Assembly: GCA_028683655.1 (NCBI GenBank)
Contig: JAQUHK010000002.1
Coordinates: 996-64,995 of the forward strand
Length of the DNA stretch: 64,000 nt
Direction of reading: 5' to 3'
Source: Alphaproteobacteria bacterium
GTDB lineage: Bacteria; Pseudomonadota; Alphaproteobacteria; UBA9219
Shown: one piece after another, positions 1-64,000 of the stretch
How positions within the stretch are numbered: position 1 is the stretch's first letter
How the letters are laid out: every line of letters begins with the position of its first letter
Translations under genes and position numbers: made by a program
The notes under the pieces: model-generated
What the model was told of the DNA's origin: nothing
What the model saw: the letters and a program-made list of their open reading frames with translations, nothing else
The model's database searches: none

Positions 1-781
1 CTCCTGTTGTCGTCGAATAAACAGAAAGCACTTTATAGCCGCTTTGGTCTGGCTTCATCTTGGCGTCGATGATCTTGTAGGGAAGGCCACCACTCGTGAC
101 CTGGAAGGCCGGCAAGATGCCTGTAATAATGCCATTCTCGTCAAGCGTCCAAATCGTTCCCAAACCTGTTAGCTTGGTACACATGAATATTTTGGCACCA
201 AGGCTATTCCCTCCGGACCCATTGGTCAGATCCGCGTTGTCGGTCACAACCCACCCTCCATTCGCGGCAGTCGCAAAGGTGCCGCCGATCGCAGTGGATA
301 GGGTTCCAGTTAGTGAATCGACAGTGACTACGGCAACATTCCCGTTGGCAGTGCCCGATGAGGCTGTCGCGGTTGTTTTATCTAACCCGAAGTTAAATGG
401 TGCAGACTGTGGGCTTTCTGAGCCGTCCGAGAAACCAGCCGTCAGTGTGAAGGGGGTAATCGCCGCCGTTAGTGTAACATTGAAATCAGCAGCATAACCC
501 CCATCCGATTTGACATAGAACTTGTTTTTGTTCCCGTCGTTTATGGCTTTACTGGTTGCTGTCGCAACCAAGGCACCATCTTGGTACAACTTGTAGGAAG
601 TAACAGTAGGTTCACTGGGTGGGGTATATCCCCATTCAACATGGATACCCTGCGCGCTGACAAGTCGCGGAGCCAGAGCACTTGCGGCAACCAGATAAAA
701 AAGTGCTTTTTTGCCAATAGTCAGCCATCTCTTGGATAGCTGGGGCGAATGTTGGCTGCTCTCATCATGTTGGGTCTTCAT
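1..781 (-). CDS. Secreted/surface protein, partial (runs off window start); signal peptide then Thr/Ser/Gly-rich beta-type (Fn3/Big-like) repeats
   Basis: Minus-strand frame is open from ATG (revcomp of 779..781) to position 1. AGGTGA RBS (revcomp of 784..790) sits 5 nt upstream. N-terminus MKTQHDESSQHSPQLSKRWLTIGKKALFYLVAASALAPRLVSAQG is signal-peptide-like. The plus ORF 96..497 on the opposite strand is low-complexity. Confidence 0.5.
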   Translation of the reverse strand, partial: MKTQHDESSQHSPQLSKRWLTIGKKALFYLVAASALAPRLVSAQGIHVEWGYTPPSEPTVTSYKLYQDGALVATATSKAINDGNKNKFYVKSDGGYAADFNVTLTAAITPFTLTAGFSDGSESPQSAPFNFGLDKTTATASSGTANGNVAVVTVDSLTGTLSTAIGGTFATAANGGWVVTDNADLTNGSGGNSLGAKIFMCTKLTGLGTIWTLDENGIITGILPAFQVTSGGLPYKIIDAKMKPDQSGYKVLSVYSTTTG

Positions 782-1105
782 AACTCACCTGCAATATCGT
801 TCCTTGGGTGTATCTGAATACATTGGCAACTCAAGCATACTTTGTAAATGGTTGCAAGTATGGTTAATCACTTTTTTTCAGGTGTCCCAGCCTTCATGGC
901 CTCTCAAGAGGGCTGGCGTGGTGTTTCTTGGGCGGAAAGCCAATAACTCCCAGCAGAGCTGGGAGTTATTGGCTCCAGCTCACGAGATGCGAACGCAACG
1001 TGAACGGATATCACATATCTTAGGTAATGACAATTGGCTACCCATGAAGAGGCGGATGGATAGAGATTATTACAGCTGTAATAATTTTTCAGGGCAACCG
1101 ATCAG

Positions 1106-1168
1106 CTAACCCTTTGAAAAGCGTGGTGGGTGCGACAGGGATTGAACCTGTGACCCCTACCGTGTGAA
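1106..1168. repeat. Direct repeat copy 1 of tRNA-Val 3' half plus 3' flank (att-like, distal island boundary)
   Basis: ctaacccYttgaaaagcgtggtgggtgcgacagggattgaacctgtgacccctaccgtgtgaa recurs near-identically at 38852..38916 and 59031..59095. The last copy overlaps the intact tRNA-Val. Confidence 0.8.
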
Positions 1169-1346
1169 CGGACAAAGAAGGACGGAAATGCTGGAAAATC
1201 AGTGCGTTATTGTGCATCAAAAGTCGCCAAATGTCGTCTTGTGCAGCCCATAACTCACACATGACTCGCACAAACTTCTTTTCAGTTGTTATATTGCTAC
1301 CCCAGCCATGCTTGCCGGATTGATGATGTTAGGCGATGTTATGGGC

Positions 1347-1757
1347 TTATCCAATGTCGAGGTGCTGGATGAACTTCTTGGCTTTTTCTCTACCAAGATA
1401 ACATCTTAAGAACCAAGCTTTCTCACGGGGCGTGGCGGGGCGTAGTTCACCTAGAAAGGAACTCGTGAGAACAATTGTCTGGTTATCTTTGCCAAAGATT
1501 TTGCGGCGGCTGATGAGTCTCTCAATTTCTTCGGGGCTCTTGTTGGCTACCCATACCCGCGTTTTATTCAGCCATTGATAGTGGGGAAGAGAGTAGTCGG
1601 CGTCACAGTTGTCCCAAAATATAACTTTCTTCCCGTCTCGTGAGGGATACAGTGCACCAGCAAAGGGGTTCTCAGCCATCCTCGCACCACCATTATAAAC
1701 CGTGGCAATTGCCTGCAGTGGCAGGGAACCATTGTGCGGGCGTATCGGCGTTTCCAT
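1347..1757 (-). CDS. Hypothetical protein (136 aa)
   Basis: ORF only; no recognisable motifs. Confidence 0.35.
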   Translation of the reverse strand: METPIRPHNGSLPLQAIATVYNGGARMAENPFAGALYPSRDGKKVIFWDNCDADYSLPHYQWLNKTRVWVANKSPEEIERLISRRKIFGKDNQTIVLTSSFLGELRPATPREKAWFLRCYLGREKAKKFIQHLDIG

Positions 1758-2378
1758 TTAGAAGAACCTCAATAGTGTTTGGTAAGAACATCAGTTGTAT
1801 TGGATCGACAGAAAGCTGGGTCATGCCCTGCGCAAACAGCCGTTGTTTGTTGCACAAGGTGCCGAAGTTTTGGCAAGAAAAGCACTCTCGAACTGAAGAT
1901 GCGAGGGCGTCTTAAGCGCGACAAGCTGGTAGGCAGGGCCATCTGCATAAACAATCGAAGGCAGACTTTGATAATCACTTATGGTTTCGATCAGAGCTGG
2001 CATTTACAATTTCTACACATAAAAATGGCATTCAGTGTGACAGCGAATGACAACTGGCCCATTGTCTTTTTTTGTGTATCTGAACGTTTCCGCGGATAAC
2101 TAATAACTCTAACTGAATGAGATCAAAAGGAAAGACATTCTTTATGACAACTCATGCTTATCGATCCGTTGGGTTCATAGGCTTGTAACACATTGTTATA
2201 TATATGATCTCATTTAGGCCAATGACGTTAAATTAAGAAGAAAAACTAGACAATATCAATAGGTTGGGTCTATCTTCGCCTGTATCAGAGTCAAGTCAAT
2301 ATACCCGTAGTTTCTAAAAGTTTCCCTTTCATGGGGACAACTCATGAGTTCCTCTCGTAAGAAAGTTTGATTGATACA

Positions 2379-4688
2379 ATGAACCAAGCCACGCACAACA
2401 AGATAGTCTCCTTTGTTTGGGGCATTGCGGATGATGTATTAAGGGACTTATTCAAACGTGGCAAATACCCTGATGTCATCCTTCCGATGTGCGTGTTGCG
2501 GCGATTGGACGCCGTGTTGGAGCCGACAAAGCAAGCGGTAATCGATACGAAAAAGATGCTCGATGATGCGCGCATTACCGAGCAAGGGCAGGCTCTCTGC
2601 TCAGCCGCAGGACAGGCTTTCTACAACATTTCACGGTTTACTCTACGCGACCTCAAATCACGCGGAAGCCAGCAACAGCTATTGGCAGATTTCGAAGATT
2701 ATCTAAATGGGTTTTCTCAGAACGTTCAGGATATTCTTGAGAACTTCAAGTTCAGAAATCAGCTCTCGACACTTTCAAAAAGCGATGCACTCGGAACCTT
2801 AATCAACAAGTTCCTTGATCCTGAATTTGATCTTTCGCCCACTGGCATCGACAACCATTCAATGGGGACAGTATTTGAAGAGCTTGTCCGTCGCTTTAAC
2901 GAAGAGAACAATGAAGAGGCCGGAGAGCACTGGACACCTCGCGATGCCGTAAGTCTGATGGCAAATCTTGTTTTCCAGCCTATTGAGAAAGACCTCAAGT
3001 CTGGAACCTACCTTCTTTACGATTGTGCGTGTGGAACAGGCGGTATGCTAACCGTTGCTGAAGAAACGTTGAAGGGCATTGCTAAAAAACGAAAGATAGA
3101 TATCAACGCGGCTCTGTATGGACAGGAAATCAATCCTGAAACCTATGCTATCTGCAAAGCCGATATGATTTTAAAGGGTGAAGGAGAAAACGCCAATCAC
3201 ATCGTAGGCGGCGCTGAGTGGTCAACTCTTTCGCATGATGCCTTTCCGGCGCGAGAATTCGACTTTATGTTGGCCAACCCTCCTTATGGAAAAAGCTGGA
3301 AAAAAGATTTAGAGGCGATGGGTGGCAAAGATGGCATCCGCGATCCTCGCTTCAAAGTTATGCTCAACGATGAGGAATTGTCGTTAGTGACGCGGTCAAG
3401 CGATGGGCAGATGCTTTTCCTTGCCAACATGGTTTCCAAAATGAACGACAAGTCATCTTTGGGTAGCCGCATAGCCGAGGTTCATAACGGAAGCTCACTT
3501 TTCACAGGAGATGCAGGACAAGGTGAAAGCAACATTCGCCGTTGGATCATTGAGAGTGATTGGTTAGAAGCTATCGTCGCGCTCCCGCTTAATATTTTCT
3601 ACAACACGGGCATTGCAACTTACATTTGGGTGCTGTCGAACAGGAAGCCAAAACACCGCAAAGGAAAAGTTCAGCTTATTGACGCAAGCCAATGGTTTGA
3701 GCCGTTACGGAAAAACCTTGGCAAAAAGAGCTGCAAGTTAAATGAAGAAAATATAGACCGCATTATGCGCACATTTTTGGAGTTTAAAGAAACTCCGGAG
3801 TCCAAGATTTTCTCCAACGAGGCTTTTGGTTATTGGAAAGTGACCGTTGAAAGGCCGTTACGCCTGAACAGTCAGTTCTCAGTGAAGGCCATTGAGCCCT
3901 TGCGTTACGCGTCCGGTGATGAGGACATTCGAACCATTCTTTATGATGAATTCGGAGATAAGCTTTTCACCAACTTTAAATCCATTCTGCCCAGCCTTGA
4001 GAAGAGGCTTGAGGAATGGGGCGGCGATGAAGATCAGACTGATGCGGATGGTGATGAAGAAACACCCGCTAAGAAAGGGCTCGCAGAAAAGAAGAAAAAG
4101 AAGCTTCTTGACCCTAAAACGTGGGAGCGCGATGGGCGTTTGGTTGATGTAGCCAATAAGCTAAGAGCTGAGCTTGGCGATAAGCTTTATGATGACCACA
4201 ACGCATTCCGCGCCAAGCTCGATGAAGTTCTTAAACGGCTTGATATAAAACTTCCCGCTTCGGAACTGAAACAAATTATCAAAGCTGTGAGCTGGCAGGT
4301 TGAAACGGCTCCCCCCGTGATTGCAAAAGTTCATAAGGCAGGCAAGATAAAGGCTGACCCGATCCATGGGCTGTTTGAGGTTACGCTGAACGGTAAGGCG
4401 GCCATCGTTGAATATGAGACTGACAGTGATTTGCGCGATACAGAGCAAGTCCCCTTGCTTGAAGAAGGTGGCATCGAAGCTTTTATCCAGCGCGAGGTTC
4501 TTCCCTACACGCCGGATGCTTGGATCAAAGAAGGCGCAACCAAGATTGGGTATGAAGTCAGCTTCACCCGCCACTTCTATAAGCCAAAGCCACTGCGCAC
4601 GTTAGAGGAGATCAGCAAAGATATCCTCGCGCTTGAGCAGGAAACGGAAGGTTTGTTGGATGATTTGTTAAAAGGAGGCTCGAAGTGA
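2379..4688 (+). CDS. hsdM: Type I restriction-modification system, N6-adenine DNA methyltransferase subunit HsdM (long C-terminal extension)
   Basis: HsdM N-terminal domain pattern; DCACGTGGML motif I; LANPPYG (NPPY) motif IV. Track ORF starts at TTG 2367; first ATG is at 2379. Confidence 0.9.
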   Translation: MNQATHNKIVSFVWGIADDVLRDLFKRGKYPDVILPMCVLRRLDAVLEPTKQAVIDTKKMLDDARITEQGQALCSAAGQAFYNISRFTLRDLKSRGSQQQLLADFEDYLNGFSQNVQDILENFKFRNQLSTLSKSDALGTLINKFLDPEFDLSPTGIDNHSMGTVFEELVRRFNEENNEEAGEHWTPRDAVSLMANLVFQPIEKDLKSGTYLLYDCACGTGGMLTVAEETLKGIAKKRKIDINAALYGQEINPETYAICKADMILKGEGENANHIVGGAEWSTLSHDAFPAREFDFMLANPPYGKSWKKDLEAMGGKDGIRDPRFKVMLNDEELSLVTRSSDGQMLFLANMVSKMNDKSSLGSRIAEVHNGSSLFTGDAGQGESNIRRWIIESDWLEAIVALPLNIFYNTGIATYIWVLSNRKPKHRKGKVQLIDASQWFEPLRKNLGKKSCKLNEENIDRIMRTFLEFKETPESKIFSNEAFGYWKVTVERPLRLNSQFSVKAIEPLRYASGDEDIRTILYDEFGDKLFTNFKSILPSLEKRLEEWGGDEDQTDADGDEETPAKKGLAEKKKKKLLDPKTWERDGRLVDVANKLRAELGDKLYDDHNAFRAKLDEVLKRLDIKLPASELKQIIKAVSWQVETAPPVIAKVHKAGKIKADPIHGLFEVTLNGKAAIVEYETDSDLRDTEQVPLLEEGGIEAFIQREVLPYTPDAWIKEGATKIGYEVSFTRHFYKPKPLRTLEEISKDILALEQETEGLLDDLLKGGSK

Positions 4689-6787
4689 AAGCGACTGAAG
4701 CCAAACTTCTCGATTTCCTGAAGAAATCACCACAGTTCGTTATTCCGATTTATCAGCGTACCTATTCGTGGACAGAAAAGGAATGCAGACAGCTTTGGGA
4801 CGACATTGTTCGCACGGGTGCTGATGATCATATCTCGGTGCATTTTGTTGGGTCTATAGTTTACATCGATAAAGCTGACTCCACGGTCACAACGTGGGAG
4901 CCGCTACTCGTTATCGATGGACAACAACGGCTGACAACTGTGACGCTGCTCATTGCTGCGCTTGCCAATGCCCTTGGGGATAGGGAGCCAGTTGATGGTT
5001 TCTCCGCTGATGCCTTGCGGGGGTACTATCTTATGAACCCGTTGGAAAAAGGTGAGCGTAAATTAAAACTGCTCCTTTCCCAAACGGATAAAGCGACGCT
5101 AATCAACATTGTTTCGGGCCAAGATAGACCGAAAGAATATTCCCTGCGCGTCGACCAGAACTTCAAGCTCTTTGAGGGTTTGATTGCAGCAAACCAAAGC
5201 AATTTGGAGGCCGTGTGCAAGGGCTTGGTTAAGCTGATGATGGTGGACATCAAACTCAAACGTGGGGACGACAACCCGCAGCTTATCTTTGAAAGCATGA
5301 ACTCCACGGGCAAAGAACTAAGCCAAGCAGACCTAATCCGTAATTATATCCTGATGGGATTGGAGCCGGAACTGCAAACGAGGCTGTATGAGCAGTATTG
5401 GCGTCCTATGGAAGTGGATTTCGGACAGGAAGCCTATAGCAGTTATTTTGACGCGTTCATGCGGCATTACCTCACGGTGAAAACTGGCGAGATACCGCGC
5501 ATAGACGAAGTCTATGAGGCATTTAAGGCTCACGCCTGCTCACCTGCCGTCGTGGCCACTGGCATTGAAGAGATTGTAAAAGATATTCGTTCTTTTGCGC
5601 GGTTCTTCTGCGCCATGGCGCTTGGTGCTGAGACGGATAAGGAACTCAATCAAGCTTTCCATGATTTGCGTGAGCTGAAGGTTGATGTCGCTTATCCCTT
5701 TCTTTTGGAATTGTATGATGACTACGCCAATGGAAGGCTGAGTGTTGAAGACTTTGTTGCGGCTGTTCGCTTGGTTGAAGCTTATGTGTTCCGCCGTGCT
5801 GTATGCGCCATACCAACAAACTCTATGAACAAGACCTTTGCTACCTTTAACAAGGTTCTTAAAAAAGACAGATACCTTGAGAGCATTCAGGCGCACTTCC
5901 TCACGCTGCCATCCTATCGTCGCTTCCCAAGTGATGAGGAGTTCCGCCGAGACCTTGTTATCCGCGATCTTTATAACTTGAGAACCCGTAGTTATTGGCT
6001 AAGACGGCTCGAGAACCATGGGCGCAAAGAGCGTGTCGTGGTTGATGAATACACCATCGAGCATATTATGCCGCAGAACCCCAACCTGTCAGCGGCATGG
6101 AGGGAAGCCCTTGGCGCTGAGCATGAACGGGTGCAGGAGCAATGGCTCCATACCCTCGGAAATCTTACGCTTACGGGATACAATGCTGAATACAGCGACC
6201 GACCCTTCGTTGAAAAACGTGATATGAAGGGCGGATACAAGGAAAGCCCGCTTAAACTCAACGCAGGTCTTGGGCAACTCGAAAATTGGAATGAGACAGC
6301 AATCCAAGAACGTGCGGCGCGTCTTGCAGATCAAGTTCTTATTGTATGGCGTGCGCCAAAGCTAGATGCGGAAACGTTGGCTGCCTATAAGCCCGTTACG
6401 CCTGAGGGAACAGACTCTTTCACGATTGATGACCATCCACACTTACTCGCGCCTTCTATGCGAGAAGTTTTTGAGGCCTTTCGCAAGGAAGTGCTCGCCC
6501 TTGATCCCTGTGTCACAGAAACATTCTTGAAGCTTTATGTAGCGTATAAGGCCGAGACAAACTTTGTCGATGTGGTGCCACAGGCCAAAGGGTTCCGCCT
6601 TAGCCTGAATATGCGTTTTAATGAGATTAATGATCCCAAGGGACTTTGTCTCGACACAACAAACAAGGGGCGCTGGGGTAATGGTGATGTTGAAGTGCGC
6701 CTGAAATCGCTTGATGAGTTGCCCTATGTCATGGGGCTTGTTCGCCAATCCTATGAACGTCAGATGGGTGATGGTGTCCAATCATGA
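4685..6787 (+). CDS. DUF262/DUF1524 (GmrSD-like, ParB-like N-term plus HNH-like C-term) putative Type IV restriction nuclease embedded in the hsd operon
   Basis: IPIYQRTYSW and VIDGQQRLTT (DGQQR) motifs of DUF262. C-terminal YTIEHIMPQNP His-Me finger-like (DUF1524). GTGA overlap with the hsdM stop. Confidence 0.8.
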   Translation: MKATEAKLLDFLKKSPQFVIPIYQRTYSWTEKECRQLWDDIVRTGADDHISVHFVGSIVYIDKADSTVTTWEPLLVIDGQQRLTTVTLLIAALANALGDREPVDGFSADALRGYYLMNPLEKGERKLKLLLSQTDKATLINIVSGQDRPKEYSLRVDQNFKLFEGLIAANQSNLEAVCKGLVKLMMVDIKLKRGDDNPQLIFESMNSTGKELSQADLIRNYILMGLEPELQTRLYEQYWRPMEVDFGQEAYSSYFDAFMRHYLTVKTGEIPRIDEVYEAFKAHACSPAVVATGIEEIVKDIRSFARFFCAMALGAETDKELNQAFHDLRELKVDVAYPFLLELYDDYANGRLSVEDFVAAVRLVEAYVFRRAVCAIPTNSMNKTFATFNKVLKKDRYLESIQAHFLTLPSYRRFPSDEEFRRDLVIRDLYNLRTRSYWLRRLENHGRKERVVVDEYTIEHIMPQNPNLSAAWREALGAEHERVQEQWLHTLGNLTLTGYNAEYSDRPFVEKRDMKGGYKESPLKLNAGLGQLENWNETAIQERAARLADQVLIVWRAPKLDAETLAAYKPVTPEGTDSFTIDDHPHLLAPSMREVFEAFRKEVLALDPCVTETFLKLYVAYKAETNFVDVVPQAKGFRLSLNMRFNEINDPKGLCLDTTNKGRWGNGDVEVRLKSLDELPYVMGLVRQSYERQMGDGVQS

Positions 6788-8136
6788 TTGCTGATTTGAA
6801 GCCATATCCAGAGTACAAGCCAACCGATCAGGTTTGGATTGGTGATGTACCCGCGCATTGGAAAGTTTTACCAAATCGTGCGCTGTTTGCTGAGGTGAAG
6901 GATCGAGACAATGTTGACGAAGAAATGCTGTCCGTTACTATAAAACGAGGCATTGTTCAACAGAGAGCCCTACTTGCATCAGGATCGAAGAAAGACAGTT
7001 CAAATTTAGACAAGTCGGCTTACAAGCTCGTGCGGCCACACGATATTGCTTACAATAAAATGAGAGCTTGGCAGGGAGCAATAGGCGCATCAGATCTTCG
7101 TGGAATCATAAGTCCCGCTTATGTCGTTATGCGCCTACGTGAAGATTATAACCTCTCGCGCTATTTTCACCATCTATACCGAACGCCGCAGTTTGCAAAG
7201 GAAGCTGAACGATGGTCTTACGGAATAACATCAGATATGTGGAGTCTGCGGCCTGAGCATTTTAAAATGATTTATACTCCTGAGCCGCCACCCACTGAGC
7301 AGTTCGCAATTAACCGTTTCTTAGATTGGGCGAATGGGAGGTTTGAGCGGGCGATTAAGGCTAAACGCAAAATGATTGCGCTGTTGAATGAGCAGAAGCA
7401 GAGCATCATTCACCGTGCCGTAACCCAAGGCCTTGATCCCAACGTTCCCCTCAAACCCTCCGGCATTCCCTGGCTTGGCGATATCCCCGCTCATTGGAAA
7501 ATATCTAGGGTCAAGAACGAGTTTCGTTGTTTGAACACACAAAGAGTTCCTCTAAATGCTGTCGAACGCGGAGCAATGACTTCACGAATCTACGATTACT
7601 ATGGGGCATCAGGTATTATTGATAAGGTTGATGCTTTTCTTTTTAATGATGACCTGCTTCTGATTGCGGAGGATGGGGCCAACTTAGTGCTTCGCAATCT
7701 TCCCCTCGCGATAATTGCTAGGGGTAAGTTCTGGGTTAATAACCATGCACATATCCTTAAGCCGAAACGAGGCAGCCTTGTTTATCTCGCTCATCTTCTT
7801 GAGACGTTGAGCTACAATCCTTGGATCTCTGGAGCAGCACAGCCAAAGCTAACGCAAGATCGACTAATGTCTATTTCCATCGCGGTTGCACCACCAGAAG
7901 AGCAAGATGCAATTGTTGCTTATACGACTGAGCAAACTCGTCCGTTAATAACAGCCATTACACGCCTTGAACATGAAATAGAACTCCTTCGCGAATATCG
8001 CACACGGCTTGTGGCCGATGTCGTTACAGGTAAACTTGATGTGCGTGAGGTAGCAAGAAATCTACCTGATCTTCAGAAGGATGAAATTTTTCTTGAATCA
8101 GAGGGTGATATTATGTCCGAGTTGGAGGAGGCGTGA
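6784..8136 (+). CDS. hsdS: Type I RM specificity subunit HsdS (two target-recognition domains)
   Basis: Two repeated TRD halves with conserved central and C-terminal coiled-coil spacers (LITAITRLEHEIELLREYRTRL). ATGA overlap with the upstream gene. Confidence 0.85.
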   Translation: MIADLKPYPEYKPTDQVWIGDVPAHWKVLPNRALFAEVKDRDNVDEEMLSVTIKRGIVQQRALLASGSKKDSSNLDKSAYKLVRPHDIAYNKMRAWQGAIGASDLRGIISPAYVVMRLREDYNLSRYFHHLYRTPQFAKEAERWSYGITSDMWSLRPEHFKMIYTPEPPPTEQFAINRFLDWANGRFERAIKAKRKMIALLNEQKQSIIHRAVTQGLDPNVPLKPSGIPWLGDIPAHWKISRVKNEFRCLNTQRVPLNAVERGAMTSRIYDYYGASGIIDKVDAFLFNDDLLLIAEDGANLVLRNLPLAIIARGKFWVNNHAHILKPKRGSLVYLAHLLETLSYNPWISGAAQPKLTQDRLMSISIAVAPPEEQDAIVAYTTEQTRPLITAITRLEHEIELLREYRTRLVADVVTGKLDVREVARNLPDLQKDEIFLESEGDIMSELEEA

Positions 8137-8786
8137 CCATGCCGAATCCTCCCACAAACCCGAAGATATATCATATTGCTCATGTGGATCGTTTGGCTTC
8201 CGTTATAGAATCAGGGGGATTGCTATCAGACTCGGTTATGTGTCAACGGGCAGGAGCTGGAACCACGATAGGGATGGGGAAAATTAAGCAAAGGCGGCTT
8301 TCTTTGGCTATTGAGTGCCATAGAGATACATATGTTGCGGATTATGTTCCGTTCTACTTTTGTACTCGCTCTGTCATGCTATATTTGATATATATGGGGA
8401 ATCATCAGGACTTGACTTATCGTGGAGGGCAAGGCCCCATCGTTCATATGGAATCCGACTTATCTGAAGTTGTGGATTGGGCCAATGAACAGGGACGTAA
8501 ATGGTGCTTTTCTTTGTCCAACGCTGGGGCGTGTTATACTGAGTTCCGTAACGACTTAACCCAACTTAGTGAAATTAATTGGCCTGCTGTCATGGCTACC
8601 GACTTTCGTCAGGCCGATATCAAGGAAGGTAAACAAGCCGAGTTTTTGCTTCATGGTTACTTCCCATGGCATCTAGTTCGGCGGATCGGTGTACATTCAA
8701 CGGCTGTAGCGCAACAGGTATATGCTGCTACGCAAGGAGCTGATCATCGTCCACCTGTCGAAATACGGACTGAGTGGTATTACTGA
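8133..8786 (+). CDS. darT: DarT (DUF4433) ssDNA ADP-ribosyltransferase toxin
   Basis: KIYHIAHVDRLASVIESGGLL, YVPFYFCTRSVMLY, KQAEFLLHGYFPW and C-terminal EWYY match DarT hallmark motifs. Overlaps the hsdS stop (GTG 8133, or ATG 8139). Confidence 0.8.
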   Translation: MTMPNPPTNPKIYHIAHVDRLASVIESGGLLSDSVMCQRAGAGTTIGMGKIKQRRLSLAIECHRDTYVADYVPFYFCTRSVMLYLIYMGNHQDLTYRGGQGPIVHMESDLSEVVDWANEQGRKWCFSLSNAGACYTEFRNDLTQLSEINWPAVMATDFRQADIKEGKQAEFLLHGYFPWHLVRRIGVHSTAVAQQVYAATQGADHRPPVEIRTEWYY

Positions 8787-8803
8787 AAAGAGGGGAGGTC
8801 AAA

Positions 8804-9865
8804 ATGATTACATACAGAAAAGGCGATATCCTCTCGGCAGATGTTGAAGCTTTGGTCAATACCGTTAATTGTGTTGGCATCATGGGGCGTGGAATTGCGC
8901 TCCAATTCAAGAATGCGTTTCCTTATAACTTTAAGGCCTATGAAGAAGCCTGCCAAAAGGGTGAAGTACAGCCAGGAAGAATGTTTGTTCATGATATGAA
9001 CACTTTAGTAAATCCGCGGTATATTATTAACTTTCCTACCAAGCGGCATTGGCGGGGTAAGAGTCGCATGGAGGACATTCAGTCCGGCTTGCAGGCATTG
9101 GTCGAAGTAATACGCAAAAGAAACATTCGCTCAATCGCTATTCCTCCTTTAGGAAGCGGACTTGGTGGTTTGTCGTGGTTAGACGTTCGTCCCCAGATCG
9201 AAGAAGCCCTTAGGGGATTTAATAATCTTGAGGTTGTGGTTTACGAGCCTAATGGTGCCCCAGAAGCAAAGAATATGTCTAAATCAAGTGACGTTCCAAA
9301 AATGACAGCAGGGCGCGCGGCTCTGGTTGTCCTTGTTGATCGCTACTTGAAAGGGTTGCTCGACCCTTTCGTCACTCTTCTTGAGCTTCATAAGCTTATG
9401 TACTTTATGCAAGAGTCTGGTCAAAATTTGCGATTGAAGTATGTTAAGGCTCCCTATGGTCCATATGCTGAGAATCTTAGACATGTTTTACGACATGTAG
9501 AGGGGCACTTAATCTCTGGTTATGCGGATGGTGGGGACGCACCGGATAAGCAAATTGAACTCGTTCCTGGCGCAATAGCTGACGCTGAATTATTTCTTCG
9601 AGATAACGATGAAACCCGTTATCGATTTGATCGAGTGGCTAATTTGGTTGAAGGGTTTGAATCTCCTTTTGGGTTGGAGTTGCTTTCAACTGTGCACTGG
9701 ATTTCCACTCATGATGAAGGTGAAAAGACTTTAGGTAATATTATTCAGCAAACGTATGCTTGGAACGAACGTAAACGCCAGTTTAGTCCCAATCAAATAC
9801 AACTTGCATGCCAGGTTTTAGCCGATAAGGGTTGGTCTTCAGGCGTATTAACGAGAAGCGCATGA
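8804..9865 (+). CDS. darG: DarG macrodomain antitoxin (ADP-ribosyl-DNA glycohydrolase)
   Basis: N-terminal macrodomain MITYRKGDILSADVEALVNTVNCVGIMGRGIALQFKN. Strong RBS gaggggagg before the ATG at 8804. Sits immediately downstream of darT. Confidence 0.8.
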   Translation: MITYRKGDILSADVEALVNTVNCVGIMGRGIALQFKNAFPYNFKAYEEACQKGEVQPGRMFVHDMNTLVNPRYIINFPTKRHWRGKSRMEDIQSGLQALVEVIRKRNIRSIAIPPLGSGLGGLSWLDVRPQIEEALRGFNNLEVVVYEPNGAPEAKNMSKSSDVPKMTAGRAALVVLVDRYLKGLLDPFVTLLELHKLMYFMQESGQNLRLKYVKAPYGPYAENLRHVLRHVEGHLISGYADGGDAPDKQIELVPGAIADAELFLRDNDETRYRFDRVANLVEGFESPFGLELLSTVHWISTHDEGEKTLGNIIQQTYAWNERKRQFSPNQIQLACQVLADKGWSSGVLTRSA

Positions 9866-12800
9866 CGACGGACACGAGCGAAAAGGGTCTTGAAACTCTT
9901 ATCATCCGGCATATGACTGGCTTGGATGGCATTGGCGTTGCGCCCAATCAGGTGGCGGAGCAACCCAATGCCTCCGGCACAGGCTACCATGCTGGAAGCC
10001 CCAAGGACTTTGATCGCACCCATATACTCGATGTGCCACAACTCTTTGCCTTCTTACGTGCCACTCAACTCGCCGCCTTTGAAAAGCTTGGCATCGCCAA
10101 TGCTGATGATCCCAAAGACATTACTCGGTTACAGCTTCTTGCGCGACTGTCCTCAGAGATCGGCAAGCGCGGTGTTATCGATGTGATACGCAAAGGCATT
10201 GAGCACGGGCCTGTTCATTTTGATCTGTTCTATGCCACGCCCTCAGAAGGCAATGTTAAGGCGCAAGAGCTTCACGCCAAGAACCGCTTCTCAATCACGC
10301 GTCAGGTTGGATATAGCCTTGATGAGGCACGTCGCGCTCTTGACCTTTGCCTTTTTATCAATGGTCTCCCTATCTCAACGTTTGAGCTGAAAAACAGCCT
10401 GACCAAACAGACCGTCGAAGACGCCGTTGAACAATACCGCCGTGACCGCGACCCACGCGAACTTCTTTTCGGGTTTGGTCGTTGTGTTGTTCATTTCGCC
10501 GTGGATGATAGCGAAGTGCGTATGTGTACAGAACTGAAAGGGAAAGCCTCTTGGTTCCTGCCATTCAACAAGGGGTACAATGATGGAGCAGGAAATCCGC
10601 CAAATTCTACTGGCCTCAAGACGGATTATTTGTGGAAAGAAATCCTTCACCCGCAAAGGCTAACAGAAATTCTTGAAAACTATGCGCAGATTGTCGAAAT
10701 TAAAAATGAAAAGACGGGCAGGAAAAAACGCGTCCAGATTTTCCCTCGCTATCATCAGCTCCGCGTTGTCCGTAAGACTCTGGCGGATGTTCAGGCCAAT
10801 GGGGTCGGTAAACGCTATTTAATCCAGCATTCGGCGGGAAGCGGTAAATCAAACTCTATCGCGTGGCTCTCCCATCAGTTGATCGGTGTGAAACGTAATG
10901 ACAAGGAAGTCTTTGGTTCGGTCATCGTCGTAACAGATCGCACCATATTGGATGACCAGATTCAAAAGACCATTAAGCAATTTTTACAGGTTGGTGCCAT
11001 CGTCGGCCATGCCGAACATTCAGGCGACCTTCGTAAGTTTATTACTGAGGGCAAAAAGATCATCGTCTCTACGGTTCAAAAGTTCCCCTTTATCCTCGAT
11101 GAAATCTCCGCCGTTGGGGGCAAGACGTTTGCCATCGTGATTGATGAGGCTCATTCGAGCCAAGGCGGCAAGACCTCGACTGCCATGAGCAGAGCCCTAA
11201 GCAACCCAACAACCGAAGAAGAAGTTGATCCAGAAGATACCGTCAATGAGGCTTTGGAAAAGCGGATTGCTGGCCGCAGGATGCTCACGAATGCGAGTTA
11301 TTTTGCGTTTACCGCGACGCCCAAGAACAAAACGCTCGAAATGTTTGGTGAGGCTTTGCCACCGGATTCAGAAGGCAAAGTCAAACATACACCCTTTGAC
11401 AGCTATACAATGAAACAGGCCATTGAAGAGAGGTTCATCCTTGATGTTTTGAAGGCCTACACACCTGTTGATAGCTATTACAAGCTAATCAAGCGGATTG
11501 AAGATGATCCTGAGTTTGATGCTAAACGCGCCAACAAAAAGCTTCGCAAGTTCGTTGAAACTCATGATCACGCCATCCGCCTAAAGGCGGAGATTATGGT
11601 TGACCACTTCCATAATCAAGTTATCGCCTCCGGTAAGATCGGTGGGCAAGCCCGCGCCATGATCATCACGAATGGCATTGAGCGTGCGATTCAATACTAT
11701 CACGCGGTCAAAGACTATCTTGTCGAGCGAAAGAGCCCCTATCAAGCCATCGTTGCCTTCTCTGGTGAGCCAGAATACAAGGGCATCAAAGTCAGTGAAG
11801 CTTCCCTAAACGGCTTTTCTAGCAATGACATTGCGGACAGAATTCAAAATGATCCGTATCGTTTCCTGATTTGTGCCAACAAGTTCCAAACAGGCTATGA
11901 CGAACCGCTTTTGCACACAATGTATGTGGACAAGCCTCTTGCTGGCATTCAGGCTGTGCAGACCCTTTCACGGCTTAATCGGGCGCATCCGCAAAAACAT
12001 GACTGCTTTGTCCTCGACTTCCAAAATAACAGCGAGTCCATCACTCTCGCGTTTCAGGATTACTACCGCACAACTATCCTGAGTGAAGAAACCGATCCCA
12101 ATAAGCTTCACGACTTGAAAGCCGCGTTGGACGACGCTCAGGTCTATTCACCGCAACAGATTGAGACATTCGTCTCGCTATTTTTGGCGGGTGCAGAGCG
12201 CGACAAGCTAGACCCCATTTTGGATGTCTGCGTTGCAACATACAGTGAAGCCCTTGATGAAGATCAGCAGGTCGATTTTAAGGGCAAGGCAAAGATGTTC
12301 ACAAGAACTTATGACTTCCTTGCCTCGGTGATGCCGTACACGAACAGCGAGTGGGAAAGGCTTTCAATACTGTTGAACCTCCTTGTTCCGAAACTCCCTG
12401 CACCTAAGGAGCAAGATTTATCGAAAGGCATTTTAGAAGCCATCGATATGGATAGCTACCGCGTCGAGAAAAAGGCCGTGATGAAGCTTGCCTTAGAGAA
12501 TAAGGATGCAAGCATTGCTCCGATCCCATTGGATAACCGTGGTGGGAGGGCGGAGCCTGAGTTGGATAGGCTTAGCAACATTATTCATAGCTTTAATGAA
12601 AACTTCGGCACATTGTTCACGGACTCCGACCGCGTCGTAAAGCGTATCAGAGAAGATATTGTGCCTCAGGTGGCTGCGGATATTGCATACCAGAACGCCA
12701 AGCAGAACACCCCACACACAGCTCGCATGGCTCACGATCAAGCGTTAAATCGAGTTATGCAGGCACTTTTGAAAGACGACACACACGTCTACAAACAGTT

Positions 12801-12876
12801 TGTTGAGAACGAGTCCTTCAAACGCTTTGTCAGCGACATGGTCTTTGGGATAACAAACGAGGCTCGGCCAACTTGA
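9862..12876 (+). CDS. hsdR: Type I restriction enzyme R subunit HsdR (ResIII/SF2 helicase)
   Basis: Walker A HSAGSGKSNS; DEAH-like VIDEAHSSQ; motif III FTATP; QTLSRLNR motif VI. ATGA overlap with the darG stop. Confidence 0.9.
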   Translation: MTTDTSEKGLETLIIRHMTGLDGIGVAPNQVAEQPNASGTGYHAGSPKDFDRTHILDVPQLFAFLRATQLAAFEKLGIANADDPKDITRLQLLARLSSEIGKRGVIDVIRKGIEHGPVHFDLFYATPSEGNVKAQELHAKNRFSITRQVGYSLDEARRALDLCLFINGLPISTFELKNSLTKQTVEDAVEQYRRDRDPRELLFGFGRCVVHFAVDDSEVRMCTELKGKASWFLPFNKGYNDGAGNPPNSTGLKTDYLWKEILHPQRLTEILENYAQIVEIKNEKTGRKKRVQIFPRYHQLRVVRKTLADVQANGVGKRYLIQHSAGSGKSNSIAWLSHQLIGVKRNDKEVFGSVIVVTDRTILDDQIQKTIKQFLQVGAIVGHAEHSGDLRKFITEGKKIIVSTVQKFPFILDEISAVGGKTFAIVIDEAHSSQGGKTSTAMSRALSNPTTEEEVDPEDTVNEALEKRIAGRRMLTNASYFAFTATPKNKTLEMFGEALPPDSEGKVKHTPFDSYTMKQAIEERFILDVLKAYTPVDSYYKLIKRIEDDPEFDAKRANKKLRKFVETHDHAIRLKAEIMVDHFHNQVIASGKIGGQARAMIITNGIERAIQYYHAVKDYLVERKSPYQAIVAFSGEPEYKGIKVSEASLNGFSSNDIADRIQNDPYRFLICANKFQTGYDEPLLHTMYVDKPLAGIQAVQTLSRLNRAHPQKHDCFVLDFQNNSESITLAFQDYYRTTILSEETDPNKLHDLKAALDDAQVYSPQQIETFVSLFLAGAERDKLDPILDVCVATYSEALDEDQQVDFKGKAKMFTRTYDFLASVMPYTNSEWERLSILLNLLVPKLPAPKEQDLSKGILEAIDMDSYRVEKKAVMKLALENKDASIAPIPLDNRGGRAEPELDRLSNIIHSFNENFGTLFTDSDRVVKRIREDIVPQVAADIAYQNAKQNTPHTARMAHDQALNRVMQALLKDDTHVYKQFVENESFKRFVSDMVFGITNEARPT

Positions 12877-13139
12877 TAACTCTTAGCTCCATATAAAATT
12901 GATACGTTTGCCTTTAGAAGTTTTTCTAAAGAGGTGGGTGCGATTAAAATCTTCCTACGTTACCAATATCTGGCAACTTCCTACCTGTAAGTGGTAGATT
13001 AGCGCTTTTTAAACCATTGTTTTTCCTAATAGTTTCATGCGCTGGCTGGTACAATGCCTTCATTGGATTTTGCGTGATGGCTACGGATTTTAGTTAACAA
13101 ATAGTGAAAGCATTTTGACTTAACACATAAGGAGGAGAT

Positions 13140-13619
13140 ATGTTGGGAATAGCTTTTTTAGATTTCAGACCCCTTTCAATTCCAACGATTGACTGGGGCA
13201 AAAAGGTTCGGAGCTTTTTGAACGTGACCGAGAGTCCTCGCTTCACATATGTCATGTCTGTAATAACTACAGAAGATGATATGCGCGAGCCCACTAGTTT
13301 GGGAATGATTTATCGTGACGAATTGCTCGGCAAGACCTATAGCGCTGACAGCCTCCTTTTTGAGAAAAAAGGGAATACCCATAAATCTCTTTGCTCAGCA
13401 CTAGAAGTTGAACGTCCTGAACAGCTTAAAGCTAAAATGACCCGGGCTGCCTTTAAGAAAGCTGGATTGAAGCCGCTTGGTATTGACGTTGAAAATGATT
13501 TTGTTTCCTTCCTGAAGGAAACAGCCGAAAAGGCAGGGATCGTTTTCATAGATCGTAGGGCACGGACAGCTACTAATGGAATGTCGCCGAATGGCATTCC
13601 TGTATGCGCACTCGTCTAA
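13140..13619 (+). CDS. Hypothetical protein (159 aa)
   Basis: Good RBS taaggaggagat before the ATG; no recognisable domain. Confidence 0.45.
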   Translation: MLGIAFLDFRPLSIPTIDWGKKVRSFLNVTESPRFTYVMSVITTEDDMREPTSLGMIYRDELLGKTYSADSLLFEKKGNTHKSLCSALEVERPEQLKAKMTRAAFKKAGLKPLGIDVENDFVSFLKETAEKAGIVFIDRRARTATNGMSPNGIPVCALV

Positions 13620-13992
13620 TCATTCTCATTTCGGAGACTGACCATGTCGAAGTGTGCGTTCGTTGCGCCACCATCCGGGCTTGTGCCTGTTGATTACCGG
13701 AAGAACATCCAAAATCAGATTTTGGCGTGCGATCCCGCCATTGTATTGGCATGCAAAGACTATGTTGTATTTTATTCCGGCCCGTCCATTGCGGTTATTA
13801 ATGAACTCGGTTACATATCGTACAATAATAACGACAGATCAGCGATACTGGCCCACGCCCTTAGCCCTTGGTTCAAATATGGAAGAGCCTCTTTAAAGCG
13901 TTGTTCAAGAGGAAGTCCAGCAAACTCGCGGGCATTCGGGCGAAGGTCCAAGATCAAGCCCTCCGTATCCTCAACGCTTCCGTCTGCCCATG

Positions 13993-14517
13993 TTAAGCAA
14001 TCTTAAGCCGTTCAAGAGCACTAGGGGGGATAAGCCGTTCAAGATAACAAATTGGGGCTGATGATCCATCGGCAAAAAGGGCAATTGTTTTACTTTTAAT
14101 AATTGCCCCTCTACGAACATGGGCCTGTAGCCACTTCGTATAGTCCTCACGAATTGTAAACACAGATAAATGCTGCCCGTGAGAAAGAGCCCAGTTGTCA
14201 AGCATAGCAAGAAATACGCTTACCGCTTTTGATCCCCTGTAATTGGGATACACATAGGCCTCGCCATATCGGACCGTCATTTCGTCAACCTTATTTGCCG
14301 TCATCGCACCGACAAGAGATTCCCCTGAAAACGACCCTACAATTACATGGTTTGGCGTTTCCTTGCAGCGGGCCCCCCATTCGCTCATTGTACAGACCAG
14401 TTCCGTTTTGGGATTGCCTGTCGAATAACGGCTGTCAGGTCCCGTTAGCGCGATTGTGCGAAGCTGTTTATATTTCGCCGCGTCATTTTCATCCAGAAAA
14501 CGGAAAGTCATACTCAT
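13993..14517 (-). CDS. GNAT-family N-acetyltransferase (putative)
   Basis: VYPNYRGSKAVSVFLAMLDNWAL resembles GNAT motif A (R/Q-x-x-G-x-G/A). Confidence 0.5.
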   Translation of the reverse strand: MSMTFRFLDENDAAKYKQLRTIALTGPDSRYSTGNPKTELVCTMSEWGARCKETPNHVIVGSFSGESLVGAMTANKVDEMTVRYGEAYVYPNYRGSKAVSVFLAMLDNWALSHGQHLSVFTIREDYTKWLQAHVRRGAIIKSKTIALFADGSSAPICYLERLIPPSALERLKIA

Positions 14518-15158
14518 TCAACAATCTCCGCTTCTTTCCATGCCGCATCAAAAGCAAATCTATACGCTGCCGCAAATGGACCTGCTTTGTGAAGGACAAC
14601 ATAGGGGGGGGTCTGGTGATCGAAAGAAATAAGTGCCAGATTATCGCCATAGGCATAGAAAGAGACGTCAGGCATTCCAATAATTTTTTTCTGTCGTCGT
14701 AAATCAGCCCACGTTCGTTTGAAGTTACCATCGGCTGCCAAAATCCGACCTCGTATCTTGCCTGTCTTTGCAAGATCAAGCATTTTCTTGCGATAAGCTT
14801 CTATGTTCTTAACAGCTTTTTGAAACGCACACTCGTTTGTAATGGATGCAAAAACATCCCCACCAAATTGTTCGAGGTAAGCTTCAACCTGTATTAAGAA
14901 ATCATTAAACCTATCTCGCCCTTCAAAAATCTCAACACCGATCGGTGCGCGACGAACGCCTTCATTTTCGATAAACTCAACACCAGCGTTACGAAAAGCC
15001 ACTGCTATTTTTTCAATCGTTTCTCTCTTCGGCGAGCTTTCTTCATTTTCAATATAGTGGATCGCTGCTGTGCTTAATCCACTATGCTTCGCGAGATCAC
15101 TACGATCCCAACCTAAAAGGACACGCGCTGCCCGAATTTGCTTGCCTGAAACGTGCAT
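14514..15158 (-). CDS. XRE-family HTH transcriptional regulator with C-terminal unknown domain (paralog family member)
   Basis: N-term QIRAARVLLGWDRSDLAKHSGLSTAAIHYIENE shares its pattern with 15983, 17444, 29168 and 53523. Confidence 0.65.
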   Translation of the reverse strand: MHVSGKQIRAARVLLGWDRSDLAKHSGLSTAAIHYIENEESSPKRETIEKIAVAFRNAGVEFIENEGVRRAPIGVEIFEGRDRFNDFLIQVEAYLEQFGGDVFASITNECAFQKAVKNIEAYRKKMLDLAKTGKIRGRILAADGNFKRTWADLRRQKKIIGMPDVSFYAYGDNLALISFDHQTPPYVVLHKAGPFAAAYRFAFDAAWKEAEIVE

Positions 15159-15446
15159 TACCTTACCTCATAAAAAGTATGTGCAGTTTATACCATTGCA
15201 GCAATTAAGATTGAAAGAAAAATCGTTCGATATGACGTTCGCTACCCATTATGAGTAAAAGGATGCCATTTATTGGTAGTCAAAAGGTTACTATTTTATT
15301 AACCCTCCTAGCTTACGCGCCCCATCGGTATAATCGGATTATACTGGCAGGCTATATCGAATATACATTATTGTTGCTTGAACCTGAGCTTTACGCTATT
15401 GTCCAACACATGCATTAAGTCGAATTTTCAATTATGAGGATACAAA

Positions 15447-15617
15447 ATGATTGATTTTGAAACGATTTACAAAAAGCACGGCGAAGATTTTATCTGGAAT
15501 ATCATGCATATCTGGGAAAAAGACAACAAAGTTCAGCATTTTCATATGACACTAGAACAACGTTGGGAACATTTTATCCTCTGCACAGACACCGCAGCCC
15601 ATTCAGTGATGCATTAA
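15447..15617 (+). CDS. Small hypothetical protein (56 aa)
   Basis: ATG preceded by gagga RBS; below the ORF-track size cutoff. Confidence 0.3.
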   Translation: MIDFETIYKKHGEDFIWNIMHIWEKDNKVQHFHMTLEQRWEHFILCTDTAAHSVMH

Positions 15618-15627
15618 GGTCTGCGCC

Positions 15628-15963
15628 ATGACAAAACCTAAGAGCCTTTCCCCCGACCAGCTATTTGCTAAAGCCGTCAATCAGGTGGGCCGCGACCTTT
15701 CTTCCAGCGATCTACGCCTTTTGACTTCCGGCCTCGTGGCTCTGCGCGAAGCGCATGGAAAGCTTTTGAACGAAATCGAACTCAAAGCTCTTTCTGGCAT
15801 GATTGCCTTTGTGGCCTATTCACAAGAAGCCAACGAAACAACCGTCATGGCCGTTCTATTGGCGCATTTTTGTTTTGAAGACGTAAAAATGATTCCCTCG
15901 CGCCTGTATGATAGCGCGATGGATTTCTTGATGAATGTAAAGATGAAACACATCGTAAACTGA
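15628..15963 (+). CDS. Hypothetical protein (111 aa)
   Basis: ORF only. Confidence 0.4.
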   Translation: MTKPKSLSPDQLFAKAVNQVGRDLSSSDLRLLTSGLVALREAHGKLLNEIELKALSGMIAFVAYSQEANETTVMAVLLAHFCFEDVKMIPSRLYDSAMDFLMNVKMKHIVN

Positions 15964-15982
15964 TTTTTGGAAAACAAATTTT

Positions 15983-16672
15983 ATGAACACCGTGACCGCC
16001 GAACAGATTAGAGGGGCGCGATCCATGCAAAAATGGACACGCGAGGAAATGGCCGAGGCATCGGGGCTGTCTCGCAATACCATTTGCAATTTGGAATCCG
16101 GCGATCTTATTCCGCGCGGCAAGACGCTTGAGAAACTGTGCCAGGCCATGAAAGAGGTCGGGCTTGAGTTTACTGATGGCGGCGTTCGTCGCATAAGAAT
16201 GGATGTTGCGCTAATAGAAGGGGAAGACAGCGTTGACATTTTCCTCGACCTTCTTTTGAGCAAGGCAAAGAGCAAGGGGGGAGAAATCATCGGCATTTTT
16301 CCAACTCAAAAAGTTATGATGAAATCCCTTGGCATTGAAAACGGAAATTTTGAGCGTCTCAAAAAGATTCTGGTTCATGCCGATATGAAGGTTCTGTTAC
16401 GGGAAGCTGACGCGCCACAGTTCTTGCTCGACAAATTCCAGTACAAAATTGCACATGAAAGCTGCAATTGCGCCATGTCGTATTTTGTTTTTGATAATAG
16501 CTTTGCGATGGTGTTCCACGGCAACCGAGTACAATATAAGTACGCTGTTTTTAACAACACAGAAACAGCTATAGGAAACAGGATATATTTCAGTGGTGCG
16601 TGGATTGCTGCATCCTTCCGTCAAGCTTCGCGCCCCGTTCAACATAAGAAAGAAGAGCGTGCCCGCGCATAA
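15983..16672 (+). CDS. XRE-family HTH regulator paralog (229 aa)
   Basis: EQIRGARSMQKWTREEMAEASGLSRNTICNLESGD HTH motif; same family as 14514..15158 and 29168..29821. Confidence 0.65.
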   Translation: MNTVTAEQIRGARSMQKWTREEMAEASGLSRNTICNLESGDLIPRGKTLEKLCQAMKEVGLEFTDGGVRRIRMDVALIEGEDSVDIFLDLLLSKAKSKGGEIIGIFPTQKVMMKSLGIENGNFERLKKILVHADMKVLLREADAPQFLLDKFQYKIAHESCNCAMSYFVFDNSFAMVFHGNRVQYKYAVFNNTETAIGNRIYFSGAWIAASFRQASRPVQHKKEERARA

Positions 16673-16908
16673 CAAAAGGCGCATTAAGGCTTGAAGTCGC
16701 ACAATTCCCTGTGCGGCTTCTTTTTTGTTCACAGCACCGCATAATATGTTTGCGCTTTTGCACAACAGATTCAGCAGAACAACCAAATTGAATCGCAATT
16801 GGTTCTTATAACCAAAAACTTGGTTCCTGTGCCTTAAAATTGGTCTTCTTTTTTTCTCCTCAAACCGCGCATGTAATCCTTGTTGATATTGAACAAGGAG
16901 ATTTCAAC

Positions 16909-17436
16909 ATGACGATAGGCACGACAAACAAACACCTCATCCACAACATTCATGAACCGCTTTTCACGTTCGCTTGGGATCGCGCGGAGCGCGTCAATCT
17001 CATCCTTTTCAGCGAAGACGGTAACGAGGTTCTGACCGTGAAGAAAGGCAAAGACTTCGATATTCTACGCGGGGTCCGCGAATGGGACGACAACACGCTA
17101 GAAGATACGGCACGACGCGTGGCAATAGATCATGCCAGCGCAACGCTTGATGCGGTGACAATCTGCGCCGTGCTTTCAACTCAGGGCGAACTACTTTGTG
17201 AAGTCTCGTATGAACTTGTCATAACCGCCTTTGTCAAAAGTCTAGGGCCGCGCCGCGCATGGCAAGAAACAGAATGCGAATTCATCGACAAAGAAACATT
17301 TCTTAAACGCTATCGTTCCGGCGACCGTGAGGAAATGGAAGTGCTGATTGGTATGGCAGAAGATTTTCGGGTGCGCCGTAGAACAGGCAAAAATTACCGT
17401 GAGCTGTCACAAACGAAATTCTCACAAAAGGCATAG
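16909..17436 (+). CDS. Hypothetical protein (176 aa)
   Basis: GGAGA RBS before the ATG at 16909; track ORF starts upstream at 16840. Confidence 0.4.
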   Translation: MTIGTTNKHLIHNIHEPLFTFAWDRAERVNLILFSEDGNEVLTVKKGKDFDILRGVREWDDNTLEDTARRVAIDHASATLDAVTICAVLSTQGELLCEVSYELVITAFVKSLGPRRAWQETECEFIDKETFLKRYRSGDREEMEVLIGMAEDFRVRRRTGKNYRELSQTKFSQKA

Positions 17437-17443
17437 GACACAA

Positions 17444-17770
17444 ATGATTTCTCGACAGCCTATCCCTAGACAAATCAAAGCCGCACGGGCATTGCTGAGT
17501 TGGACACGCAAGGATCTTGGCAACGAATCCGGCATGTGCGCAGAAACGATCAAAAACATCGAATATGGCGTCTCTTCGCCAAAGAAAGAAACACTAGCGG
17601 CGCTTGTCGATGCCTTCGCCCGTCATGGCGTTCAATTTGTTCACTATGAGACGCTTACCGGCGGTCCAACGGAGAGGGCCTCGAAGTGCTCATTGAAAGT
17701 CATTTCTTATGTTGGCGCGGTTCATCTCACTGTTACCGCACCTGAAATCATGGAGGAAGATCATGATTAA
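17444..17770 (+). CDS. Short XRE-family HTH regulator (108 aa), same paralog family
   Basis: RQIKAARALLSWTRKDLGNESGMCAETIKNIEYG. Confidence 0.6.
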   Translation: MISRQPIPRQIKAARALLSWTRKDLGNESGMCAETIKNIEYGVSSPKKETLAALVDAFARHGVQFVHYETLTGGPTERASKCSLKVISYVGAVHLTVTAPEIMEEDHD

Positions 17771-18035
17771 CTGCATGCACCCAAGTCGCATTCTCGATCA
17801 AATCACCACCGCAACAGATAAACGGTTTGAGCTTGTCGCGTGTATTGCTGACGCAATAGTTGAAACGACAATGGAGGTCGGTTACTGCGCGCAGGTAACT
17901 CTCATAGACAAAGGCTTCACGCATCAAGATGTAGCATATCTCTGGCATTTTGCCTGTGCGCTTGCTGACGTTGAACTTAAGTGCAGCAAGAACGGCATTT
18001 GTTCCCCTTTCGAGAAGGGGGTGCGCTATGCATAA
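17763..18035 (+). CDS. Hypothetical protein (90 aa)
   Basis: ATG at 17763 preceded by ggaggaag; overlaps neighbouring genes by a few nt. Confidence 0.35.
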   Translation: MINCMHPSRILDQITTATDKRFELVACIADAIVETTMEVGYCAQVTLIDKGFTHQDVAYLWHFACALADVELKCSKNGICSPFEKGVRYA

Positions 18036-18315
18036 AACGAAAGCTTGCTCGTCCCCTGCCTACATTAAGAAAGAGAGAATATCAAAACCAACAGAGAAAC
18101 TAACGCATAGAGAAGTCGAAATTTTGACTTGGAGCGCGAGAGGCAAGACACGCTCGGAAATATCCATCATACTGTCACTTTCTGAAGAAACAGTCAAAGA
18201 TCATTTAGCAAGAATCCTTCGGAAGCTGGGAGCAGTTAATAAAGTGCATGCTGTTTCAATAGCGTGTGTTCTAGGACTGATTGTGCCCTATCAAGAAAGC
18301 AACTTGAACGAGTGA
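18028..18315 (+). CDS. LuxR/GerE-type HTH transcriptional regulator (DNA-binding domain only)
   Basis: LTHREVEILTWSARGKTRSEISIILSLSEETVKDHLARILRKLGAVNKVHAV matches the GerE HTH. Confidence 0.65.
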   Translation: MHKTKACSSPAYIKKERISKPTEKLTHREVEILTWSARGKTRSEISIILSLSEETVKDHLARILRKLGAVNKVHAVSIACVLGLIVPYQESNLNE

Positions 18316-18457
18316 ATAAGAGAACAATGCCCCCAAACGGGGGATAACAATTAATTTGGCAAAGTGCTATGGGATGATGGCGGGCTAACAGGCAAGACAT
18401 AGAAAACATGGACGCTTAGTATATAAAATATGTCAAAATTGTGGCTTGATCTTTATT

Positions 18458-18481
18458 CCAATGAGCAATAGGCTCATTAGG
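18458..18481. promoter_or_regulatory. Near-palindromic putative operator (CCAATGAGC-N5-GCTCATTAGG) about 55 bp upstream of the aaRS-like gene
   Basis: Inverted repeat ATGAGC / GCTCAT with flanking complementarity, seen directly in sequence. Confidence 0.3.
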
Positions 18482-18533
18482 CAAGGGCTTTTATGACGAT
18501 CAGTGGCTTATTTCTCAAACATAGGAGGAACTA

Positions 18534-19589
18534 GTGCTTAGTGGTGCTCAAAAAGAAGTAGACGTGGCTAATCAACCGATTATAACGCCTTGTAATGCTT
18601 GGAAGAACAAGGAATTCTACCTTAAAAATCTTTTGCAAGACCCTTGGTACGCCTTCACTTCAAAACTTCTGAGTGCAATCTACGTGGCAACACACGATTT
18701 CTTTGAAAAGAAATCTATCAAGCCTTTTGTTTTCCCGATTACAACGGGCTCTGTCAGCAGCCCCATGGGCATGGGAAGTGATTCTCTTCCTGTTCAGATA
18801 TCACTGAGGGGCAATGATGTCTTCCTAGCCGATTCCATGCAGTTTTCGCTTGAAGTCGGAACTAGGCTTAATCGAGATGGAGCGTACTATGTTATGCCAA
18901 CCTTTCGTGGGGAATCTGTTGATTCACGTCACTTAAATGAATTTGTTCACGCCGAAGTTGAGATTCCCGGAGTGCTTAATGACGTTCAAGATCTGGCTGA
19001 AGGCTATATCCGCCACCTCGTGGCTTACTTGCTCGAAAACTGTGAAAAGGAAGTAGCAGAAATTGCTGGAGACATTGATCATCTTCTTCTCTTGTCGGCG
19101 CGACGCGATCCTTTCACAAAAATTTCCTACAGCGATGCGATACAGGAAATTTTATCCGTGGATGGTGCGCTAGAAGATATTGGCACTGGGTTCTCCAACA
19201 TCACAGCTCTTGGTGAGAAAGCCCTTATGCGCAAACATGGCGACTTCATCTGGTTAACTCATATGCCATGGAGAAATGTGCCGTTTTATCAAGCACAATT
19301 GCAGGGCACCGCCTATTCGATGACGGGTGACCTTCTTGCCGGAATAGGGGAAATTCTTGGATGCGGGCAGCGTGTTGGCTCGCTAGCAGATCTTGAAGAG
19401 TCCCTGCGGGTTCACAATGTTAGCGCAGCGGGTTATGAGTGGTATGCTGAAATGCGTGATCTTTGCCCTATGCAAACCTCTGGCTTTGGCCTTGGAATTG
19501 AGCGATTTCTGCTTTGGGCAACACAAACAAATGATATCCGGAATTGCAGCCTCCTGTATCGTGATCACAACCAGATCTTTTACCCATAA
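18534..19589 (+). CDS. Class II (subclass IIb) aminoacyl-tRNA synthetase catalytic-core paralog / AsnA-like amino-acid ligase, no anticodon-binding domain
   Basis: Motif 2-like PTFRGESVDSRHLNEFVHAEVE (fRxE); motif 3-like SGFGLGIERFLLWAT. GTG start 6 nt after AGGAGG. Length 351 aa is a catalytic core only. Confidence 0.6.
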   Translation: MLSGAQKEVDVANQPIITPCNAWKNKEFYLKNLLQDPWYAFTSKLLSAIYVATHDFFEKKSIKPFVFPITTGSVSSPMGMGSDSLPVQISLRGNDVFLADSMQFSLEVGTRLNRDGAYYVMPTFRGESVDSRHLNEFVHAEVEIPGVLNDVQDLAEGYIRHLVAYLLENCEKEVAEIAGDIDHLLLLSARRDPFTKISYSDAIQEILSVDGALEDIGTGFSNITALGEKALMRKHGDFIWLTHMPWRNVPFYQAQLQGTAYSMTGDLLAGIGEILGCGQRVGSLADLEESLRVHNVSAAGYEWYAEMRDLCPMQTSGFGLGIERFLLWATQTNDIRNCSLLYRDHNQIFYP

Positions 19590-19620
19590 ACCTGTCTACC
19601 TTATATGAAAGGCCTTCACC

Positions 19621-20505
19621 ATGACTCTAGATATTGCATGGCCAAGCAGAGAAAAAAAAGATCGCGCTCGCGAAACAGTGGAATATTTCAATCCGAAAGC
19701 TAAAGATTATGACAAGACGGATGAACAGAGCTATTGGGTTTTTTCTGATCGACTCTTGTGGAGGTTGTTAAACGACCATATTTTGAGCGATTTGGCAAAA
19801 ATTAAGCCGTCATTTTCTCTTCTCGACGCAGGCTGTGGCACAGCGCGCTGGTCGTCAAAGATTTTAGAGGCTTACCCACAAAGTAGTGCAACTCTTCTGG
19901 ACATTACGCCAAACATGCTCGAAGTTTCTAAACAGAAACTTGAGAGCATGGGGCTTTCGTCACGAGCTGTATTGAAGCAACTGGATCTGAATGATTTAGA
20001 AGGCTTTCCGTTAAATCCACACGATTTGGCAATTTGTTTTCACAACGTGCTAAGTTTTGTTGTTGATCCTGCGGCAGTCATTCGAAGCCTTGTGAATAAA
20101 ATCAACGGTGGAGGAACGATATGTCTTGTTATTCCCAATCTTTTCCATGCCGTAAGTTTCAGCGCATCACTCGGGCGAATGATTGAGGTTAAGAGAGCCA
20201 TGAAGTCCTGCGCCGTCAAGTTTACAGATGAGGTTCCTGAGATGTGGGTATTCTCACCTGACAAAATCAAGAAAATCTTTGCATCTGCCGGTGTTTTGGA
20301 CTGCAGCGTCTTTGGCTTTCCCGTAACAGTATACCCACAGTTCGAAGAGACACAAATTGTAGGCAACAGCTCAAACAACAGCAAGCTTTTTGCAAATGAT
20401 GCTGCCGTTCAAACGTTGTTCGAAACTGAGCTGGTTTTATCAAACCAGCAAGAAGCGGCAGCACGTGGAAACAATCTGTTGGTAATTGCAAGAAAAGCAA
20501 CGTGA
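19621..20505 (+). CDS. Class I SAM-dependent methyltransferase
   Basis: LLDAGCGTARWS motif I (G-x-G-x-G). Confidence 0.7.
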   Translation: MTLDIAWPSREKKDRARETVEYFNPKAKDYDKTDEQSYWVFSDRLLWRLLNDHILSDLAKIKPSFSLLDAGCGTARWSSKILEAYPQSSATLLDITPNMLEVSKQKLESMGLSSRAVLKQLDLNDLEGFPLNPHDLAICFHNVLSFVVDPAAVIRSLVNKINGGGTICLVIPNLFHAVSFSASLGRMIEVKRAMKSCAVKFTDEVPEMWVFSPDKIKKIFASAGVLDCSVFGFPVTVYPQFEETQIVGNSSNNSKLFANDAAVQTLFETELVLSNQQEAAARGNNLLVIARKAT

Positions 20506-20569
20506 TCCTGTTTCTGGCATAACTTTATTATGAAATGAGCCACCGCATCAGCGGTTTATTGGGGGAAGA

Positions 20570-21859
20570 ATGCAGGCCAAAGATTTTTCGGATAGCTGCG
20601 CTCGTATTCGAGACGCCTTTATCCAGTCATTTCAAGATGCTCAGTTTGTCAATTTCGGCGTTAAGCCTCTAGTTCCGGAAGCTGATCAAAGCGTCATTTT
20701 TGTCGGTGCCTCTATTTCTGCTTTCAAACCATTCTTAACCAACCAATTGGTCTTTAACCAGAAATTCGATAACATGGTGCTTGTGCAACCATGTTTGCGT
20801 TTACACAATCTCAATAACCTTCTGAAGACACCTGTTCTTCAATACTACAGTTATTTCAATATGCTTGGCGCACTATGTCAACCATCTGCCGAAAAGCTAA
20901 CGATTGATGCCCTTGTCCGTTTCGTGGGTCAAATAATGACGAAAGGCATCATTAGAGCAAGCCGTCAGGAAACACCTTATTACTCAATATTCAATAATGC
21001 ATTCTCTATTGAACTTGACACACGTCCACCAGAATATTACAGCTGGATTTTTGGCACCAAAGAGTACATTGGGAAAGGCGTGACTCTTGCTCTTTCTAAC
21101 CACAACAAGAACTTCTGGCAGTTTAGCGTCAAAGATATTAGCAAGCCAGGTGCTGCTGCCTTGCCAGAAAACTTTGGAACAGGATTTCAGGATGTAGGCA
21201 ACCTTATCCGCCTATATGACCATAGTGGTCGACATATTGCGTCCGAAATTGGGCTTGGAATTGAAACAATTCATCAAGCTCAAAGTAATTGTGCGAGCCA
21301 GGTTGAAAGCTATGCGTACAAATCCATTCTTGAAAAGGTGTGTTCTAACGCCAGCGACCATTTTGTCGACTCAGCTGTTACATCGACAATCATCGTACAA
21401 GCAGGCGTGCGCGACGAAAATTCAAAAAGGGGTCAGCTTCTGAACAAAGCTGTGCGTAATACCGTATACACGGGATTAATAGAAGGGATGAATTTGGATC
21501 AAATAACGCGATCCACAGACACCTTGAATCAATTTTTAGGTGGCTCCCCATCAAACGCTGAAGACGTGCGCAAAATTGTAGAAAAGCAGTACTATGCTGC
21601 GATAAAGAATATTACAAATCTTGGCAGAGTTTTATCATCACCGCCCTCATCTGGGCGCGATGAGCATAGCCGAAAAAAGCTTGTAAAAAAAGTAATGAAC
21701 CTTGCTGATGGTGAATACTATATTCCGGATGTTGTGAGGGATCATCTTTTAAGCCAAAAAGGTCTGGTTGATCCTAGTCAGAATGGAGCTACTCCCTATC
21801 GCCCGCTTGACAGGCTGTTCCAGTTCATTCAGTCCAATCCTGCGCCAATTATGTGCTAA
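20570..21859 (+). CDS. Divergent alanyl-tRNA-synthetase catalytic-domain-like protein (paralog of 23076..24380)
   Basis: PLVPEADQSVIFVGASISAFKPFL and VQPCLRLHNLNN...YFNMLGA parallel AlaRS SLVPxNDPTLLFTNAGMxxFK and QxCxRxxxxHNDxxNVG...TFFEMLGN. The GDTGPCGPC block is absent. Confidence 0.45.
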   Translation: MQAKDFSDSCARIRDAFIQSFQDAQFVNFGVKPLVPEADQSVIFVGASISAFKPFLTNQLVFNQKFDNMVLVQPCLRLHNLNNLLKTPVLQYYSYFNMLGALCQPSAEKLTIDALVRFVGQIMTKGIIRASRQETPYYSIFNNAFSIELDTRPPEYYSWIFGTKEYIGKGVTLALSNHNKNFWQFSVKDISKPGAAALPENFGTGFQDVGNLIRLYDHSGRHIASEIGLGIETIHQAQSNCASQVESYAYKSILEKVCSNASDHFVDSAVTSTIIVQAGVRDENSKRGQLLNKAVRNTVYTGLIEGMNLDQITRSTDTLNQFLGGSPSNAEDVRKIVEKQYYAAIKNITNLGRVLSSPPSSGRDEHSRKKLVKKVMNLADGEYYIPDVVRDHLLSQKGLVDPSQNGATPYRPLDRLFQFIQSNPAPIMC

Positions 21860-21874
21860 AACGGGAGATATAAG

Positions 21875-22942
21875 ATGTCAGTGCTATTGAAAAATTTGGT
21901 TCGTCCGCGATGCCTTCAAGCCGGTGACTTAGTTGCTGCTGTAAGCTTATCTTGGGGTGGAGCTGCGATTTTTCCTCACCGGTATGAAACGGGCAAAAGT
22001 CAGTTTGAGCAGGCTTATGGCATCCGCGTGGTTGAGATGAAACATACGCTTAAATCTCCTGCGTGGATTGCTCAAAATCCGGCAGCAAGAGCCGATGACT
22101 TAATGGAGGCCTTCACAAATCCCGAAATATCAGGAATCGTGTCTGTCATTGGTGGCGATGATTCAGTGCTTATTTTGCCCTATTTGGATATAGGGGTAAT
22201 CGAGAAGAATCCGAAGCTATTTGTCGGTTATTCGGATACAACGGTAACTCATTTTGCTTGTTTAAAAGCTGGTGTGACAAGTTTTTACGGCCCCAGCATT
22301 ATGGCAGGATTTGCTGAAAATGCGGGTTTGCATAGTTATATGCGTCATTCTATCGAGAAAACCATGTTTTCACCTGAACCCGTCGGAACCATTATGCCAG
22401 CACAGGGCTGGACTACCGAACATCTTGACTGGGCCAGTCCTGAAAATCAAAAGCAGGCGCGAAAGATGAATCCTAATACAGGCTGGGTGTGCTTGCAAGG
22501 CACAGGCCGCACACAAGGTCGCTTGATTGGCGGGTGTGTAAGTACAATGCAGATGATTGAGGATACAAACATATGGCCAGAGCTTGATGTTTGGCGCGAC
22601 GGAATTCTTTTCTGCGAAGTCTCTGAGGAACTATCGTCAGCAGATGACTTCAAATTATGGCTACGCCATATGGGAGAAAAAGGCATATTGCAGGTTCTTA
22701 ACGGCATTCTCTTTGGGCGTCCCAGTGGACAAACGCCAAAAGCCGATTGGCATTTGTTTGACGAGGCATTTCTTTCGGTGATCCGTGATGAGCTTTCCCT
22801 GACAAGCCTTGCCATACTCTCACATCTGGATTTTGGCCATACGGACCCTATGTTTGTATTACCCTACGGTGTCATGGCCGAAATTGACTGTGACAAAACC
22901 TCGCTTGCTATACTTGAAAAAGCTGTGTTACCAAGGAGTTAG
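21875..22942 (+). CDS. Peptidase S66 family (LD-carboxypeptidase LdcA / microcin C immunity MccF-like)
   Basis: KLFVGYSDTTVTHFACLKAG contains the S66 GYSD catalytic-serine motif. Confidence 0.65.
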   Translation: MSVLLKNLVRPRCLQAGDLVAAVSLSWGGAAIFPHRYETGKSQFEQAYGIRVVEMKHTLKSPAWIAQNPAARADDLMEAFTNPEISGIVSVIGGDDSVLILPYLDIGVIEKNPKLFVGYSDTTVTHFACLKAGVTSFYGPSIMAGFAENAGLHSYMRHSIEKTMFSPEPVGTIMPAQGWTTEHLDWASPENQKQARKMNPNTGWVCLQGTGRTQGRLIGGCVSTMQMIEDTNIWPELDVWRDGILFCEVSEELSSADDFKLWLRHMGEKGILQVLNGILFGRPSGQTPKADWHLFDEAFLSVIRDELSLTSLAILSHLDFGHTDPMFVLPYGVMAEIDCDKTSLAILEKAVLPRS

Positions 22943-23075
22943 GAATGCAAAGGTGTGTTGGCGGAACAAGCAACAAGGTGTAAACTCTGGCGCAGGTTGA
23001 GATGTTTGGCGTGCTTTAGCGTGAGCCGAATAAATAGAAAAAAAGATACCAACTTAACAATGAAAAGGGGGAATT

Positions 23076-24380
23076 ATGACAACCACCACACAAATTATTC
23101 GTGAGCAATTTTTAGAGTTCTTTCAATCACGTGATCACATGATCATCCCTGGAGCCAGCCTAGTTCCCTCGAACGATCCAACTTTATTGCTGATAAATTC
23201 TGGCATGGCTCCTATCAAACCCTATTTTACAGCGGAAGCTGTGCCCATTAGCCCCCGCCTGTGCAATGTTCAAAAATGCATCCGCACTAATGACATTGAG
23301 GATGTCGGCGATCGTTCACATTTAACATTCTTTGAGATGCTTGGCAGCTGGTCGATTGGAGATTATTTTAAAGATGTCGCGGTAGAGCTTGCCGGAGATC
23401 TGCTGATGGGGAAGTTAAATATTCCTCAAAGTAAACTATATGCTACTGTCTATAAAGGAAACGACACAATTGGGCTAGCTTACGATGAAGAAAGCCATCG
23501 CGCATGGGAACGGTTGGGTTTCAAAAGCAATCAAATTGTTCCTCTTGGTGATGAAGATAATTTATGGGGGCCCGCTGGTGACACAGGGCCATGTGGACCA
23601 TGCACCGAGGTGTTCATTGATCTTGGCGACAAAACAGGTATTGGCAGCTATGAAGAAACTGGCATCTTTAACACACGCCGCTACATTGAGATTTGGAATG
23701 CTGGTGTCTTTATGCAGCTTAACAAAAATGCTGATGGCTCGTATGCCCCACTTCCATTTACCAGCGTGGACACAGGCGCAGGCCTAGAGCGTCTAACTAT
23801 GGCCATTAATGGCAATGAAAATGTGTATCAGGAGGAGCCGTACACATTACTTCTGACACAAATGCCTTCGGTTTTCTCGCAACATGAATGTCGTGTCGTT
23901 GCAGATCATGTGCGCGCCGCTTCACACCTTATTAGTGATGGTGTGTCGCCTGGGCGTAATGGCAGGGAATATATTACGCGACGCCTTATCCGTCGAATGG
24001 AAACAATCGCCGCATGTCATCGAACAAAGATTCCATATCCAGAACTGTTAAATGTCGTGCAGGCTAAAGACGGCAGAAATCACGAGGAATTTAAAAAAAG
24101 CGACGCCTTAATTAGAGAAGTTGTTGCGGCGGAAGTTGCCGTGTTTTCCCGCACACTGTCTTCAGGTCTTAAGGCATTCGATAAAGTTACCCGTAAGTTG
24201 AATGGATCAGCTGAATTGCCAAGCCAACATGCTTTCAACATCGTTACGGCTCATGGCTTTCCCTTAGAGGCCCTTGAACAAATTGCGACGACGCGTGGGC
24301 TGCGTATTGATCGACCAGGGGTGGAGCTTCTTATGGATCGACACAAAGCACTGTCACGCGGCGCGCCAAAACCAAAGTAA
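23076..24380 (+). CDS. Alanyl-tRNA synthetase N-terminal fragment-like protein (aminoacylation plus tRNA-recognition domains only; no editing or C-Ala domains), 434 aa
   Basis: Near-collinear match to the AlaRS N-terminus: LVPSNDPTLLLINSGMAPIKPYF, CIRTNDIEDVG, HLTFFEMLGSWSIGDYFK, GDTGPCGPCTEVF, RYIEIWNAGVFMQ, SVDTGAGLERL, RVVADHVRAASHLISDGV. Ends where the editing domain would begin. Confidence 0.8.
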   Translation: MTTTTQIIREQFLEFFQSRDHMIIPGASLVPSNDPTLLLINSGMAPIKPYFTAEAVPISPRLCNVQKCIRTNDIEDVGDRSHLTFFEMLGSWSIGDYFKDVAVELAGDLLMGKLNIPQSKLYATVYKGNDTIGLAYDEESHRAWERLGFKSNQIVPLGDEDNLWGPAGDTGPCGPCTEVFIDLGDKTGIGSYEETGIFNTRRYIEIWNAGVFMQLNKNADGSYAPLPFTSVDTGAGLERLTMAINGNENVYQEEPYTLLLTQMPSVFSQHECRVVADHVRAASHLISDGVSPGRNGREYITRRLIRRMETIAACHRTKIPYPELLNVVQAKDGRNHEEFKKSDALIREVVAAEVAVFSRTLSSGLKAFDKVTRKLNGSAELPSQHAFNIVTAHGFPLEALEQIATTRGLRIDRPGVELLMDRHKALSRGAPKPK

Positions 24381-24396
24381 TAGGCCTTTCCTCAAA

Positions 24397-24423
24397 AGAT
24401 ATAGCCTCGTCGAGGCTATATCT
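24397..24423. terminator. Perfect palindrome / hairpin after the mini-AlaRS gene
   Basis: AGATATAGCCTCG / CGAGGCTATATCT inverted repeat. No clear T-run, so it may be a terminator or a protein-binding site. Confidence 0.3.
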
Positions 24424-24525
24424 TGAAAGGAGACGTGCTGGACAACACACCTTTCTCATTATCTGTTGCGCACGTCGGATCGAGTAATTAGGAAAGGTTG
24501 ATAGATGCTTCTAATTAGAAATCAA

Positions 24526-24942
24526 ATGAAGGCATTTAAGAACACACTGCTTCTTGTTCTAGTTGCACAGGCAATCGTCGGATGTCGCGGACAAGAAAAA
24601 AACGACAAGCGAAGCGATTTTATGAAGCAGTGCATTTCATTCAGAACGAATGACAAAATTCATTCAGTCGTGTTTAAGCAAGGGCAAGTCGTTATAACAA
24701 GAAGCTTTCTTGCACCGACTAGATTTGAAAGTTTTTACGTTTGTTTAAATGAACCACGCTGTGAGGATAAATTGGAATCTTGGCATTTGGGACCAGACAC
24801 GACGGGTCGTTTTGTGCGGCTTGTGAGTCCGAGCTCATTACCTACTCCTACGATGGTAAAGCGTGTGGACAAAACCGAGCCATTGCTGGCCAGAGGGAAC
24901 GCATTTCACGCCACGATTAAAGAGTGCGTAGCTTATGAATAG
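24526..24942 (+). CDS. Putative lipoprotein (about 138 aa)
   Basis: MKAFKNTLLLVLVAQAIVGC is a lipobox-like signal peptide (IVGC). Confidence 0.4.
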   Translation: MKAFKNTLLLVLVAQAIVGCRGQEKNDKRSDFMKQCISFRTNDKIHSVVFKQGQVVITRSFLAPTRFESFYVCLNEPRCEDKLESWHLGPDTTGRFVRLVSPSSLPTPTMVKRVDKTEPLLARGNAFHATIKECVAYE

Positions 24943-24964
24943 GCCACAAAAACAAAGGAACACG

Positions 24965-26065
24965 ATGAAAAAGATTCAACGTAACAAATATCTAGCCTAT
25001 GCGAGCAACTTGAAGCGGGAAGAAATTAAACAGATTGCAACCTATGTGCTGTGGCTTCCCGATCAAATCATCGACTGCCATGCACACTGCAATCTGGACA
25101 TACATGTTAAATCTTTGTCCCCAACTGTCTACAATCATATGATGTCAACCTTTCCAAGTTTTAATTTGGATGAATCTGAATCTTGGACAAAAGTCTTGCT
25201 GCCCGGCAAGGACGTTCAGCACCTCCGTTTTCCACATGCTTTTCCTGGCATTGATCACAGGGCTGCAAACACGTATCTCTTGGAAAACTCGCCCGACAAG
25301 GACTTGGTCGCGATCTATGGAATCCCCAATGATATTCCCTACACAATTGAAACGCTTAATCATCCTCGCGCTTCGGCTCTCAAAATGTACTATTTATATT
25401 TAGATCCTCCAGCGAAAGATGTATATCAATTTTTTCCAACACAGGTTTTGAAAGAGGCTGAGCGTTTAAAAAAGCCGATCATTTTGCATCTTCCGAGCCC
25501 GCTCCCTCAATGCGTTGATCAAGTCGAACGTTTAGCACAAGATTTTCCTGAGCTGAAGATTTGCCTCGCGCATTTGGGTGTTTGCGAAACAGTTACCTCT
25601 GAATTGGAATCGGCCTTTCGGAAGATCAGGCCCTATCCCAATATCAATATGGACACGGCACTTGTGCCCTCTTCTAAAGTTGTAAGTTTGGCCTACGATG
25701 TTTTGGGTTTGAAAAGGATCATGTATGGTTCGGATGCCCCCTTAAATCTCATCCGTTCAGTTTGGTATCAAAATCCAGAATTAGGAACCAGATTGGCAAC
25801 CGAATTCCCCTATCATTGGGCAAACCCATCAGAATACGTTAAATATAAACACCTAGCGCTGAATTCCATTCATGCTCAATGGACGGCCTTGGGGGCGATC
25901 CATTCCTTTTTTGATGGGAAGTGGGGTCCAGAACGCATTCAAGCTAAATTAGCCATTTTCCACAGCAACGCCAAAATATTTTTTGGTTTTCCTGATTATG
26001 AACCCACACGGCCTTGTAATACTATACCCAACCTGCAGAACAGCAACGAACAAACATTGAAATAA
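24965..26065 (+). CDS. Amidohydrolase-2 / TIM-barrel metal-dependent hydrolase family protein
   Basis: IIDCHAHC metal-binding start, internal HLPSP and LAHLG, late GSDAP motif. RBS aaggaac before the ATG at 24965. Confidence 0.5.
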   Translation: MKKIQRNKYLAYASNLKREEIKQIATYVLWLPDQIIDCHAHCNLDIHVKSLSPTVYNHMMSTFPSFNLDESESWTKVLLPGKDVQHLRFPHAFPGIDHRAANTYLLENSPDKDLVAIYGIPNDIPYTIETLNHPRASALKMYYLYLDPPAKDVYQFFPTQVLKEAERLKKPIILHLPSPLPQCVDQVERLAQDFPELKICLAHLGVCETVTSELESAFRKIRPYPNINMDTALVPSSKVVSLAYDVLGLKRIMYGSDAPLNLIRSVWYQNPELGTRLATEFPYHWANPSEYVKYKHLALNSIHAQWTALGAIHSFFDGKWGPERIQAKLAIFHSNAKIFFGFPDYEPTRPCNTIPNLQNSNEQTLK

Positions 26066-26082
26066 TCTTACAGGAGAACGAT

Positions 26083-27105
26083 ATGACAACCGTTAATTTA
26101 AGTATTCGTGATTTTGGTGACCATGCCTGTTTATTTATTCCTGTGCAGCGAGGCGTTCGTGTTCTGTGGGAACTGACCAAACGCTGCAATCTTGCATGCA
26201 AACATTGCTTCGTTCCTCCATATTCTAAGGAACGCGGTGATCTTTCTACGGCTCAATGCATCTCAATCATGGACAGTTTTCCTCAAGCTGAAGTCACACG
26301 CATTATATTCAGCGGCGGCGAACCTTTGACGAGGCGAGACATTCCAGAATTGATCCAAGCATCAAATGCGCGAGGCATTCAGGCCGCATTGTGCACAAAT
26401 GCGACACTTGTTACTGACTCTATTGCAAGAGATTTATATCGATCTGGACTTCGCGAAGCTTTCGTCAGCTTAGATGGTGCAACAGCTGAAGTTCATGACG
26501 GACAGAGGGGCCTTTCCGGCAGCTTTGACAGGACTATCAAAGGGATCAAAACGCTTAAGTATAATGGTCTGACCGTTGATATCTCCTGTATTCCGACAAA
26601 GCTAAACATCCATGACTTGCAAGAACTTCCCCGACTATGCAGTTCGCTTGGCTGTTCATCAATAACTTTCGGGGGATGGTTTCCTAAGCAAAACATGCGC
26701 GGCACTGGCGGTGATCTGACGCCTGACGCTCAATCAATGACTAAGTTCCTTCACTCATTCCGAGAGGTCGGTGAGAAAGCCAACATGCCTATGCACACGA
26801 GCAGGCTTGTTCCTCACGCGCCGCTTGAAGCTTGTCCCGCTGGCGTATCTATCATTGGGATAGATGCCAGTGGCCACTACCACCCATGTCTCAATATTCC
26901 TACAACGCATTCCGAAATTACCGATGCGCTGAAGGCATCAATCACAGAAATCCTGAAGAGATTTAAAAAGATACCCGAACTGCCTACGTGCGCAAAAAAT
27001 TGCCCTAGCGGCGAAGAATGCTTTGGCGGCTGCCCAGCGGATAAAATCAATGGGGTAGATAGGGTATGCTCACAAAAAGGATTAGTTTCTTTACAAATTA
27101 GGTAG
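26083..27105 (+). CDS. Radical SAM enzyme with C-terminal SPASM-like Cys-rich domain
   Basis: CNLACKHC (CxxxCxxC) with downstream FSGGEPL. C-terminal CPAGVS...HYHPC...CAKNCPSGEECFGGC cysteine cluster. Confidence 0.8.
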   Translation: MTTVNLSIRDFGDHACLFIPVQRGVRVLWELTKRCNLACKHCFVPPYSKERGDLSTAQCISIMDSFPQAEVTRIIFSGGEPLTRRDIPELIQASNARGIQAALCTNATLVTDSIARDLYRSGLREAFVSLDGATAEVHDGQRGLSGSFDRTIKGIKTLKYNGLTVDISCIPTKLNIHDLQELPRLCSSLGCSSITFGGWFPKQNMRGTGGDLTPDAQSMTKFLHSFREVGEKANMPMHTSRLVPHAPLEACPAGVSIIGIDASGHYHPCLNIPTTHSEITDALKASITEILKRFKKIPELPTCAKNCPSGEECFGGCPADKINGVDRVCSQKGLVSLQIR

Positions 27106-27405
27106 ATTCCTTATCTCCACTTAAAACCGCAACGAAATTTGAGCAAGCGGCTTAGCACGGCTAACTGTCCGCCTCCTAGATAAGTATTAAGCGGCGTCGG
27201 GGATCGCCGCATCTAGATCATCGACAAATGTTTATTGTTCCAGCAGACCAGTAAGCAGGCATTACAGGGGAACCAGTCTGTGATGAGAGAGCATATTAGC
27301 GGGACCACATAGACACGTTATGGGAATCATACCTGACACAAAAAGACAGAATCAATGATAATCGACCGCCATCTTTTGTATCAGATTCAGATGGTTATGG
27401 CGACA

Positions 27406-27861
27406 TTAGATTTGGCCAGAATTTGCCTTAATAAGTCCAAGAAGAGCCGTAACACTGCTAAGCATCAATTTGGCGTCGCCTTCGGTGATTTCGTCAAGGA
27501 CGCTCCAATCATGCGCTTCGCGCAGACCTGCGACGGTGTCGATGACATGCTCAATATTTTGGCACTCATCGGGGGTTGAGCCGATATTGCGGGTGCTTTT
27601 CACAAACCTCTCGAAGACTTTGATAGAAGTGATGGCGGCAGCATTGTCATTATTGGCCGTATGCTGAGGGAGCTGTTTTTCTGTTGCCCGTTCTGCCTCA
27701 CAGCCGAGACTCGCCATATAGCCCGCGGCAATGCTGTCCGAAGCCCGATAAGCCAATCGTTCTGCTTCGCCATATTGTGCGGCTGTAAGCAACTCTCGCG
27801 CTTGCCGTAGCTGTTCCGTTGCTTGATCGAATAGGGTTTGGCTGTGCGCTGTCATCATCAT
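27406..27861 (-). CDS. Conserved island-backbone hypothetical protein (151 aa), helical
   Basis: Paralog at 51800..52201 (MMMTAHSQTLFDQATEQLR vs MMMNSHSQTLFDQATEQLR). Shared REAHDWS motif. Confidence 0.5.
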   Translation of the reverse strand: MMMTAHSQTLFDQATEQLRQARELLTAAQYGEAERLAYRASDSIAAGYMASLGCEAERATEKQLPQHTANNDNAAAITSIKVFERFVKSTRNIGSTPDECQNIEHVIDTVAGLREAHDWSVLDEITEGDAKLMLSSVTALLGLIKANSGQI

Positions 27862-29090
27862 GCCGCCAGTGAAAAAATCGGGTCATGTCTTGCCGCATCG
27901 GGACTGATAAGTTTAAGGGGCCGTGACGGCGCATTATGTTTTTGCGCCGCCTTGCGCAAGTCAAGGCTTGCCGTTTGCATCGGACGATTACCTAGCACAC
28001 GCTCTTTTCCGCCGATGGCTTTGATTGCGGCGGCAATCTCCGGCTCCTCCAAAACATGGATGTGCATCGGCGGTGTCATGACAGGTTCTCGACGTTTAGG
28101 GGCTAACAGAATGATGTTCTGGGCATCGAACAGGGCCGCAAAAACCTCTCGCACACTCCCGTCACAGGGGATTTGAGGACTTGGCGCGCTTTGGACAAGG
28201 CCGCCCCAGCTACGCTCGCCAATCTCTTGATCCGCTGCTTTGAGTATAGACGACACCACACATTCCAAAACACCTGCATTCGGCAGGCTGCCGTTGCTGA
28301 TAAACTGGCATTGCGTTACAGGCGTTCCCTTAAAGGTAGAAAGACCCTTGGTAAAGCTAGCCATCACCTTTTGCTTCGCATTCGGGCTTTCCCAACTCAC
28401 AACAAAGTTATTGGGATCAATCGTTCCGTCAGCCATCCGCACAAACTGGACATCCACGGGTACTTTGAATCTATCTTCAAGCCCATGCACGCTCTCAATC
28501 TTGAAAAGTGCACTCTCTTCATCCTTACCGAGATGCGCTCCCAACTTTTCTTGGATCGTGACAATACTTCTATTGTCCGGCGCAAACTCGAATATCTCAC
28601 CGACAGGTACACTGCCATCCTTGAACCCATGCGTTGCGTAGTAATCAATGCTGGCTTGAATAAGAGAGTGGCCGAGCCCGCCCTCTGGACGCCTCTTTGC
28701 ATATGGCTTCTCAAGAATTATCTTCTTCATCTCGGAAGGCAGAATGCATACATCCTCGCTATAAATCCCGCGATGAACATCGATGTCATTTCCGTTTCTT
28801 TGCAAAAAGAGTGAACGGAAATTGATCGTCGCACCAACAATCTTTGGATCGCAAGTATCCCATGCAGTGGCAAAGAATAACACTTCAACGTCGCCTGCAG
28901 ACATGACTTTCATGGCGCGTCGGAAACCAACAGCGTCAAATGTCGCTCCATGGATTTTGGCTTCATGTTGAATCGAGTCGCGCAGAATGCCGCTCAACGC
29001 ACAATTGTGGAGGATGTCTTTCTCGTTCTGGGGCAACACGGCGACGTTGAGTCCGCCCATGAGCTGTTGAAAGTTTTTTGTTTCAATCAT
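27858..29090 (-). CDS. Conserved island-backbone hypothetical protein (410 aa)
   Basis: About 75% identical paralog at 52198..53445. No recognisable catalytic motif. Confidence 0.55.
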   Translation of the reverse strand: MIETKNFQQLMGGLNVAVLPQNEKDILHNCALSGILRDSIQHEAKIHGATFDAVGFRRAMKVMSAGDVEVLFFATAWDTCDPKIVGATINFRSLFLQRNGNDIDVHRGIYSEDVCILPSEMKKIILEKPYAKRRPEGGLGHSLIQASIDYYATHGFKDGSVPVGEIFEFAPDNRSIVTIQEKLGAHLGKDEESALFKIESVHGLEDRFKVPVDVQFVRMADGTIDPNNFVVSWESPNAKQKVMASFTKGLSTFKGTPVTQCQFISNGSLPNAGVLECVVSSILKAADQEIGERSWGGLVQSAPSPQIPCDGSVREVFAALFDAQNIILLAPKRREPVMTPPMHIHVLEEPEIAAAIKAIGGKERVLGNRPMQTASLDLRKAAQKHNAPSRPLKLISPDAARHDPIFSLAA

Positions 29091-29167
29091 TGTGCGACAC
29101 CCAAAATTTGAGGAGCCAAAACTAATCCGAGTTTATCACAAAATCCTGCACATTCACTGGGGGCTTA

Positions 29168-29821
29168 TTACTTTCGTTTCTTTTTGGGCAGGCCGGAGCT
29201 TTTTGCCCAGAAAGCATCGAACTCACGAAGGTAACGCTGGGCGACCTGCTTGGAATAGATGGTTACGCATTCGCGTTTGGAGGCGTTATCTGTCAGCGGG
29301 ATAACGACATAGTCCCCATAAAGGTACCACGGGGCCACATCCTTAAACTCGTCATCAAGGAGCTTATAGCTGCAATAGCTGAGCGGTGCCCCCAGCTCAC
29401 CTTCTTGCACAAGAACCTTGGCATCCAGCCCTTCGATGGCTTCCATGCGTGCAATATGTTCGGCGGCATAATCGTCGGCAATCGGCATATAACGCGCATC
29501 CCCGAAATTGAACTGGCGAATACGACCACCTTTGCGCACAGTTTCGTAAATATGGTCGAGAAGCTGGCGATACCCAGTTTTTCCGCTGTAGGTACGCATC
29601 TGGTGCTTGCGGACACAAACGCCTTCATTCTCGGTAAACTCGATCCCTTCCTGATCCAAAACAGTCAGGATACGCGCTAGCGTTCTTTCTTGGGGCTGCA
29701 CGGTTTCATTTTCAATCTGGCGGATCGTCAGGCGCGTCAGCTCGCACTGATCGGCCAATTCTTCCATCGACCAACCGAGAAGCCCACGTGCGCCCCGTAT
29801 CTGTCTGCCTGTAATGCTCAT
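29168..29821 (-). CDS. XRE-family HTH regulator with C-terminal unknown domain (217 aa)
   Basis: MSITGRQIRGARGLLGWSMEELADQCELTRLTIRQIENE. Near-identical copy at 53523..54176. Confidence 0.7.
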   Translation of the reverse strand: MSITGRQIRGARGLLGWSMEELADQCELTRLTIRQIENETVQPQERTLARILTVLDQEGIEFTENEGVCVRKHQMRTYSGKTGYRQLLDHIYETVRKGGRIRQFNFGDARYMPIADDYAAEHIARMEAIEGLDAKVLVQEGELGAPLSYCSYKLLDDEFKDVAPWYLYGDYVVIPLTDNASKRECVTIYSKQVAQRYLREFDAFWAKSSGLPKKKRK

Positions 29822-30138
29822 AACGCTTCATCCTTCTAAAATAATCATTATGGTTGTTTATACCATATGAATATGAAGAAAGCGAGAACATTCTTATGGT
29901 GTAACGTTCGAAATCTGCAAAAAATGTTTGGTCTGGTCAACAGGAATACGGCTGAACTGCCTCATAAACGTTGTTTATCAATACATTAGCCGCTAAATCC
30001 ATTCTGAAAGCAATTTGCAATCATTTTGTATATTCGTATTGACATCGTAACAGAAAGGTGCTATGGTGCCTCTCAGATTGATAAGAAACTTTAGTAGCCA
30101 TAGCCCAAACCGATTTTTAGCACCAAAGGATGAAGACC

Positions 30139-30660
30139 ATGAAAAAATCCCTTAAGAGAACGACCCAGAAGGTCAGAGCGGAGCAGGCTCCATGCCCCGA
30201 ACGCTTCCAGCACAGCGGTGGGCTGCGCCGCGATCTTGTCAAAAGCAATGGCAAGAAGAAGCTAGATACGTTGCGTTACCGTGCCCGCTGGTCGAGCCCG
30301 CTCGACCGCTATTGTGAGAAGAAGCTGATCGGCTATGCCCAATATGAGGCGGGCATCCGGTTCTGGAAGGCCTATCACCACGCCGTGTCGGGCGGAGCCG
30401 CCTGTTCGGTGCGTGCCAGCCGCATCGATAGCCCTGCGCGGCTTGGTCTGCCGGATCGTTTGCGCCGCGCCCTAGCTTATGTCGAACAAGCCTATGCCGT
30501 CCTCACCGCCGATGTGCTTGGTGTTGTGATCGACGTATGCGCCTATGACCAGCCAGCAGCCAGCCCGCAGGAGCTAGGCCTGTTGCGCAAAGGCCTTGGC
30601 CGCTTGGCACAAGAATGGGGGATGGCGGCAACGGAGCTGTGCCAGCCAAGACGCAGCTAG
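30139..30660 (+). CDS. Conserved backbone hypothetical protein (about 173 aa)
   Basis: Paralog at 54496..55017. aaagga RBS before the ATG. Confidence 0.5.
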   Translation: MKKSLKRTTQKVRAEQAPCPERFQHSGGLRRDLVKSNGKKKLDTLRYRARWSSPLDRYCEKKLIGYAQYEAGIRFWKAYHHAVSGGAACSVRASRIDSPARLGLPDRLRRALAYVEQAYAVLTADVLGVVIDVCAYDQPAASPQELGLLRKGLGRLAQEWGMAATELCQPRRS

Positions 30661-30711
30661 CCCCAACCAGTTTTATACTCGGTCAGTCATTTTAAGAGAG
30701 AACATTAACGA

Positions 30712-30744
30712 CCCCCAGTCCGGCCAGACTGGGGGTTTCTTTTT
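30712..30744 (+). terminator. Rho-independent terminator (GC hairpin plus T-run)
   Basis: CCCCCAGTC-CGGCCA-GACTGGGGG followed by TTTCTTTTT. Identical element at 55070..55102. Confidence 0.6.
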
Positions 30745-30765
30745 GCCTAGATCAGATCGTGAAAA

Positions 30766-30789
30766 GGTTGGCGGCTACGCCTGCCAACC
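30766..30789. promoter_or_regulatory. Inverted repeat GGTTGGC-N10-GCCAACC upstream of mobC; candidate oriT / MobC-relaxase binding site
   Basis: Seen in sequence; conserved at 55124..55147 before the second mobC. Confidence 0.3.
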
Positions 30790-30832
30790 GTTCGCGTGAA
30801 TCTGATCGATAACCAAAGAAAGGAGGCCCCTT

Positions 30833-31417
30833 ATGTCCTCAGACACAAACAACCGCCCGCCCATCACCCCTCAGTTCCGGCACACAGCCCGCGCCGTGTG
30901 TCGACCCCTCGGTCTTTATGACAGCCTGAAAAATCAAGTCCCGCCCCAAAGCGGCGAGACACAAGAACGGTCAGACACTTTGTCTGACAAAAAAGCTAAA
31001 AGCTTCGCGCAAGTTGCGCCTTTGGTCAGACCACCAGTGGTCAGACCAAAGCCATGCGAGCTAAAGCTCGGAAGAGAAAGACCTCATCGCCTGATGGCAA
31101 GGTTCTCCGACGATGAAAAGGCTTTCGTTCAGCGGAAGGCAAAAACCGCCCGCCTATCGTTGAGCGAATATATCCGTGTCTCGGTCTTGGGGGATGTCTA
31201 TGTCTCGACCGTTGATCCGGAGCGGCAAAAGCTTCTGCACGATTTGAGCCGTGAGCTTGGTTATCAGGGCAACAACCTTAACCAGATCGCCAAACACCTC
31301 AATGCAGGCGGGGAGTCCCAGCAAGGCGAAGGCATGCTGGCGGCGATCTTTGACTCGCTTGTTGACGCTCACAATGCCGTGCGCCGCGCCATGGCAGAAA
31401 GGAAGCGTTATGAATGA
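30833..31417 (+). CDS. mobC: MobC-family mobilization protein (ribbon-helix-helix)
   Basis: RLSLSEYIRVSVLG and LSRELGYQGNNLNQIAKHLN match MobC hallmark motifs. Confidence 0.8.
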   Translation: MSSDTNNRPPITPQFRHTARAVCRPLGLYDSLKNQVPPQSGETQERSDTLSDKKAKSFAQVAPLVRPPVVRPKPCELKLGRERPHRLMARFSDDEKAFVQRKAKTARLSLSEYIRVSVLGDVYVSTVDPERQKLLHDLSRELGYQGNNLNQIAKHLNAGGESQQGEGMLAAIFDSLVDAHNAVRRAMAERKRYE

Positions 31418-32157
31418 TTATTAAATCAACCATACGCGGCGGCTATCTTTCGGCGGCCCAATATATGAAGGATATTGGCGAGAACGAGAAAACGCGCATT
31501 GTTGAACTGAGTGATCCAAAGGCCAAAGACCTTGACGATGCCTGTTATAAGATGTGGGTGATCGCTTGCCCAACCAAGGTTAAAAAGCCGCTTCACCACA
31601 TCAGCATCAACCCGATGAAGGGCGAGCATCTGACCGACAAGCAGGTTCTGGCCATCGCGGACAGGTGCGAAGAGGTTTATGGCTATAAAATGTTTCATCA
31701 CCAGCGTGTGATTGTCGAACACGTCAAGGACGGGCGGCAGCACTTTCACGTTATCTGGAACCGCGTGAGCCTTGTCACGGGCACGACAGTATGGCCGGGG
31801 CATCACTGGAAAAAGTCCAAGCAAGTCGCTCGCGAGATGGAAGTCAGGCTTGGCCTTAAACGACCACAGCCAAGGAGTACGGGAGCCAAGGGAAGCAAAA
31901 CGAGAACAGCAAAACCGCGTTCGACAGGCTTGCGATTATCGAATCCGGACAGGAAGTCACCTCAAACAAAAAGCAAGTCCACGCCGCCGCCAGCTCGCTA
32001 TAGACCGGAGAGAAAGAAGGCCGCGCCACCACCGCCTATGCAGCCCACGCACCCCAAGAAAAAACGCTGGCCAGAGCAAGCCATCATCGACTGGGAAGTC
32101 TGGGGTCATTTATGGCCGAGGCGCTTCTTCGCGCTCTGGCCGGAACTGACGATTTAA
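31414..32157 (+). CDS. MobA/MobL-type relaxase (relaxase/mobilisation nuclease domain)
   Basis: N-term MIIKSTIRGGYLSAAQYM (catalytic Tyr region); HHISINP; HFHVIWNRV histidine triad. ATGA overlap with mobC. Confidence 0.75.
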   Translation: MIIKSTIRGGYLSAAQYMKDIGENEKTRIVELSDPKAKDLDDACYKMWVIACPTKVKKPLHHISINPMKGEHLTDKQVLAIADRCEEVYGYKMFHHQRVIVEHVKDGRQHFHVIWNRVSLVTGTTVWPGHHWKKSKQVAREMEVRLGLKRPQPRSTGAKGSKTRTAKPRSTGLRLSNPDRKSPQTKSKSTPPPARYRPERKKAAPPPPMQPTHPKKKRWPEQAIIDWEVWGHLWPRRFFALWPELTI

Positions 32158-32594
32158 GGAGCTTCGTTGCGTTCGCCCAAATCCTGATAAAAACGCAGCA
32201 TATAGCCGTCCGGATCAAGAACGATAAATTGTCGGTTGCCGACATAAACATCATCGGCCCGATACCATTTTTCTTCAATGGGAAGGAAGACTGTAGCTCC
32301 GGCTTTTTGTACGCGAGCATAAAGACCGTCAACGTCATCCGTTTCGATTTGCAGGTTCATACCACGACCAAATGGAGGCTCCAGCGACGCGGCAGTCCAG
32401 CTCCTGTCGCTGCTGGGGACAAGTTCGTCGAGCATGATCCGTGCGCCTTGGCGTTCGAGCATGGCGAAGCCTTCTTCTTCTCGCTGATACTGAACCTTGA
32501 AACCCAGCACATCGAGATAGAAAGACAAGCTTCCCTTAATGTCGCGGCACATGAGTTCCGGTGTCAGGACTGTATACAAAAAATCATTACTCAT
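32154..32594 (-). CDS. VOC / glyoxalase-bleomycin-resistance family protein
   Basis: MSNDFLYTVLTPELMCRDIKGSLSFYLDVLGFKV is a typical VOC N-terminus. Island A only; a remnant is at 56433..56684. Confidence 0.6.
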   Translation of the reverse strand: MSNDFLYTVLTPELMCRDIKGSLSFYLDVLGFKVQYQREEEGFAMLERQGARIMLDELVPSSDRSWTAASLEPPFGRGMNLQIETDDVDGLYARVQKAGATVFLPIEEKWYRADDVYVGNRQFIVLDPDGYMLRFYQDLGERNEAP

Positions 32595-32863
32595 CACAAA
32601 CCTCATACAGAGAAAGGGGATCATGCCACCGAACCGCATTAAAACAAAATCATTTTACCTATCGAAACACAAACGCCGCGTTTATCGCGTCATGGAGGAA
32701 AACACAGCCACAGTATTCTTTTTATCAAAAACCCAAGCCGCCCTTTATGTCCTCGGACGGCAACTCATGAAGATGATGGACAAACAGCAATAAACCTCAA
32801 ACCCGCTCCGTAAGGAGCTTCTTTTAACCCACCCGCCGGAACGCCTTCCGAGCGGGATTTTTT

Positions 32864-33856
32864 ATGGAGAAACGCATGGAACAGACCAACAAATTTAACA
32901 TCTACAGCCACGTCACGGACAAGATCATTGCCGACCTCGAAAAGGGCGTTCGTCCTTGGCAAAAACCTTGGAACTCTGCCCACACAAGTGGGCGCATTGT
33001 CCGCCCGCGCCGTCACAATGGTCTGCCTTATAACGGTGTCAACATCCTGCTTTTGTGGAGCGAGGCCTATGACAAGGGCTATCAAAGCCCCACATGGATG
33101 ACTTTCCGGCAAGCGCAAGAATATGGTGGTCACATCCGCAAAGGTGAGAAGTCTTGCACCGTTGTTTACGCCAGCACCTTCAGCAAAACCGAACAAGACG
33201 AGACGACAGGCAAGGATATTGAAAAGGATATTCCCTTCCTGAAGGGCTATCGCGTCTTTAATGCCGAGCAAATCGAAGGCCTGCCGGAACGGTTCACAGT
33301 TCAACCAGAGACGAGCGAGCTTTCCAAACCTGAACGGCTTGATCTTGTCGATCAGTTCATTCGCAACACAGGAGCCGACCTGCGCCATGGCGGCGATAAG
33401 GCCTTTTATGCCGAAACGCCGGATTATATCCGCGTGCCGCGTATAGAGGCTTTCAAGGAACCCGAAAGTTATTACGGCACCCTGACGCATGAGCTGACGC
33501 ACTGGACAAAACACAAAAGCCGTCTTGAGCGGACTTTTGTAACCGACTGCAACGCGCCAAGAAGCTTCGGCGATGAATCTTATGCGAAGGAAGAACTCGT
33601 CGCCGAAATCGGCTCGGCGTTCTTGTGTGCCGATCTCGGCATCACGCCAGAAGTCCGTGAAGACCATGCGTCCTATATCGGTCACTGGCTCAAGGCTCTG
33701 AAAGATGATCGCAAGCTGATCTTCTCAGCCGCCGCCCATGCAGGCCGCGCCTCTGAATATCTGAAAGACCTGCAAAGCAAAGTCACGTGTGTGCCCACGC
33801 CGCCCAGTGCAGCCGCGCCAACGTTATTGCCCGCGACAACCTTGGCTCAACAATGA
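32864..33856 (+). CDS. ardC: ArdC-like antirestriction protein (N-terminal ssDNA-binding domain plus C-terminal zincin HExxH metallopeptidase)
   Basis: KIIADLEKGVRPWQKPW N-domain; HELTHWTKH zinc-binding motif. Confidence 0.8.
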   Translation: MEKRMEQTNKFNIYSHVTDKIIADLEKGVRPWQKPWNSAHTSGRIVRPRRHNGLPYNGVNILLLWSEAYDKGYQSPTWMTFRQAQEYGGHIRKGEKSCTVVYASTFSKTEQDETTGKDIEKDIPFLKGYRVFNAEQIEGLPERFTVQPETSELSKPERLDLVDQFIRNTGADLRHGGDKAFYAETPDYIRVPRIEAFKEPESYYGTLTHELTHWTKHKSRLERTFVTDCNAPRSFGDESYAKEELVAEIGSAFLCADLGITPEVREDHASYIGHWLKALKDDRKLIFSAAAHAGRASEYLKDLQSKVTCVPTPPSAAAPTLLPATTLAQQ

Positions 33857-33869
33857 TGGGAGGTTCTGC

Positions 33870-34289
33870 ATGACAGAAAACAATCCTTATCAAAGCATAC
33901 ACGGGGGCAGGGAAGAGCGGCTCGATTTTCCAGAATTAAAGGAACTTCCCAGTCTCGCCACCGCAAGTCAAATTGCCTGCTTTTTAAAATGTTCGAGACG
34001 GCATGTTTTGAATGAGTGCCATGCCGGACGCATTGAGTTCGTCAACATTGCAGGCCGTTTTTTAATCACACCACACAGTCTCAAAAATTATATTCAAGAA
34101 AGGATACAACCATGTCAAAGAGCAATAAAGGAGCCTATCTCAAATGGATTGAAGCGCGTAACGCGTGGTACATTGTCTGGTTCGAACACGGACGCGAGTA
34201 CAAGAAATCGACGGGCACTCGAAATCGCATTGAAGCTGACCAAGCACTCAGTTTGCACAACATCGAAAAAGACCAACCCATTGACATAG
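33870..34289 (+). CDS. AlpA/excisionase-like HTH protein (putative Xis); 3' end overlaps the integrase by about 177 nt in another frame
   Basis: ELPSLATASQIACFLKCSRRHVLNECHAGRIEFVNIAGRFLI is an AlpA-like HTH. The true stop is uncertain. Confidence 0.4.
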   Translation: MTENNPYQSIHGGREERLDFPELKELPSLATASQIACFLKCSRRHVLNECHAGRIEFVNIAGRFLITPHSLKNYIQERIQPCQRAIKEPISNGLKRVTRGTLSGSNTDASTRNRRALEIALKLTKHSVCTTSKKTNPLT

Positions 34290-35272
34290 TAAGCCCGACA
34301 CGCCGCATTATTGCAGATGTCCTTGTCTCATATGCTGAAGAACATGCCGTTCATGTTGCAAGCTCGACAACGATTGGCTTTAACATCAAGGCACTCATTC
34401 CATTTTGGGGACACCGTACCGTAGCCGATGTGCGCCCTGTGGCTTGCCGCGAATATCTGGCCTATCGACACAAGAATGCCCGCAGACAGGGTAAAACGCT
34501 TTCCGATGCTACTATATCACGGGAACTTGGGGTTCTCGCGGCAGCGATCCGACACGACTATAAACAGGGCCGCCTTGCTGCTCCGGCTCCCGTTTGGAAA
34601 CCAGCGCAATCTGCTCCGAAAGACCGTTGGTTGACGCGTGAAGAGGTCGCTCATCTGCTTAGAACTGCCCGTAACAAGAGGAGAGCAGACCACAAACATG
34701 AAAGTCGAACGCGCACGCACTCTTTCTCGCGTTGGCATTTGTCTTTCTTCATTCTTTTGGCTCTTTATACTGCTGCCAGAAAAGAGGCCATTCTGACACT
34801 GACTTGGTCACAGGTTGATCTTCAGAAAGGCATTATTGACCTGAACAAGCAGGGAGCCAAAATCACGAACAAACGTCGGGCCATTGTCCCCATACCGAGA
34901 AAGTTGATGACGTTTCTTCGTATTGCCAAAAGCCGTGCGCCTGAAATTTGCGACGACAAATGCGTGATGGATTACTTTGGCAAGCCAATTCTACGCATTG
35001 ACCAGAGCTTCCGTCGTGTTGTCGCAGATGCAGGATTGAAGAAGGTTACACCTCACACACTGCGCCACACAGCAGCAACATGGATGGCACAGGCAGGCGT
35101 GCCCATGTGGGTTATTTCAAAATACCTTGGCCACACCAGCACACGGACGACCGAGCGCATCTATGCTCATCACAATCCAGACTTTTTGGTTGAAGCAAAA
35201 GAGGCGTTGGAGAGGGGTGCAGGTAAGCAGAAAGAAGTGATCAAGAATCTTTCCACACCGTCACCATGCTGA
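34112..35272 (+). CDS. int: Tyrosine-type site-specific integrase (island A)
   Basis: TPHTLRHTAATWMAQAGVPMWVISKYLGHTSTRTTERIYAHH (R...HxxR...Y catalytic box). Confidence 0.85.
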   Translation: MSKSNKGAYLKWIEARNAWYIVWFEHGREYKKSTGTRNRIEADQALSLHNIEKDQPIDIVSPTRRIIADVLVSYAEEHAVHVASSTTIGFNIKALIPFWGHRTVADVRPVACREYLAYRHKNARRQGKTLSDATISRELGVLAAAIRHDYKQGRLAAPAPVWKPAQSAPKDRWLTREEVAHLLRTARNKRRADHKHESRTRTHSFSRWHLSFFILLALYTAARKEAILTLTWSQVDLQKGIIDLNKQGAKITNKRRAIVPIPRKLMTFLRIAKSRAPEICDDKCVMDYFGKPILRIDQSFRRVVADAGLKKVTPHTLRHTAATWMAQAGVPMWVISKYLGHTSTRTTERIYAHHNPDFLVEAKEALERGAGKQKEVIKNLSTPSPC

Positions 35273-35428
35273 TGACATGATGTATCAGAGCAGGCTCACA
35301 CCGTTATCCCCGCTGGCACAGGCCAGCGGGTGTAGCGCAGAGGCCGGTACACGGGGGTTCTCTGTCACCCTTCGCAAATATTTGTTGCTATGTTGCGTAA
35401 GAAGAGACTAGAGAACACGATCTGATCA

Positions 35429-35902
35429 TTACAGGTTATTAAATATGGGGTATCCACATCTAAGACAGTTTTCCAAGCCCAGTGCGCTGTTGTAATGGAC
35501 GCCACCGCCCCATCCACACTGTGGGCAAAATTCATCTATCTCAGTATCAAGCCACTCCCATGGACCTATATATTCTGGAACAGCATCGTTATCGCAGCCA
35601 AGAAACTCTCCTACATTTGCTTGAACGCAGATAAAAGATGACGTGCTTTCAGTCTTCAACTCATCCAGTACGTTCCATGGCTCAATGGAAAACCATTCGC
35701 CATTAAGCCTGTATTTTTCATACTTTTTGTGAAGTTGCTTTTCATGCGACTGGTCAGCAGTTTCAACCCAACCCATTATTGCAAGTTTTCTAGAATTTCC
35801 TGTCTGGAGTTGTATAATTCTGTCATTTGGAGCACGACTAAACCCAATCTTGATTCTAGAATTATCACTGTCCTCATTTTCGATAATAAAATATGTACAC
35901 AT
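35429..35902 (-). CDS. T5orf172 (GIY-YIG-like) domain protein with C-terminal zinc ribbon
   Basis: RIKIGFSRAPNDRIIQLQTGNSRKLAIMGW...HEKQLHKKYEKYRLNGEWFSI; CPQCGW...CLRCGYP. Confidence 0.55.
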   Translation of the reverse strand: MCTYFIIENEDSDNSRIKIGFSRAPNDRIIQLQTGNSRKLAIMGWVETADQSHEKQLHKKYEKYRLNGEWFSIEPWNVLDELKTESTSSFICVQANVGEFLGCDNDAVPEYIGPWEWLDTEIDEFCPQCGWGGGVHYNSALGLENCLRCGYPIFNNL

Positions 35903-35952
35903 ATAAAGCCCAATCTTGCTATAGCCATAAAAGGTTACTTACAAAAAAAACA

Positions 35953-36198
35953 TTAAGACTCTGGCCCTTCCTCATCAGAGAAAAAGTCAGCGACTTCAGT
36001 ATTTATATGCTCAACCATTGAGATAATGCTCTCCTTCTCTGTATCAGTAAATTTACCCTCCAACTCAGGCTCATCTAGCCTTCTTGTATTGATCAGATCT
36101 TTGATCATGTCGGTATAACTAAATGCTGTCTTTTCACCAGCAACCAGTTTATGAACCGATATTTCTAACTCTTCATTTTTGCTAAATACCAATTTCAT
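35953..36198 (-). CDS. Small acidic hypothetical protein (81 aa)
   Basis: ORF overlaps the downstream gene start by 4 nt (operon-like). Confidence 0.35.
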   Translation of the reverse strand: MKLVFSKNEELEISVHKLVAGEKTAFSYTDMIKDLINTRRLDEPELEGKFTDTEKESIISMVEHINTEVADFFSDEEGPES

Positions 36199-38522
36199 TC
36201 TTCACCTCGAAAGTCTTTGAGATTGTACTTCTTTACTCGCTTTTTAATTGATGATTTTCCTCCGTCTGCGACTTCGGCTACTAGGTCTACCACGCTCTTT
36301 CCACCAATACTGCCCTCTAGTGGATTTGAAGAGATAGTTATTTTATTATTATCATTAGTACACATCACTATGTTTTGGGCATCACCTAACATAGGTATTG
36401 TGGCGTTATGAGAAACAAGAATGATTTGTTTTTTTAATTTGCATTTCTTGATCGCTGAAAGTAGTCCTGCGTTAATATAGCTGGTGGCAAGGTTATCTTC
36501 TGGCTGATCAATTATTAAAGGCGCACAATCAGAATCCCATCCAAGCACCAAGTCTAGAATGACGGATGTCTTCCACCCAGCACTCAAATGATCAAAGTTT
36601 CTTCCGTCCTTTGTTATGATTTTGTAGGTTTTTTTATTCATTTCTGAAAACCTACGGTTCACATAGTTCTCGAACTCTTGATAACTAGTGATCTTAGGGT
36701 CTCTTCTCTTAAACCTGTCTTTAAACAAGGACTCTGGCGTTATTCCTTCAAATGAACCAATCTGTATATCTGCTCTAAGGGTTTCGTTTATTACCTCCAG
36801 AAAGCTGTTCTTAGATAACTCAAACTTATTCTCAATATGAAGTCTATGCCCCATGGAAACGATTGGTTTATTATCAATCGTTATTGAGAACTGAGATATT
36901 TTGTCCAGTGCTTCATAAAACTGTTTGTGGTATTTCAAATATTTTTCCATACTATCCAATAATTTTTGAAAGCTTTGCGTTCTCGATTTAACCTTTTGAT
37001 CTTCTTTCTCCTGAGCATTATCTAATTCTAACCTATGCTCCTCAATTACTTCTCTAACAGTTTTTTCAAGAAGAGAGTTATTGAACGCTTCAATTAATTC
37101 ATTATTTAGGGCCTCAACTAATTTAGTGTCGTGCGTTACGGTGGGATTGCTTGAGAGGATTCTATCTATTTCATCAAGAACTCTCTTGTGACGATCATAA
37201 TCTGCTTCTGAATAACCAATTAACTTCGACTCCCTATCATTTGGTAGAATAAACCGTATAGGATTATCATGAATTTCTTCTGTAACTATCAATCTAGATA
37301 AGGCGGGGATTTTGCTTAACGCTCCGTGCAATAATTCTATTTCTGTTATAGACTGAGCAAGGTCTGTTAGATTAGAGCTTAGGTCATGTAAGACATTTAC
37401 AATTTTTTGTCTTTCAACTTCATCGGGAGGGAAAACGCTTTTTAAAATTGAAATATTCTCAATAGTATTGTTGCGATCTCTGTGATCACAAACTTTCATA
37501 ATATAGTTCTGATTAAAATAATGTGGGTGTTGTCCTGATGGATTTTTAACCTCTATATCTTTTATGTTGTAAGGAGTTCTAATGTAATCACTCTCTTCAA
37601 TTTTATTCACAATTTTACGATACAAAGAATCAACAAATAATGATTTTCCACTAGAAGAACCGCCGATCACAACATTTAATCCAGGTGTCAGCTTTACGTC
37701 TATGTCAATATTTTCATTTTTGAGTGAGACCGATTCAATACATTCAACCCAAGCATCTGGTTTTTTATCATATACCAACCTAGATGATTCAGAGAGCGAC
37801 AACCTAAGACCACTGAATGTTGGAGATGCGAGCATCCATGTTGGGACAAAATTTGATGCCTCTTGACCTGCTTTACAATCAGGATAGGTTTCGGGCGTGT
37901 AATTGTCTGAGGCAGTGATTAGGTTTACAAACTCCTTTATGCCTAGACGCTCAAAATAGTTATGCGTTCTTTCTAAACCACTAGTTCCTCTCGCTGTAAA
38001 TCCATCAAAATGATTGTAATAGATATTTCTTTCCATGGTTTTGTCGAACTCGACCCCATTTGGTATCGATTTATCAAATGTAGAGTGGTTTTGTCCTCCA
38101 TGCGGAAGCAGTAAAAACTCATAATTATCGAAACAATTCATTATTGCTTCTAAACTTGGAACATCATCATCATTGGTAACAGTTTTTTTAGGATACAGAC
38201 TGTCTAGTTTTTTATTAACGTCATCAATAATTGTTTCGTTGATTTTTTCAGCGTTAAAAATCATATGACAATGATAAGGCCTGCATTCTGTATAGTTTCT
38301 TATATGTAGTTCTACACCGAGAAGGATATTGTCAACAGATTGAACAGCTTCCAAATATACCTTTTTGTTGATAAAGTTATGATCCGTTATGGAGATTAAG
38401 TATGGCTGTTCCTCTGCAATTTTTTCTATGCCTGCTATTAGCGCCTCCAAATCATAATTCTCATTAGGGCAGTCAGGATTCTCTGAAGTGTGGATATGAA
38501 CATCGATGAATACTGGTTGCAT
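36195..38522 (-). CDS. PHP-domain phosphoesterase fused to ABC/SMC-like ATPase (Ppl-like candidate anti-phage protein)
   Basis: N-term FIDVHIHTS and ISITDHN (PHP His motifs); Walker A GGSSSGKS; Walker B PLIIDQPEDNL. Confidence 0.6.
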   Translation of the reverse strand: MQPVFIDVHIHTSENPDCPNENYDLEALIAGIEKIAEEQPYLISITDHNFINKKVYLEAVQSVDNILLGVELHIRNYTECRPYHCHMIFNAEKINETIIDDVNKKLDSLYPKKTVTNDDDVPSLEAIMNCFDNYEFLLLPHGGQNHSTFDKSIPNGVEFDKTMERNIYYNHFDGFTARGTSGLERTHNYFERLGIKEFVNLITASDNYTPETYPDCKAGQEASNFVPTWMLASPTFSGLRLSLSESSRLVYDKKPDAWVECIESVSLKNENIDIDVKLTPGLNVVIGGSSSGKSLFVDSLYRKIVNKIEESDYIRTPYNIKDIEVKNPSGQHPHYFNQNYIMKVCDHRDRNNTIENISILKSVFPPDEVERQKIVNVLHDLSSNLTDLAQSITEIELLHGALSKIPALSRLIVTEEIHDNPIRFILPNDRESKLIGYSEADYDRHKRVLDEIDRILSSNPTVTHDTKLVEALNNELIEAFNNSLLEKTVREVIEEHRLELDNAQEKEDQKVKSRTQSFQKLLDSMEKYLKYHKQFYEALDKISQFSITIDNKPIVSMGHRLHIENKFELSKNSFLEVINETLRADIQIGSFEGITPESLFKDRFKRRDPKITSYQEFENYVNRRFSEMNKKTYKIITKDGRNFDHLSAGWKTSVILDLVLGWDSDCAPLIIDQPEDNLATSYINAGLLSAIKKCKLKKQIILVSHNATIPMLGDAQNIVMCTNDNNKITISSNPLEGSIGGKSVVDLVAEVADGGKSSIKKRVKKYNLKDFRGEE

Positions 38523-38851
38523 GTGTTAGTTCCATTCTGAATGGCAAAAGCATTTCATAAACTAACTTATTTAATCCAGATTCGCAGTAAGTTGTTTCAG
38601 AATGAACCAGCATATCCCCTGTTGTCTCATCCCGCATAGCAGGCAAAAAATAGGCAAAAACGACAAAACAGCCCTGAGGAGGATATATTTATCTGATTCT
38701 GTTGGTGTCTCCTACGGGATTCAAGCTTTCGGCCCCGAGTTTAGGAAACTAGAGGGCGTCCCTCATGTGGATATACATTTCAATAACGCGTTAACGATTT
38801 AACTCGCACGGAGACTCGCACAAACGAAAAATGAGTGATGTCGGAGGGTAT

Positions 38852-38916
38852 CTAACCCCTTGAAAAGCGTGGTGGGTGCGACAGGGATTGAACCTGTGAC
38901 CCCTACCGTGTGAAGG
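38852..38916. repeat. Direct repeat copy 2 of tRNA-Val 3' half (junction between islands A and B)
   Basis: 65-nt match to 59031..59095. Confidence 0.8.
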
Positions 38917-39097
38917 GTTTAAAAGTCAACACATACAGTAAGTTAGCACCCATTTCTTGATGAAGTTGTCGCATATTTTACACATAATCACACTGATTGT
39001 GTTTTACTGAAACACGGGCCCCATTCCGTCAGGTACTATCTAGCTATACTACTAACCAACGGGTTTAATGGGATAAATTACCATAACCTGTTTAACG

Positions 39098-41377
39098 TTA
39101 ACTAGCTTTAACAATACGCAATGTTCGTTTAGTAAAACCAGTCAGCTCTGTAGCATCAATGGATTCTGGTATTGTATCTGTCACGTTTTCACCATGGTGA
39201 TATTGCTTAGTATAATCGTTTATCTGATCCAACTCATCGTAAAGACCGGCAGCTGGGTGGATATCTCCACCTGCACGAATTTTTCCGACAATGTCACCAA
39301 GCCAATCTGAGTCCACGAATTGCACCGGATACGTGGTGCGCATATAGGTTTCCAAAACAGTCCGCATTTTACGGATGATGTCGATATGCTGACCTGCACC
39401 AGACGTTATAAACGCTTGTAGGTCATCTGTATCGGTTGCGGTGCGACCCTGACAGGCTTTTTCTAAGTCATGCGGCAGAATTTTGACGCCTTGCTTCTTG
39501 TTATCCGCCAGAATGATGGAGGCCCTATCAGAGGGTTGGCATTTATCCCAAAGCTGTTTGAGGAATGTCGGGTCGTGCGATAGCACAATCACCTGTGCAC
39601 ATAGACGGCCAACCTTGATGATCTCGTGGATGGTCTGCCTGCGACGGAAAGCATCCTGGCTGTTAAAGGGATCATCAAAAATGATAATTTTCCGTGCAAG
39701 CCCTGGGTCGCGTTCCAGATGCGCTAAGAAAAAGGCCAGAGCCAGCGTCGAGCGATCGCCTGCGCTCAAGGTGTTTTTGAAACTCGGTGTATTCGAAGGG
39801 GTGTTGCCGTTGCCGATGTCGATTTTCGTTCCGTTGATACCGAGTTGATAGGTTGATGTGGCGGAACCGCCTAAATAGCTGTGCTTCGTCTCTGCAATTG
39901 AAAAATCAGCATTAAAAGCTTCTAGAAATTCATTGATCCGCGCCTGATAGGGAGCGATGACTGTCTGTGTGTGGTTGTTAAGTTGATTCCTGATAACTTT
40001 CTTTTGAGTTTCAATATCGGCTTGCTCTGTTACTAGCTTTTTATATGCGACACAAAGAGGAACGACGGCGGCACTGAAGCGGGACTTGTTGAGCTTCAGC
40101 CTATTTAATTCTGCTGTGGTTGCAGGCAAGTCAGCCGTTCCAGCGGCGGTTTTTTGGTTTGAGACAAGAACGTTGGCGGCATCAACGGCCTTATTAAATG
40201 ATGAGATTTTGGATTTCATCACCTCATAGGTGGCAAGCGCCTGTAAAAATGTCTGATCGGTTTCAATAGCCTCCAACGGGGCATGTGCTTTCTTGTCTAT
40301 CAGTGCAGTAGCGGCTGTGCGCAGATCTGTGATTGCTTGTGCTAAATCGGGATGAATCTGCAATTCGTGCTGATCTAGAGCACAATATTTAGCCCAGTAC
40401 TCAATTGCGGCCCCGTGGTTTGCGTTGAAGGTTTCCAACTTAGCAAGAGCCGTATCGCCCATATTTAGCTCGATGCTATCCTTCGCTGCTTTGATGTCAC
40501 GGCGCAGTGTTTTGTACCTCTCGCTGAAGACGGATTTATAGGCCGCGATCAATGGAATATCCTTTGTGCCCTGACCGCAGAATGGGCAGGACTCTCCCGC
40601 ATGGTCGATCTGTTGCACGGCCCAACTCACGCCGTCTTTGGTTGTCATACCATGGGTGGTAAAATGAGTTTTAATCTGCTGTTCCGCATCCGTAGCGATA
40701 TCGTCGATTGTCCTGGCCAGAAGGTCGATGAAGCTGGTCGGCAATTCAGGAACGATGACTTTAGACAGTGGATTGCGTGCCTTGATGGCGGCAGATTCCT
40801 TTACGGCACTAAGCGTTTTCTCCTGTGCAGCAATTTTATGGTCAATATCGTCAATCTGCTGAAGAGAAAGGAAATCGTCTAGCTTCATGTTGCCTATATG
40901 CGGCTTTATGGCATTTGCCGCATTTTTCACTTCCGTCGTTTTCTTGCGGCCATCTTCGGCAAGGGCCTTTTCCTTCTCGGCCAAAGCAACACCAGCATCG
41001 CCAATAATTACACGATACAAGTTTCGCTTCTGGTCGCTGTCGACTACATCGCCGGAATGGACGTTCTGGGCTACAAAGGCACTATCAAAAATGGCAAGTT
41101 CCGGCCTAGCCGCATCCCAGGATGTTCCATTGAACGTTACAAGGCCGCTGCTGGTCAGAAGCTCGACAGAGGCAGCGTCAGTCACGCCCAAGGTCTTGCG
41201 TCCGATTACATGGGCAGGGTCATTCTCCTTCACCGAGCGGAGAATGGCGCAGATTGTGGTCTTACCGTGCCCGTTTGCTCCAAAAATAAAGCTGTGCTTA
41301 GCCAGCGAAGTATCGCCGACGCCAGCAGAATTGCGGAAGCGCCCCACATTCTTGATACCGACAATCTTTTTCAGCAT
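39098..41377 (-). CDS. Rad50/SMC-like AAA ATPase with central CxxC zinc-hook; RloC-like putative anticodon nuclease / abortive-infection ATPase
   Basis: Walker A GANGHGKTT; long coiled-coil; central CPFCGQG; Walker B IIIFDDPFNSQD. Confidence 0.5.
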   Translation of the reverse strand: MLKKIVGIKNVGRFRNSAGVGDTSLAKHSFIFGANGHGKTTICAILRSVKENDPAHVIGRKTLGVTDAASVELLTSSGLVTFNGTSWDAARPELAIFDSAFVAQNVHSGDVVDSDQKRNLYRVIIGDAGVALAEKEKALAEDGRKKTTEVKNAANAIKPHIGNMKLDDFLSLQQIDDIDHKIAAQEKTLSAVKESAAIKARNPLSKVIVPELPTSFIDLLARTIDDIATDAEQQIKTHFTTHGMTTKDGVSWAVQQIDHAGESCPFCGQGTKDIPLIAAYKSVFSERYKTLRRDIKAAKDSIELNMGDTALAKLETFNANHGAAIEYWAKYCALDQHELQIHPDLAQAITDLRTAATALIDKKAHAPLEAIETDQTFLQALATYEVMKSKISSFNKAVDAANVLVSNQKTAAGTADLPATTAELNRLKLNKSRFSAAVVPLCVAYKKLVTEQADIETQKKVIRNQLNNHTQTVIAPYQARINEFLEAFNADFSIAETKHSYLGGSATSTYQLGINGTKIDIGNGNTPSNTPSFKNTLSAGDRSTLALAFFLAHLERDPGLARKIIIFDDPFNSQDAFRRRQTIHEIIKVGRLCAQVIVLSHDPTFLKQLWDKCQPSDRASIILADNKKQGVKILPHDLEKACQGRTATDTDDLQAFITSGAGQHIDIIRKMRTVLETYMRTTYPVQFVDSDWLGDIVGKIRAGGDIHPAAGLYDELDQINDYTKQYHHGENVTDTIPESIDATELTGFTKRTLRIVKAS

Positions 41378-41397
41378 TACGCCTCCTTTGCTTTCTC

Positions 41398-44300
41398 CTA
41401 CGCCACCGCTTTCACCCCAATCACATCCATCAGCTTGCCGTAGCTGTCGACTACGTCGTACTTAACCTTGTCCTTTTCGATCTTCACGTTGATCTTATCG
41501 AAGAATTTGCGGGCGCATTCGATCTTCTTCTTCTCGATCTCGCGCAACTCCATGGACGACATGCTGCCCTTCGTTTCGGCGACGAAGTAGATATATTTGA
41601 CCTTACCCTCGGTAAAGGAGATGGCCCAATCGGGGTTATAGTCGCCCACAGGCGTAGGTATCAGGAAGCCACGCGGCAGCTTTGCATAGACGACAACCTC
41701 GGTGCTGGTGTCCAGTTCGCGCACAAAAGCGCGCTCGTTTTTGGAATCCGTGATAACGTAGTCGTAAATATGCTTCTTAAGCTTCTCGCTGGCCTTCGTG
41801 AAGTCCTGACGATTTTGTCCTGCGGTAAAGATGCTGGTGTCATAAGTTCCCGCTACTTCATCATAGGCAAGCTTCTCGACGATAATGGTAGCCTTCTGCT
41901 CATTGATCAGACGCGAGGCTTCGGCGATAAACTGTTCGGGGTTCTGTTTGAACTGCTCGAAAACAACCTTTTCTATGCCGCCCAGGATATCTGCCAGTGT
42001 TTTGCGGGTCAGGTGAACATTCTCGGCGATTTTGCCCAGCAGATCATATTTGACCGATGAAGCGATGGAAGCGTTTAATACGCCCGTTTCTGTATTCTTG
42101 AGCGTAAAGCCTTCGCCATCAGCAAGCTGAGCGTCGGTGATTTGGTCGCCCTGAATGCCGGCATGGATGGTGTATTGAAGAGGCGAGACTTTAAGCTCGC
42201 TGTTCAAGGTTGAAACGCATTTGCCGACAAGCTCGGTTGAGTCGAAATCAACACGATAGACAGCGCGCTTGTTGATCCGCGCCCACAATTCCTGAAACTC
42301 TTTCTTGTTGAAATTGTCGTTGAGTGGGTTCGGCTTGGGCTTTCGGTCGTCTCCAGGTTGGGGCAACTGGGATTCACTAAACACGCTGTCGATCAGGGCG
42401 ATAATGCCTGCCTCATGTGGTTTCAGATCGTCAGGAAGAGCCGCAAGCGTGCCGTCAGCCTTGGCCTTATGATAGGCTTCAGTGATCTTGTCATCCGTGT
42501 CCGTATAGTCGTTTTTGACAAGCCAGCGTTCGATTTGCTTCGCTAACGCCGCCGTGATCTCTAATGTACCGCCGTCTGCGGTCGGAATAATCTTGCCCGT
42601 AAAGTACTCTTCGTTGGCCTGGCGCGGGCGGGCAGAAAGAGAGTCGCTGATTTCTCGCTGAAGGTTGCCGACGAAGTCTTTGTAGCTCTCGCTTGCGACG
42701 ACAGTAAGAATGTTGATCTCATGCACCGTGGCGGGGTGATCCATGCGTTCACCGTTCTGGTTGACGGAGAGACGTAGGCCGCGACCCACTTCCTGACGGC
42801 GTGAGATAGTGTTATCGCTGTGCTTGAGCATGCACATGATAAAGACATTAGGGTTGTCCCAACCTTCGCGCAGGGCAGAGTGGGAGAAGATGAACCGCAC
42901 GGGCTCATCAAAAGAAAGAAGCCGTTCTTTGTCTTTCAGGATTAAATCATAGGCATCAACGTCATTGGACAACCCTGCGTTATCTCCACGAGCCTCAACA
43001 TCAGGGTCTTTGAGGTGTTTGGTTTTCTTGTCGATAGAAAAATATCCGGCATGGGTCGATGATGCGTCGATGCCCTCAAGATGCTTGCGCCAGTCGTGAT
43101 CATCCAACGCCAGTGTGCCCAGATATTCCTGCTTCGCGTTTTCGTATTCTTCTTCGAAAATTCGGGCATATTCGCCTTTTTCGTCATCGCGGCCATAGTC
43201 GCGGTACTTCACCACTTCATCGATGAAGAACAGTGACAAGACCTTGATCCCCTGCGTGAACAGTGCAGCTTCTTTTTCAAGGTGCGCTTTGATTGTTTCA
43301 CGGATTTGAATGCGGCGAATGGCGGCCTCGGTTACGTCGCCCGTGGCATCGCCCACCGTCAGAACTTCGCCGTTGGTAAATTCAACGGTATCTTGCGTGT
43401 AGTCGATCTGCGAGACTACGAAGCCCTTGTACTGGTCAAGGCTGCCTGAGAGGTCGTAAAGGTTGTCGCCCTTGTTCAAGCGTTTGACGACTCGTTTGAT
43501 CCCGCCAGTCTGCTTGATTTCCATCTCTACCTTAGCGACAGGCGGGGCGTTCTTCGAGATTTGAATGGATTCCAGATATAGGTAGGCATTCGTTCCCGCC
43601 AACCCTCTAACGGTCAGACCACGCACGGCGATCTTCTTGACTAGCTTTTGGTTATAGGCGTCCAGAGCGTCCAAGCGATGCACCTTATTATGCTCAACCT
43701 TATGAGTAGCCGAATAGCGTAGGATCATAAGCGGCTTGAACTTTGGCAGGGCATCCATTGTTGCCTTGCCGCCCATCTTTTGCGGTTCGTCAAGGATCAG
43801 GATCGGGCGATTGCTGGCAATAACATCAATGGGCTTGCGCGACTGAAAGTCGTCCAATTCATCATAAATACGTCTGTTATCTGCTCCCTTTGCATTAAAC
43901 GCCTGAATGTTGATGATCATGACATTAATGCCCGCATCGGAAGAGAAGCTCTCCAGATGATGTAGCTGCTTGGAATTATAGATAAAGAACCGCACTTTCT
44001 TGCCGTAGGCTTCCGTGAAGTGATCGGCGGTGATTTCAAATGATTTATAGACCCCTTCGCGGATAGCGATGCTGGGAACCATGACGATAAACTTGTTCCA
44101 ACCATATCGCTTGTTCATTTCGAAGATGGTTTTGATATAGCAGTAGGTTTTGCCCGTACCTGTTTCCATCTCCATGTCGAGATTGATTTTACATCCAGCA
44201 CTGACCGCAAGATGGTCGGACAAAGGCAGGTTCTGGCGTTTCTGCACGGCATGAATGTTCTGGATCAGCTGCGTTTCGGTCAAGCGAAGGTCGGCGTTTC

Positions 44301-44466
44301 TAAACCCTTCATATTCGGACTCTGGCCGGTAATGCTCACCTTTCTTTATGATACCGGGGTCAATGCGATAGGACGCGCCCGTCACAAGGGGCTGCCCCGC
44401 AAAGCAATCCACCACGGATTCCACGGCATTGGTCTGATAGGGCTGGACTTTAAATTTGAGCTTCAT
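41398..44466 (-). CDS. res: Type III restriction enzyme Res subunit (SF2 helicase plus C-terminal PD-ExK nuclease)
   Basis: [16 protein letters not shown]-box-like; C-terminal [10 protein letters not shown] endonuclease motif; N-term [11 protein letters not shown]. Confidence 0.8.
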
Positions 44467-44485
44467 GTTTGACTATCCAGTGGGT

Positions 44486-45535
44486 TCATAGTTTCCAACG
44501 TCTTTTGGGCGGCTTCTGTTTGCACAAGTCGAGCAATTCAGAGAAGCGACTTGGATCTATGGCTTGCCGCACTATCTCAAAAATAAATTTTTGTGGTTTT
44601 CTTGTTTTTTGGAAAACAAGAACGCATGGGCGGCTTCTATATTCAAGTTCGCTGATAGTAAGACGAGCTGTAGAGTTTTTGTTATGAGTAAATGTTAGTG
44701 ATCGCTGTTCTTTCGTAGCCATGTTTTCTAGTGTCAGCTCAATAGAACTTCCGACCTCGCCACCTAATCCAAAAAACCTTTGTGCGGCGTCCAACGGAAT
44801 TTGAATCTGACGACCCTCATTACTGGTTTCCCTAGGCATAACCTCCAGAATCATTTCTCCGCTACTGACCTTCGCGGTTCGCGGACCACGGCTAGTGGAC
44901 GACTTGGTTTTCTTTTTGCCACTGGTTCGCATTGACCATGTAAATGTTCCACCTTGAGAAATTTTTGCCCTTTTTTCGCCGTGTTTTTCCTTTTCAGTCC
45001 TGTAACTCTTTAGTAACTGGGGAGTGGCCAGCTCGCTAGCCTTATGAATTTCTTCATGCCAGCGCAGGAGATTGGCATCAGCCTTGGTAATTTTTGTGAC
45101 AGAAGCGAACTCGATGTTGTTCGCTAATCCGTCTTCTGTCAGGTTGTTGCTTCCGGACAGAATAGTGATGCTTGTTCCCCCCGAAAACCAGATGACTTTA
45201 GGATGGAATGTACCTGTGTAGTGGCGCATGAGACGAACTTCCATTCCGTCTCCCTGCATGGCTGCTATCGCATCAGCATCGGTAAGTGCGTGGTCGGTTC
45301 CGATATATGCTGTGACGGAACGATTTGAGGATTTACTCCAGCTCAATATGCTGCTGCGGAGCCGTCTCCATCCTGCGACAGTTACAGCGTAAAAATACAA
45401 TCTCAGTTGGGTCGAACTTGTTTCCGTACGACACAGGTTGATAGCCGCATCAAGAAAATCGGTAACGGCCCACGCCGCAGTTCTCATGGTAGGAGCTGGG
45501 CTTGTTAGGTCTACGGATTTGCGCCTAGCAATCAT
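44486..45535 (-). CDS. Phospholipase D-family nuclease (HKD motif)
   Basis: FHPKVIWFSGGTSITILSGSNNLT matches HxK(x)4D(x)6GSxN. Confidence 0.65.
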   Translation of the reverse strand: MIARRKSVDLTSPAPTMRTAAWAVTDFLDAAINLCRTETSSTQLRLYFYAVTVAGWRRLRSSILSWSKSSNRSVTAYIGTDHALTDADAIAAMQGDGMEVRLMRHYTGTFHPKVIWFSGGTSITILSGSNNLTEDGLANNIEFASVTKITKADANLLRWHEEIHKASELATPQLLKSYRTEKEKHGEKRAKISQGGTFTWSMRTSGKKKTKSSTSRGPRTAKVSSGEMILEVMPRETSNEGRQIQIPLDAAQRFFGLGGEVGSSIELTLENMATKEQRSLTFTHNKNSTARLTISELEYRSRPCVLVFQKTRKPQKFIFEIVRQAIDPSRFSELLDLCKQKPPKRRWKL

Positions 45536-47463
45536 ATGACTTTGACCTCTGTGACTGGGGAAATCTGCTTGAAGATTTGATCAACATTAATCTTCACTGC
45601 ATCGTTGGCAAAGCCGTTATCGCGGAAAACCACCCTCAGCGGCTTACGCGCGGCCAGTTCTTTCACAAAGTCTTCAGAAATGTCTGTATCAAAACAGGCG
45701 GCTAGCGCATTGCTGTCCACGAAATAGACTTGCTTGTTCAAAAGGGTTTCTCGCTCAATAGGGGCTGTTAGAAGGTGCGCACTTCCCCAATCAACAATTA
45801 CCTGAAAAAGCAAGTCTTCCGGTGTGCGGTCGGTTTTAACATAGCCTGTTGCGGCAACAAGCAAATTGTCCTGGTTCCAATCGTCTGGGACTCGCTTGTA
45901 AAAAGCATCATCCATGTTGGAAGTTGCGATTTTCAACACACGAAATCCGACATCTCCATTGAATAGTGGATTATCTTCTTGGATCTTCTTCCCAGCACGG
46001 CGGATGCGTTCTTTGGAAATTTCAGCAATGGTTTTGTAGCCCGCCTTGTATGCCTCAGATTTTGGATCACATTCTTCTGGCAGTTGGATCATAATGAACG
46101 TACGATTACCCCCATCCTCAGCATTAAGCCTCAGGACTGCATGAGCAGTGGTAGATGATCCTGCAAAAAAATCGACTACTATGGCATCTGGCGCATCGTA
46201 AGTAACAGCCTTGCAAAGAACGTGAATTAGGCTGGATGGCTTTGGATTATCAAATAACACTGCCCCAAACAGGCTTTCCAATTCTGAAGTTCCGTCTTCG
46301 TTCGTTCCTGATTGATATGTTTCTGGGCTAAGAAGGTTATGCATTTTCTTTACATCACCTCCCGCCTTAATGTGATTTGGACGAAATGGTGCTTTTGATA
46401 TTGTTATGGCCTCTCCTGCACGAATAATCTCATCGAGATAAGTCTGACTGTATCTAAATTCTCCTTCCAAACGAAAGGCATCGACGTTCAAATTGTCGAG
46501 CACATCGACCTTATCTAGTAAGCGCGTAATGATATTCCCCTCGCTCATGTCTTGAGGCTCATAAGAGGCCAATTTCTCAGAAAATCTAACTGATCTCGAC
46601 GGGAACGTAAGAACACCTATTGAATTGCCAGCATTATTAAGTGGGTACTTCTTTCCAGCTGTTGTGACGTCGACTGAGAATGGAGGTGCAAAGGCTCTAT
46701 TTTTGGCTACACAAACAACGTACTCAAACATAGAGCCGACATTCGAATGTAAAAAAGATGGTTTCTTTTTTCGTTGGCGAATAAACGTGGTTACAAAATT
46801 TTCTTCTCCAAATACTTCCTTGCACAATTTTAGCAAATTATCTATTTCATGCTCACCAATGCTGATAAAAACAACCCCATCATCTGACAATAAGTTTCTT
46901 GCAAGCCTTAATCTTGGATAAATAAATGACAACCAGTCAGAGTGGAATCTTCCATTGGTTTCCGAATTGGCCACCAACGGAATTCCATCTGAAGTTTTCT
47001 GGTTGCTTCGAACTTTGAATGTTTCCACATCCTCCGCAAAATCATCCTCATAGATAAAATCGTTTCCCGTATTATACGGCGGGTCGATATAGATCATCTT
47101 GATCTTGCCGAGATAGGTTTCCTGCAAGAGCTTCAAGGCTTCGAGGTTATCGCCCTCGATGAACAAGTTTTTGGTGGTGTCGAAATTGACGCTTTCGTCA
47201 CGCGCGGGGCGCAGGGTTTTGGCGATGGGTGCGTTGGCGGTGAGCAAAGCTTCGCGCTTGCCCGGCCAATTGAGATGATAGCGTTCCTGCGGCCCTTCCA
47301 CGATCTGGCCGGAGAGTTCCTGTTTCAGCAGGTCAAAATCCACCGCCAGCTTAATCGCACCTTGCGCGTCTTTCGCCTCGGTCACGCAATTCGGGAACAT
47401 CTCACGGATCCGGGCGATATGATCCTGCGTCAGGTCGTGGGTGTGCATTTTCAGTTTTTCCAT
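45532..47463 (-). CDS. mod: Type III-like N6-adenine DNA methyltransferase (Mod; beta-class)
   Basis: IYIDPPYNTGNDFIYEDDF (DPPY) precedes DFFAGSSTTAHA (FxGxG). Confidence 0.85.
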   Translation of the reverse strand: MEKLKMHTHDLTQDHIARIREMFPNCVTEAKDAQGAIKLAVDFDLLKQELSGQIVEGPQERYHLNWPGKREALLTANAPIAKTLRPARDESVNFDTTKNLFIEGDNLEALKLLQETYLGKIKMIYIDPPYNTGNDFIYEDDFAEDVETFKVRSNQKTSDGIPLVANSETNGRFHSDWLSFIYPRLRLARNLLSDDGVVFISIGEHEIDNLLKLCKEVFGEENFVTTFIRQRKKKPSFLHSNVGSMFEYVVCVAKNRAFAPPFSVDVTTAGKKYPLNNAGNSIGVLTFPSRSVRFSEKLASYEPQDMSEGNIITRLLDKVDVLDNLNVDAFRLEGEFRYSQTYLDEIIRAGEAITISKAPFRPNHIKAGGDVKKMHNLLSPETYQSGTNEDGTSELESLFGAVLFDNPKPSSLIHVLCKAVTYDAPDAIVVDFFAGSSTTAHAVLRLNAEDGGNRTFIMIQLPEECDPKSEAYKAGYKTIAEISKERIRRAGKKIQEDNPLFNGDVGFRVLKIATSNMDDAFYKRVPDDWNQDNLLVAATGYVKTDRTPEDLLFQVIVDWGSAHLLTAPIERETLLNKQVYFVDSNALAACFDTDISEDFVKELAARKPLRVVFRDNGFANDAVKINVDQIFKQISPVTEVKVI

Positions 47464-47467
47464 TGGT

Positions 47468-48157
47468 TCATTCGCTCCTTGATGTCTTGCCGGTCAAATC
47501 CGCGATCTCTTGCTGTATCGTGCGGATATTGGCATTGATTTCAACCTTGCGGTTAAACTGTTTCTCGCGGCCCAGTCGCGCTTCGGCTTTTGTGACTTCC
47601 TTCTGTCGCGCGCGGATGGCATCCACCCGCACGATATGATCGGATAGGCTTTCACCCTGTATCGCGGGATGCGGGATAATCGCCCGCAACAATTCGGCAT
47701 ACAGAGCCGCCAGATCAAGTGTGATGGGCAGAGCTGTGCGCTTTGCCTCTGCCGCAAGCCACGGCGTTTCAAAATAGCTGCTCAAGACCCACTTCGTGCT
47801 ATCGGCCTCATTCGGTCGTTTATAGCACGCCACGGCCTTGACCTTGCTGTCATAGGCCAGCTCAAACAGGATGGGAAACGGGATGGCCTTGTCGATACAG
47901 CGAAGAACGTCTTCCTTCAGCTCTCCCGTCTTGAGGGCGATGGTGAAAACCTGAATTTCCGGTACGGCCTTGGTGGCTTTGATGTTGATCGTCTCCGGTG
48001 CCAGTTTATACGCCCAGGCGATTTGATCCACCTGATCCACAAACAGCTTTTTCATTGCTGTGCTGGGGCCAGCATATTGGTAGATTTTTGTTTTAGGCAG
48101 GATGCGTCCAAAGGCGGCTTTCTGCGGATAGGCGAAGAGCGTCATGCGGTTATTCAT
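47468..48157 (-). CDS. Hypothetical protein linking the SNF2 helicase and Mod (229 aa)
   Basis: Short gaps to both neighbours; no motif recognised. Confidence 0.45.
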   Translation of the reverse strand: MNNRMTLFAYPQKAAFGRILPKTKIYQYAGPSTAMKKLFVDQVDQIAWAYKLAPETINIKATKAVPEIQVFTIALKTGELKEDVLRCIDKAIPFPILFELAYDSKVKAVACYKRPNEADSTKWVLSSYFETPWLAAEAKRTALPITLDLAALYAELLRAIIPHPAIQGESLSDHIVRVDAIRARQKEVTKAEARLGREKQFNRKVEINANIRTIQQEIADLTGKTSRSE

Positions 48158-51100
48158 TTTTCTTGGCCCTCCTGAATAACCAGAAAGGCGATCAGCTCAA
48201 AATCATCAAGGCCTGAGATGGCATTCACAAGTGCCGTAGTCTTGCCACCGCTGAATAGGCTGTCGAGGTCTTTTTCTTCCTTGACCTCAATCATCGAGCG
48301 GATGGCCGCACCTAGAAGGTCAGAATACGGCTTCATGTTTCGCCCGTCGTCGGTTTCGCTGTTAAACAAGCGACAGACGGTGGCGATTGGTTCGTCATAC
48401 CCTTTGCTGCTGGTGCGCACAAGGTCGAGCAACTTTTTGGCCTCGGTATGGTTGGCAATGATTTCGCCATCCTTGGCAATATAAATCAGATAATACGGAT
48501 GCAGGCGGTTTTGCTGGTTGATATTCACGCCGTTGTTGCGGTTGCGCAGTGCAAAAATGACGCCGGGCTTCAGACCAAGATCAGGCTCGGCAGAAACAAC
48601 GGCATGCATGCCCTTGGGCGCATCTTCCAGATCGCCATGCTGTTTTACGTAGTTGATCAAATCCATGCGGAAATCGTTGAGGCCAAGGTCTGTGATGGAA
48701 ACGCCTGTTTTTAAATCTTCTAACTCGATCACTTCTTCCTGCAAGCGGCGGAGCTGTTCCTTGCGGTAAGCAACTTCGCTGCTTTTGGCTGTCAAAACGT
48801 TATCGTCGCCCGTGGCTGTTACATCGGCGATGATCATGCGATTTTCAACGCGCTCTTTCAGATTGATATATTCGTCGAGCGAGATATCGGGCCAGTAATT
48901 GACAAGCTGGATGCTGGCGTTGGGGGAGCCGATACGGTCGATACGTCCGAAACGCTGGATAATGCGCACGGGGTTCCAGTGAATGTCGTAGTTGATCAGA
49001 TAGTCGCAATCCTGAAGGTTCTGGCCTTCGGAAATACAGTCTGTGCCGATCAGGATATCCAGTTCGCCCATTTCGTCGGGCATCACCAGAGTTTTTTCTT
49101 TTGATCGTGGAGAGAAGAGGGTGAGGACGGACTGATAATCATATCCTGTGCCGAGCGTTGATTTAGGCGCGCCTTGCCCCGTTACCACGGCGACGTTGAT
49201 GTCGGTTTGGATGCCTGCAATGTTTTTGTAGAGATACTGGGCTGTGTCGGCAAACGCCGTGAAGATCAAAACTTTCTTATTGCCGCCATTAATGGGGTTC
49301 GCGATCTTGCCGACGATCCGCGTTTTAAGGTCTTGGAGCTTGGCATCGTCTTCCGGTGTGATCTTGCGCATGGATTCCAGAAGCGTGTGAATTAGCTGCA
49401 AGTCGCCGTTTAGGTCGTCCTTCCAACGCGGGACATCCATGTCGGAGAGGCTGATCTTGACCTTGCCGCTGACGCTGTTACCATCGTCAAGCTCGTCGAT
49501 ATTGTCCTCGTCTCCCTCTAGACGGTCTTCTACGTCTTCAGTAAAGTCTGAGACGCCGATATCTTGTCCTGCCTCAAACTTAGCGATGGTGGTCAGTGTG
49601 TTTGTGAGCTTACCTTCCAGCGTTTCCAGCGTCAGGCGGAAGGATTCTACCGAGCTTTCCAGCCGCTTGAGCAGGTTGGTCGTCATCAACGCTTTGAGCG
49701 CGATTTCACGGTCTGCTTGTTTCAGTTTTCCACCACCACCAGATACTTCTGTATCATAAATGTCTTCATATTTTTTAAGGCGACTGGGTAGAATGTAGCT
49801 GATTGGCGCATATACTGCGAGTTTCAGTAAGGAAAGTTGGCCAAAAATATCGTTGAAACCCATCACATCGGTGCGCTGGGTCAATGGGCAATGGATGGAG
49901 ATGGGTTTCCGGCGTTCTGGGAACTTGCCAATATCCTTTGTGTCGTAGAACGTCTCGATATGCTTGCGCGAACGAGCGATGGTCACGCTGTCCAACACCT
50001 CGAAGAAATCGAAGTCAAGCTTGTCGAGAATGGCGCGGGCCGTGCGTTGTTCAGGCGGCAATTCCGACCAGGCGTTGAAAGCCGATTGCGCACGGCGGAA
50101 TATTTCCTCGATACTCCGCTTGGTTTTCAATTTTTCGTTGAGGGTGTCGGACTCACCCTCATAGGCCAGAGCTAGTTGATTTTTAAGGTCGTTGAAGCGA
50201 TTATTGACAGGGGTCGCCGAAAGCATCAGTACCTTGGTTTTAACACCCTCGCGGATGACCTTGTTCATTAGCTTCTGGTAGCGCGTCTCGCGCTCTTTGA
50301 AAACTTCATTGTTGCGGAAGTTATGGGACTCGTCGATGACAACCAGATCATAGTTGCCCCAATTCACGCGGTCGAGGCGCATGCCGAAGGATTCTCCCGA
50401 CGTGCGCGATAGGTCGGTATGGCACAGCACATCATAACCAAAGCGATCCTGCGCGAAGATATTGGTCTTGAGGTTCTTATTGTAGTTGAGCCAGTTATCG
50501 GCCAGCTTTTTCGGGCACAGCACCAGCACGGACTTATTCCGAAGCTCGTAATATTTGACGACCGCAAGGGCCGTAAATGTTTTACCCAAGCCTACACTGT
50601 CAGCAAGGATGCATCCGTTATAGGTTTCCAGTTTGTTGATGATGCCGACGGCGGCATCACGCTGGTAATTGAACAACTTTTTCCAGACTAGGCTTTCCTG
50701 ATAACCCGTGCGGTCGTTCGGTAGAACATCCTCGTTAATGTCTTCGAGGAACTCATTGAAAATGTTGTAGAGCATCTGGAAATAAATGCGCTCCGGCGCA
50801 TTCTCCTGATACACCGACTCGATGTGGTCGCAAATAGCACTAGTAACATCCTCCAACTTGGCGGGGTCGTTCCAAATCCTATTGAAAAGCTGGAGATATG
50901 TCGCGGTGTGTGCGCTGTCGCCGAAACGGTTGACAATATTGGAGACAGCATCACCTGGCTGATAACCCAAGTCCACGGCGGTAAAGCCATGCAGGGGCGC
51001 ATATGCTGTTTGCTGCTCATCATCTGCAATGCAGATAAACTGCTGCATCTGGGCCTTTGTTCGGTTTGAACGAAAGGTTGCCTTGTCTCGTATCCACTCC

Positions 51101-51426
51101 GCGCATTCCCTAGCTATCGCCCGTTGGGTCAGCTTGTTACGAAGCTGAATTTCAAACTCGGAGCCGTACAGGCTACTTTCACGGTTCGCCTTGGGAATAA
51201 AGAACTCGCGTCGTTCCTTGCGAACCTTATCCGTGACTTCGTTGGTAACAAACGTTGGGGCGGTGAAAATGAATTCTAGGGACTCGACCTTGGACAATTC
51301 AGCCTTCAACGCCTCGTAAGCATAAATCGAAAAACATGACGCCGCGATCTTTACCCTGGACTTCGGTGAAAGCGATGTCTTTAGGTCGTCGCCAAGTAGA
51401 GCATTTATGTTGTCGATTATTTTCAT
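48154..51426 (-). CDS. SNF2-family helicase (1090 aa)
   Basis: ILADSVGLGKTFTALAVV (motif I); VVIDESHNFRN (DExH); C-terminal helicase domain with QRFGRIDRIGS. Confidence 0.85.
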   Translation of the reverse strand: MKIIDNINALLGDDLKTSLSPKSRVKIAASCFSIYAYEALKAELSKVESLEFIFTAPTFVTNEVTDKVRKERREFFIPKANRESSLYGSEFEIQLRNKLTQRAIARECAEWIRDKATFRSNRTKAQMQQFICIADDEQQTAYAPLHGFTAVDLGYQPGDAVSNIVNRFGDSAHTATYLQLFNRIWNDPAKLEDVTSAICDHIESVYQENAPERIYFQMLYNIFNEFLEDINEDVLPNDRTGYQESLVWKKLFNYQRDAAVGIINKLETYNGCILADSVGLGKTFTALAVVKYYELRNKSVLVLCPKKLADNWLNYNKNLKTNIFAQDRFGYDVLCHTDLSRTSGESFGMRLDRVNWGNYDLVVIDESHNFRNNEVFKERETRYQKLMNKVIREGVKTKVLMLSATPVNNRFNDLKNQLALAYEGESDTLNEKLKTKRSIEEIFRRAQSAFNAWSELPPEQRTARAILDKLDFDFFEVLDSVTIARSRKHIETFYDTKDIGKFPERRKPISIHCPLTQRTDVMGFNDIFGQLSLLKLAVYAPISYILPSRLKKYEDIYDTEVSGGGGKLKQADREIALKALMTTNLLKRLESSVESFRLTLETLEGKLTNTLTTIAKFEAGQDIGVSDFTEDVEDRLEGDEDNIDELDDGNSVSGKVKISLSDMDVPRWKDDLNGDLQLIHTLLESMRKITPEDDAKLQDLKTRIVGKIANPINGGNKKVLIFTAFADTAQYLYKNIAGIQTDINVAVVTGQGAPKSTLGTGYDYQSVLTLFSPRSKEKTLVMPDEMGELDILIGTDCISEGQNLQDCDYLINYDIHWNPVRIIQRFGRIDRIGSPNASIQLVNYWPDISLDEYINLKERVENRMIIADVTATGDDNVLTAKSSEVAYRKEQLRRLQEEVIELEDLKTGVSITDLGLNDFRMDLINYVKQHGDLEDAPKGMHAVVSAEPDLGLKPGVIFALRNRNNGVNINQQNRLHPYYLIYIAKDGEIIANHTEAKKLLDLVRTSSKGYDEPIATVCRLFNSETDDGRNMKPYSDLLGAAIRSMIEVKEEKDLDSLFSGGKTTALVNAISGLDDFELIAFLVIQEGQEK

Positions 51427-51599
51427 GTGCGCTTTTCTTTTTCTTTAATCCACCGATCAATCTCGGTTTTACGAAAACGCCACGATCCACCTACCTTAAA
51501 TCCTGGAATCTCTCCCTCAGCGACAAGACTGTAGACGGTCTTTTCTGCCAATTTGAGCATTTCCGCTACTTCACGAACGGTAAGGATGTCGTCTTTCAT
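51423..51599 (-). CDS. AlpA/excisionase-family small HTH protein (58 aa) heading the SNF2 operon
   Basis: MKDDILTVREVAEMLKLAEKTVYSLVAEGEIPGFKVGGSWRFRKTEIDRWI. Stop overlaps the SNF2 ATG (ATGA). Below the ORF-track cutoff. Confidence 0.5.
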   Translation of the reverse strand: MKDDILTVREVAEMLKLAEKTVYSLVAEGEIPGFKVGGSWRFRKTEIDRWIKEKEKRT

Positions 51600-51799
51600 A
51601 GGTGTTATTGCCCGCTGCTGATTCTTTTTCTACAGCAGAAAATACGGCAAAATTCTCCAATCACAAAGCTAAAAGAGCCCAATAGTGCTGGTTTGCCAAT
51701 TAAACCATCGCAATATCGTTCATTCCTAATAAAATGGCAGCTATAGGGGTATCAATGGTAAGGCCACAATGCTAACACTGGGGCATTTTATAAACCCGC

Positions 51800-52201
51800 T
51801 TAGTCCATCAATGGAAACAAACACCTAGCATACTTCAGCACCTCGCCCACACGTTGCAGTGTCAATTCAGCATCGGCCTTGGATATGTCGTTAGGGAGGC
51901 TCCAGTCGTGGGCTTCACGCAGGACTTTGACGTCTCCTACGATGCCCCAAGCTTCCTTCATTGCATCGGACGTTGTTCTGGCATTCCAGATATGGGTTGC
52001 GAACTTCTCAAAGATTTCATCTGACGGGGTGGCAGGCTCATTGTCGAGCTGGGTCATGTAACTGGCCGCTATGGTATCCGATGCTTGCAAAGCCAGCTTT
52101 TCACTTTCGGCATATTGACCTGTTTCAAGCGCGGATTGTGCCAGCCGGAGCTGTTCCGTTGCTTGATCGAATAGGGTTTGGCTGTGTGAGTTCATCATCA
52201 T
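51800..52201 (-). CDS. Conserved backbone hypothetical protein (133 aa), paralog of 27406..27861
   Basis: See the paralog. Confidence 0.5.
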   Translation of the reverse strand: MMMNSHSQTLFDQATEQLRLAQSALETGQYAESEKLALQASDTIAASYMTQLDNEPATPSDEIFEKFATHIWNARTTSDAMKEAWGIVGDVKVLREAHDWSLPNDISKADAELTLQRVGEVLKYARCLFPLMD

Positions 52202-53445
52202 GCCGTTAATGAGAAAATCGGGTTGTATCTGGCCGCGTCGGGCGCAATGAGCGTCAAGGGACGGTTGGGCGCATCATGCCGCTCGGCAGCTTTGCGAAGA
52301 TCAAGGGATGCCGTTTGCATAGGCCTGCCGCCTAGCTCGCGCTGTTCTGCCCCCAAGGATTTAAGCGCGGCAACAATCTCTGGTTCCTGTAAAACATGAA
52401 TATGTATTGGTGGTGGCACAATGCCCAGCAAAGGGCTGGATCGCCTTGGCGACAACAAAACGATGTTCTGCGCCTTGAACAAAGCCGCATAAACATCCTG
52501 TAAACTCCCGCCGAGAGGAACAGCAGGGCTGGCCTCTTGCCGAGGCTTAGCGAGACTCCCCCAACCACGCTCACCGATCTCTTGCTCTGCCGCTTTCAGG
52601 ATGGAGGCTGCAACACATCGCAACACACCCGAATTGGGCATTTGGCCATTGCTCATAAACTGGCATTGCGTCACAGGCGTTCCCTTGAAGGTCGAAATGC
52701 CTTTGGTAAAGCTGGCCACCACTTTTTGCCGAGAGTCCGGACTTTCCCAACTCACGACAAAGTTATTGGGATCAATCGTGCCATCTGCACGCAGAACATA
52801 GCGAACCTCTACGGGTAGCTTGAATAGACCAGCAGGAAGGCGGCCACTGGCAATTTTCAGCAACGCACTGTCTTCACCGCGCCCAAGGGTCGCACCCAGA
52901 CTTTCCTGAACAGCGATAATCTTGCTGTTATAGGGAGCAAACTCGAAAGCTTGTCCCACAGGGATGATGCCATCCTTGAATCCATGCGTTGCGTAATAAT
53001 CTATGCTGGCTTGAATAAAGGGCAAGCCCAATCCGTTTCTTGGAAGAGACTTGGTTCGTGGCCTTTCAAGAATGATCTCGCGCATCTTTGCGGGAAGCAA
53101 AGCCACATCCTCGCTGTAGATGCCGTGATGAACATCTATGTCATTCCCGTTTCTTTGCAAGAAGAGTGACCGAAAGTTTATAGCCGCGCCAACAATTTTC
53201 GGATCACAAACATCCCACGCGGCAGCGAAGAACAAAACTTCCACATCATCGGTGGACATAGCCCTCATAACTTGGCGAAAGCCTACGGGATCGAATGCCG
53301 CGCCATGCACCTTGGCTTCGTACTGGATGGCATCGCGCAGCATACCGCCAAGCGTGCTGCAATGAATGACATCCGAGTCAATTTGCGGGAGAATGGCGAC
53401 GTTAAGGCCGCCCATGAGCTGCTGAAAGTTTTTTGTATCAATCAT
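52198..53445 (-). CDS. Conserved backbone hypothetical protein (about 415 aa), paralog of 27858..29090
   Basis: MIDTKNFQQLMGGLNVAILPQ start, same as the paralog. Confidence 0.55.
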   Translation of the reverse strand: MIDTKNFQQLMGGLNVAILPQIDSDVIHCSTLGGMLRDAIQYEAKVHGAAFDPVGFRQVMRAMSTDDVEVLFFAAAWDVCDPKIVGAAINFRSLFLQRNGNDIDVHHGIYSEDVALLPAKMREIILERPRTKSLPRNGLGLPFIQASIDYYATHGFKDGIIPVGQAFEFAPYNSKIIAVQESLGATLGRGEDSALLKIASGRLPAGLFKLPVEVRYVLRADGTIDPNNFVVSWESPDSRQKVVASFTKGISTFKGTPVTQCQFMSNGQMPNSGVLRCVAASILKAAEQEIGERGWGSLAKPRQEASPAVPLGGSLQDVYAALFKAQNIVLLSPRRSSPLLGIVPPPIHIHVLQEPEIVAALKSLGAEQRELGGRPMQTASLDLRKAAERHDAPNRPLTLIAPDAARYNPIFSLTA

Positions 53446-53522
53446 TGTTGCGACACCCATAATTTGAGGAGCCAAACTAATCCGAGCGTATCACAAAATC
53501 CTCTACCTGTACTGGGGGCTTA

Positions 53523-54176
53523 TTACTTTCGTTTCTTTTTGGGCAGGCCGGAGCTTTTTGCCCAGAAAGCATCAAATTCTCGCATATATCGCTGGGCGAC
53601 CTGCTTGGAATAGATGGTTAAGCATTCGCGTTTGGAAGCGTTATCTGTCAGCGGGATCACGACATAGTCCCCATACAGATACCACGGGGTCACGTCTTTG
53701 AACTCGTCGTCGAGGAGCTTATAGCTGCAATAGCTTACCGGAGCCCCCAACTCACCTTCCTGCACAAGAACCTTGGCATCCAGTCCTTCGATGGCAGCCA
53801 TGCGCTTGATATGCTCGGCGGCGTAATCGTCGGCAATTGGCATATAACGCGCATCCCCGAAATTGAACTGGCGGATGCGCCCGCCTTTGCGAACGGTTTC
53901 ATAGATATGGTCGAGAAGCTGGCGATAGCCTGTTTTGCCGCTATAGGTACGCATCTGGTGCTTGCGGACGCAAACGCCTTCATTCTCGGTAAACTCGATC
54001 CCTTCCTGATCCAGAACGGTCAGGATACGCGCCAGTGTTCTTTCTTGCGGCTGCACGGTTTCGTTTTCAATCTGGCGGATCGTCAGGCGCGTAATCTCGC
54101 ATTGATCGGCCAGTTCTTCCATTGACCAACCGAGAAGCCCGCGTGCGCCCCGTATCTGTCTGCCTGTAATGCTCAT
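53523..54176 (-). CDS. XRE-family HTH regulator (217 aa), near-identical to 29168..29821
   Basis: Paralog. Confidence 0.7.
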   Translation of the reverse strand: MSITGRQIRGARGLLGWSMEELADQCEITRLTIRQIENETVQPQERTLARILTVLDQEGIEFTENEGVCVRKHQMRTYSGKTGYRQLLDHIYETVRKGGRIRQFNFGDARYMPIADDYAAEHIKRMAAIEGLDAKVLVQEGELGAPVSYCSYKLLDDEFKDVTPWYLYGDYVVIPLTDNASKRECLTIYSKQVAQRYMREFDAFWAKSSGLPKKKRK

Positions 54177-54495
54177 AACGCTTCATCCTTCTAAAATAAT
54201 CATTATGGTTGTTTATAACATATGAATATGAAGAAAGCGAGAACATTTTTAGGGCGTAACGGTTGTGATCTGTAAAAAAATGTTTGGTTATCGCGGCACA
54301 AAACAGTCATATTTTCTCTATAACCATTATATATCAACATATTAATAGTGATAATCCGATATGAAAGCCTTTTGCAATCATTTTGTATATTCGTATTGAC
54401 ATGGCAACAAAATCGTGCTAGCGTGCCATCAGATCATTAAGAAACTTTATACGCGCACAGTAAAAACCGATTTTTATAACCAAAGGATGAAGACC

Positions 54496-55017
54496 ATGAA
54501 AAAATCCCTCAAGAGAACGACCCACAAGGTCAGGACGGGGCAGGCTCCATGTCCCGAACGGTTTCAGCACGGCGGCGGGTTGCGCCGCGACCTCATCAAA
54601 AGTCACGACAAGAGAAAGCCTTCCACGTTGCGGTATCGCGCCCGCTGGTCAAGCCCGCTTGACCGCTATTGCGAGATGAAGCTGATCGGCTATGCCCAAT
54701 ATGAGGCGGGCATCCGGTTCTGGAAGGCCTATCACCGTGCCGTATCTGGCGGAGCCGCTTGTTCAGCCCGTGCCAGCCGGATCGATAGCCCTGCGCGGCT
54801 TTGCCTGCCGGATCGTTTGCGCCGTGCCTTTGCTTGTGTCGAACAAGCCTATGCCGTCCTCACCGCCGACGTGCTTGGTGTTGTGATCGACGTATGCGCT
54901 TATGACCAACCGGCGGCCAGCCCGCAGGAGCTAGACCTCTTACGCAAAGGCCTTGGCCGTTTGGCGCAAGAATGGGGGATAGCAGCATCGGAGCTGTGCC
55001 ACCGAAAGAAAGGATAA
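54496..55017 (+). CDS. Conserved backbone hypothetical protein, paralog of 30139..30660
   Basis: Paralog. Confidence 0.5.
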   Translation: MKKSLKRTTHKVRTGQAPCPERFQHGGGLRRDLIKSHDKRKPSTLRYRARWSSPLDRYCEMKLIGYAQYEAGIRFWKAYHRAVSGGAACSARASRIDSPARLCLPDRLRRAFACVEQAYAVLTADVLGVVIDVCAYDQPAASPQELDLLRKGLGRLAQEWGIAASELCHRKKG

Positions 55018-55069
55018 CCCCAAACCCGTTTTATACTCGGTCAGTCATTTTAAGAGTGAACATTACCGA

Positions 55070-55102
55070 CCCCCAGTCCGGCCAGACTGGGGGTTTCTTT
55101 TT
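55070..55102 (+). terminator. Rho-independent terminator (copy of 30712..30744)
   Basis: Same hairpin plus T-run. Confidence 0.6.
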
Positions 55103-55189
55103 GCTTAGATCAGATCGTGAAAAGGTTGGCGGCTACGCCTGCCAACCATTCGCGTGAATCTGATCGATAATCAAAGAAAGGAGGCCCCT

Positions 55190-55774
55190 ATGTCCTCAGA
55201 CACAAGCAACCGCCCGCCCATCACCCCTCTGTTCCGCCACACAGCCCGCGCCGTGTGTCGCCCATTGAGTCTGTACGACAGCCTTAAAAATCCAGCCCCG
55301 CCGCAAAGAGGCGAGACGCAGGAACGGTCAGACATTTTGTCTGACAAAAAAGCTAAAAGCTTCGCGCAAGTTGCGCCTTCGGTCAGACCACCAGTGGTCA
55401 GACCAAAGCCATGCGAGCTAAAGCTCGGAAGAGAAAGGCCTCATCGTCTGATGGCACGTTTCAATGACGATGAAAAAGCTTTAGTTCAACGCAAAGCCAA
55501 AACAGCCCGTCTGTCTTTAAGCGAATATATCCGCGTCTCTGTTCTGGGGGATGTCTATGTCTCGACCGTTGATCCGGAGCGGCAAAAGCTCCTGCACGAG
55601 CTGAGCCGCGAGCTTGGCAAGCAGGGAAGCAATCTTAACCAGATCGCCAAACACCTCAACACACGCGGGGAGTCCCAGCAAGGCGAAGGCATGCTGGCGG
55701 AACTCTTTGACTCGCTGGTCGCCGCTCACAACGCCGTGCGCCGCGCCATGGCAGAAAGGAAGCGTTATGAATGA
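55190..55774 (+). CDS. mobC: MobC-family mobilization protein (island B)
   Basis: RLSLSEYIRVSVLG; NLNQIAKHLN. aaggagg RBS. Confidence 0.8.
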   Translation: MSSDTSNRPPITPLFRHTARAVCRPLSLYDSLKNPAPPQRGETQERSDILSDKKAKSFAQVAPSVRPPVVRPKPCELKLGRERPHRLMARFNDDEKALVQRKAKTARLSLSEYIRVSVLGDVYVSTVDPERQKLLHELSRELGKQGSNLNQIAKHLNTRGESQQGEGMLAELFDSLVAAHNAVRRAMAERKRYE

Positions 55775-56523
55775 TTATCAAATCAACCATACGCGGCGGC
55801 TATCTTTCGGCGGCCCAATATATGAAGGATATTGGCGAGAACGAGAAAACGCGCCTTGTCGAACTGAGCGACCCAGAGGCCAAGAACCTCGACGATGCCT
55901 TTCAAAAAATGTGGGAGGTCGCTTGCCCGACCAAGGTCAAGAAGCCACTTCACCACATCAGCATCAACCCGATGAAGGGCGAGCATCTGACCGACAAGCA
56001 GGTTCTGGCCATCGCGGACAGGTGCGAAGAGCTTTACGGCTATAAAATGTTTCATCACCAGCGGGTGATTGTCGAACATATCAAGGACGGGCGGCAGCAC
56101 TTTCACGTTATCTGGAACCGTGTGAGCCTTGTCACGGGCAAGACAGTCTGGCCGGGGCATCACTGGAAAAAGTCGAAGCAAGTCGCCCGCGAGATGGAAG
56201 AGCGTCTAGGCCTTAAACGGCCTCAGCCAAGGGGCAAGGCGATCAAAAAGACTACAAGCAGCAAAACGAGAGCGGTGAAACCGCGTTCGTCTGGATTGCG
56301 TTTATCCAGTCCGGACAGGAAACCGCCCCAAACAAAAAGCAAGTCCCTGTTACCGACGGCAAGCCACAGACCAGCGCAAAAGAAGTCCGAACCGCCGCCG
56401 CCGATGCAGCCCATGCACCCCAAGAAAAAACGTTGGCCGGATCAAGCCATCATCGACTGGGAAGTCTGGGGTCATCTATGGCCAAAGCGTTTCTTCGCGC
56501 TCTGGCCGGAACTTATTCCCTGA
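55771..56523 (+). CDS. MobA/MobL-type relaxase (island B)
   Basis: Paralog of 31414..32157. Confidence 0.75.
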   Translation: MIIKSTIRGGYLSAAQYMKDIGENEKTRLVELSDPEAKNLDDAFQKMWEVACPTKVKKPLHHISINPMKGEHLTDKQVLAIADRCEELYGYKMFHHQRVIVEHIKDGRQHFHVIWNRVSLVTGKTVWPGHHWKKSKQVAREMEERLGLKRPQPRGKAIKKTTSSKTRAVKPRSSGLRLSSPDRKPPQTKSKSLLPTASHRPAQKKSEPPPPMQPMHPKKKRWPDQAIIDWEVWGHLWPKRFFALWPELIP

Positions 56524-56781
56524 ACAGCAAAGGAGGAACATGCCACCAAACCGCATTAAAACAAAATCATTTACCCTCTCGAAACACAAACGCCGCGTTT
56601 ATCGCGTCATGGAGGAAAACACAGCCACAGTATTCTTTTTATCAAAAACCCAAGCCGCTCTTTACGTCCTCGGACGGCAACTGATGAAGATGATGGACAA
56701 ACAGCAATAAACCACAGACCCGCTCCGCAAGGAGCATTTTTTAACCCCGCCCGCCGGAACGCCTTCCGAGCGGGATTTTTT

Positions 56782-57774
56782 ATGGAGAAATACATGGAAC
56801 AGACGAACAAATTTAACATCTACAGCCACGTCACGGACAAAATCATCGCCGATCTCGAAAAGGGCGTTCGTCCTTGGCAGAAACCTTGGAACTCTGCCCA
56901 TACCAGCGGGCGCATTGTCCGCCCGCGCCGTCATAATGGCCTGCCTTACAACGGAGTGAACATTCTGCTTTTGTGGAGCGAGGCCTATGACAAGGGCTAT
57001 CAAAGTCCCACATGGATGACGTTCCGGCAAGCGCAAGAATATGGCGGTCATATCCGCAAGGGGGAGAAGTCTTGCACAGTTGTTTATGCCAGCACTTTCA
57101 GCAAAGCGGAAACAGATGAAACCACCGGACAGGATATTGAAAAGGATATTCCCTTCCTGCGGGGTTATCGGGTCTTTAATGCCGAGCAAATCGAAGGCCT
57201 GCCGGAAAGGTTCACCGTTCAACCAGAGGGCAGCAGTCTTTCCAAACCTGAGCGGCTTGATCTTGTCGATCAGTTTATCCGCAACACCGGAGCAGATTTG
57301 CGCCATGGCGGTGACAGAGCCTTTTATGCCGAGAAAGCGGATTATATCCGCATGCCTCGCATCGAAGCCTTCAAAGACCCTGAAAGCTATTACGGCACGC
57401 TGACGCATGAGCTGACGCACTGGACAAAGCACAAAAGCCGCCTTGACCGCACTTTTGCAACCGACAGCAACGCGCCAAGAAGCTTTGGGGATGAATCTTA
57501 TGCCAAGGAAGAACTCGTTGCCGAAATCGGCTCGGCCTTCTTGTGTGCTGATCTCGGCATCACGCCCGACGTGCGCGAAGACCACGCAGCCTATATCGGC
57601 CACTGGCTCAAGGCTCTGAAAGATGATCGCAAGCTGATCTTCTCAGCCGCCGCTCACGCAGGCCGCGCCGCCGATTATCTCAAAGACCTGCAGAGCAAAG
57701 TCACCTGCACGCCAACACTGCCCACAACAACGGTGCAGCCGTCTTTGTCCACAACAACCCCAGCCCAACACTAA
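56782..57774 (+). CDS. ardC: ArdC-like antirestriction protein (island B)
   Basis: HELTHWTKH; paralog of 32864..33856. Confidence 0.8.
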   Translation: MEKYMEQTNKFNIYSHVTDKIIADLEKGVRPWQKPWNSAHTSGRIVRPRRHNGLPYNGVNILLLWSEAYDKGYQSPTWMTFRQAQEYGGHIRKGEKSCTVVYASTFSKAETDETTGQDIEKDIPFLRGYRVFNAEQIEGLPERFTVQPEGSSLSKPERLDLVDQFIRNTGADLRHGGDRAFYAEKADYIRMPRIEAFKDPESYYGTLTHELTHWTKHKSRLDRTFATDSNAPRSFGDESYAKEELVAEIGSAFLCADLGITPDVREDHAAYIGHWLKALKDDRKLIFSAAAHAGRAADYLKDLQSKVTCTPTLPTTTVQPSLSTTTPAQH

Positions 57775-57789
57775 CAGATCGGAGGAAAC

Positions 57790-58149
57790 ATGGACGATCA
57801 AACCGTCGTCATGCCAGCGAGACACTTCACCGTGCAATCGCTGGCCGCCTACTGGGGCGTATCTCCCAGCCATATTTACAACCTGATCCATTCAAACGCC
57901 CTGCACCACATGCGCATCGGCAAAGCCATTCGTATCCCATCCATTTTTGTCAAAGAATTTCAGGAGGCAGCATGTCAATTAACAACGATTTCTACCGTTT
58001 GTGGCAACACGATAACGGAACTTGGTACATCATCTGGTCACCACAAGGCGAAGAAAAAACGAACGCCCGTGGAACAAAGCGCATATCAACGAGGACAGGA
58101 GATCGCCGTGAAGCGGAGCAATTCCGAGCCCAGTTCATCGCGGGACTAA
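57790..58149 (+). CDS. Excisionase-like HTH protein (putative Xis, island B); 3' end overlaps the integrase
   Basis: FTVQSLAAYWGVSPSHIYNLIHSNALHHMRIGKAIRIP is HTH-like. Confidence 0.4.
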   Translation: MDDQTVVMPARHFTVQSLAAYWGVSPSHIYNLIHSNALHHMRIGKAIRIPSIFVKEFQEAACQLTTISTVCGNTITELGTSSGHHKAKKKRTPVEQSAYQRGQEIAVKRSNSEPSSSRD

Positions 58150-59006
58150 ACAACGAAACACCAAAGGAAGAACCAACGATAGCAGAACTGTTAAAGCTTT
58201 ATAGGAATCAACATGGCGTCAATACGCGCTCGTTGAAAACGATTGATTATCATCTCAAAACACTTCGGCCTTTTTTCGGAGATTTGTTGCCATCCCACGT
58301 TAGTAATAATTTGCTGAAAGAATATGTCGCTCAGCGTGGCGTTAAGGCTGGCACAATTTTGCGCGAACTTGGTACACTTAAAGCCGCTTTACATTATGCA
58401 GAAGGCAACAGATGGATTGAGAGACAACCGCAGTTCATCATGCCAGTTAAGTCTCCGCCGCCGCGTGATCTGTGGTTGAAGAGGGAGGAGGTGGTCATGC
58501 TTATAGAAAAGGCAAAATCTCCACATATCGCTCTTTTTATCAAAATTGCTGTTTCCACTGCGGCGCGGTCAGGGGCGATCCTTGATCTGAAGTGGGATCA
58601 GTTGGACATGGAGCAGCGGATCATTGACTTCGGTAGGGGCTATGGCAACAAGCGTCGGTCTATCGTCCCTATGAATGACGCGGTTTATGAAGCCCTGCTT
58701 GAGGCAAAGGAACTTGCTCAAACGGATCATGTGATTGAGTACAACGGAAGGCCAACGAGAGCTATCAAAAAGGCCTTCAGCCGTCTGTGCGAGTCATGTG
58801 GGATTAAGGCCAGTCCCCACGTCCTACGCCACACGGCCGCGACATGGCTGGTCATGGACGGGGTGCCATTGTCTGAGGTTGCCCGTCTGTTGGGAGACAG
58901 TGAGAAGACGGTTGAAACCGTTTACGGCAAACACTCGCCGGATTATCTCCGCCGAGCTGTAACAGCCCTAAATCTCACGAAAAACAAGCCCGTGTTACAG
59001 CTGTAA
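57972..59006 (+). CDS. int: Tyrosine-type site-specific integrase (island B), adjacent to tRNA-Val
   Basis: HVLRHTAATWLVMDGVPLSEVARLLGDSEKTVETVYGKH. Confidence 0.85.
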   Translation: MSINNDFYRLWQHDNGTWYIIWSPQGEEKTNARGTKRISTRTGDRREAEQFRAQFIAGLNNETPKEEPTIAELLKLYRNQHGVNTRSLKTIDYHLKTLRPFFGDLLPSHVSNNLLKEYVAQRGVKAGTILRELGTLKAALHYAEGNRWIERQPQFIMPVKSPPPRDLWLKREEVVMLIEKAKSPHIALFIKIAVSTAARSGAILDLKWDQLDMEQRIIDFGRGYGNKRRSIVPMNDAVYEALLEAKELAQTDHVIEYNGRPTRAIKKAFSRLCESCGIKASPHVLRHTAATWLVMDGVPLSEVARLLGDSEKTVETVYGKHSPDYLRRAVTALNLTKNKPVLQL

Positions 59007-59030
59007 CACCGTTTCTGTGGGCCCACCACG

Positions 59031-59095
59031 CTAACCCCTTGAAAAGCGTGGTGGGTGCGACAGGGATTGAACCTGTGACCCCTACCGTGTGAAGG
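59031..59095. repeat. Direct repeat copy 3 (overlaps the intact tRNA-Val 3' half)
   Basis: See the other repeat copies. Confidence 0.8.
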
Positions 59096-59123
59096 TAATG
59101 CTCTACCGCTGAGCTACGCACCC
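59049..59123 (-). tRNA. tRNA-Val (anticodon CAC), 75 nt including CCA
   Basis: Reverse complement folds as a cloverleaf: acceptor GGGTGCG/CGCACCC, D-arm GCTC..GAGC, anticodon stem TTACC/GGTAG, loop TTCACAC, T-arm ACAGG-TTCAATC-CCTGT, then CCA. Confidence 0.85.
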
Positions 59124-59302
59124 ACGCTTTGTTTTCAGTGTGTTGGCGGGGCGTCGGGAGGTCCTGTCCAGCCTTGTAGGGCTTGGGATAGTGTCACGAC
59201 GAGCCAACGTCAAGACGGCGGTGATCGTCTTGGGCTGAGGAGGGCAAATAGACAGGATTTTACCCTTTGCTGTCAAGCACAAGCCTGATATTTTCTTCTT
59301 CC

Positions 59303-60025
59303 ATGGCCCATATTGTCACACCCGCCCTTAAACCCCATATCCTTGTTGTCGATGACGATGACCGGTTGCGTGAGCTTTTGGGCCTTTTTTTAAGTGAAAA
59401 TGGCTTTTTGGTCAGTACGGCGGATGGGGCAGCGGGGGCGCGCAGTAAGTTGGCTACGCTGGTCTATGACCTGATGGTTTTGGACATTATGATGCCGGGA
59501 GAGACAGGGCTAGAGCTGGCTTTTTCCCTTCGAAACAATCCTCAAAATCGTATTCGTGCCATGCCTATCTTGCTCCTTACCGCCCGTGGGGAGGCCTCAG
59601 ACCGTATCGGGGGGCTGGAGACAGGCGCCGATGATTATCTTGTTAAGCCGTTTGAGCCACGTGAGCTGCTCTTGCGGATTAATGCGATTTTACGGCGTGT
59701 TCCTAAACAAGGCGAGACGATGGCTCCTTTGAGGATGGGGAAGTGGATTTATGATCCGGCGCGAGATGAATTGCGAAGTGAAGATGAAACCGTACGGTTG
59801 ACAGACGGCGAGGCGGCGATGATGCGTTTGCTGGCGGCTCAGCCCGGCGGTGTTGTCACTCGTGAAGCCCTTGGAGATCGCGGTAGGGGAACGGTCAACG
59901 ACCGCACGATTGACGTTCAAGTGACGCGCTTGCGGCGTAAGATCGAAGGCGATATGCGCAACCCGCGTTATTTGATTACAGTGCGTGGTGAGGGGTATAT
60001 GCTGATGCCGGATGCGGAGGGGTAG
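59303..60025 (+). CDS. OmpR-family two-component response regulator
   Basis: HILVVDDDDRLRELL receiver domain with a winged-helix C-terminus. Confidence 0.8.
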   Translation: MAHIVTPALKPHILVVDDDDRLRELLGLFLSENGFLVSTADGAAGARSKLATLVYDLMVLDIMMPGETGLELAFSLRNNPQNRIRAMPILLLTARGEASDRIGGLETGADDYLVKPFEPRELLLRINAILRRVPKQGETMAPLRMGKWIYDPARDELRSEDETVRLTDGEAAMMRLLAAQPGGVVTREALGDRGRGTVNDRTIDVQVTRLRRKIEGDMRNPRYLITVRGEGYMLMPDAEG

Positions 60026-60029
60026 GCAG

Positions 60030-61355
60030 ATGAACACATTGTCATGGCGTTGGTTGAAAAGGCTGATGCCGAAAAGCCTTTATGTCCGCACGATTCTGAT
60101 TATCGTGATTCCGACTTTCATCGCGTTGGCCGTTGCTACTTTTGTCTTTTTTGATCGCCACTGGTCGACGACGACCAACAGGCTGGCCTATGCTGTTTCT
60201 GGCGATATTGCTGCTATTATCGCGCTTGCGGAAACGGTGCCGTCTACTGCGGCGCGACAAGAGGTTATTGACAAGATCGCCATCAGAACTGATTTGTTTG
60301 CTACCTTTGATGTAGGGCGCAAATTGGATCGTGATCCCAAGAAATACAGTAGTCCTCTGCGCCAAATCCTTGATGATGCTTTAAACGAGCGGGTGAGGTT
60401 TCCTCACATCATTGAGGCACGGCGCGAGACTGAAGAACTTGCCATTATGATTGAGACTCCTGATGGGCTTTATACGGTTCTAGTGCCGCGTAAGCGGCTT
60501 TATACGCCGACGACCGAGGTTTTTATCGGCTGGATGTTGGGCAGCTCCATTCTATTATCTGTCATTGCTCTGTTGTTCATGCGCAATCAGGTCAGGCCTG
60601 TCCGGCGTCTTGCTGAAGCGGCTGAGGCTATCGGCAAGGGACAGGACGTGCCTTGGTTCAAGCTTGAAGGCGCGACTGAAGTGCGTCAGGCCGGATCGGC
60701 TTTGCTGGTTATGCGTGATCGTATCCGGCGTTCGTTTAATCAGCGAACAGCGATGTTGGCAGGTGTTTCGCATGATTTGCGGACTCCCTTGACGCGAATG
60801 AGACTACAGCTCGCCATGATGCCGGAGGGAGCCCAGACGCGGGGCATTCTGTCTGATATTGGCGAGATGGAGGTCATGCTAGAGGGGTATTTGGCTTTCG
60901 CGAAGGGCGAAGAAGGCGAGGCGACAGTCAAAACGGATTTGGCCGCCCTGCTTGATGATATTGTCCAGACAGCCAGAAGACAGCACGAGCATGTTTCTTT
61001 CAAGGGATCGGAAGCAGTTATGGCGACAATCCGCCCCCATGCCTTGCGTCGCTGTGTGAATAATCTTATCGGCAATGCGTTGCGCTATGGCAAGCAGGCG
61101 CAGATTGCCTTGTCCGAACGTGACCACGCGATTGATATCGTGATAGATGATGATGGCCCCGGTATTCCCGAGGAGAAGCGAGAGGATGTGTTCCGCCCCT
61201 TCTGCCGCCTTGATGCCTCACGCAATATGGATACGGGGGGCGTGGGTTTGGGGCTGACAATTGCGCGTGATATCGCTCGCGCACATGGGGGCAACCTCGT
61301 CTTAGAGGACAGTCCGTTAGGTGGTCTGCGGGCACGGATATGGTTGCCGGTCTAG
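60030..61355 (+). CDS. EnvZ-type sensor histidine kinase
   Basis: Two TM segments; HAMP; H-box VSHDLRTPLTRM; G-box DDDGPGIP and GGVGLGL. Confidence 0.8.
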   Translation: MNTLSWRWLKRLMPKSLYVRTILIIVIPTFIALAVATFVFFDRHWSTTTNRLAYAVSGDIAAIIALAETVPSTAARQEVIDKIAIRTDLFATFDVGRKLDRDPKKYSSPLRQILDDALNERVRFPHIIEARRETEELAIMIETPDGLYTVLVPRKRLYTPTTEVFIGWMLGSSILLSVIALLFMRNQVRPVRRLAEAAEAIGKGQDVPWFKLEGATEVRQAGSALLVMRDRIRRSFNQRTAMLAGVSHDLRTPLTRMRLQLAMMPEGAQTRGILSDIGEMEVMLEGYLAFAKGEEGEATVKTDLAALLDDIVQTARRQHEHVSFKGSEAVMATIRPHALRRCVNNLIGNALRYGKQAQIALSERDHAIDIVIDDDGPGIPEEKREDVFRPFCRLDASRNMDTGGVGLGLTIARDIARAHGGNLVLEDSPLGGLRARIWLPV

Positions 61356-61691
61356 TGCAGCCTCCTTTTGCCCCGGTTTTGCTTCCTTCTTTGGCTGCTG
61401 TTTGGATTTGGAAAAAGCCGTTTAGAATCAACGATCCGAGGGGAAAATGAGGCCTGTGACGCAGCTGAGCCGATATTTGGTACGCTCATGGGCCTGTTCG
61501 CGAGTCTTTTTGGGCTAACCTGCTGATTTATAACAACTTTCCCAAAATCGAGGACAACAGCTAACTCATTGATCTAAAACAATATTCTGAATCACATCTC
61601 CACCGAGACATAAAACGACGAAGTTTGTCAGACTGGAGGATACCTGTTCCCTGTTTTCCCTGTGGGAGCGTGGGGCCTTCCCAAGGTGGGA

Positions 61692-63797
61692 TCAGCAGTT
61701 CGTTCCAGCTGGCAAATCTACTGGGCATACTTTGTGCGGTTCCTTGGCTTCGTCCAGGGCGTCAATGACAGTGCTGGCCGTTAGCAGTTCGGACAGGAGG
61801 AGGCCGCCCGGTACCTTGGGGCCGAAGACGGCGTTAAAGGGGATGCCATAGCGGCCATGTTTGCGCAGGAAGGCTGTGAGGGCCGGATCAGGCGTTGTCC
61901 AGTCTCCCTGCATCGCGATAACGTCTGGATCGTCGAAAAGGTGTTTTTGGACATCGCTGCGCGACAGGGTGAATCTTTTGTTGGCTTTGCAGGTGAGGCA
62001 CCAGTCTGCTGTGATATCGACGAAGACGGTTTTGCCTTCGCGCACATGGCGGTACAGGGCTTCTTCGTCAAATTTTTCCCATAGACCGCTTTGAGGGGCC
62101 AGCGCAGTGGGAACCGAGGTAATGAAGCCAAAACCAAGCGAGGCGATGAGAAGGAAAGCGATAACCGGCTTGGTGAGTTTAACAGCGATTGACCTGTGGT
62201 GCAGATAAAGCTGTATGATGATAACAAGCATCGCTGCCGCGATCCCGAAGGCAGCCCAAAGGCCGAGTTGTTCGCCTAAAACTGTTAGGAGCCAGACGGC
62301 TGTTCCGGCCAAACAGAACCCGAGAAGTTTGGTCAGCTTCCCCATCCATGGACCGGGTTTGGGGAGGCTGGAGGCTAGGCGCGGATAAAAGGCGATGAGA
62401 AGATAGGGAAGGGCCATGCCTGTTCCCAAAGCTAAAAAGATCGCCATTGTTTTGACAGCACTTGCTGCAAGCGCAAATCCCAGCGCGGTTCCCAAGAAGG
62501 GCGCGGAACAAGGGGTGGCCAGAAGCGTGGCCAGCATACCTGTGGCGAAATTACCGGCCAGTTGCGGATGATGGGTTGTGTCGATTCTGTCCATCACAAA
62601 GCGCGGCAACGTAATCTCGAAGAACCCCCAAAGATTGCACGCAAAGAGCGTGGTCAAAAAGATCATGAAAATGATGAATGAGGGCTGCTGGAACTGGACG
62701 CCCCAGCCGATCAAGGTACCGCCGTGACGCAGCAAGATCAGAATGACGGCAAGCGCGCCAAAAGAAAAAATGATCCCTGCCGCAGTCGCTGTGAAGGATC
62801 GACGTATGGTTGTGCGGGCGGCTCCTCCGTGTTTGATCACGGACAAAACCTTAAGAGACAAAACGGGCAGGACGCAGGGCATCAAGTTCAAAATAAACCC
62901 GCCACTCAGCGCAAGAAAAAGCATGGTCCAGCCGCGTGAATCGGGGACATCTTCGGGTGGAGGCGGTGTTTCTGGGTGTAGAGGCAGATCGACTTCAAGG
63001 GCCTTGTTGCCATTTGTGATGGTTGCTTTTAAAGGCAGTTCCGCCAGCGTTTGGCCTGCGCCCAGCTCGCCGGACAAGGCAGATTTAAGGATGATCTTAT
63101 CGGGTTTGTCTGTCGGGATTGTCTCTGGCTTGGCAAAGAAAACGGTATCGCCGCCTTCAAGGAACAGGTCAGGTTCGTGAAACCCGTTTGCGGTTTTAAG
63201 GGTAACGCTCACGCTGTTGGCATCGCGTGATACGCTGTCTAATGCGAGCGCATTCGTTCCGTGTGTCGCGGGCAGGTTGTTGAATCCTGTTTCGATAAGT
63301 CCGGCTTCGCTTCCTTTGGCTCCATCACCGGCGGGAAGGATGAGGGAAAGATCGAAATGTTTGGGAAGGCACAAGTCTTTGCAGATCAGGATGTTCGCTT
63401 TTATATGTAGAGCTGTCTCTTGTTGCGCCGTCTTCAGTTGAAGGTGCAGAGGAAAAAAGACATGGTCGCTGTAGCCAATTGTCTCCATGCCATATAGTTC
63501 GGCGCGGTGCGGTGCGGGATAAAGGAGTTTCAAGCCCTCAATGTTGTTGGAAGCGGACCAGTCAAGGGAGGGGGGGAGTCCGGCTTCTCCGCCGGAACGC
63601 CAATAAGTATGCCACCCGTCGGCAAGCGTCAAATCGAGTCCCAGACGAAGGTTAGACGTGGGGCCAACGGAGTCGGTTTCCGATACAAGGCGAGCCGTAA
63701 GGGTTTCGTCCCCGGCACTGTTACTTACAAGGGCCTGCGCCTTAGGCGCAAAGGACAAAATGAACAGGGCCAAGAAGAGAAAAAGTCGCCTTACCAT
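61692..63797 (-). CDS. dsbD: Thiol:disulfide interchange protein DsbD
   Basis: Signal peptide; TM Cys motifs MPCVLPVL and TPCSAPFLG; C-terminal thioredoxin WCLTCK. Alternative start at 63818. Confidence 0.8.
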   Translation of the reverse strand: MVRRLFLFLALFILSFAPKAQALVSNSAGDETLTARLVSETDSVGPTSNLRLGLDLTLADGWHTYWRSGGEAGLPPSLDWSASNNIEGLKLLYPAPHRAELYGMETIGYSDHVFFPLHLQLKTAQQETALHIKANILICKDLCLPKHFDLSLILPAGDGAKGSEAGLIETGFNNLPATHGTNALALDSVSRDANSVSVTLKTANGFHEPDLFLEGGDTVFFAKPETIPTDKPDKIILKSALSGELGAGQTLAELPLKATITNGNKALEVDLPLHPETPPPPEDVPDSRGWTMLFLALSGGFILNLMPCVLPVLSLKVLSVIKHGGAARTTIRRSFTATAAGIIFSFGALAVILILLRHGGTLIGWGVQFQQPSFIIFMIFLTTLFACNLWGFFEITLPRFVMDRIDTTHHPQLAGNFATGMLATLLATPCSAPFLGTALGFALAASAVKTMAIFLALGTGMALPYLLIAFYPRLASSLPKPGPWMGKLTKLLGFCLAGTAVWLLTVLGEQLGLWAAFGIAAAMLVIIIQLYLHHRSIAVKLTKPVIAFLLIASLGFGFITSVPTALAPQSGLWEKFDEEALYRHVREGKTVFVDITADWCLTCKANKRFTLSRSDVQKHLFDDPDVIAMQGDWTTPDPALTAFLRKHGRYGIPFNAVFGPKVPGGLLLSELLTASTVIDALDEAKEPHKVCPVDLPAGTNC

Positions 63798-63896
63798 ATC
63801 AAACTCCAGAAAGATCATAGTGATTCAGTTCTTTGTCTTTTTACGCCCTCTGGTGTAAAATGACCAGCGAGAGGCAAAACGAGGTAGGGATATCTA

Positions 63897-64000
63897 TGGC
63901 TGGCAGACCGGAACTCACAATGACCCCTCAAGGGGGATGGCTGACAGGCAAGATCCTTGTTGCCATGCCGTCGATGTTGGACCCCCGTTTTGAGAAAACC
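63897..64000 (+). CDS. YqgE/AlgH-family (UPF0301) protein, partial (runs off window end)
   Basis: MAGRPELTMTPQGGWLTGKILVAMPSMLDPRFEKT matches the family N-terminus (hhhAMPxMxDPxF). Confidence 0.45.

Follow-up and report, generated by a model that had tools for sequence, protein, structure and literature searches.

SGI1 and the MGIs are gammaproteobacterial integrative mobilizable elements (IMEs) that are mobilized by IncC plasmids or SXT/R391 ICEs. Tandem accretion at the 3' ends of tRNA genes has been described for IMEs, ICEs and CIMEs, as in the ICESt1/ICESt3-CIME arrays of Streptococcus thermophilus or in the case of IME_Sag2603_tRNAlys, which lies in tandem with a decayed ICE, and the accretion of elements with distantly related integrases of shared specificity is a known pattern (PMC5704250). 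In Micavibrio aeruginosavorus ARL-13, islands of 11-27 kb have been reported, several of them flanked by tRNA genes and equipped with integrases and mob genes; these were described in general terms only and were called ICEs (PMC3189940). Here we analyze a stretch of 64,000 nt, referred to as the window, in which positions 940-59030 probably represent strain-specific DNA generated by repeated site-specific integration at the 3' end of tRNA-Val(CAC), with two complete IMEs in tandem (unit A, 1169-38851, and unit B, 38915-59030) and, at 940-1105, the probable 166-nt remnant of an earlier element.

ARAGORN located a single tRNA-Val(CAC) gene in the window. The 3' half of this gene (45 nt), preceded by an 18-nt flank, forms a 63-nt repeat with the sequence CTAACCC[T/C]TTGAAAAGCG followed by the 45 tRNA-derived nucleotides, which is present in three direct copies spaced 37,746 and 20,179 nt apart. 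For its 32-nt core, exactly three occurrences were counted (1126, 38872 and 59051), with none expected from 100 shuffles. A preliminary description of this DNA had given the repeat as 65 nt long; the three direct copies and their composition were as claimed, but the length shared by all is 63 nt, and 65 nt applies only to copies 2 and 3, which are 100% identical over that length. The units of roughly 37.7 and 20.1 kb that it delimited agree with the coordinates and spacing of the repeats. With three direct att sites, and integrase types that differ between the units and are both found at tRNA-Val elsewhere, the locus has the structure of a tandem array:

1106-1168, plus strand: att copy 1, distal junction, with one mismatch (18-nt flank and 45 nt from the tRNA-Val 3' half)
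1169-38851, plus: unit A, IME between att copies 1 and 2, A-type int/xis cassette, A-type arm motifs at both ends that are kept in L023
38852-38914, plus: att copy 2, junction of units A and B
38915-59030, plus: unit B, IME between att copies 2 and 3, B-type int/xis cassette
59031-59093, plus: att copy 3, tRNA-proximal junction
59049-59123, minus: tRNA-Val(CAC), intact, the integration target (ARAGORN)

Outside the array the following features were distinguished:

1-939, no strand: conserved chromosomal left flank (99.3% identity to L019)
940-1105, plus: probable remnant of an earlier B-type family element (its right end), not present in the sister strain
59124-64000, no strand: conserved chromosomal right flank (Pfam; 98.1% identity to L013 and L014)
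59303-60025: OmpR-family response regulator, right flank
60012-61355: histidine kinase, right flank
61692-63818: DsbD, right flank

A minus-strand gene, which encodes a secreted 518-aa protein and runs off the window start, lies with its 5' part in the left flank. Homology with L019, from a 238-kb metagenome contig, ends at 939, and the accessory DNA thus begins at 940 and not at 1106, where it had first been placed. On the other side, homology with the sister strain (98.1%) stops exactly at the 3' end of the tRNA. The left- and right-flank contigs of the sister strain are 100% identical where they overlap, and its flanks enclose 2,777 nt, with YcaO, a 61-aa ORF and an integrase-end remnant, versus 58,110 nt in the window. 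Since a strain with the same flanks has only these 2,777 nt, the array is strain-specific accessory DNA. The comparison with strains lacking the insertion, which had been suggested as a check, thereby yielded a strain without the array (2.8 kb vs 58 kb), although its site is not cleanly empty because of the integrase-end remnant. Two candidates for an empty site were rejected, namely L013, where a diverged B-type integrase-end remnant adjoins the tRNA, and L022, where a 5-kb int-less island lies between att repeats of 45-47 nt; no virgin attB was recovered. These data also bear on the finding that the preliminary description had named as overturning its reading, namely conserved core DNA in related genomes with the repeats absent. 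A reading as core DNA, with the repeats as incidental tRNA-related sequence, has nothing but the tRNA gene itself in its favor; it is refuted by the strain comparison, and we regard it as exceedingly improbable, given that the sister strain with 98-99% identical flanks lacks the whole region, that only 10 relatives of the relaxase were found among 185,579 species representatives, and that the composition is heterogeneous, with a GC content from 36% to 54%.

The 166 nt at 940-1105 contain a hairpin at 940-972 and a palindrome, ATTATTACAGCTGTAATAAT, at 1066-1085, which is followed by TTTTT. At 1066-1097 the sequence shares 94% identity with the L004 element's right end, and every B-type element examined has a TACAGCTGTA palindrome at a distance of about 24 nt (34 nt in L004) to the left of the att repeat. 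On the basis of the 32-nt match and the shared palindrome, this segment is probably the relic of a third, older element; alternatively, the palindrome at 1066-1085 could be native flank of the tRNA.

Unit A is organized as follows:

1194-1274, plus: left-end arm region, repeat ACTCACAC-ATG-ACTCGCACAAA, candidate Int A arm-type sites
2367-12876, plus: cargo, type I R-M operon with embedded nuclease and DarTG-like genes (Pfam, PADLOC)
2367-4688, plus: hsdM
4685-6787, plus: GmrSD-like nuclease (PADLOC Orf5/HEC-06)
6784-8136, plus: hsdS
8133-8786, plus: DarT (PF14487, E=3e-62)
8774-9865, plus: macro-domain DarG-like protein (PF01661 Macro, E=3e-25)
9832-12876, plus: hsdR
13140-18315, no strand: cargo, small unknown ORFs, three HTH_3 regulators and a LuxR/GerE regulator (Pfam)
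18534-27105, plus: cargo, biosynthetic-looking cluster (Pfam, NCBIfam)
27406-29821, minus: backbone operon (97%, 67% and 43% identity to unit B counterparts; Pfam)
27406-27861, minus: 151-aa protein
27858-29090, minus: 410-aa protein, tandem-GNAT-like predicted fold
29168-29821, minus: HTH_3 regulator
30130-33856, plus: mobilization module (Pfam; 83-89% DNA identity to unit B)
30130-30660, plus: 176-aa protein
30833-31417, plus: NikA/MobC
31414-32157, plus: relaxase (PF03432)
32864-33856, plus: ArdC (ArdcN and MPTase-PolyVal)
33789-35272, plus: A-type recombination cassette (Pfam)
33789-34289, plus: xis-like HTH_17 protein
34112-35272, plus: tyrosine integrase Int A (Phage_integrase PF00589; catalytic R, HxxR and Y invariant)
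35429-38522, minus: cargo between int A and att (Pfam, NCBIfam, PADLOC)
35429-35902, minus: T5orf172/MUG113 protein
36195-38522, minus: TrlF-/Ppl-like AAA ATPase
38790-38827, plus: right-end arm motif TTTAACTCGCACGGAGACTCGCACAAA

Both ends of unit A match both ends of a single A-type element of 9.8 kb in L023, which is bounded by 45-nt tRNA-Val repeats: the left ends are 83% identical over 81 nt, at an equal distance from att, and the right-end motif, found in L025 too, is 95% identical over 38 nt to the L023 sequence directly past the int stop. Relatives of Int A with 77-89% identity (89% in L023) adjoin tRNA-Val in L023 and L025. Int A itself is separated from the nearest att copy by 3.6 kb with two intervening cargo genes of low GC content (36-41%); degenerate att copies, which would explain cargo in this position, were sought inside unit A, for instance directly after int A, and none was found. 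Within the type I R-M operon, a predicted DarT ADP-ribosyltransferase adjoins the macro-domain DarG, so that unit A carries a predicted DarTG toxin-antitoxin system. Genes for an AsnA/AsnRS-like ligase, a methyltransferase and two truncated AlaRS paralogues lie in the biosynthetic-looking cluster, together with those for an S66 LD-carboxypeptidase (MccF-like), an amidohydrolase and a radical SAM/SPASM enzyme.

In unit B the features are:

39098-51426, minus: cargo, type III R-M with SNF2/DUF4391/PLD proteins and an AAA_13 ATPase (Pfam, PADLOC)
39098-41377, minus: AAA_13 ATPase (PADLOC PDC-S06)
41398-44466, minus: type III Res (PADLOC REase_III, 1128 bits; Pfam ResIII, RE_endonuc)
44486-45535, minus: PLD-like protein
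45532-47463, minus: type III Mod (PADLOC MTase_III, 703 bits; Pfam N6_N4_Mtase)
47468-48157, minus: DUF4391 protein
48154-51426, minus: SNF2 helicase
51800-54176, minus: backbone operon
51800-52201, minus: 133-aa protein
52198-53475, minus: 425-aa protein, tandem-GNAT-like predicted fold
53523-54176, minus: HTH_3 regulator
54415-57774, plus: mobilization module (Pfam)
54415-55017, plus: 176/200-aa protein
55154-55774, plus: NikA/MobC
55771-56523, plus: relaxase (PF03432)
56782-57774, plus: ArdC (ArdcN and MPTase-PolyVal)
57790-59006, plus: B-type recombination cassette (Pfam)
57790-58149, plus: excisionase-family HTH protein (NCBIfam TIGR01764 'excise')
57972-59006, plus: tyrosine integrase Int B (PF00589; catalytic R, HxxR and Y conserved)
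58992-59009, plus: B-type right-end palindrome GTGTTACAGCTGTAACAC, overlapping the int B stop codon

The gene order of unit B is the same as in L002, L004, L005, L015 and L020, whose integrases are 66-73% identical to Int B, and its right-end palindrome is common to all B-type elements examined. Judged from its Mod methyltransferase and Res helicase-nuclease, the cargo includes a predicted type III restriction-modification system; PADLOC also gave C3a139 in this cargo.

Pfam domains bear out that each unit has its own int, xis-like HTH, ArdC, relaxase and mobC. The shared backbone of the two units is 83-89% identical in DNA (11-17% divergence). At the protein level, identity amounts to 97% for the HTH regulator, 91% for MobC, 90% for ArdC, 87% for the 176-aa protein and 85% for the relaxase, and falls to 67% for the 410/425-aa proteins and 43% for the 151/133-aa proteins. 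Between Int A and Int B, identity is no more than 34%, and BLAST gave no match between the two xis-like proteins. The earlier estimate of backbones 75-95% similar is therefore accurate for part of the genes (85-91%, with the HTH regulator at 97%), but not for the 67% and 43% pairs, the integrases or the dissimilar xis-like proteins. The int/xis cassette is swapped between the two units and the shared backbone is retained. Two copies of a backbone of about 6 kb, in the same orientation at one locus, might also be expected in one composite island whose mobilization backbone was duplicated internally, the middle repeat being a by-product. We consider this very unlikely, since the copies differ by 11-17% in DNA, their int and xis genes are unrelated or only 34% identical, each unit has end motifs that are specific to its integrase type and match single elements elsewhere, and the middle att copy falls exactly between an A-type right end and the beginning of unit B. 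The backbone divergence, the unrelated cargo, the swapped int/xis cassettes and the type-specific arm motifs argue instead for independent acquisition of units A and B, in line with the serial integration, as opposed to recent duplication, that had been proposed at first. Their order of arrival is not deducible, because both orders yield an identical final flank arrangement.

Each unit has its own recombinase, with an excisionase-like HTH gene upstream, and is bounded by direct att repeats at the tRNA-Val 3' end. The relaxase is of a small MobA/VirD2 type, short (250 aa) and at most 33.5% identical to plasmid relaxases; it had no sequence match in PDB, and its motifs do not vary between A and B (Tyr residues at the N terminus, HxH histidine triad). 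The conserved intergenic region upstream of mobC has a terminator and a hairpin, but yielded no proven nic site. Domains of a T4SS or T4CP (VirB4, VirD4/TraG or others) were absent from every ORF of at least 90 aa in either unit, and the assertion that relaxase and MobC occur here without such genes held across the large ORFs of the window. With int, xis, relaxase and MobC present and T4SS/T4CP absent, the IME label fits both units as read from their gene content. In the backbone operon, the 410/425-aa proteins are predicted to be tandem-GNAT-like, and for the GNAT-like protein only 29 homologues were detectable (E <= 1e-5) among 5.8 billion proteins. Exact-protein look-ups with the response regulator, Int B and the first unit A gene returned nothing, or only a 1.2-kb contig ending at the att repeat.

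The islands might have integrated long ago and now be immobile, kept as a fixed defence island; decayed remnants do gather at the locus (positions 940-1105, the integrase-end remnant of L013 and the int-less, att-flanked island of L022). This seems unlikely, as the recombination and mobilization ORFs of both units are all full length with intact catalytic residues, there is no difference between att copies 2 and 3 over 65 nt, and content differs between strains with 98-99% identical flanks, which points to recent turnover. Another explanation would be prophages or phage satellites moving by transduction rather than conjugation, as could be suggested by the set of tyrosine integrase, excisionase and XRE-type repressor at a tRNA. 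No capsid, terminase, portal, tail, primase or replication gene was found in any ORF, however, and relaxase, MobC and ArdC are conjugation-associated. The relaxase had no relative among the viral contigs of IMG/VR, where Int A gave a single weak match (36% identity), and these two results do not support a viral origin, so that we hold this explanation to be highly improbable.

Members of the element family sit at the tRNA-Val-RR-HK locus of at least four further alphaproteobacterial genomes (L002, L015/L016, L020 and L025), and this gene order is also found in L002, L015, L020, L022 and L025; the family member in L005 is located at tRNA-Gly. From genome to genome, a different ATPase-type system fills the cargo slot between int and att.

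A cycle can be proposed in which each element would excise by recombination of its flanking att copies, through its own tyrosine integrase and excisionase-like protein. The circular form would be nicked at a putative oriT by the MobA/VirD2-type relaxase with its NikA/MobC accessory protein and would be transferred through the mating pore of a putative co-resident conjugative element, and ArdC would protect the incoming DNA. Upon re-integration at tRNA-Val, the final 45 nt of the tRNA would be replaced by those of attP, which would also supply the 18-nt flank, and the tRNA would thus remain intact. Because the A and B cassettes differ yet target the same tRNA, an incoming element could integrate at a resident element's att site, which would result in accretion. 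Two slots, at the int-distal end and between int and att, contain the cargo, and since the cargo is, by annotation, mostly anti-phage defence, the elements may act as shuttles for defence genes.

Taking all this together, a broader and tentative proposal, which we put forward as a possibility somewhat short of even chances, is that these elements form a new IME lineage confined to uncultured Micavibrio-related alphaproteobacteria and specialised on tRNA-Val(CAC) beside an OmpR-type RR/HK pair (chvI/chvG-like). Such a lineage would swap whole cassettes of integrase, excisionase and arm sites (A-type ACTCGCAC repeats, B-type TACAGCTGTA palindrome) on one mobilization backbone, would dedicate the second, int-att cargo slot to the exchange of single ATPase-type defence systems, and might be controlled by a family-specific HTH and tandem-GNAT-like module.

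The locus represents a clear, well-delimited case of the movement and stacking of defence genes at a tRNA hotspot, from a clade that is related to predatory alphaproteobacteria and has received little study. Turnover at the locus is very fast, with 58 kb versus 2.8 kb between strains with 98-99% identical flanks. As concrete candidates, it also offers att cores, integrase arm sites and recombination cassettes that can be swapped. No new principle is revealed, since tandem accretion of IMEs with distantly related integrases of the same target had already been described. As in those arrays (PMC5704250), three direct att sites are present, elements are stacked at one tRNA 3' end, distantly related integrases have a common target, decayed relics lie beside intact elements and the excision of single units or of the composite would be possible. 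The differences lie in the host, uncultured Micavibrio-related alphaproteobacteria, in the target, tRNA-Val(CAC), and in the fact that both units are IMEs with an 83-89% identical mobilization backbone and swapped int/xis.

The likeness to the ARL-13 islands concerns the related host, tRNA flanks, integrases and mob genes. With SGI1 and the MGIs the units share site-specific integration without a mating pore, adaptive cargo and the possibility of tandem arrays; they are unrelated in sequence, the integration target here is a tRNA and there trmE/thdF or yicC, and a canonical MobC-relaxase pair is present here. This two-gene architecture, with a MobA/VirD2-type nuclease domain (PF03432), is shared with small mobilizable plasmids such as NC_001520 of Acidithiobacillus ferrooxidans, with only 27-33% identity over the N-terminal 150-190 residues; unlike these plasmids, units A and B are chromosomally integrated, with int/xis and without replication genes. 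Finally, R-M and other anti-phage systems dominate the cargo, as in other defence systems carried on chromosomally integrated mobile elements, whereas here one specific family is involved, with two cargo slots, one of them between int and att.

Units A (37.7 kb) and B (20.1 kb), put forward in a preliminary description as two integrative mobilizable islands (IMEs) in tandem, lie at the 3' end of the sole tRNA gene of the window, a tRNA-Val(CAC) identified with ARAGORN (59049-59123, minus strand). The plus strand has exactly three copies of a 32-nt piece of the tRNA 3' half (1126, 38872 and 59051), where 0 were expected according to 100 dinucleotide-preserving shuffles. Extension and alignment gave a full att repeat of 63 nt, in which CTAACCC[T/C]TTGAAAAGCG precedes 45 nt from the 3' half of the tRNA, and bore out the repeat coordinates and unit sizes proposed earlier (start-to-start spacings of 37,746 nt between copies 1 and 2, and 20,179 nt between copies 2 and 3):

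1106-1168: att copy 1, with one mismatch
38852-38914: att copy 2, identical to copy 3 over 65 nt
59031-59093: att copy 3, identical to copy 2 over 65 nt

The functional att core is probably the 45-nt tRNA segment. The 18-nt flank directly downstream of the tRNA CCA end (59031-59048 in the window, 2676-2694 and 11212-11229 in the related loci L013 and L023) exists across loci as two alleles, CTAACCCCTTGAAAAGCG and CTAAGTCTCTGATTTAGA, and identity in the window extends over 63 nt because both units and the relic described below have the first one. Each allele is able to form a small hairpin with adjoining bases, which suggests a conserved structural role, for example in tRNA 3' processing or termination. 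In two Micavibrio-like MAGs, 115-nt tandem repeats made of the tRNA-Val 5' half and upstream sequence were observed beside the intact tRNA (L002, 16224-16568; L020, 5777-5930).

The strain comparison proposed in the preliminary description could be made with two contigs. A homologue 99% identical to the response regulator beside the tRNA is encoded on L013, a JGI contig. L013 matches positions 59049-64000 with 98.1% identity, exactly up to the tRNA 3' end, and to the left of the tRNA has the remnant of a diverged B-type integrase end, together with a 61-aa ORF and a YcaO gene. With a wobble-masked pattern derived from the left-flank gene, L019 was recovered; this part of a 238-kb metagenome contig is 99.3% identical to positions 1-939 and then runs into the same YcaO gene. 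The overlap of L019 and L013 spans 1,552 nt with 100% identity. The distance between the conserved flanks is 2,777 nt in this sister strain versus 58,110 nt in the window, so that the 58-kb array is missing there, which supports the mobile-island reading. The YcaO gene (611 aa) and adjoining 61-aa ORF (L013 131-2374; L019 52-1422), next to the B-type integrase 3'-end remnant, could be a small RiPP-type pair. The sister-strain site, which carries this remnant, is not a clean empty one, and none was found among the retrieved loci: family members sit at the site in L015/L016 and L020, and L022, with no integrase near the tRNA, holds a 5-kb int-less, CIME-like island within 45-47-nt att repeats. 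Within this clade, the tRNA-Val locus is a hotspot in heavy use.

Pfam scans of all sizeable ORFs of the window confirmed that each unit has its own integrase, xis-like HTH protein, ArdC, relaxase and MobC.

Genes of the two units, with A versus B protein identity (BLAST); the first five were identified with Pfam
Tyrosine integrase: A 34112-35272; B 57972-59006; 34%
HTH_17 excisionase-like protein: A 33789-34289; B 57790-58149; no detectable match
ArdC: A 32864-33856; B 56782-57774; 90%
Relaxase, short MobA/VirD2-type: A 31414-32157; B 55771-56523; 85%
NikA-like/MobC protein: A 30833-31417; B 55154-55774; 91%
410-aa (A) / 425-aa (B) protein: A 27858-29090; B 52198-53475; 67%
HTH regulator: 97%
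176-aa protein without assigned function: 87%
151-aa (A) / 133-aa (B) protein: 43%

The unit B HTH_17 protein also matches TIGR01764 'excise'. The catalytic Arg, HxxR and Tyr are conserved in the two integrases, as are the N-terminal tyrosines and histidine triad in the two relaxases. As previously stated, relaxase and MobC come without a type IV secretion system or coupling protein: no such domains were detected in the sizeable ORFs of the window, and there is no room left for one. In both cassettes, and in L002, the xis-like and integrase ORFs overlap by 178 nt in different frames, even though the former show no detectable similarity between A and B and the latter are only 34% identical; this may be either a true gene overlap or a result of over-long ORF calls.

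At the DNA level, units A and B are 83% similar between 27804-32147 and 52144-56513, and 89% between 32613-33852 and 56529-57770 (BLAST), similarity stopping at the ArdC stop codon. The backbone similarity of 75-95% described earlier thus holds for the mobilization core and not for the recombination module, i.e. the units share a common backbone with different int/xis cassettes. Their cargo is the following:

2367-12876, unit A: type I R-M operon with embedded GmrSD-like nuclease, DarT and macro-domain DarG-like protein
13140-18315, unit A: regulator block
18534-27105, unit A: biosynthetic-looking cluster
35429-38522, between int A and att, in low-GC DNA: T5orf172 protein and TrlF/Ppl-like AAA ATPase
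39098-51426, unit B: AAA_13 ATPase (PDC-S06), type III R-M (Mod and Res), PLD-like protein, DUF4391 protein and SNF2 helicase

The cluster at 18534-27105 encodes an AsnA/AsnRS-like class II ligase (351 aa), a SAM methyltransferase, an amidohydrolase, a radical SAM/SPASM enzyme, two truncated AlaRS paralogues (429 aa, a weak match, and 434 aa, catalytic domain only) and an MccF-like S66 LD-carboxypeptidase, possibly serving self-immunity; its product could be an aminoacyl-nucleotide or modified-peptide antibiotic. The int-att slot looks like a second cargo hotspot, since its contents differ among relatives: L002 and L020 have an SMC/AAA_23 ATPase there, L015 an AAA ATPase with an S8 peptidase, and L025 HEPN_AbiU2 among other genes.

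Scanning one genome per species for the relaxase yielded only 10 loci, all from MAGs of uncultured Alphaproteobacteria, Micavibrio or 'Bdellovibrionales', in which the genes are arranged alike (HTH, 425-aa protein | 176-aa protein, MobC, relaxase, (ArdC), xis, int). Integrases of the B type share 66-73% identity with Int B and adjoin tRNA-Val(CAC) in L002, L004, L015/L016 and L020, and tRNA-Gly(GCC) instead in L005. An A-type integrase 89% identical to Int A is found in L023, in a 9.8-kb element with a perfect 45-nt copy of the tRNA-Val 3' half at either end (1359-1403 and 11230-11274), and another (77%) in L025, upstream of tRNA-Val and the response-regulator/kinase pair also seen in the window. 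Upstream of this L025 integrase, L025 1-9445 holds two giant ORFs (2,391 and 2,557 aa) of unusual architecture, in which sigma-70 regions occur together with DEAD/ResIII helicase, RNase III and dsRBD domains.

The right end of unit A (38790-38827, TTTAACTCGCACGGAGACTCGCACAAA) is 95% identical to the sequence directly after the L023 int stop, and its left end (1194-1274, containing ACTCACACATGACTCGCACAAA) shares 83% identity with that of the L023 element, the distance from att being equal; the ACTCGCAC repeats, present on each arm, would be good candidate arm-type sites of Int A. In B-type elements there is instead a palindrome whose arms covary (ATTAT/ATAAT, GTGT/ACAC, AACAT/ATGTT) around an invariant TACAGCTGTA core, located around 24 nt left of the att repeat (34 nt in L004) and overlapping the int stop codon in unit B and L005. 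Both units are complete elements, with end sequences that belong to their respective integrase types, which argues strongly for two independent integrations, as had been suggested, and against an internal duplication as the origin of the pair.

Sister-strain homology ends at 939 and not at att copy 1, leaving 166 nt (940-1105). These could be native tRNA flank; however, besides a perfect hairpin (940-972), they contain the palindrome ATTATTACAGCTGTAATAAT followed by TTTTT (1066-1090), and 1066-1097 matches the right end of the L004 element with 94% identity. Because the palindrome lies at the tRNA-proximal, element-derived side in every occupied site, the tRNA-Gly site included, and a B-type int-3' relic precedes the distal att copy in L023, we take 940-1105 to be the stump left by a previous B-type element.

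Upstream in both units, an opposite-strand operon encodes an HTH_3 regulator, the 410/425-aa protein, whose gene is always directly downstream of the regulator gene, and the 151/133-aa protein. The 97% identity of the two regulators suggests that cross-regulation between units may occur. The 410/425-aa protein had no Pfam, NCBIfam or PADLOC match, and only 29 homologues of the 425-aa form (E <= 1e-5) were found among 5.8 billion proteins; its AlphaFold model (pLDDT 78) only weakly resembles tandem-GNAT acyltransferases (Eis2, MAB_4324, N-myristoyltransferase). In the unit A cargo (13993-15158), a 214-aa HTH_3 protein, 36% identical to the backbone regulator over its N-terminal 88 residues, precedes a 174-aa unknown protein; this pair mirrors the backbone order and may be a regulatory-module remnant or paralogue. 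A terminator, which shows a compensatory change in L005, lies in the conserved intergenic region preceding mobC; no nic site was recognizable in this region. Directly upstream of mobC, a near-perfect hairpin of about 70 nt (GATCAGATCGTGAAAAGGTTGGCGGCTACGCCTGCCAACC..TTCGCGTGAATCTGATCGAT; 30736-30807 and 55094-55165) is present in A and B only, being absent at the same position in L001 and L005, and might represent a small repeat insertion or a structure with a regulatory or oriT-related role.

The reading of the array as a tandem pair of IMEs together with a relic, the latter an addition to the preliminary description, has solid support. The att architecture, intact recombination and relaxosome genes and lack of a mating pore can be read directly, as can the strain-level presence/absence and the recurrence of the family at the same tRNA. 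By analogy with IMEs (PMC5704250), Int/Xis would excise A, B or A+B, relaxase and MobC would nick at a putative oriT, the DNA would pass through the T4SS of a helper, with ArdC acting in anti-restriction, and re-integration would restore the tRNA. The family itself appears undescribed, since its relaxase is at most 33.5% identical to plasmid MobC-associated relaxases. For Micavibrio, islands that are linked to tRNAs and carry integrases and mob genes are on record (PMC3189940). The stacking of elements at tRNA 3' ends by tandem accretion is a well-documented process, including elements with distantly related integrases of shared specificity, and relic CIMEs beside intact elements are already known (PMC5704250); what is new here is this family member, not the kind of process.

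Follow-up and report, generated by a model that had tools for sequence, protein, structure and literature searches.

The prr locus, hsdM-hsdS-prrC-hsdR, is the classic example of a Type I restriction-modification (R-M) operon that houses another defence gene; EcoprrI is accompanied there by the PrrC anticodon nuclease. PrrC, which targets RNA, is physically silenced by EcoprrI and set free by a phage anti-restriction peptide. In the RRDM island of EPEC E2348/69, organized as rptR-hsdM-hsdS-darT2-darG2-hsdR-M48, the hsdM-hsdS-darT2-darG2-hsdR set protects, as a whole, against phage; one RptR-controlled promoter was mapped upstream of the island, and hsdM transcripts go up on infection (NAR 2025; PMC12255303). 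DarTG1 and DarTG2 systems also protect once they have been introduced into E. coli, as far as the work cited in that study is summarized there (PMC12255303). TgvAB, embedded in the Type I operon of Vibrio cholerae VPI-2, restricts hypermodified phages; it consists of two proteins, TgvA with DUF262 only and TgvB with DUF262 and DUF1524, and darTG is not described in that operon (PMC11411939). Finally, HEC-06 and BrxU (HEC-05), found by 'guilt by embedding' in Hma/BREX systems, are single-polypeptide GmrSD-like proteins whose function requires the DGQQR and E-H nuclease motifs, and genes of this kind are often lodged inside Type I R-M systems (Payne et al., bioRxiv 10.1101/2024.01.29.577857).

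The locus described here carries two such embedded modules. In the 64,000-nucleotide stretch of alphaproteobacterial DNA that we analysed (the window), positions 2379-12876 hold six intact co-directional genes, hsdM, a GmrSD-like gene, hsdS, darT, darG and hsdR, identified from open reading frames and from Pfam, PADLOC and NCBIfam profiles (see the table). This is exactly the order that a first-pass annotation had proposed. It had also stated that both added modules have known associations with hsd loci, and the literature agrees for DarTG (PMC12255303) and for GmrSD-like genes (PMC11411939; Payne et al.). Both embeddings are thus already published, and the combination of hsd, GmrSD-like and DarTG genes is not unique: the same six-gene order is present in two unrelated assemblies, at loci L013 (GC 65%) and L107 (GC 53%). 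The likely explanation is a 10.5-kb defence operon, acquired horizontally, in which three autonomous modules share one probable transcription unit.

Table. Features of the defence operon and of the element that carries it (window coordinates).
Feature	Position	Strand	Basis or location
Distal att copy: 3' 45 nt of tRNA-Val (partial repeat) and 18 nt of flank, end of the element	1106-1171	-	Repeat comparison
Non-coding leader, presumed operon promoter region	2100-2378	+	Upstream of hsdM
hsdM, Type I N6-adenine DNA methyltransferase subunit, 769 aa, long C-terminal extension	2379-4688	+	Pfam, PADLOC, motifs
GmrSD-family gene, 700 aa: DUF262 NTPase, DUF1524 His-Me nuclease, C-terminal DUF5655	4685-6787	+	Pfam, PADLOC, motifs
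hsdS, Type I specificity subunit, 450 aa	6784-8136	+	Pfam, PADLOC
darT, DNA ADP-ribosyltransferase toxin, 215 aa	8139-8786	+	Pfam, NCBIfam, PDB
darG, macrodomain ADP-ribosyl-DNA glycohydrolase antitoxin, C-terminal DarT-binding domain, 353 aa	8804-9865	+	NCBIfam, PDB
hsdR, Type I restriction/translocase subunit, 1004 aa	9862-12876	+	Pfam, PADLOC, motifs
Tyrosine integrase of the ~37.7-kb element	34112-35272	+	Pfam Phage_integrase 1.7e-25

The backbone of the operon has the genes and motifs that define a Type I R-M system, and its three subunits are predicted to form one. HsdM matches Pfam N6_Mtase (2.2e-53) and HsdM_N (1.1e-22), and over its full length PADLOC MTase_I (1.1e-259), with its SAM-binding and catalytic motifs in place (DCACGTGG at 215, NPPY at 300). 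Its ATG start at 2379 is common to the homologues, which open with MDQATHNK; a TTG at 2367 is an alternative. HsdS is recognized by PADLOC Specificity_I (3.8e-85; residues 5-423 of the protein on positions 4-440 of a 448-position model), while Pfam Methylase_S (5.2e-08) matches its second half only. HsdR displays HSDR_N (2.2e-18), SWI2_SNF2 (9.3e-27), ResIII (4.4e-16) and T1R_D3-like (3.6e-15) domains in Pfam and REase_I (8.2e-45) in PADLOC, together with the nuclease and superfamily-2 motor motifs (D...ELK175, GSGKS326, DEAH428, QTGYD676). HsdM and HsdR score below the old TIGRFAM equivalog cut-offs (TIGR00348 for HsdR), and they are only distant relatives of EcoR124I and EcoKI, so the system is placed no more finely than Type I.

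A single 700-aa gene fills the entire hsdM-hsdS interval. It starts with GTG, preceded by AAAGGAGG, and its product combines GmrSD_N (9.4e-36) and GmrSD_C (1.3e-25) in Pfam, the DUF262 and DUF1524 domains named in the first-pass annotation and also found with NCBIfam, with a C-terminal DUF5655 (1.4e-12) that adds to that description. The motifs of the N-terminal DUF262 domain (QR24, DGQQR78-82, FESMN202) and of the DUF1524 His-Me finger nuclease (E459-H460, N493, N500) are present in the same polypeptide. As with TgvAB, a GmrSD-family DUF262/DUF1524 gene with conserved DGQQR and His-Me finger motifs is thus found inside a Type I hsd operon; unlike TgvAB, it makes one polypeptide, carries DUF5655 and sits in the hsdM/hsdS slot. 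With HEC-06 and BrxU it shares the single-polypeptide organization; it nevertheless fits PADLOC Orf5 (2.9e-193) far better than HEC-06 (9.4e-67) or mREase_IV (8e-27), and a further difference is its added DUF5655. By these differences, the protein is a relative of HEC-06 and not the same family member. Its PDB sequence matches are weak (9jfl, SspE); SspE is a GmrSD-family member that senses phosphorothioate. An AlphaFold2 model of DUF5655, built from a 39-sequence alignment (pLDDT 67.8), gave no Foldseek match in the PDB with E below 1, hence no fold match pointing to a reader domain. We considered that this reading frame might be a fused or frameshifted piece of hsdM or hsdS, and rejected the idea: its frame differs from both, the homologues (more than 100 clusters) are 697-706 aa long, and the homologue N-termini that were read (the consensus of alignment A2; L013, L107, L115, L150, L112) all open with MKATEA. 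The protein is predicted to be a Type IV-like nuclease directed against DNA beyond the reach of the Type I enzyme, most plausibly hypermodified phage DNA.

The two genes of the hsdS/hsdR interval encode a toxin and its antitoxin, and the DUF4433 and Macro domains expected of them were both found, above curated NCBIfam cut-offs. DarT (DUF4433) matches Pfam DarT (3e-62) and NCBIfam toxin_DarT (241.9 bits for a cut-off of 150), as well as the Thermus (7OMV, 1.1e-30) and Mycobacterium tuberculosis (7YK3, 2.7e-18) DarT structures. The catalytic glutamate, E160 in Thermus DarT (PMC5179494), was the residue whose loss would have counted against the first-pass reading; it is kept as E168 (KQAEF), opposite the mutated residue of 7OMV (E160A) and the corresponding alanine of 7YK3 in the alignments. 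DarG scores 473.3 bits against NCBIfam antitoxin_DarG (cut-off 250); its macrodomain matches that of Taq DarG (PDB 5M31, 2.9e-54), with N22 and the catalytic K80 present, and its residues 167-335 match the C-terminal domain of M. tuberculosis DarG (7yk3_B, 1.1e-21). By sequence, the pair is of the Thermus/Mycobacterium macrodomain type, DarTG2-like. Thymidine would be the base modified by DarT, judging from its closest solved relatives only (Thermus, M. tuberculosis). The likeness to the EPEC RRDM island lies in this macrodomain type of DarG and in the position of the pair, co-oriented and tightly packed between hsdS and hsdR; the difference is that the present operon adds the GmrSD-like gene at hsdM/hsdS.

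The genes are packed with spacings of -4, -4, +2 or -4, +17 and -4 nt. Read from the sequence, the hsdM/gmrSD junction is a GTGA overlap of 4 nt, and the gmrSD/hsdS and darG/hsdR junctions are ATGA overlaps of the same length. At hsdS/darT, darT may start at ATG 8139, 2 nt after the hsdS stop and with GGAGGAGG seven nt upstream, or at an alternative GTG at 8133 that would give a 217-aa protein and a GTGA overlap; L013 has an ATGA overlap at the position homologous to 8133. Between darT and darG there is no overlap: a 17-nt spacer containing GAGGGGAGG lies upstream of darG ATG 8804. The claim of 4-nt overlaps at most junctions therefore stands, with three of five certain and possibly four. The six genes occupy different reading frames, none fused and none interrupted. 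Pfam E-values for the domains lie between 1e-8 and 1e-62 and those of PADLOC reach 1e-259, so the pattern is not due to chance. That the locus might be decayed was rejected as well: profiles are covered essentially end to end (PADLOC models span HsdM, HsdS and the GmrSD core, residues 10-555), and each of the five enzymes has its catalytic residues, as checked by motif reading and alignment. GC3 changes along the operon, being 0.39-0.42 in hsdS-darT-darG and 0.52-0.54 in hsdM, gmrSD and hsdR, a step indicative of a mosaic of recent origin in which the parts may still be out of balance.

Such packing suggests translational coupling, and the genes are probably co-transcribed from a promoter upstream of hsdM. 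Because the gmrSD-to-hsdS and darG-to-hsdR junctions overlap and their Shine-Dalgarno sequences are weak, production of HsdS and HsdR may hinge on the embedded genes being translated. The leader has no plus-strand reading frame of 50 aa or more, and contains a weak sigma-70-like match (2247-2276, TAGACA-18-TATCTT, 9 of 12 positions); promoter-like matches were not enriched over shuffled sequence (18 found for 15.3 expected, with a weak consensus that may not be that of the alphaproteobacterial host). Internal terminator-like and promoter-like sites, scanned with weak consensus models, were no more numerous than in shuffled sequence; internal promoters may exist within hsdS or gmrSD. Aligned with the leaders of three related loci (L013, L019, L070), the window leader showed no sequence conservation, and no operator or promoter in common. 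Unlike the EPEC island, the operon has neither a small RptR-like reading frame upstream nor an M48 peptidase downstream, the neighbouring reading frames on both sides being without Pfam hits for HTH or M48.

The operon lies on a ~37.7-kb integrative element (about 1172-38851) at a tRNA-Val site, at the end away from the integrase. The distal att copy is 97% identical over 66 nt to 38852-38917, and also matches 59031-59095, which overlaps a full tRNA-Val (59049-59123). Adjoining that tRNA gene is a second integrase (57972-59006), 34% identical to that of the element, and the ~6-kb module flanking the element's integrase (27804-33852) is 83-89% identical to 52144-57770 in the neighbouring element. 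Also in contrast to the EPEC island, the operon shows no similarity at the DNA level to complete E. coli genomes: in these genomes no match was found for the whole operon in a near-identity search, or for darTG in a distant search. Distant hsdM matches in E. coli lie on plasmids with WYL-DUF262-hsdMSR and on a chromosome with hsdM-hsdS-DUF4268-hsdR.

Comparison with related loci shows how the parts travel. L013 keeps GTGA/ATGA/ATGA overlaps, and its identity to the window is 80% for HsdM, 78% for HsdR and 42% for HsdS, the last as expected since target-recognition domains are variable. Its backbone is shared at 75-80% while darT is shared at only 56%; conversely, L004 and L005 share darT and darG at 67-76% and the backbone at only 65%. 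Locus L086 is hsdM-gmrSD-hsdS-hsdR, without darTG. Among the 80 closest DarG loci, 16 have darTG followed by an hsdR of the window's family. The hsdM/hsdS junction is visible in 12 of them, half of them empty and half occupied by cargo (three other DUF262 genes, Fic, a DUF1016 nuclease and a GmrSD of the window type). This junction is a variable cargo slot. The contents of the hsdM/hsdS and hsdS/hsdR slots appear to assort independently. Homologues of the GmrSD-like protein, at 69-79% identity, occur in different slots of further Type I families (hsdM-hsdS-GmrSD-hsdR in L001-L003, L098 and L134) and adjoin non-Type-I defence genes (L112, L115, L164). Their identity does not follow the host system, being equal across three Type I families. 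Because of these varied slots and systems, and of an identity independent of the host system, we see this gene as an autonomous cassette.

On the reading that we prefer, the modules are probably stacked, autonomous and co-transcribed, and we propose a layered division of labour among them. The Type I enzyme would restrict unmodified DNA. The GmrSD-like enzyme, inserted precisely at hsdM/hsdS, would mount a Type IV-like attack, most plausibly on hypermodified phage DNA. Infection would disturb the balance between DarT and DarG encoded at hsdS/hsdR, freeing DarT to ADP-ribosylate single-stranded DNA, with a replication block and abortive infection as the outcome.

Autonomy would be lost if the embedded modules behaved as PrrC does with EcoprrI, held latent by the Type I complex or sensing it, so that a phage inhibitor of HsdMSR (an Ocr- or ArdA-like protein) would trigger GmrSD or DarT. 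The precise embedding, the start/stop overlaps that the window has in common with L013, and the weak Shine-Dalgarno sequences through which hsdS and hsdR translation may depend on the embedded genes are all consistent with such a guard; PrrC itself is hardly ever found outside Type I R-M operons (Payne et al., bioRxiv 10.1101/2024.01.29.577857), and crosstalk between methylation and ADP-ribosylation has been raised as possible (Jankevicius et al., PMC5179494). Yet some 60 of the 80 DarG proteins closest to this one have no detectable hsd genes nearby, three Type I families carry the GmrSD cassette in slots that differ and with identities that do not, the cassette also lies beside non-Type-I systems, what fills one slot appears to be independent of what fills the other, and DarTG, HEC-06 and BrxU each defend alone (PMC12255303, PMC11411939, bioRxiv 10.1101/2024.01.29.577857). 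Unlike prr, where silencing is physical, the locus gives no sign of dependence, and its cassette types occur freely outside hsd operons. We find it very improbable that embedded modules guard the Type I complex. It is just as improbable that they are wired to it, whether by coupling of HsdS to GmrSD translation and of HsdR to DarG, by release of GmrSD or DarT when HsdMSR is disabled, or by both. An unlikely alternative, proposed by Jankevicius et al. (PMC5179494) for DarTG in Type I operons, is that the pair mainly stabilizes the hsd operon and the integrative element, as selfish hitch-hiking rather than phage defence. It fits the location of the operon, which lies far from the integrase on a mobile element bounded by att repeats, and the presence in L107 of further toxin-antitoxin-like pairs (HTH-Peptidase_M78 with DUF4411) in the slot of darTG. 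Against it, neighbours in the window and in related loci are overwhelmingly defence genes, the EPEC hsd-darTG2 island is anti-phage as a whole, DarTG1 and DarTG2 are protective in E. coli as summarized in the work already cited (PMC12255303), and stabilization is compatible with defence, the two not being mutually exclusive.

It may also be asked whether the six genes are one operon at all. As a rule, a toxin-antitoxin pair has a promoter of its own through which it regulates itself, and the GC3 step and the discordant identities with L013, L004 and L005 point to recombination; in a recent mosaic, darTG, and perhaps gmrSD, could be expressed from promoters of their own in the preceding coding sequences, with overlaps incidental to insertion. 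The ~130 nt that separate darG from hsdR in L013 would agree with this, while the intergenic distances in the window are too short for external promoters and the scans did not point to internal terminators, within the weak consensus models used. Moreover, 96.7% of embedded genes are co-oriented with their host system, which was read as co-regulation (Payne et al., bioRxiv 10.1101/2024.01.29.577857), and in EPEC a single RptR-controlled promoter serves the island, with hsdM transcripts up on infection (PMC12255303). We hold this separate expression to be rather unlikely, and retain one transcription unit of stacked modules as the preferred account.

Current views are not overturned by this locus, as there is a published precedent for each of its elements. 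It does provide a natural example of defence stacking by embedding, bringing restriction, a GmrSD-type nuclease and an abortive-infection pair together in 10.5 kb of a mobile element. The general point is a small one: both internal junctions, hsdM/hsdS and hsdS/hsdR, act as cargo slots in the Type I family of the window. The GmrSD-DUF5655 cassette, highly conserved with 69-79% identity across phyla, enters several host systems with precise 4-nt overlaps. If translational coupling is true, the arrangement would offer a testable model of how dangerous effectors, HsdR and DarT, may be kept in balance with their protective partners.

The operon belongs to a known class, that of Type I restriction-modification operons with embedded defence cassettes. 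An ORF scan of 2367-12876 found six long reading frames on the plus strand; the opposite strand has nothing of the kind. ORFs, Pfam, PADLOC and NCBIfam together confirm the proposal of the first-pass annotation that a GmrSD-like gene and a darT-darG pair lie within a single hsd operon, and the four domains for which it had suggested searches (DUF4433, Macro, DUF262 and DUF1524) were all found with Pfam (see table). PADLOC models are covered at near full length by HsdM, HsdS and the GmrSD core (residues 10-555), while DarT (241.9 bits against 150) and DarG (473.3 bits against 250) score above the NCBIfam curated equivalog cut-offs. HsdM and HsdR are only distant relatives of the solved EcoR124I and EcoKI proteins, too distant for assignment to a Type I subfamily. 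No fold was assigned to DUF5655, whose predicted model (pLDDT 67.8) had no match with E below 1 when compared with the PDB.

Features of the window, with domains and model matches
Feature	Position	Strand	Content
hsdM	start 2379	+	Pfam HsdM_N, N6_Mtase; PADLOC MTase_I 1e-259
GmrSD-like gene	start 4685	+	Pfam GmrSD_N (DUF262), GmrSD_C (DUF1524), DUF5655; PADLOC 'Orf5' 3e-193, HEC-06 9e-67, mREase_IV 8e-27
hsdS	start 6784	+	Pfam Methylase_S; PADLOC Specificity_I 4e-85
darT	start 8133 or 8139	+	Pfam DarT (DUF4433); PADLOC DarT 2e-67
darG	start 8804	+	Pfam Macro; PADLOC DarG 6e-138
hsdR	start 9862	+	Pfam HSDR_N, ResIII, SWI2_SNF2, T1R_D3-like; PADLOC REase_I 8e-45
Match to integrase stop region	1070-1081		12 nt, TTACAGCTGTAA
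tRNA-Val 3'-end copies, partial	1106-1171; 38852-38916		
tRNA-Val 3'-end copy within full tRNA	59031-59123		
tRNA-Val(cac)	59049-59123	-	
Tyrosine integrase	57972-59006		adjoins tRNA-Val
Second tyrosine integrase	34112-35272		34% identical to the first
Module with relaxase and ArdC-like gene	27804-33852; 52144-57770		
XRE-type HTH proteins	14514-15158	-	
	15983-16672	+	
	17348-17770	+	
	53523-54176	-	
LuxR-type regulator	17950-18315		directly upstream of the next cluster
Synthetase-like cluster	18534-27105	+	three aminoacyl-tRNA-synthetase-like paralogues (one class II Asp/Lys/Asn type, two AlaRS-catalytic-domain types), SAM methyltransferase, S66 LD-carboxypeptidase, amidohydrolase, radical SAM enzyme
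775-aa protein	36195-38522	-	between integrase and att copy
Second defence operon	39098-51426	-	Snf2-type helicase (1090 aa; PADLOC 'HKD+Snf2'), DUF4391, Type III methyltransferase (mod), Type III restriction subunit (res) with RE_endonuc domain, AAA_13 ATPase (PADLOC PDC-S06)

The operon proteins carry every motif that was checked: DCACGTGG and NPPY in HsdM; D...ELK, GSGKS, DEAH and QTGYD in HsdR; QR, DGQQR, FxxxN, E459-H460, N493 and N500 in the GmrSD-like protein. A DarT without its catalytic glutamate had been a concern. The residue is present: E168 lines up with the site of the E160A substitution in Thermus DarT (7OMV) and with the corresponding alanine of M. tuberculosis DarT (7YK3); in the Thermus enzyme, mutation of E160 abolishes toxicity (PMC5179494). 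DarG keeps both K80 and N22, and over residues 167-335 it matches the C-terminal domain with which M. tuberculosis DarG binds DarT. It had also been considered that the DUF262 protein might be a fused part of hsdS or hsdM. That it is a mis-called piece of either gene is ruled out by its own reading frame, by the length of its homologues (697-706 aa in each of more than 100 clusters) and by the MKATEA that opens every homologue N-terminus read. Gene content, motifs and architecture are directly established, and the earlier interpretation of the operon is supported, with minor corrections.

One of these corrections concerns the junctions. The ATG listed for hsdM is most likely its start, because homologues begin with MDQATHNK at the aligned position. 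The GTG of gmrSD, with AAAGGAGG upstream, overlaps the hsdM stop (GTGA), and the hsdS and hsdR starts overlap the gmrSD and darG stops, respectively (ATGA in both cases). For darT, a GTG overlapping the hsdS stop (GTGA) and an ATG 2 nt past that stop, with GGAGGAGG at ideal spacing, are both plausible, because the homologue in L013, a gammaproteobacterial MAG, has an ATG at the position equivalent to 8133, overlapping the hsdS stop. A 17-nt spacer, which holds GAGGGGAGG, separates darG from darT. The 4-nt overlaps that had been claimed for most junctions therefore hold for three, perhaps four, of the five, and fail for darT/darG.

How common is this arrangement? Species-representative genomes were scanned with DarG, and the best 80 loci (66-76% identity) were probed by tblastn with all six window proteins. 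In 16 of them darT-darG is followed directly by an hsdR of the window-type family, usually with hsdS and hsdM ahead; in about 60, hsd genes were not detected nearby. L013 (GC 65%) has exactly the gene order of the window, with identities of 80% for hsdM, 75% for GmrSD, 42% for hsdS, 56% for darT, 70% for darG and 78% for hsdR, and its first three junctions retain the GTGA and ATGA overlaps. The hsdM/hsdS junction, visible in 12 darTG-bearing loci, is empty in six. It is occupied in the other six by the window-type GmrSD (L013), a different protein with GmrSD_N and GmrSD_C (L019), a GmrSD_N-only protein (L022, and L012, there with PRTase-CE), a Fic protein (L005) or a DUF1016/YhcG nuclease (L070). 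In another locus, L040, the stretch from hsdS to darT (2386-8015) encodes an AAA_21 ATPase, a 238-aa ORF, a SIR2_2-domain protein and an unassigned 474-aa protein, and may amount to one more embedded defence system, made up of several genes, in the hsdS|hsdR slot. Relatives of the window hsdM family in E. coli show the order WYL-DUF262-hsdM-hsdS-hsdR, WYL being the domain of a regulator; this order is found on plasmids NZ_CP133812.1 and NZ_CP021720.1, and one such locus lies about 2.4 kb from mcr-10.1. On the chromosome of E. coli XD35, a DUF4268 gene is located between hsdS and hsdR.

On the GmrSD side, a protein annotated from an alphaproteobacterial MAG is 100% identical to the GmrSD-like protein of the window. 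Homologues at 74-79% identity occur in Acidobacteriota, Planctomycetota, Gemmatimonadota and several proteobacterial classes. Both Nitrosospira and a Phycisphaerae MAG have the gene in the hsdS|hsdR slot of another Type I family, one with an EcoEI_R_C-type HsdR; in the Phycisphaerae locus each end of the gene shows a 4-nt overlap. A metagenome scan gave 80 loci (68-77% identity). L107 (GC 53%) again has the six-gene order, with two HTH-Peptidase_M78/DUF4411-type pairs added between darG and hsdR; L086 reads hsdM-gmrSD-hsdS-hsdR, without darTG; in several others the gene lies between hsdS and hsdR, or the Type I family is a third one, more distantly related. Among the 27 GmrSD loci flanked by 3 kb or more on each side, hsd genes lie within 4 kb in 13 and do not in 14. 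Three of these 14 were inspected, and other defence-type genes adjoin: a Snf2 helicase and an N6_N4 methylase; an Eco57I-type methylase and an AAA ATPase; UvrD, PLD-Snf2 and a DUF1156 methylase. Overall, the 700-aa GmrSD-DUF5655 cassette (L001-L003, L086-L165) is 68-79% identical across several phyla, its identity to the window protein being independent of the host system. It occupies either the hsdM|hsdS or the hsdS|hsdR slot in at least three Type I families, or stands beside Snf2/methylase-type systems, with 4-nt overlaps at both ends wherever junctions were read (window, L002, L013, L107). An autonomous, promiscuous cassette shows just such a distribution.

The operon itself is a mosaic. 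GC3 is 0.52-0.54 in hsdM, gmrSD and hsdR against 0.39-0.42 in hsdS, darT and darG (6784-9865). The closest relatives of the backbone (hsdM and hsdR) are L013, L019 and L070 (hsdM 78-80%, hsdR 75-78%), whose darT is only 54-58% identical to that of the window; the closest darT and darG (67% and 74-76%) belong to L004 and L005, whose backbone is only 65% identical. From the GC3 drop and these discordant identities we therefore conclude that the hsdS-darTG segment has been exchanged independently of the backbone, and its source was apparently a donor of lower GC.

The setting appears to be a mobile one. The 3' 45 nt of the only tRNA in the window, with 18 nt of flank, recur twice, making three direct copies, and a module of about 6 kb is present twice at 83-89% identity. 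Our reading is that two integrative, mobilisable elements (about 20 kb and 37.7 kb), related to each other, lie in tandem at tRNA-Val. The six-gene operon would be cargo of the outer, ~37.7-kb element, at the end away from its integrase. The 12-nt match to the integrase stop region may be the remnant of a further element. The inner element bears the second defence operon, in which a PLD-like gene sits between Type III mod and res, another embedding in the window. The operon-bearing element carries the synthetase-like cluster, which resembles a small biosynthetic gene cluster whose product might be an aminoacyl-nucleotide-type antibiotic; the microcin C immunity protein MccF belongs to the S66 peptidase family. 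The 775-aa protein, without a match in Pfam, has a His-rich N-terminal start (DVHIHT), a GGSSSGKS P-loop and a C-terminus matching the PADLOC 'Ppl' model (8e-17); its gene may be another defence gene. Downstream of the hsd operon, several XRE-type HTH paralogues of about 215-230 aa are dispersed over the two elements, each ending in a C-terminal domain without family assignment.

Related systems have been studied experimentally. The EPEC RRDM island (rptR-hsdM-hsdS-darT2-darG2-hsdR-M48), repressed by RptR, protects against phages, and darTG2 is present in 12 of 54 rptR-linked Type I systems (PMC12255303). TgvAB, a GmrSD-family system inside the Type I operon of Vibrio VPI-2, restricts hypermodified phages (PMC11411939), and 96.7% of embedded genes are co-oriented with their host system (Payne et al., bioRxiv 10.1101/2024.01.29.577857). 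An RptR homologue, an M48 homologue and a conserved leader were looked for at the window operon and none was found, nor did any complete E. coli genome give a close DNA match to it. A full-text search of the available literature found no description of a GmrSD-like gene and DarTG in one hsd operon, which does not in itself prove novelty.

The best-supported reading is that of three autonomous layers, expressed together. Type I restriction would act on unmodified DNA, the predicted GmrSD-type nuclease would plausibly target modified DNA escaping it, and DarTG would cause abortive infection through ssDNA ADP-ribosylation. A PrrC-like guard wiring of the modules is less well supported, the cassettes being found away from hsd genes as well as beside them; so is a role of DarTG in addiction only, set beside the phage protection demonstrated for the EPEC island. 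Independent transcription units within the cluster are likewise the weaker reading. Promoter-like and terminator-like sites are no commoner in the operon than in shuffled sequence, and such scans neither prove nor disprove a single transcript. For the three layers we infer co-transcription, translational coupling and a division of labour among the modules.

Double embedding recurs in the window, L013 and L107, and in three loci with other DUF262 genes; in the sample covered (12 operons with darTG and a few with GmrSD) it appears combinatorial, not obligate. Shine-Dalgarno sequences are weak at the gmrSD-to-hsdS and darG-to-hsdR overlaps, which suggests that translation of the embedded genes may be needed for synthesis of HsdS and HsdR. 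If this coupling holds, the dangerous HsdR would be tied to expression of the antitoxin.

Follow-up and report, generated by a model that had tools for sequence, protein, structure and literature searches.

The window analysed here, a stretch of 64,000 nucleotides from an Alphaproteobacteria bacterium (contig JAQUHK010000002.1), carries a run of genes in which several proteins resembling aminoacyl-tRNA synthetases (aaRSs) are found together with a peptidase and a methyltransferase (MTase), and this raises the question of which of these genes form a system and what that system would make. As the original prediction had it, the genes are contiguous on one strand, downstream of LuxR and XRE regulators: the ORF list places eight ORFs on the + strand between 18534 and 27105, with intergenic gaps, in ORF order, of 31, 64, 15, 133, 124, -8 and 17 nt, and both kinds of regulator were found upstream. 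Directly upstream lies a LuxR/GerE-family gene (17950..18315, + strand; Pfam GerE, 61 bits), which is a possible regulator of the cluster, and a promoter-like site is located at 18400-18429, between this gene and the gene at 18534. The predicted domain assignments were upheld by Pfam and NCBIfam, except for a SPASM domain.

Only the first five genes (18534-24380) constitute a conserved block; it recurs elsewhere, with identities of 64-82%, in a chromosomal setting unrelated to that of the window. At the related locus L001, the same five genes are found amid ordinary chromosomal genes (nuo, lon, clpXP, tig), and the LuxR/GerE regulator is not conserved there, a PAS sensor being found in its place. 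We also considered whether the aaRS-like genes are decayed, and found them to be intact, with orthologues of the same length at the above level of identity and strong conservation of active-site residues throughout the families.

The first gene (18534..19589, + strand) encodes a protein of 351 aa that consists of the tRNA-synt_2 core only (Pfam, 112 bits), an AsnRS-core-like adenylating ligase of the AgnA family. It shows full-length homology to AgnA of pAgK84, known as ‘agrocin 84 synthetase’ (40.6% identity over 340 aa, E = 6e-100), the proposed phosphoramide-forming enzyme (PMC8323819). The best Foldseek match of its AF2 model (pLDDT 90.7) is AsnRS (1x54, TM 0.81), the nearest solved fold, and it resembles AsnRS and its paralogue, the archaeal-type asparagine synthetase A (AsnA, PRK06462), in having a class IIb catalytic core with intact motifs 2 and 3 and no anticodon-binding domain. 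However, it scores well under the equivalog cutoffs of the NCBIfam AsnA/AsnRS models (211 vs 322 and 136 vs 414), its gene is obligately linked to MTase and S66 peptidase genes, and its family has an invariant loop of its own (TTGSVSSPMGxGSDSxPV) as well as invariant residues absent from AspRS and LysRS. More than 70 positions are at least 95% conserved among 81 homologues, including those of class II motifs 2 and 3. Because the conserved residues are the same whatever type of aaRS is linked to the gene, the AgnA-like enzyme is unlikely to determine an ‘aspartyl’ warhead that would be particular to the window's cluster.

Relatives are present in 360 species genomes, from which we sampled and compared 81 loci. 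In 62 of these an MTase gene, and in 61 an S66 gene, lies no more than 6 kb from the AgnA-like gene, and the three genes occur together in most of the sample. A further aaRS or aaRS-like gene is present in 56 loci (69%); these include genuine LeuRS, GlyRS, LysRS and ArgRS genes and divergent ProRS-, MetRS- and HisRS-like paralogues. An additional MetRS has been described before in agn-like clusters (PMC8323819). The LeuRS of the Providencia cluster is distinct from the housekeeping gene, and that of the Xenorhabdus cluster is located on a megaplasmid, adjoining MFS transporters. The second gene of the window's block (19621..20505, + strand; Pfam Methyltransf_31/25/12/11) encodes a class I SAM-dependent MTase in the position of AgnB1, with 82% and 61% identity to the MTases of loci L001 and L003, respectively. 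Among solved structures, it is closest to two carboxylate O-MTases, CmoM (5e-9) and LahSB. It belongs to a subfamily different from that of AgnB1; the window's type adjoins the AgnA-like gene in 22 loci, whereas 44 have the AgnB1 type there.

The third and fifth genes encode a pair of AlaRS-like proteins. The third (20570..21859, + strand), a divergent truncated AlaRS-like protein (DAL), has sequence similarity to AlaRS detectable only at residues 13-100, while its AF2 model (pLDDT 92.9) matched AlaRS catalytic fragments over the full length by Foldseek. Close homologues number only four among 5.8 billion proteins, and a profile search recovered 712 relatives, which are stand-alone proteins of about 320-430 aa. 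In this family, R77 (E. coli R69) is kept in all 152 proteins and E226 (E. coli D235, AcmF E232) is present in 136 of the 152, and the motif 3 Arg is found in none; the adenosine-site Arg, Phe and Asn/Gln are retained. The Asp235-to-Glu change and the loss of the motif 3 Arg are the signature of AcmF, and they favour the tRNA-dependent step that had been anticipated. From these residues, judged against the published description of AcmF, DAL is a candidate AcmF-like aminoacyl-tRNA-dependent transferase.

The fifth protein (23076..24380, + strand; Pfam tRNA-synt_2c, 379 bits), which we call mini-AlaRS, ends at a natural stop after 434 aa and covers positions 2-430 only of the AlaRS profile, that is, the aminoacylation and tRNA-recognition domains without the editing and C-Ala domains. 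It aligns with E. coli AlaRS441 at 1e-76, and the adenylation residues R69, N212, D235, G237 and the Glu and Arg of motif 3 are intact. Both residues that read G3:U70 are lost (N303 to R, D400 to T), and the capacity of this truncated protein to charge tRNA(Ala) or to confer resistance is uncertain. Members of its subclade lie within AgnA-like/DAL/S66 clusters in all three further loci sampled, and at least seven lineages have the subclade together with DAL and S66.

Between these two genes lies a gene for a serine peptidase (21875..22942, + strand) with the N and C domains of Pfam S66, the counterpart of AgnC5. It groups with MccF-like proteins, in line with the MccF-like peptidase of the original prediction, and not with LdcA: its PDB matches are BA3275 (5e-99), MccF (about 1e-32) and LdcA (1e-7 to 1e-19), and it is 29% identical both to AgnC5 (5e-43) and to MccF (6e-36). 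The catalytic Ser/Glu/His triad is kept in all of the 67 S66 proteins compared, and an equivalent of the adenine-stacking Trp186 is found in 58, the window's protein among them. MccF positions 220/246/247, which we take to be its Asp-contacting residues, are not conserved among these proteins and are S/E/E in the window.

On the AgnA homology, the AcmF signature and the MccF-like S66 protein, a pathway for an aminoacyl-nucleotide-type antimetabolite directed at an aaRS is the best reading of these genes, as had been proposed. Specifically, we suggest with moderate confidence that 18534-24380 is a five-gene cassette of the AgnA family, to which agrocin 84 belongs, and that it would make a small adenine-nucleotide antimetabolite mimicking alanyl-AMP, which would inhibit the AlaRS of competitors and so poison their protein synthesis. 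The AgnA-like ligase and the adjoining MTase would perform the constant steps and yield a nucleotide scaffold with a nucleophilic 5' nitrogen, of the phosphoramidate type as in agrocin 84. Mini-AlaRS would activate alanine and supply Ala-tRNA, and it may also serve as an inhibitor-insensitive AlaRS in the manner of AcmD and AgnB2. DAL, in which ATP-binding residues are lost and adenosine- and alanine-binding residues are kept, would act like AcmF and move the alanyl group from tRNA onto the scaffold nitrogen. The S66 peptidase would hydrolyse the acyl-N bond, either protecting the producer or processing an intermediate. The ‘Trojan horse’ and ‘self-immunity’ roles originally assigned are putative; neither uptake-moiety genes (agnD/E/F/G-like) nor an exporter gene was found in or adjoining the window's cluster.

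The earlier statement that no described cluster has this composition does not hold, because the agn and acm clusters share much of it. The agn cluster of agrocin 84 (pAgK84, Rhizobium rhizogenes K84) contains AgnA, a SAM MTase, an MccF-like S66 peptidase, an amidohydrolase, a NirJ-like radical SAM enzyme and a resistant aaRS copy. It resembles the window in the AgnA homologue directly followed by the MTase, in AgnC5, in a cluster-encoded aaRS gene, in a class II aaRS-like accessory protein, in its location on a mobile element and in the NirJ/AhbD-type radical SAM and amidohydrolase genes. However, its aaRS is a full-length LeuRS whereas that of the window is a truncated AlaRS, its accessory protein is ProRS-like (AgnC1) and not AlaRS-like, the MTase subfamilies differ, the amidohydrolases are unrelated and the radical SAM similarity is generic only. 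In addition, agnC1, C2, C6, D, E, F and the exporter gene agnG are all without a homologue in the window's cluster. Therefore, the predicted target and aminoacyl part also differ.

The ascamycin (acm) cluster of Streptomyces sp., which encodes AcmF and AcmD with AcmE (Zheng et al. 2024, reviewed in PMC12945691), likewise has a reprogrammed truncated AlaRS-like protein, a second AlaRS gene and an aminoacyl-removing hydrolase. Its truncated protein also comprises aminoacylation and tRNA-recognition domains only, with Glu for Asp at the site of the alanine alpha-amine and ATP-binding residues lost, and its product is an alanyl-adenylate mimic, as predicted for the window. We propose that mini-AlaRS parallels AcmD and has an AcmD/AgnB2-like role. 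However, AcmD is a full-length AlaRS of 871 aa and not a 434-aa fragment without the G3:U70 readers, Gln219 of AcmF corresponds to Asn in the window's DAL, and the acm hydrolase is of the alpha/beta type and not an S66 peptidase. The window also lacks the sulfamate-forming genes (sulfate adenylyltransferase, APS kinase, sulfotransferase) and has the AgnA-type core instead.

The remaining three genes had also been counted as cluster parts, but they are absent from every related locus examined. The first is an ORF of 145 aa (24505..24942, + strand) whose lipoprotein-like N-terminus was judged by eye (signal-peptide/lipobox-like ...LVAQAIVGC). It has no family match in Pfam, NCBIfam or PADLOC and relatives in none of the related loci examined, and its membership in the system is not supported; it adjoins mini-AlaRS in an independent assembly (L093) too. 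The membership of the other two is uncertain. The Amidohydro_2-family metal-dependent hydrolase (24935..26065, + strand; PF04909, 46.6 bits) is not recognisably similar to AgnC4, nor to the Amidohydro_2 family members that recur in five other loci. The radical SAM enzyme (26083..27105, + strand; PF04055, 76.7 bits) matches AhbD, NirJ, MftC and PqqE in NCBIfam, all far under the cutoffs. Its best PDB match is BlsE, a nucleoside-antibiotic radical SAM enzyme (5e-14), it shows 30% identity to AgnC7 over 187 aa (3e-9), and a single relative (9e-37) was found close to a related cluster, at L073. A SPASM domain received no Pfam call; it is plausible because the protein aligns over its full length with MftC and PqqE, both of them SPASM enzymes, and has a Cys-rich C-terminus. 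At most, these three are lineage-specific tailoring genes.

We also considered the possibility of a microcin C-like logic without a ribosomal peptide, in which the AgnA-like enzyme makes the constant warhead, a mimic of aspartyl/asparaginyl-adenylate that hits AspRS/AsnRS, DAL and mini-AlaRS add an N-terminal carrier alanine for uptake by peptide transporters and the S66 peptidase is purely for self-immunity. This would agree with the AsnRS/AspRS-type fold and motifs of the AgnA-like enzyme and the constancy of its conserved residues in all clusters, with the cleavage of aspartamide-adenylate by MccF, with an AspRS gene directly upstream at one locus (L068), and with the ATP-grasp L-amino-acid ligases and PurD-like ligases that recur in related clusters, as expected for carrier residues. 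The window also shares with the mcc system the S66 triad and Trp186, a cluster-encoded class I SAM-dependent enzyme and the aminoacyl-adenylate-mimic logic, but it has no MccB (ThiF-like), MccE or MccC, and its MTase has no BLAST-detectable relation to MccD. However, the genuine extra aaRSs are mostly LeuRS, GlyRS, LysRS and ArgRS, and LeuRS is the target of agrocin 84, the only AgnA-cluster product to have been characterised. The three MccF positions mentioned above are replaced, and the acceptor nitrogen of AcmF sits at the alpha-phosphate position and not at the amino-acid alpha-amine. Such a logic therefore seems unlikely.

Another alternative is a role in cellular modification or salvage. 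Here the substrate of the aaRS-like enzymes would be some macromolecule or metabolite, such as a cell-wall peptide, a tRNA nucleoside or a protein (as with EpmA/PoxA or GluQRS), which the MTase would esterify, and the S66 peptidase would reverse the modification or recycle its product. The AgnA-like/MTase/S66 trio also occurs in reduced Bacilli and gut Alphaproteobacteria and in CPR bacteria, very small genomes among them, and often lies beside housekeeping genes such as relA, rpsB and ABC-F genes; this distribution would fit such a role, and we count it against the antibiotic reading. The lack of an exporter gene in the window, the tRNA enzyme CmoM as the nearest solved MTase relative and the presence of the cell-wall recycling enzyme LdcA among S66 enzymes point the same way. 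However, we consider this role quite improbable: AgnA comes from a genetically defined antibiotic cluster, many clusters have extra, divergent, plasmid-borne aaRS copies and MFS exporters, the S66 protein resembles MccF, adenine-stacking Trp included, and is far from LdcA, and the genes are mobile and patchily distributed. Also counted against an antibiotic cassette is its location within a defence and mobile island, where type I and type III-like R-M systems, GmrSD, DarT/DarG, AAA ATPases and XRE/LuxR regulators are neighbours on a mobilisable element. This setting, the conflict-system domains (CTD10, MC6/MC7, Fic) flanking locus L006 and, again, the missing exporter are what a defence cargo would account for, whether it detoxifies external aminoacyl-nucleotides with the S66 peptidase and an insensitive AlaRS or shuts down translation inducibly, in the manner of abortive infection, through an intracellular aaRS inhibitor; but we give this little chance, as the core proteins match no PADLOC model, the AgnA-like, MTase and DAL genes conserved with S66 are for biosynthetic-type enzymes and needless in a pure resistance cassette, the five genes of L001 lie in ordinary chromosomal surroundings and exporters accompany many related clusters.

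Returning to the alanyl-AMP-mimicking cassette, we suggest from the sequence comparisons that this cluster combines a core related to the agrocin 84 pathway, a kinship not recognised before, with a pair of AlaRS paralogues like that of ascamycin.

Eight co-directional ORFs lie on the forward strand of the window between 18534 and 27105, as the original prediction had stated, with intergenic gaps of 31, 64, 15, 133, 124, -8 and 17 nt. The domains proposed for them were upheld by Pfam and NCBIfam: a 351-aa class IIb aminoacyl-tRNA synthetase (aaRS) catalytic core that lacks an anticodon-binding domain (the AsnA-like protein, 18534-19589), a class I SAM methyltransferase (19621-20505), a divergent truncated AlaRS-like protein that resembles AlaRS in its first ~100 residues (20570-21859; hereafter 'DAL'), a two-domain S66 peptidase (21875-22942), a 434-aa AlaRS fragment covering profile positions 2-430 (23076-24380; 'mini-AlaRS'), an ORF with a lipoprotein-like N-terminus and no family match (24505-24942), an Amidohydro_2 protein (24935-26065) and a radical SAM protein (26083-27105). 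The last had been called an rSAM-SPASM enzyme; its radical SAM domain was found, and a SPASM-type extension is plausible from its full-length similarity to MftC and PqqE. The expected LuxR and XRE regulators are present upstream. No tRNA genes or Rfam families were found inside the cluster, and a promoter and terminator scan gave fewer sites than shuffled sequence. Just downstream, 27406-29090 on the reverse strand holds two convergent ORFs (151 and 410 aa) with no significant family match and no transmembrane segments.

A search of 5.8 billion proteins gave only four close homologues of DAL, and a lookup returned no record of the exact window protein; we used the contexts of these four homologues to define the unit. 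Loci L001 and L002 carry the first five genes in identical order, with 64-82% identity to the window, among ordinary chromosomal genes (nuo, lon, clpXP and tig), and contain no counterpart of the last three window genes. At L003, the first three genes precede a genuine ArgRS, which may be a housekeeping gene, and the order at L004 is mini-AlaRS, DAL, S66. Further lineages with DAL, S66 and mini-AlaRS are represented by L028, L090, L091 and L092, and an AsnA-like gene adjoins the methyltransferase gene in all of these except L091. No related locus has a relative of the lipoprotein-like ORF or of the amidohydrolase nearby, and the radical SAM protein has a few near related clusters (best at L073, 9e-37). 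The Amidohydro_2 and radical SAM families do recur near other clusters, where the window amidohydrolase has no detectable sequence relative. An independent short assembly places the last three genes after the mini-AlaRS in the window organism and confirms nothing beyond that. We rejected these three as conserved cluster members because they are missing from all related loci. Based on the conserved contexts elsewhere, we restrict the system to 18534-24380; the three genes beyond it are unproven additions. No near-identical DNA was found on plasmids.

A translated plasmid search identified the AsnA-like protein as a full-length homologue of AgnA, the 'Agrocin84-synthetase' of pAgK84 from Rhizobium rhizogenes K84 (40.6% identity over 340 aa, E 6e-100). 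The agrocin 84 (agn) operon runs in the order AgnA, SAM methyltransferase (AgnB1), resistant LeuRS (AgnB2), AgnC1, SDR, methyltransferase, amidohydrolase, MccF-like S66 (AgnC5), PhyH and NirJ-like radical SAM protein. The window S66 peptidase matches AgnC5 (28.7% identity over 349 aa, E 5e-43), with the triad and the Trp186 equivalent present. The window methyltransferase gene has the position of AgnB1, directly downstream of the AgnA-like gene, but its product scores only 42.6 bits against the AgnB1-type HMM, about as much as the unrelated AgnC3, and belongs to a second subfamily found at 22 loci. AgnB2 is a resistant copy of the target aaRS; its candidate counterpart in the window is the extra AlaRS-type gene, which encodes a 434-aa fragment without N303 and D400 that scores under the NCBIfam cutoffs. 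When the eight cluster proteins were compared by BLAST with all agn proteins, there were matches only to AgnA, AgnC3 (a generic methyltransferase), AgnC5 and AgnC7 (the radical SAM protein, 30% identity over 187 aa, 3e-9); the ProRS-like AgnC1, AgnC2/C4/C6, AgnD/E/F and the exporter AgnG have no counterpart in the window cluster. The window methyltransferase, amidohydrolase and radical SAM protein were rejected as specific orthologues of AgnC3, AgnC4 and AgnC7, since the similarity is generic or absent. It has been reported that the agrocin 84 pathway is still unknown, that AgnA is the proposed former of the phosphoramide bond and that AgnC1 is remotely ProRS-like (PMC8323819). The agn-like clusters reported previously came only from Ensifer sp. 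ENS09 and ~19 actinobacteria, in which an extra MetRS suggested MetRS as the target (PMC8323819).

The third gene points to a second parallel, the ascamycin (acm) cluster of Streptomyces sp. In a review of Zheng et al. 2024, AcmF is described as a truncated AlaRS-like protein with the aminoacylation and tRNA-recognition domains only, which lacks the ATP-binding and alanine-activating residues, carries N219Q and D232E (Glu232 being essential), and moves alanine from Ala-tRNA(Ala) onto the sulfamate nitrogen of dealanylascamycin (PMC12945691). According to the same review, AcmD is the cluster AlaRS, which supplies Ala-tRNA and self-resistance, and AcmE hydrolyses the product (PMC12945691).

DAL fits this published description of AcmF on several points. 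The AF2 model of DAL (pLDDT 92.9) superposes over its full length on AlaRS catalytic fragments, the best Foldseek matches being 1riq and 3hxu (TM 0.62-0.66, ~445 columns). A profile alignment equates DAL R77, N211, E226 and T233 with R69, N212, D235 and the motif 3 Arg of E. coli AlaRS. E226 is the same Asp-to-Glu change as AcmF Glu232, the motif 3 Arg is replaced (Arg occurs in 0/152 family members) and the GPCGPCTE region is missing. In contrast, the Asn212-to-Gln change (AcmF Gln219) does not occur in DAL, which keeps Asn211. Across the 152 members of the family, R77 is found in 152, F96 in 151, E226 in 136 and N211 in 134; the remaining 18 have Gln at the N211 position, 11 of them with an AcmF-like Glu three residues upstream. 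AcmF itself (KJ817374), sought by its published residue numbering, was not among the best 150 DAL-profile matches. Small residues are retained at the DAL positions equivalent to V214 (I/V) and G237 (G/A) of E. coli AlaRS, and a pocket of this kind would fit Ala or Gly. At other loci, a DAL-like gene is accompanied by an extra GlyRS or by a PurD-like ligase of the glycine type.

The mini-AlaRS has a natural stop at 434 aa and lacks the editing and C-Ala domains. Its active site is intact (R69, N212, D235, G237 and the motif 3 E-R), as it is in the orthologues, and it scores 383.7 against TIGR00344 (cutoff 457) and 371.9 against PRK01584 (cutoff 529). Both residues that read G3:U70 are replaced (N303 to R, D400 to T). 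Stand-alone AlaRS fragments of ~435 aa are common, and the subclade without both readers was cluster-linked in every sampled case. We withdrew the missing 'GGKH' (Lys73) loop as a sign that the protein cannot charge tRNA, because this four-residue deletion is common to all 120 nearest relatives, including functional-looking ~596-aa forms that have N303 and D400. Three candidate roles are that the mini-AlaRS charges tRNA(Ala), that it passes Ala-AMP to DAL, or that it is an insensitive copy of the target.

The best-supported model, which we consider fairly probable, is that the five-gene cassette makes a nucleotide mimicking alanyl-adenylate as its predicted product. Among solved structures in the PDB, the S66 peptidase is closest to B. 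anthracis BA3275 (5e-99), followed by MccF (~1e-32), with LdcA proteins scoring only 1e-7 to 1e-19, so that its assignment as MccF-like and not LdcA-like stands. The window protein has the equivalents of S118, E243 and H311 and conserves W179 and W186; among the 67 cluster-linked S66 proteins, the Ser/Glu/His triad is present in all 67 and the adenine-stacking Trp of MccF in 58, the window's included. A difference from MccF lies at positions 220, 246 and 247. The MccF residues N220, R246 and K247, which we take to contact the aspartyl side chain, are S, E and E in the window protein and vary across the 67. These changes suggest that the aminoacyl specificity of the window S66 differs from that of MccF. 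MccB is the ThiF-like adenylyltransferase that acts on the ribosomal heptapeptide of microcin C; none of the eight cluster proteins matched MccB of a genuine mcc operon (L087) by BLAST or carries a Pfam ThiF domain. As a rival to the alanyl-adenylate model, a microcin-C-like aspartyl warhead, with alanine as its carrier, seems to us unlikely. An assignment of the window methyltransferase as MccD-like was also unsupported, as there was no BLAST match and the two merely share a class I fold.

The window as a whole is a dense defence and mobile island, with a type I restriction-modification (R-M) system containing embedded GmrSD and DarT/DarG genes, a type III-like R-M system, an SNF2 helicase, AAA ATPases, NikA, a relaxase, ArdC and an integrase. 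The type I operon (2367-12876; HsdM at 2367, HsdS at 6784, HsdR at 9832) has other defence genes between its subunits, namely a GmrSD-type endonuclease with DUF5655 (4685-6787), a DarT ssDNA ADP-ribosyltransferase (8133-8786) and a macro-domain DarG-like partner (8774-9865). Genes for mobilisation and integration lie at 30833-35272 and encode a NikA-like protein, a MobA/VirD2 relaxase, an ArdC protein bearing a zincin domain, and a tyrosine integrase. The second defence block, on the reverse strand at 36195-51426, encodes an AAA ATPase with a PADLOC Ppl-like C-terminus, an AAA_13 ATPase, a ResIII helicase with an RE endonuclease domain, a PLD-like protein, an N6/N4 DNA methylase and a 1090-aa SNF2 helicase; candidate assignments for the block are a type III-like R-M system and one resembling DISARM or BREX. 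A tRNA-Val gene lies at 59049-59123, and GC content rises from ~0.44-0.47 in the cluster to 0.53-0.55 past 30 kb.

Because of these surroundings, the reading of the cassette as resistance-only or defence cargo deserves mention, and it is also favoured by the absence of an exporter adjoining the cluster, with no transporter nearby. However, no PADLOC model matches the core, and the five-gene block of L001 is not in such an island; we consider this reading very unlikely. A known anti-phage system is likewise unsupported, as the core is without any PADLOC match. That the five genes serve cellular modification or salvage seems to us hardly probable.

The AgnA-like protein of the window has the predicted fold of an AsnRS/AspRS-type catalytic core. 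Its homologues form 592 clusters, with relatives in 360 species-representative genomes from many phyla, including gut and rumen Alphaproteobacteria, Clostridia, Bacilli, Actinomycetes, Enterobacterales and CPR bacteria. Within 6 kb of the AgnA-like gene at 81 loci, we found a methyltransferase at 62, an S66 peptidase at 61 and a DAL-like gene at 18; co-occurrence of the cluster genes in other genomes is thus borne out, with the AgnA-like/methyltransferase/S66 trio in most of the 81. The methyltransferase slot is filled by two subfamilies, the AgnB1 type (44 loci) and the window type (22), with 4 matched by both. Most of the recurrent accessories are amino-acid-activating enzymes. Genuine extra LeuRS, GlyRS, LysRS, ArgRS and AspRS genes recur, as do strongly divergent ProRS-like, MetRS-like and HisRS-like paralogues, ATP-grasp L-amino-acid ligases, PurD-like ligases and AMP-binding enzymes; P-loop kinases, PNP/MTAN-family proteins, PLP decarboxylases, B12-rSAM enzymes and MFS transporters are also seen repeatedly. 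One or more additional aaRS or aaRS-like genes lie within 6 kb at 56/81 loci, against ~8 by chance, a rough expectation that takes aaRS as ~1% of genes and ~11 neighbours per locus.

More than 70 AgnA-like positions, a family-specific loop included, are at least 95% conserved across the 81 members, whichever synthetase is linked, and AgnA of agrocin 84 has almost all of them. Given that an enzyme choosing the variable acyl group should show varying substrate-binding residues, this conservation argues, purely as an inference, against AgnA attaching the leucine-like moiety. The AgnA-like enzyme probably carries out a constant step. The sequence comparisons favour a division of labour between constant scaffold chemistry (AgnA-like, methyltransferase and perhaps S66) and variable acylation by aaRS-derived transferases.

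Several loci illustrate the range of the family. Clostridia, Providencia, Rahnella and Xenorhabdus have LeuRS-linked clusters that closely resemble agn; the Providencia LeuRS shares 63% identity with E. coli leuS over just 22% of its length, and in Xenorhabdus the whole cluster is on a megaplasmid, and leuS and the genes for an aaRS-related protein and an MFS transporter are part of it. This last cluster (L096, X. bovienii, 8929-19005) contains AgnA-like, methyltransferase, S66, nucleoside phosphorylase, two VOC/glyoxalase proteins, the extra LeuRS, the class II aaRS-related protein and the transporter. Together with L030 (Providencia) and L034 (Rahnella), also cultured Enterobacterales, it is a candidate source of a new LeuRS-directed agrocin-84-like compound in tractable strains. 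In gut and rumen Alphaproteobacteria (Candidatus Enterousia; L009, L011, L013, L014 and L025), the AgnA-like/S66/methyltransferase core has on either side a strongly divergent ProRS-like paralogue of ~400 aa, which scores 73 bits where the cutoff is 558. Phosmidosine is a natural prolyl-adenylate mimic, an O-methyl phosphoramidate, and no gene cluster for it was described in the searchable literature. At L044, L057 and L077, two bona fide GlyRS genes (608 bits, cutoff 312) share one cluster beside a DAL-like gene, which suggests a glycyl-directed member whose supply or immunity synthetases are duplicated. L091 (3155-13111) adjoins an integrase and carries DAL, an AgnB1-type methyltransferase, mini-AlaRS and S66, with no recognisable AgnA-like gene; it also has two dCTP-deaminase-like genes, a His_Phos_1 phosphatase and a cytidine-deaminase-like gene, and may be a pyrimidine-nucleotide version. 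On Pantoea agglomerans plasmids (L094, 8779-11290), an AgnA-like domain with an N-terminal extension (427 aa, annotated as a GNAT acetyltransferase) is followed by an MFS transporter, with methyltransferase and S66 unannotated nearby; this is a minimal or different variant. On the Bacillus pseudomycoides plasmid pBTZ_2 (L095, 3939-11765), methyltransferase, AgnA-like and ATP-grasp genes lie near the adenosylhomocysteinase gene ahcY; production of agrocin 84 reportedly requires a chromosomal SAH hydrolase (PMC8323819).

A broader and more tentative proposal, which we think unlikely as a whole, is that AgnA-like, methyltransferase and S66 form a universal scaffold machine combined with swappable aaRS-derived transferases, while paired synthetases set the target. 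The trio may make an amino-bearing nucleotide scaffold. In one possible route, asparagine would be the nitrogen donor, its amide would be adenylylated and S66 would free adenosine phosphoramidate; S66 may then be biosynthetic, beyond a mere immunity factor. AlaRS-, ProRS-, MetRS- and HisRS-like transferases may acylate the scaffold from aminoacyl-tRNA, and the paired synthetase may set which cellular aaRS is poisoned. Such a modular family of aminoacyl-adenylate mimics may span hundreds of species, gut commensals and CPR bacteria included, with the window as its AlaRS-directed member, and its other products could include prolyl phosphoramidate methyl esters of the phosmidosine type.

The original prediction knew of no described cluster with this composition; both parents, agn and acm, are already described. 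In literature searches, we found no description of the AgnA/methyltransferase/S66 core as a widespread unit, or of its junction with an AcmF/AcmD-like pair. What emerges is a widespread AgnA/methyltransferase/MccF-like core joined to differing synthetase modules, which in the window is an ascamycin-like AlaRS pair. If the model is true, it predicts new natural inhibitors of AlaRS, GlyRS, LeuRS, MetRS and ProRS together with their resistance genes, and would offer a tractable five-gene system for the formation of N-acyl phosphoramidate-type bonds. It would also call into question the proposed role of AgnA, because the conserved residues of the family are constant whatever the predicted target, and would widen the known scope of tRNA-dependent, aaRS-derived transferases past Streptomyces.
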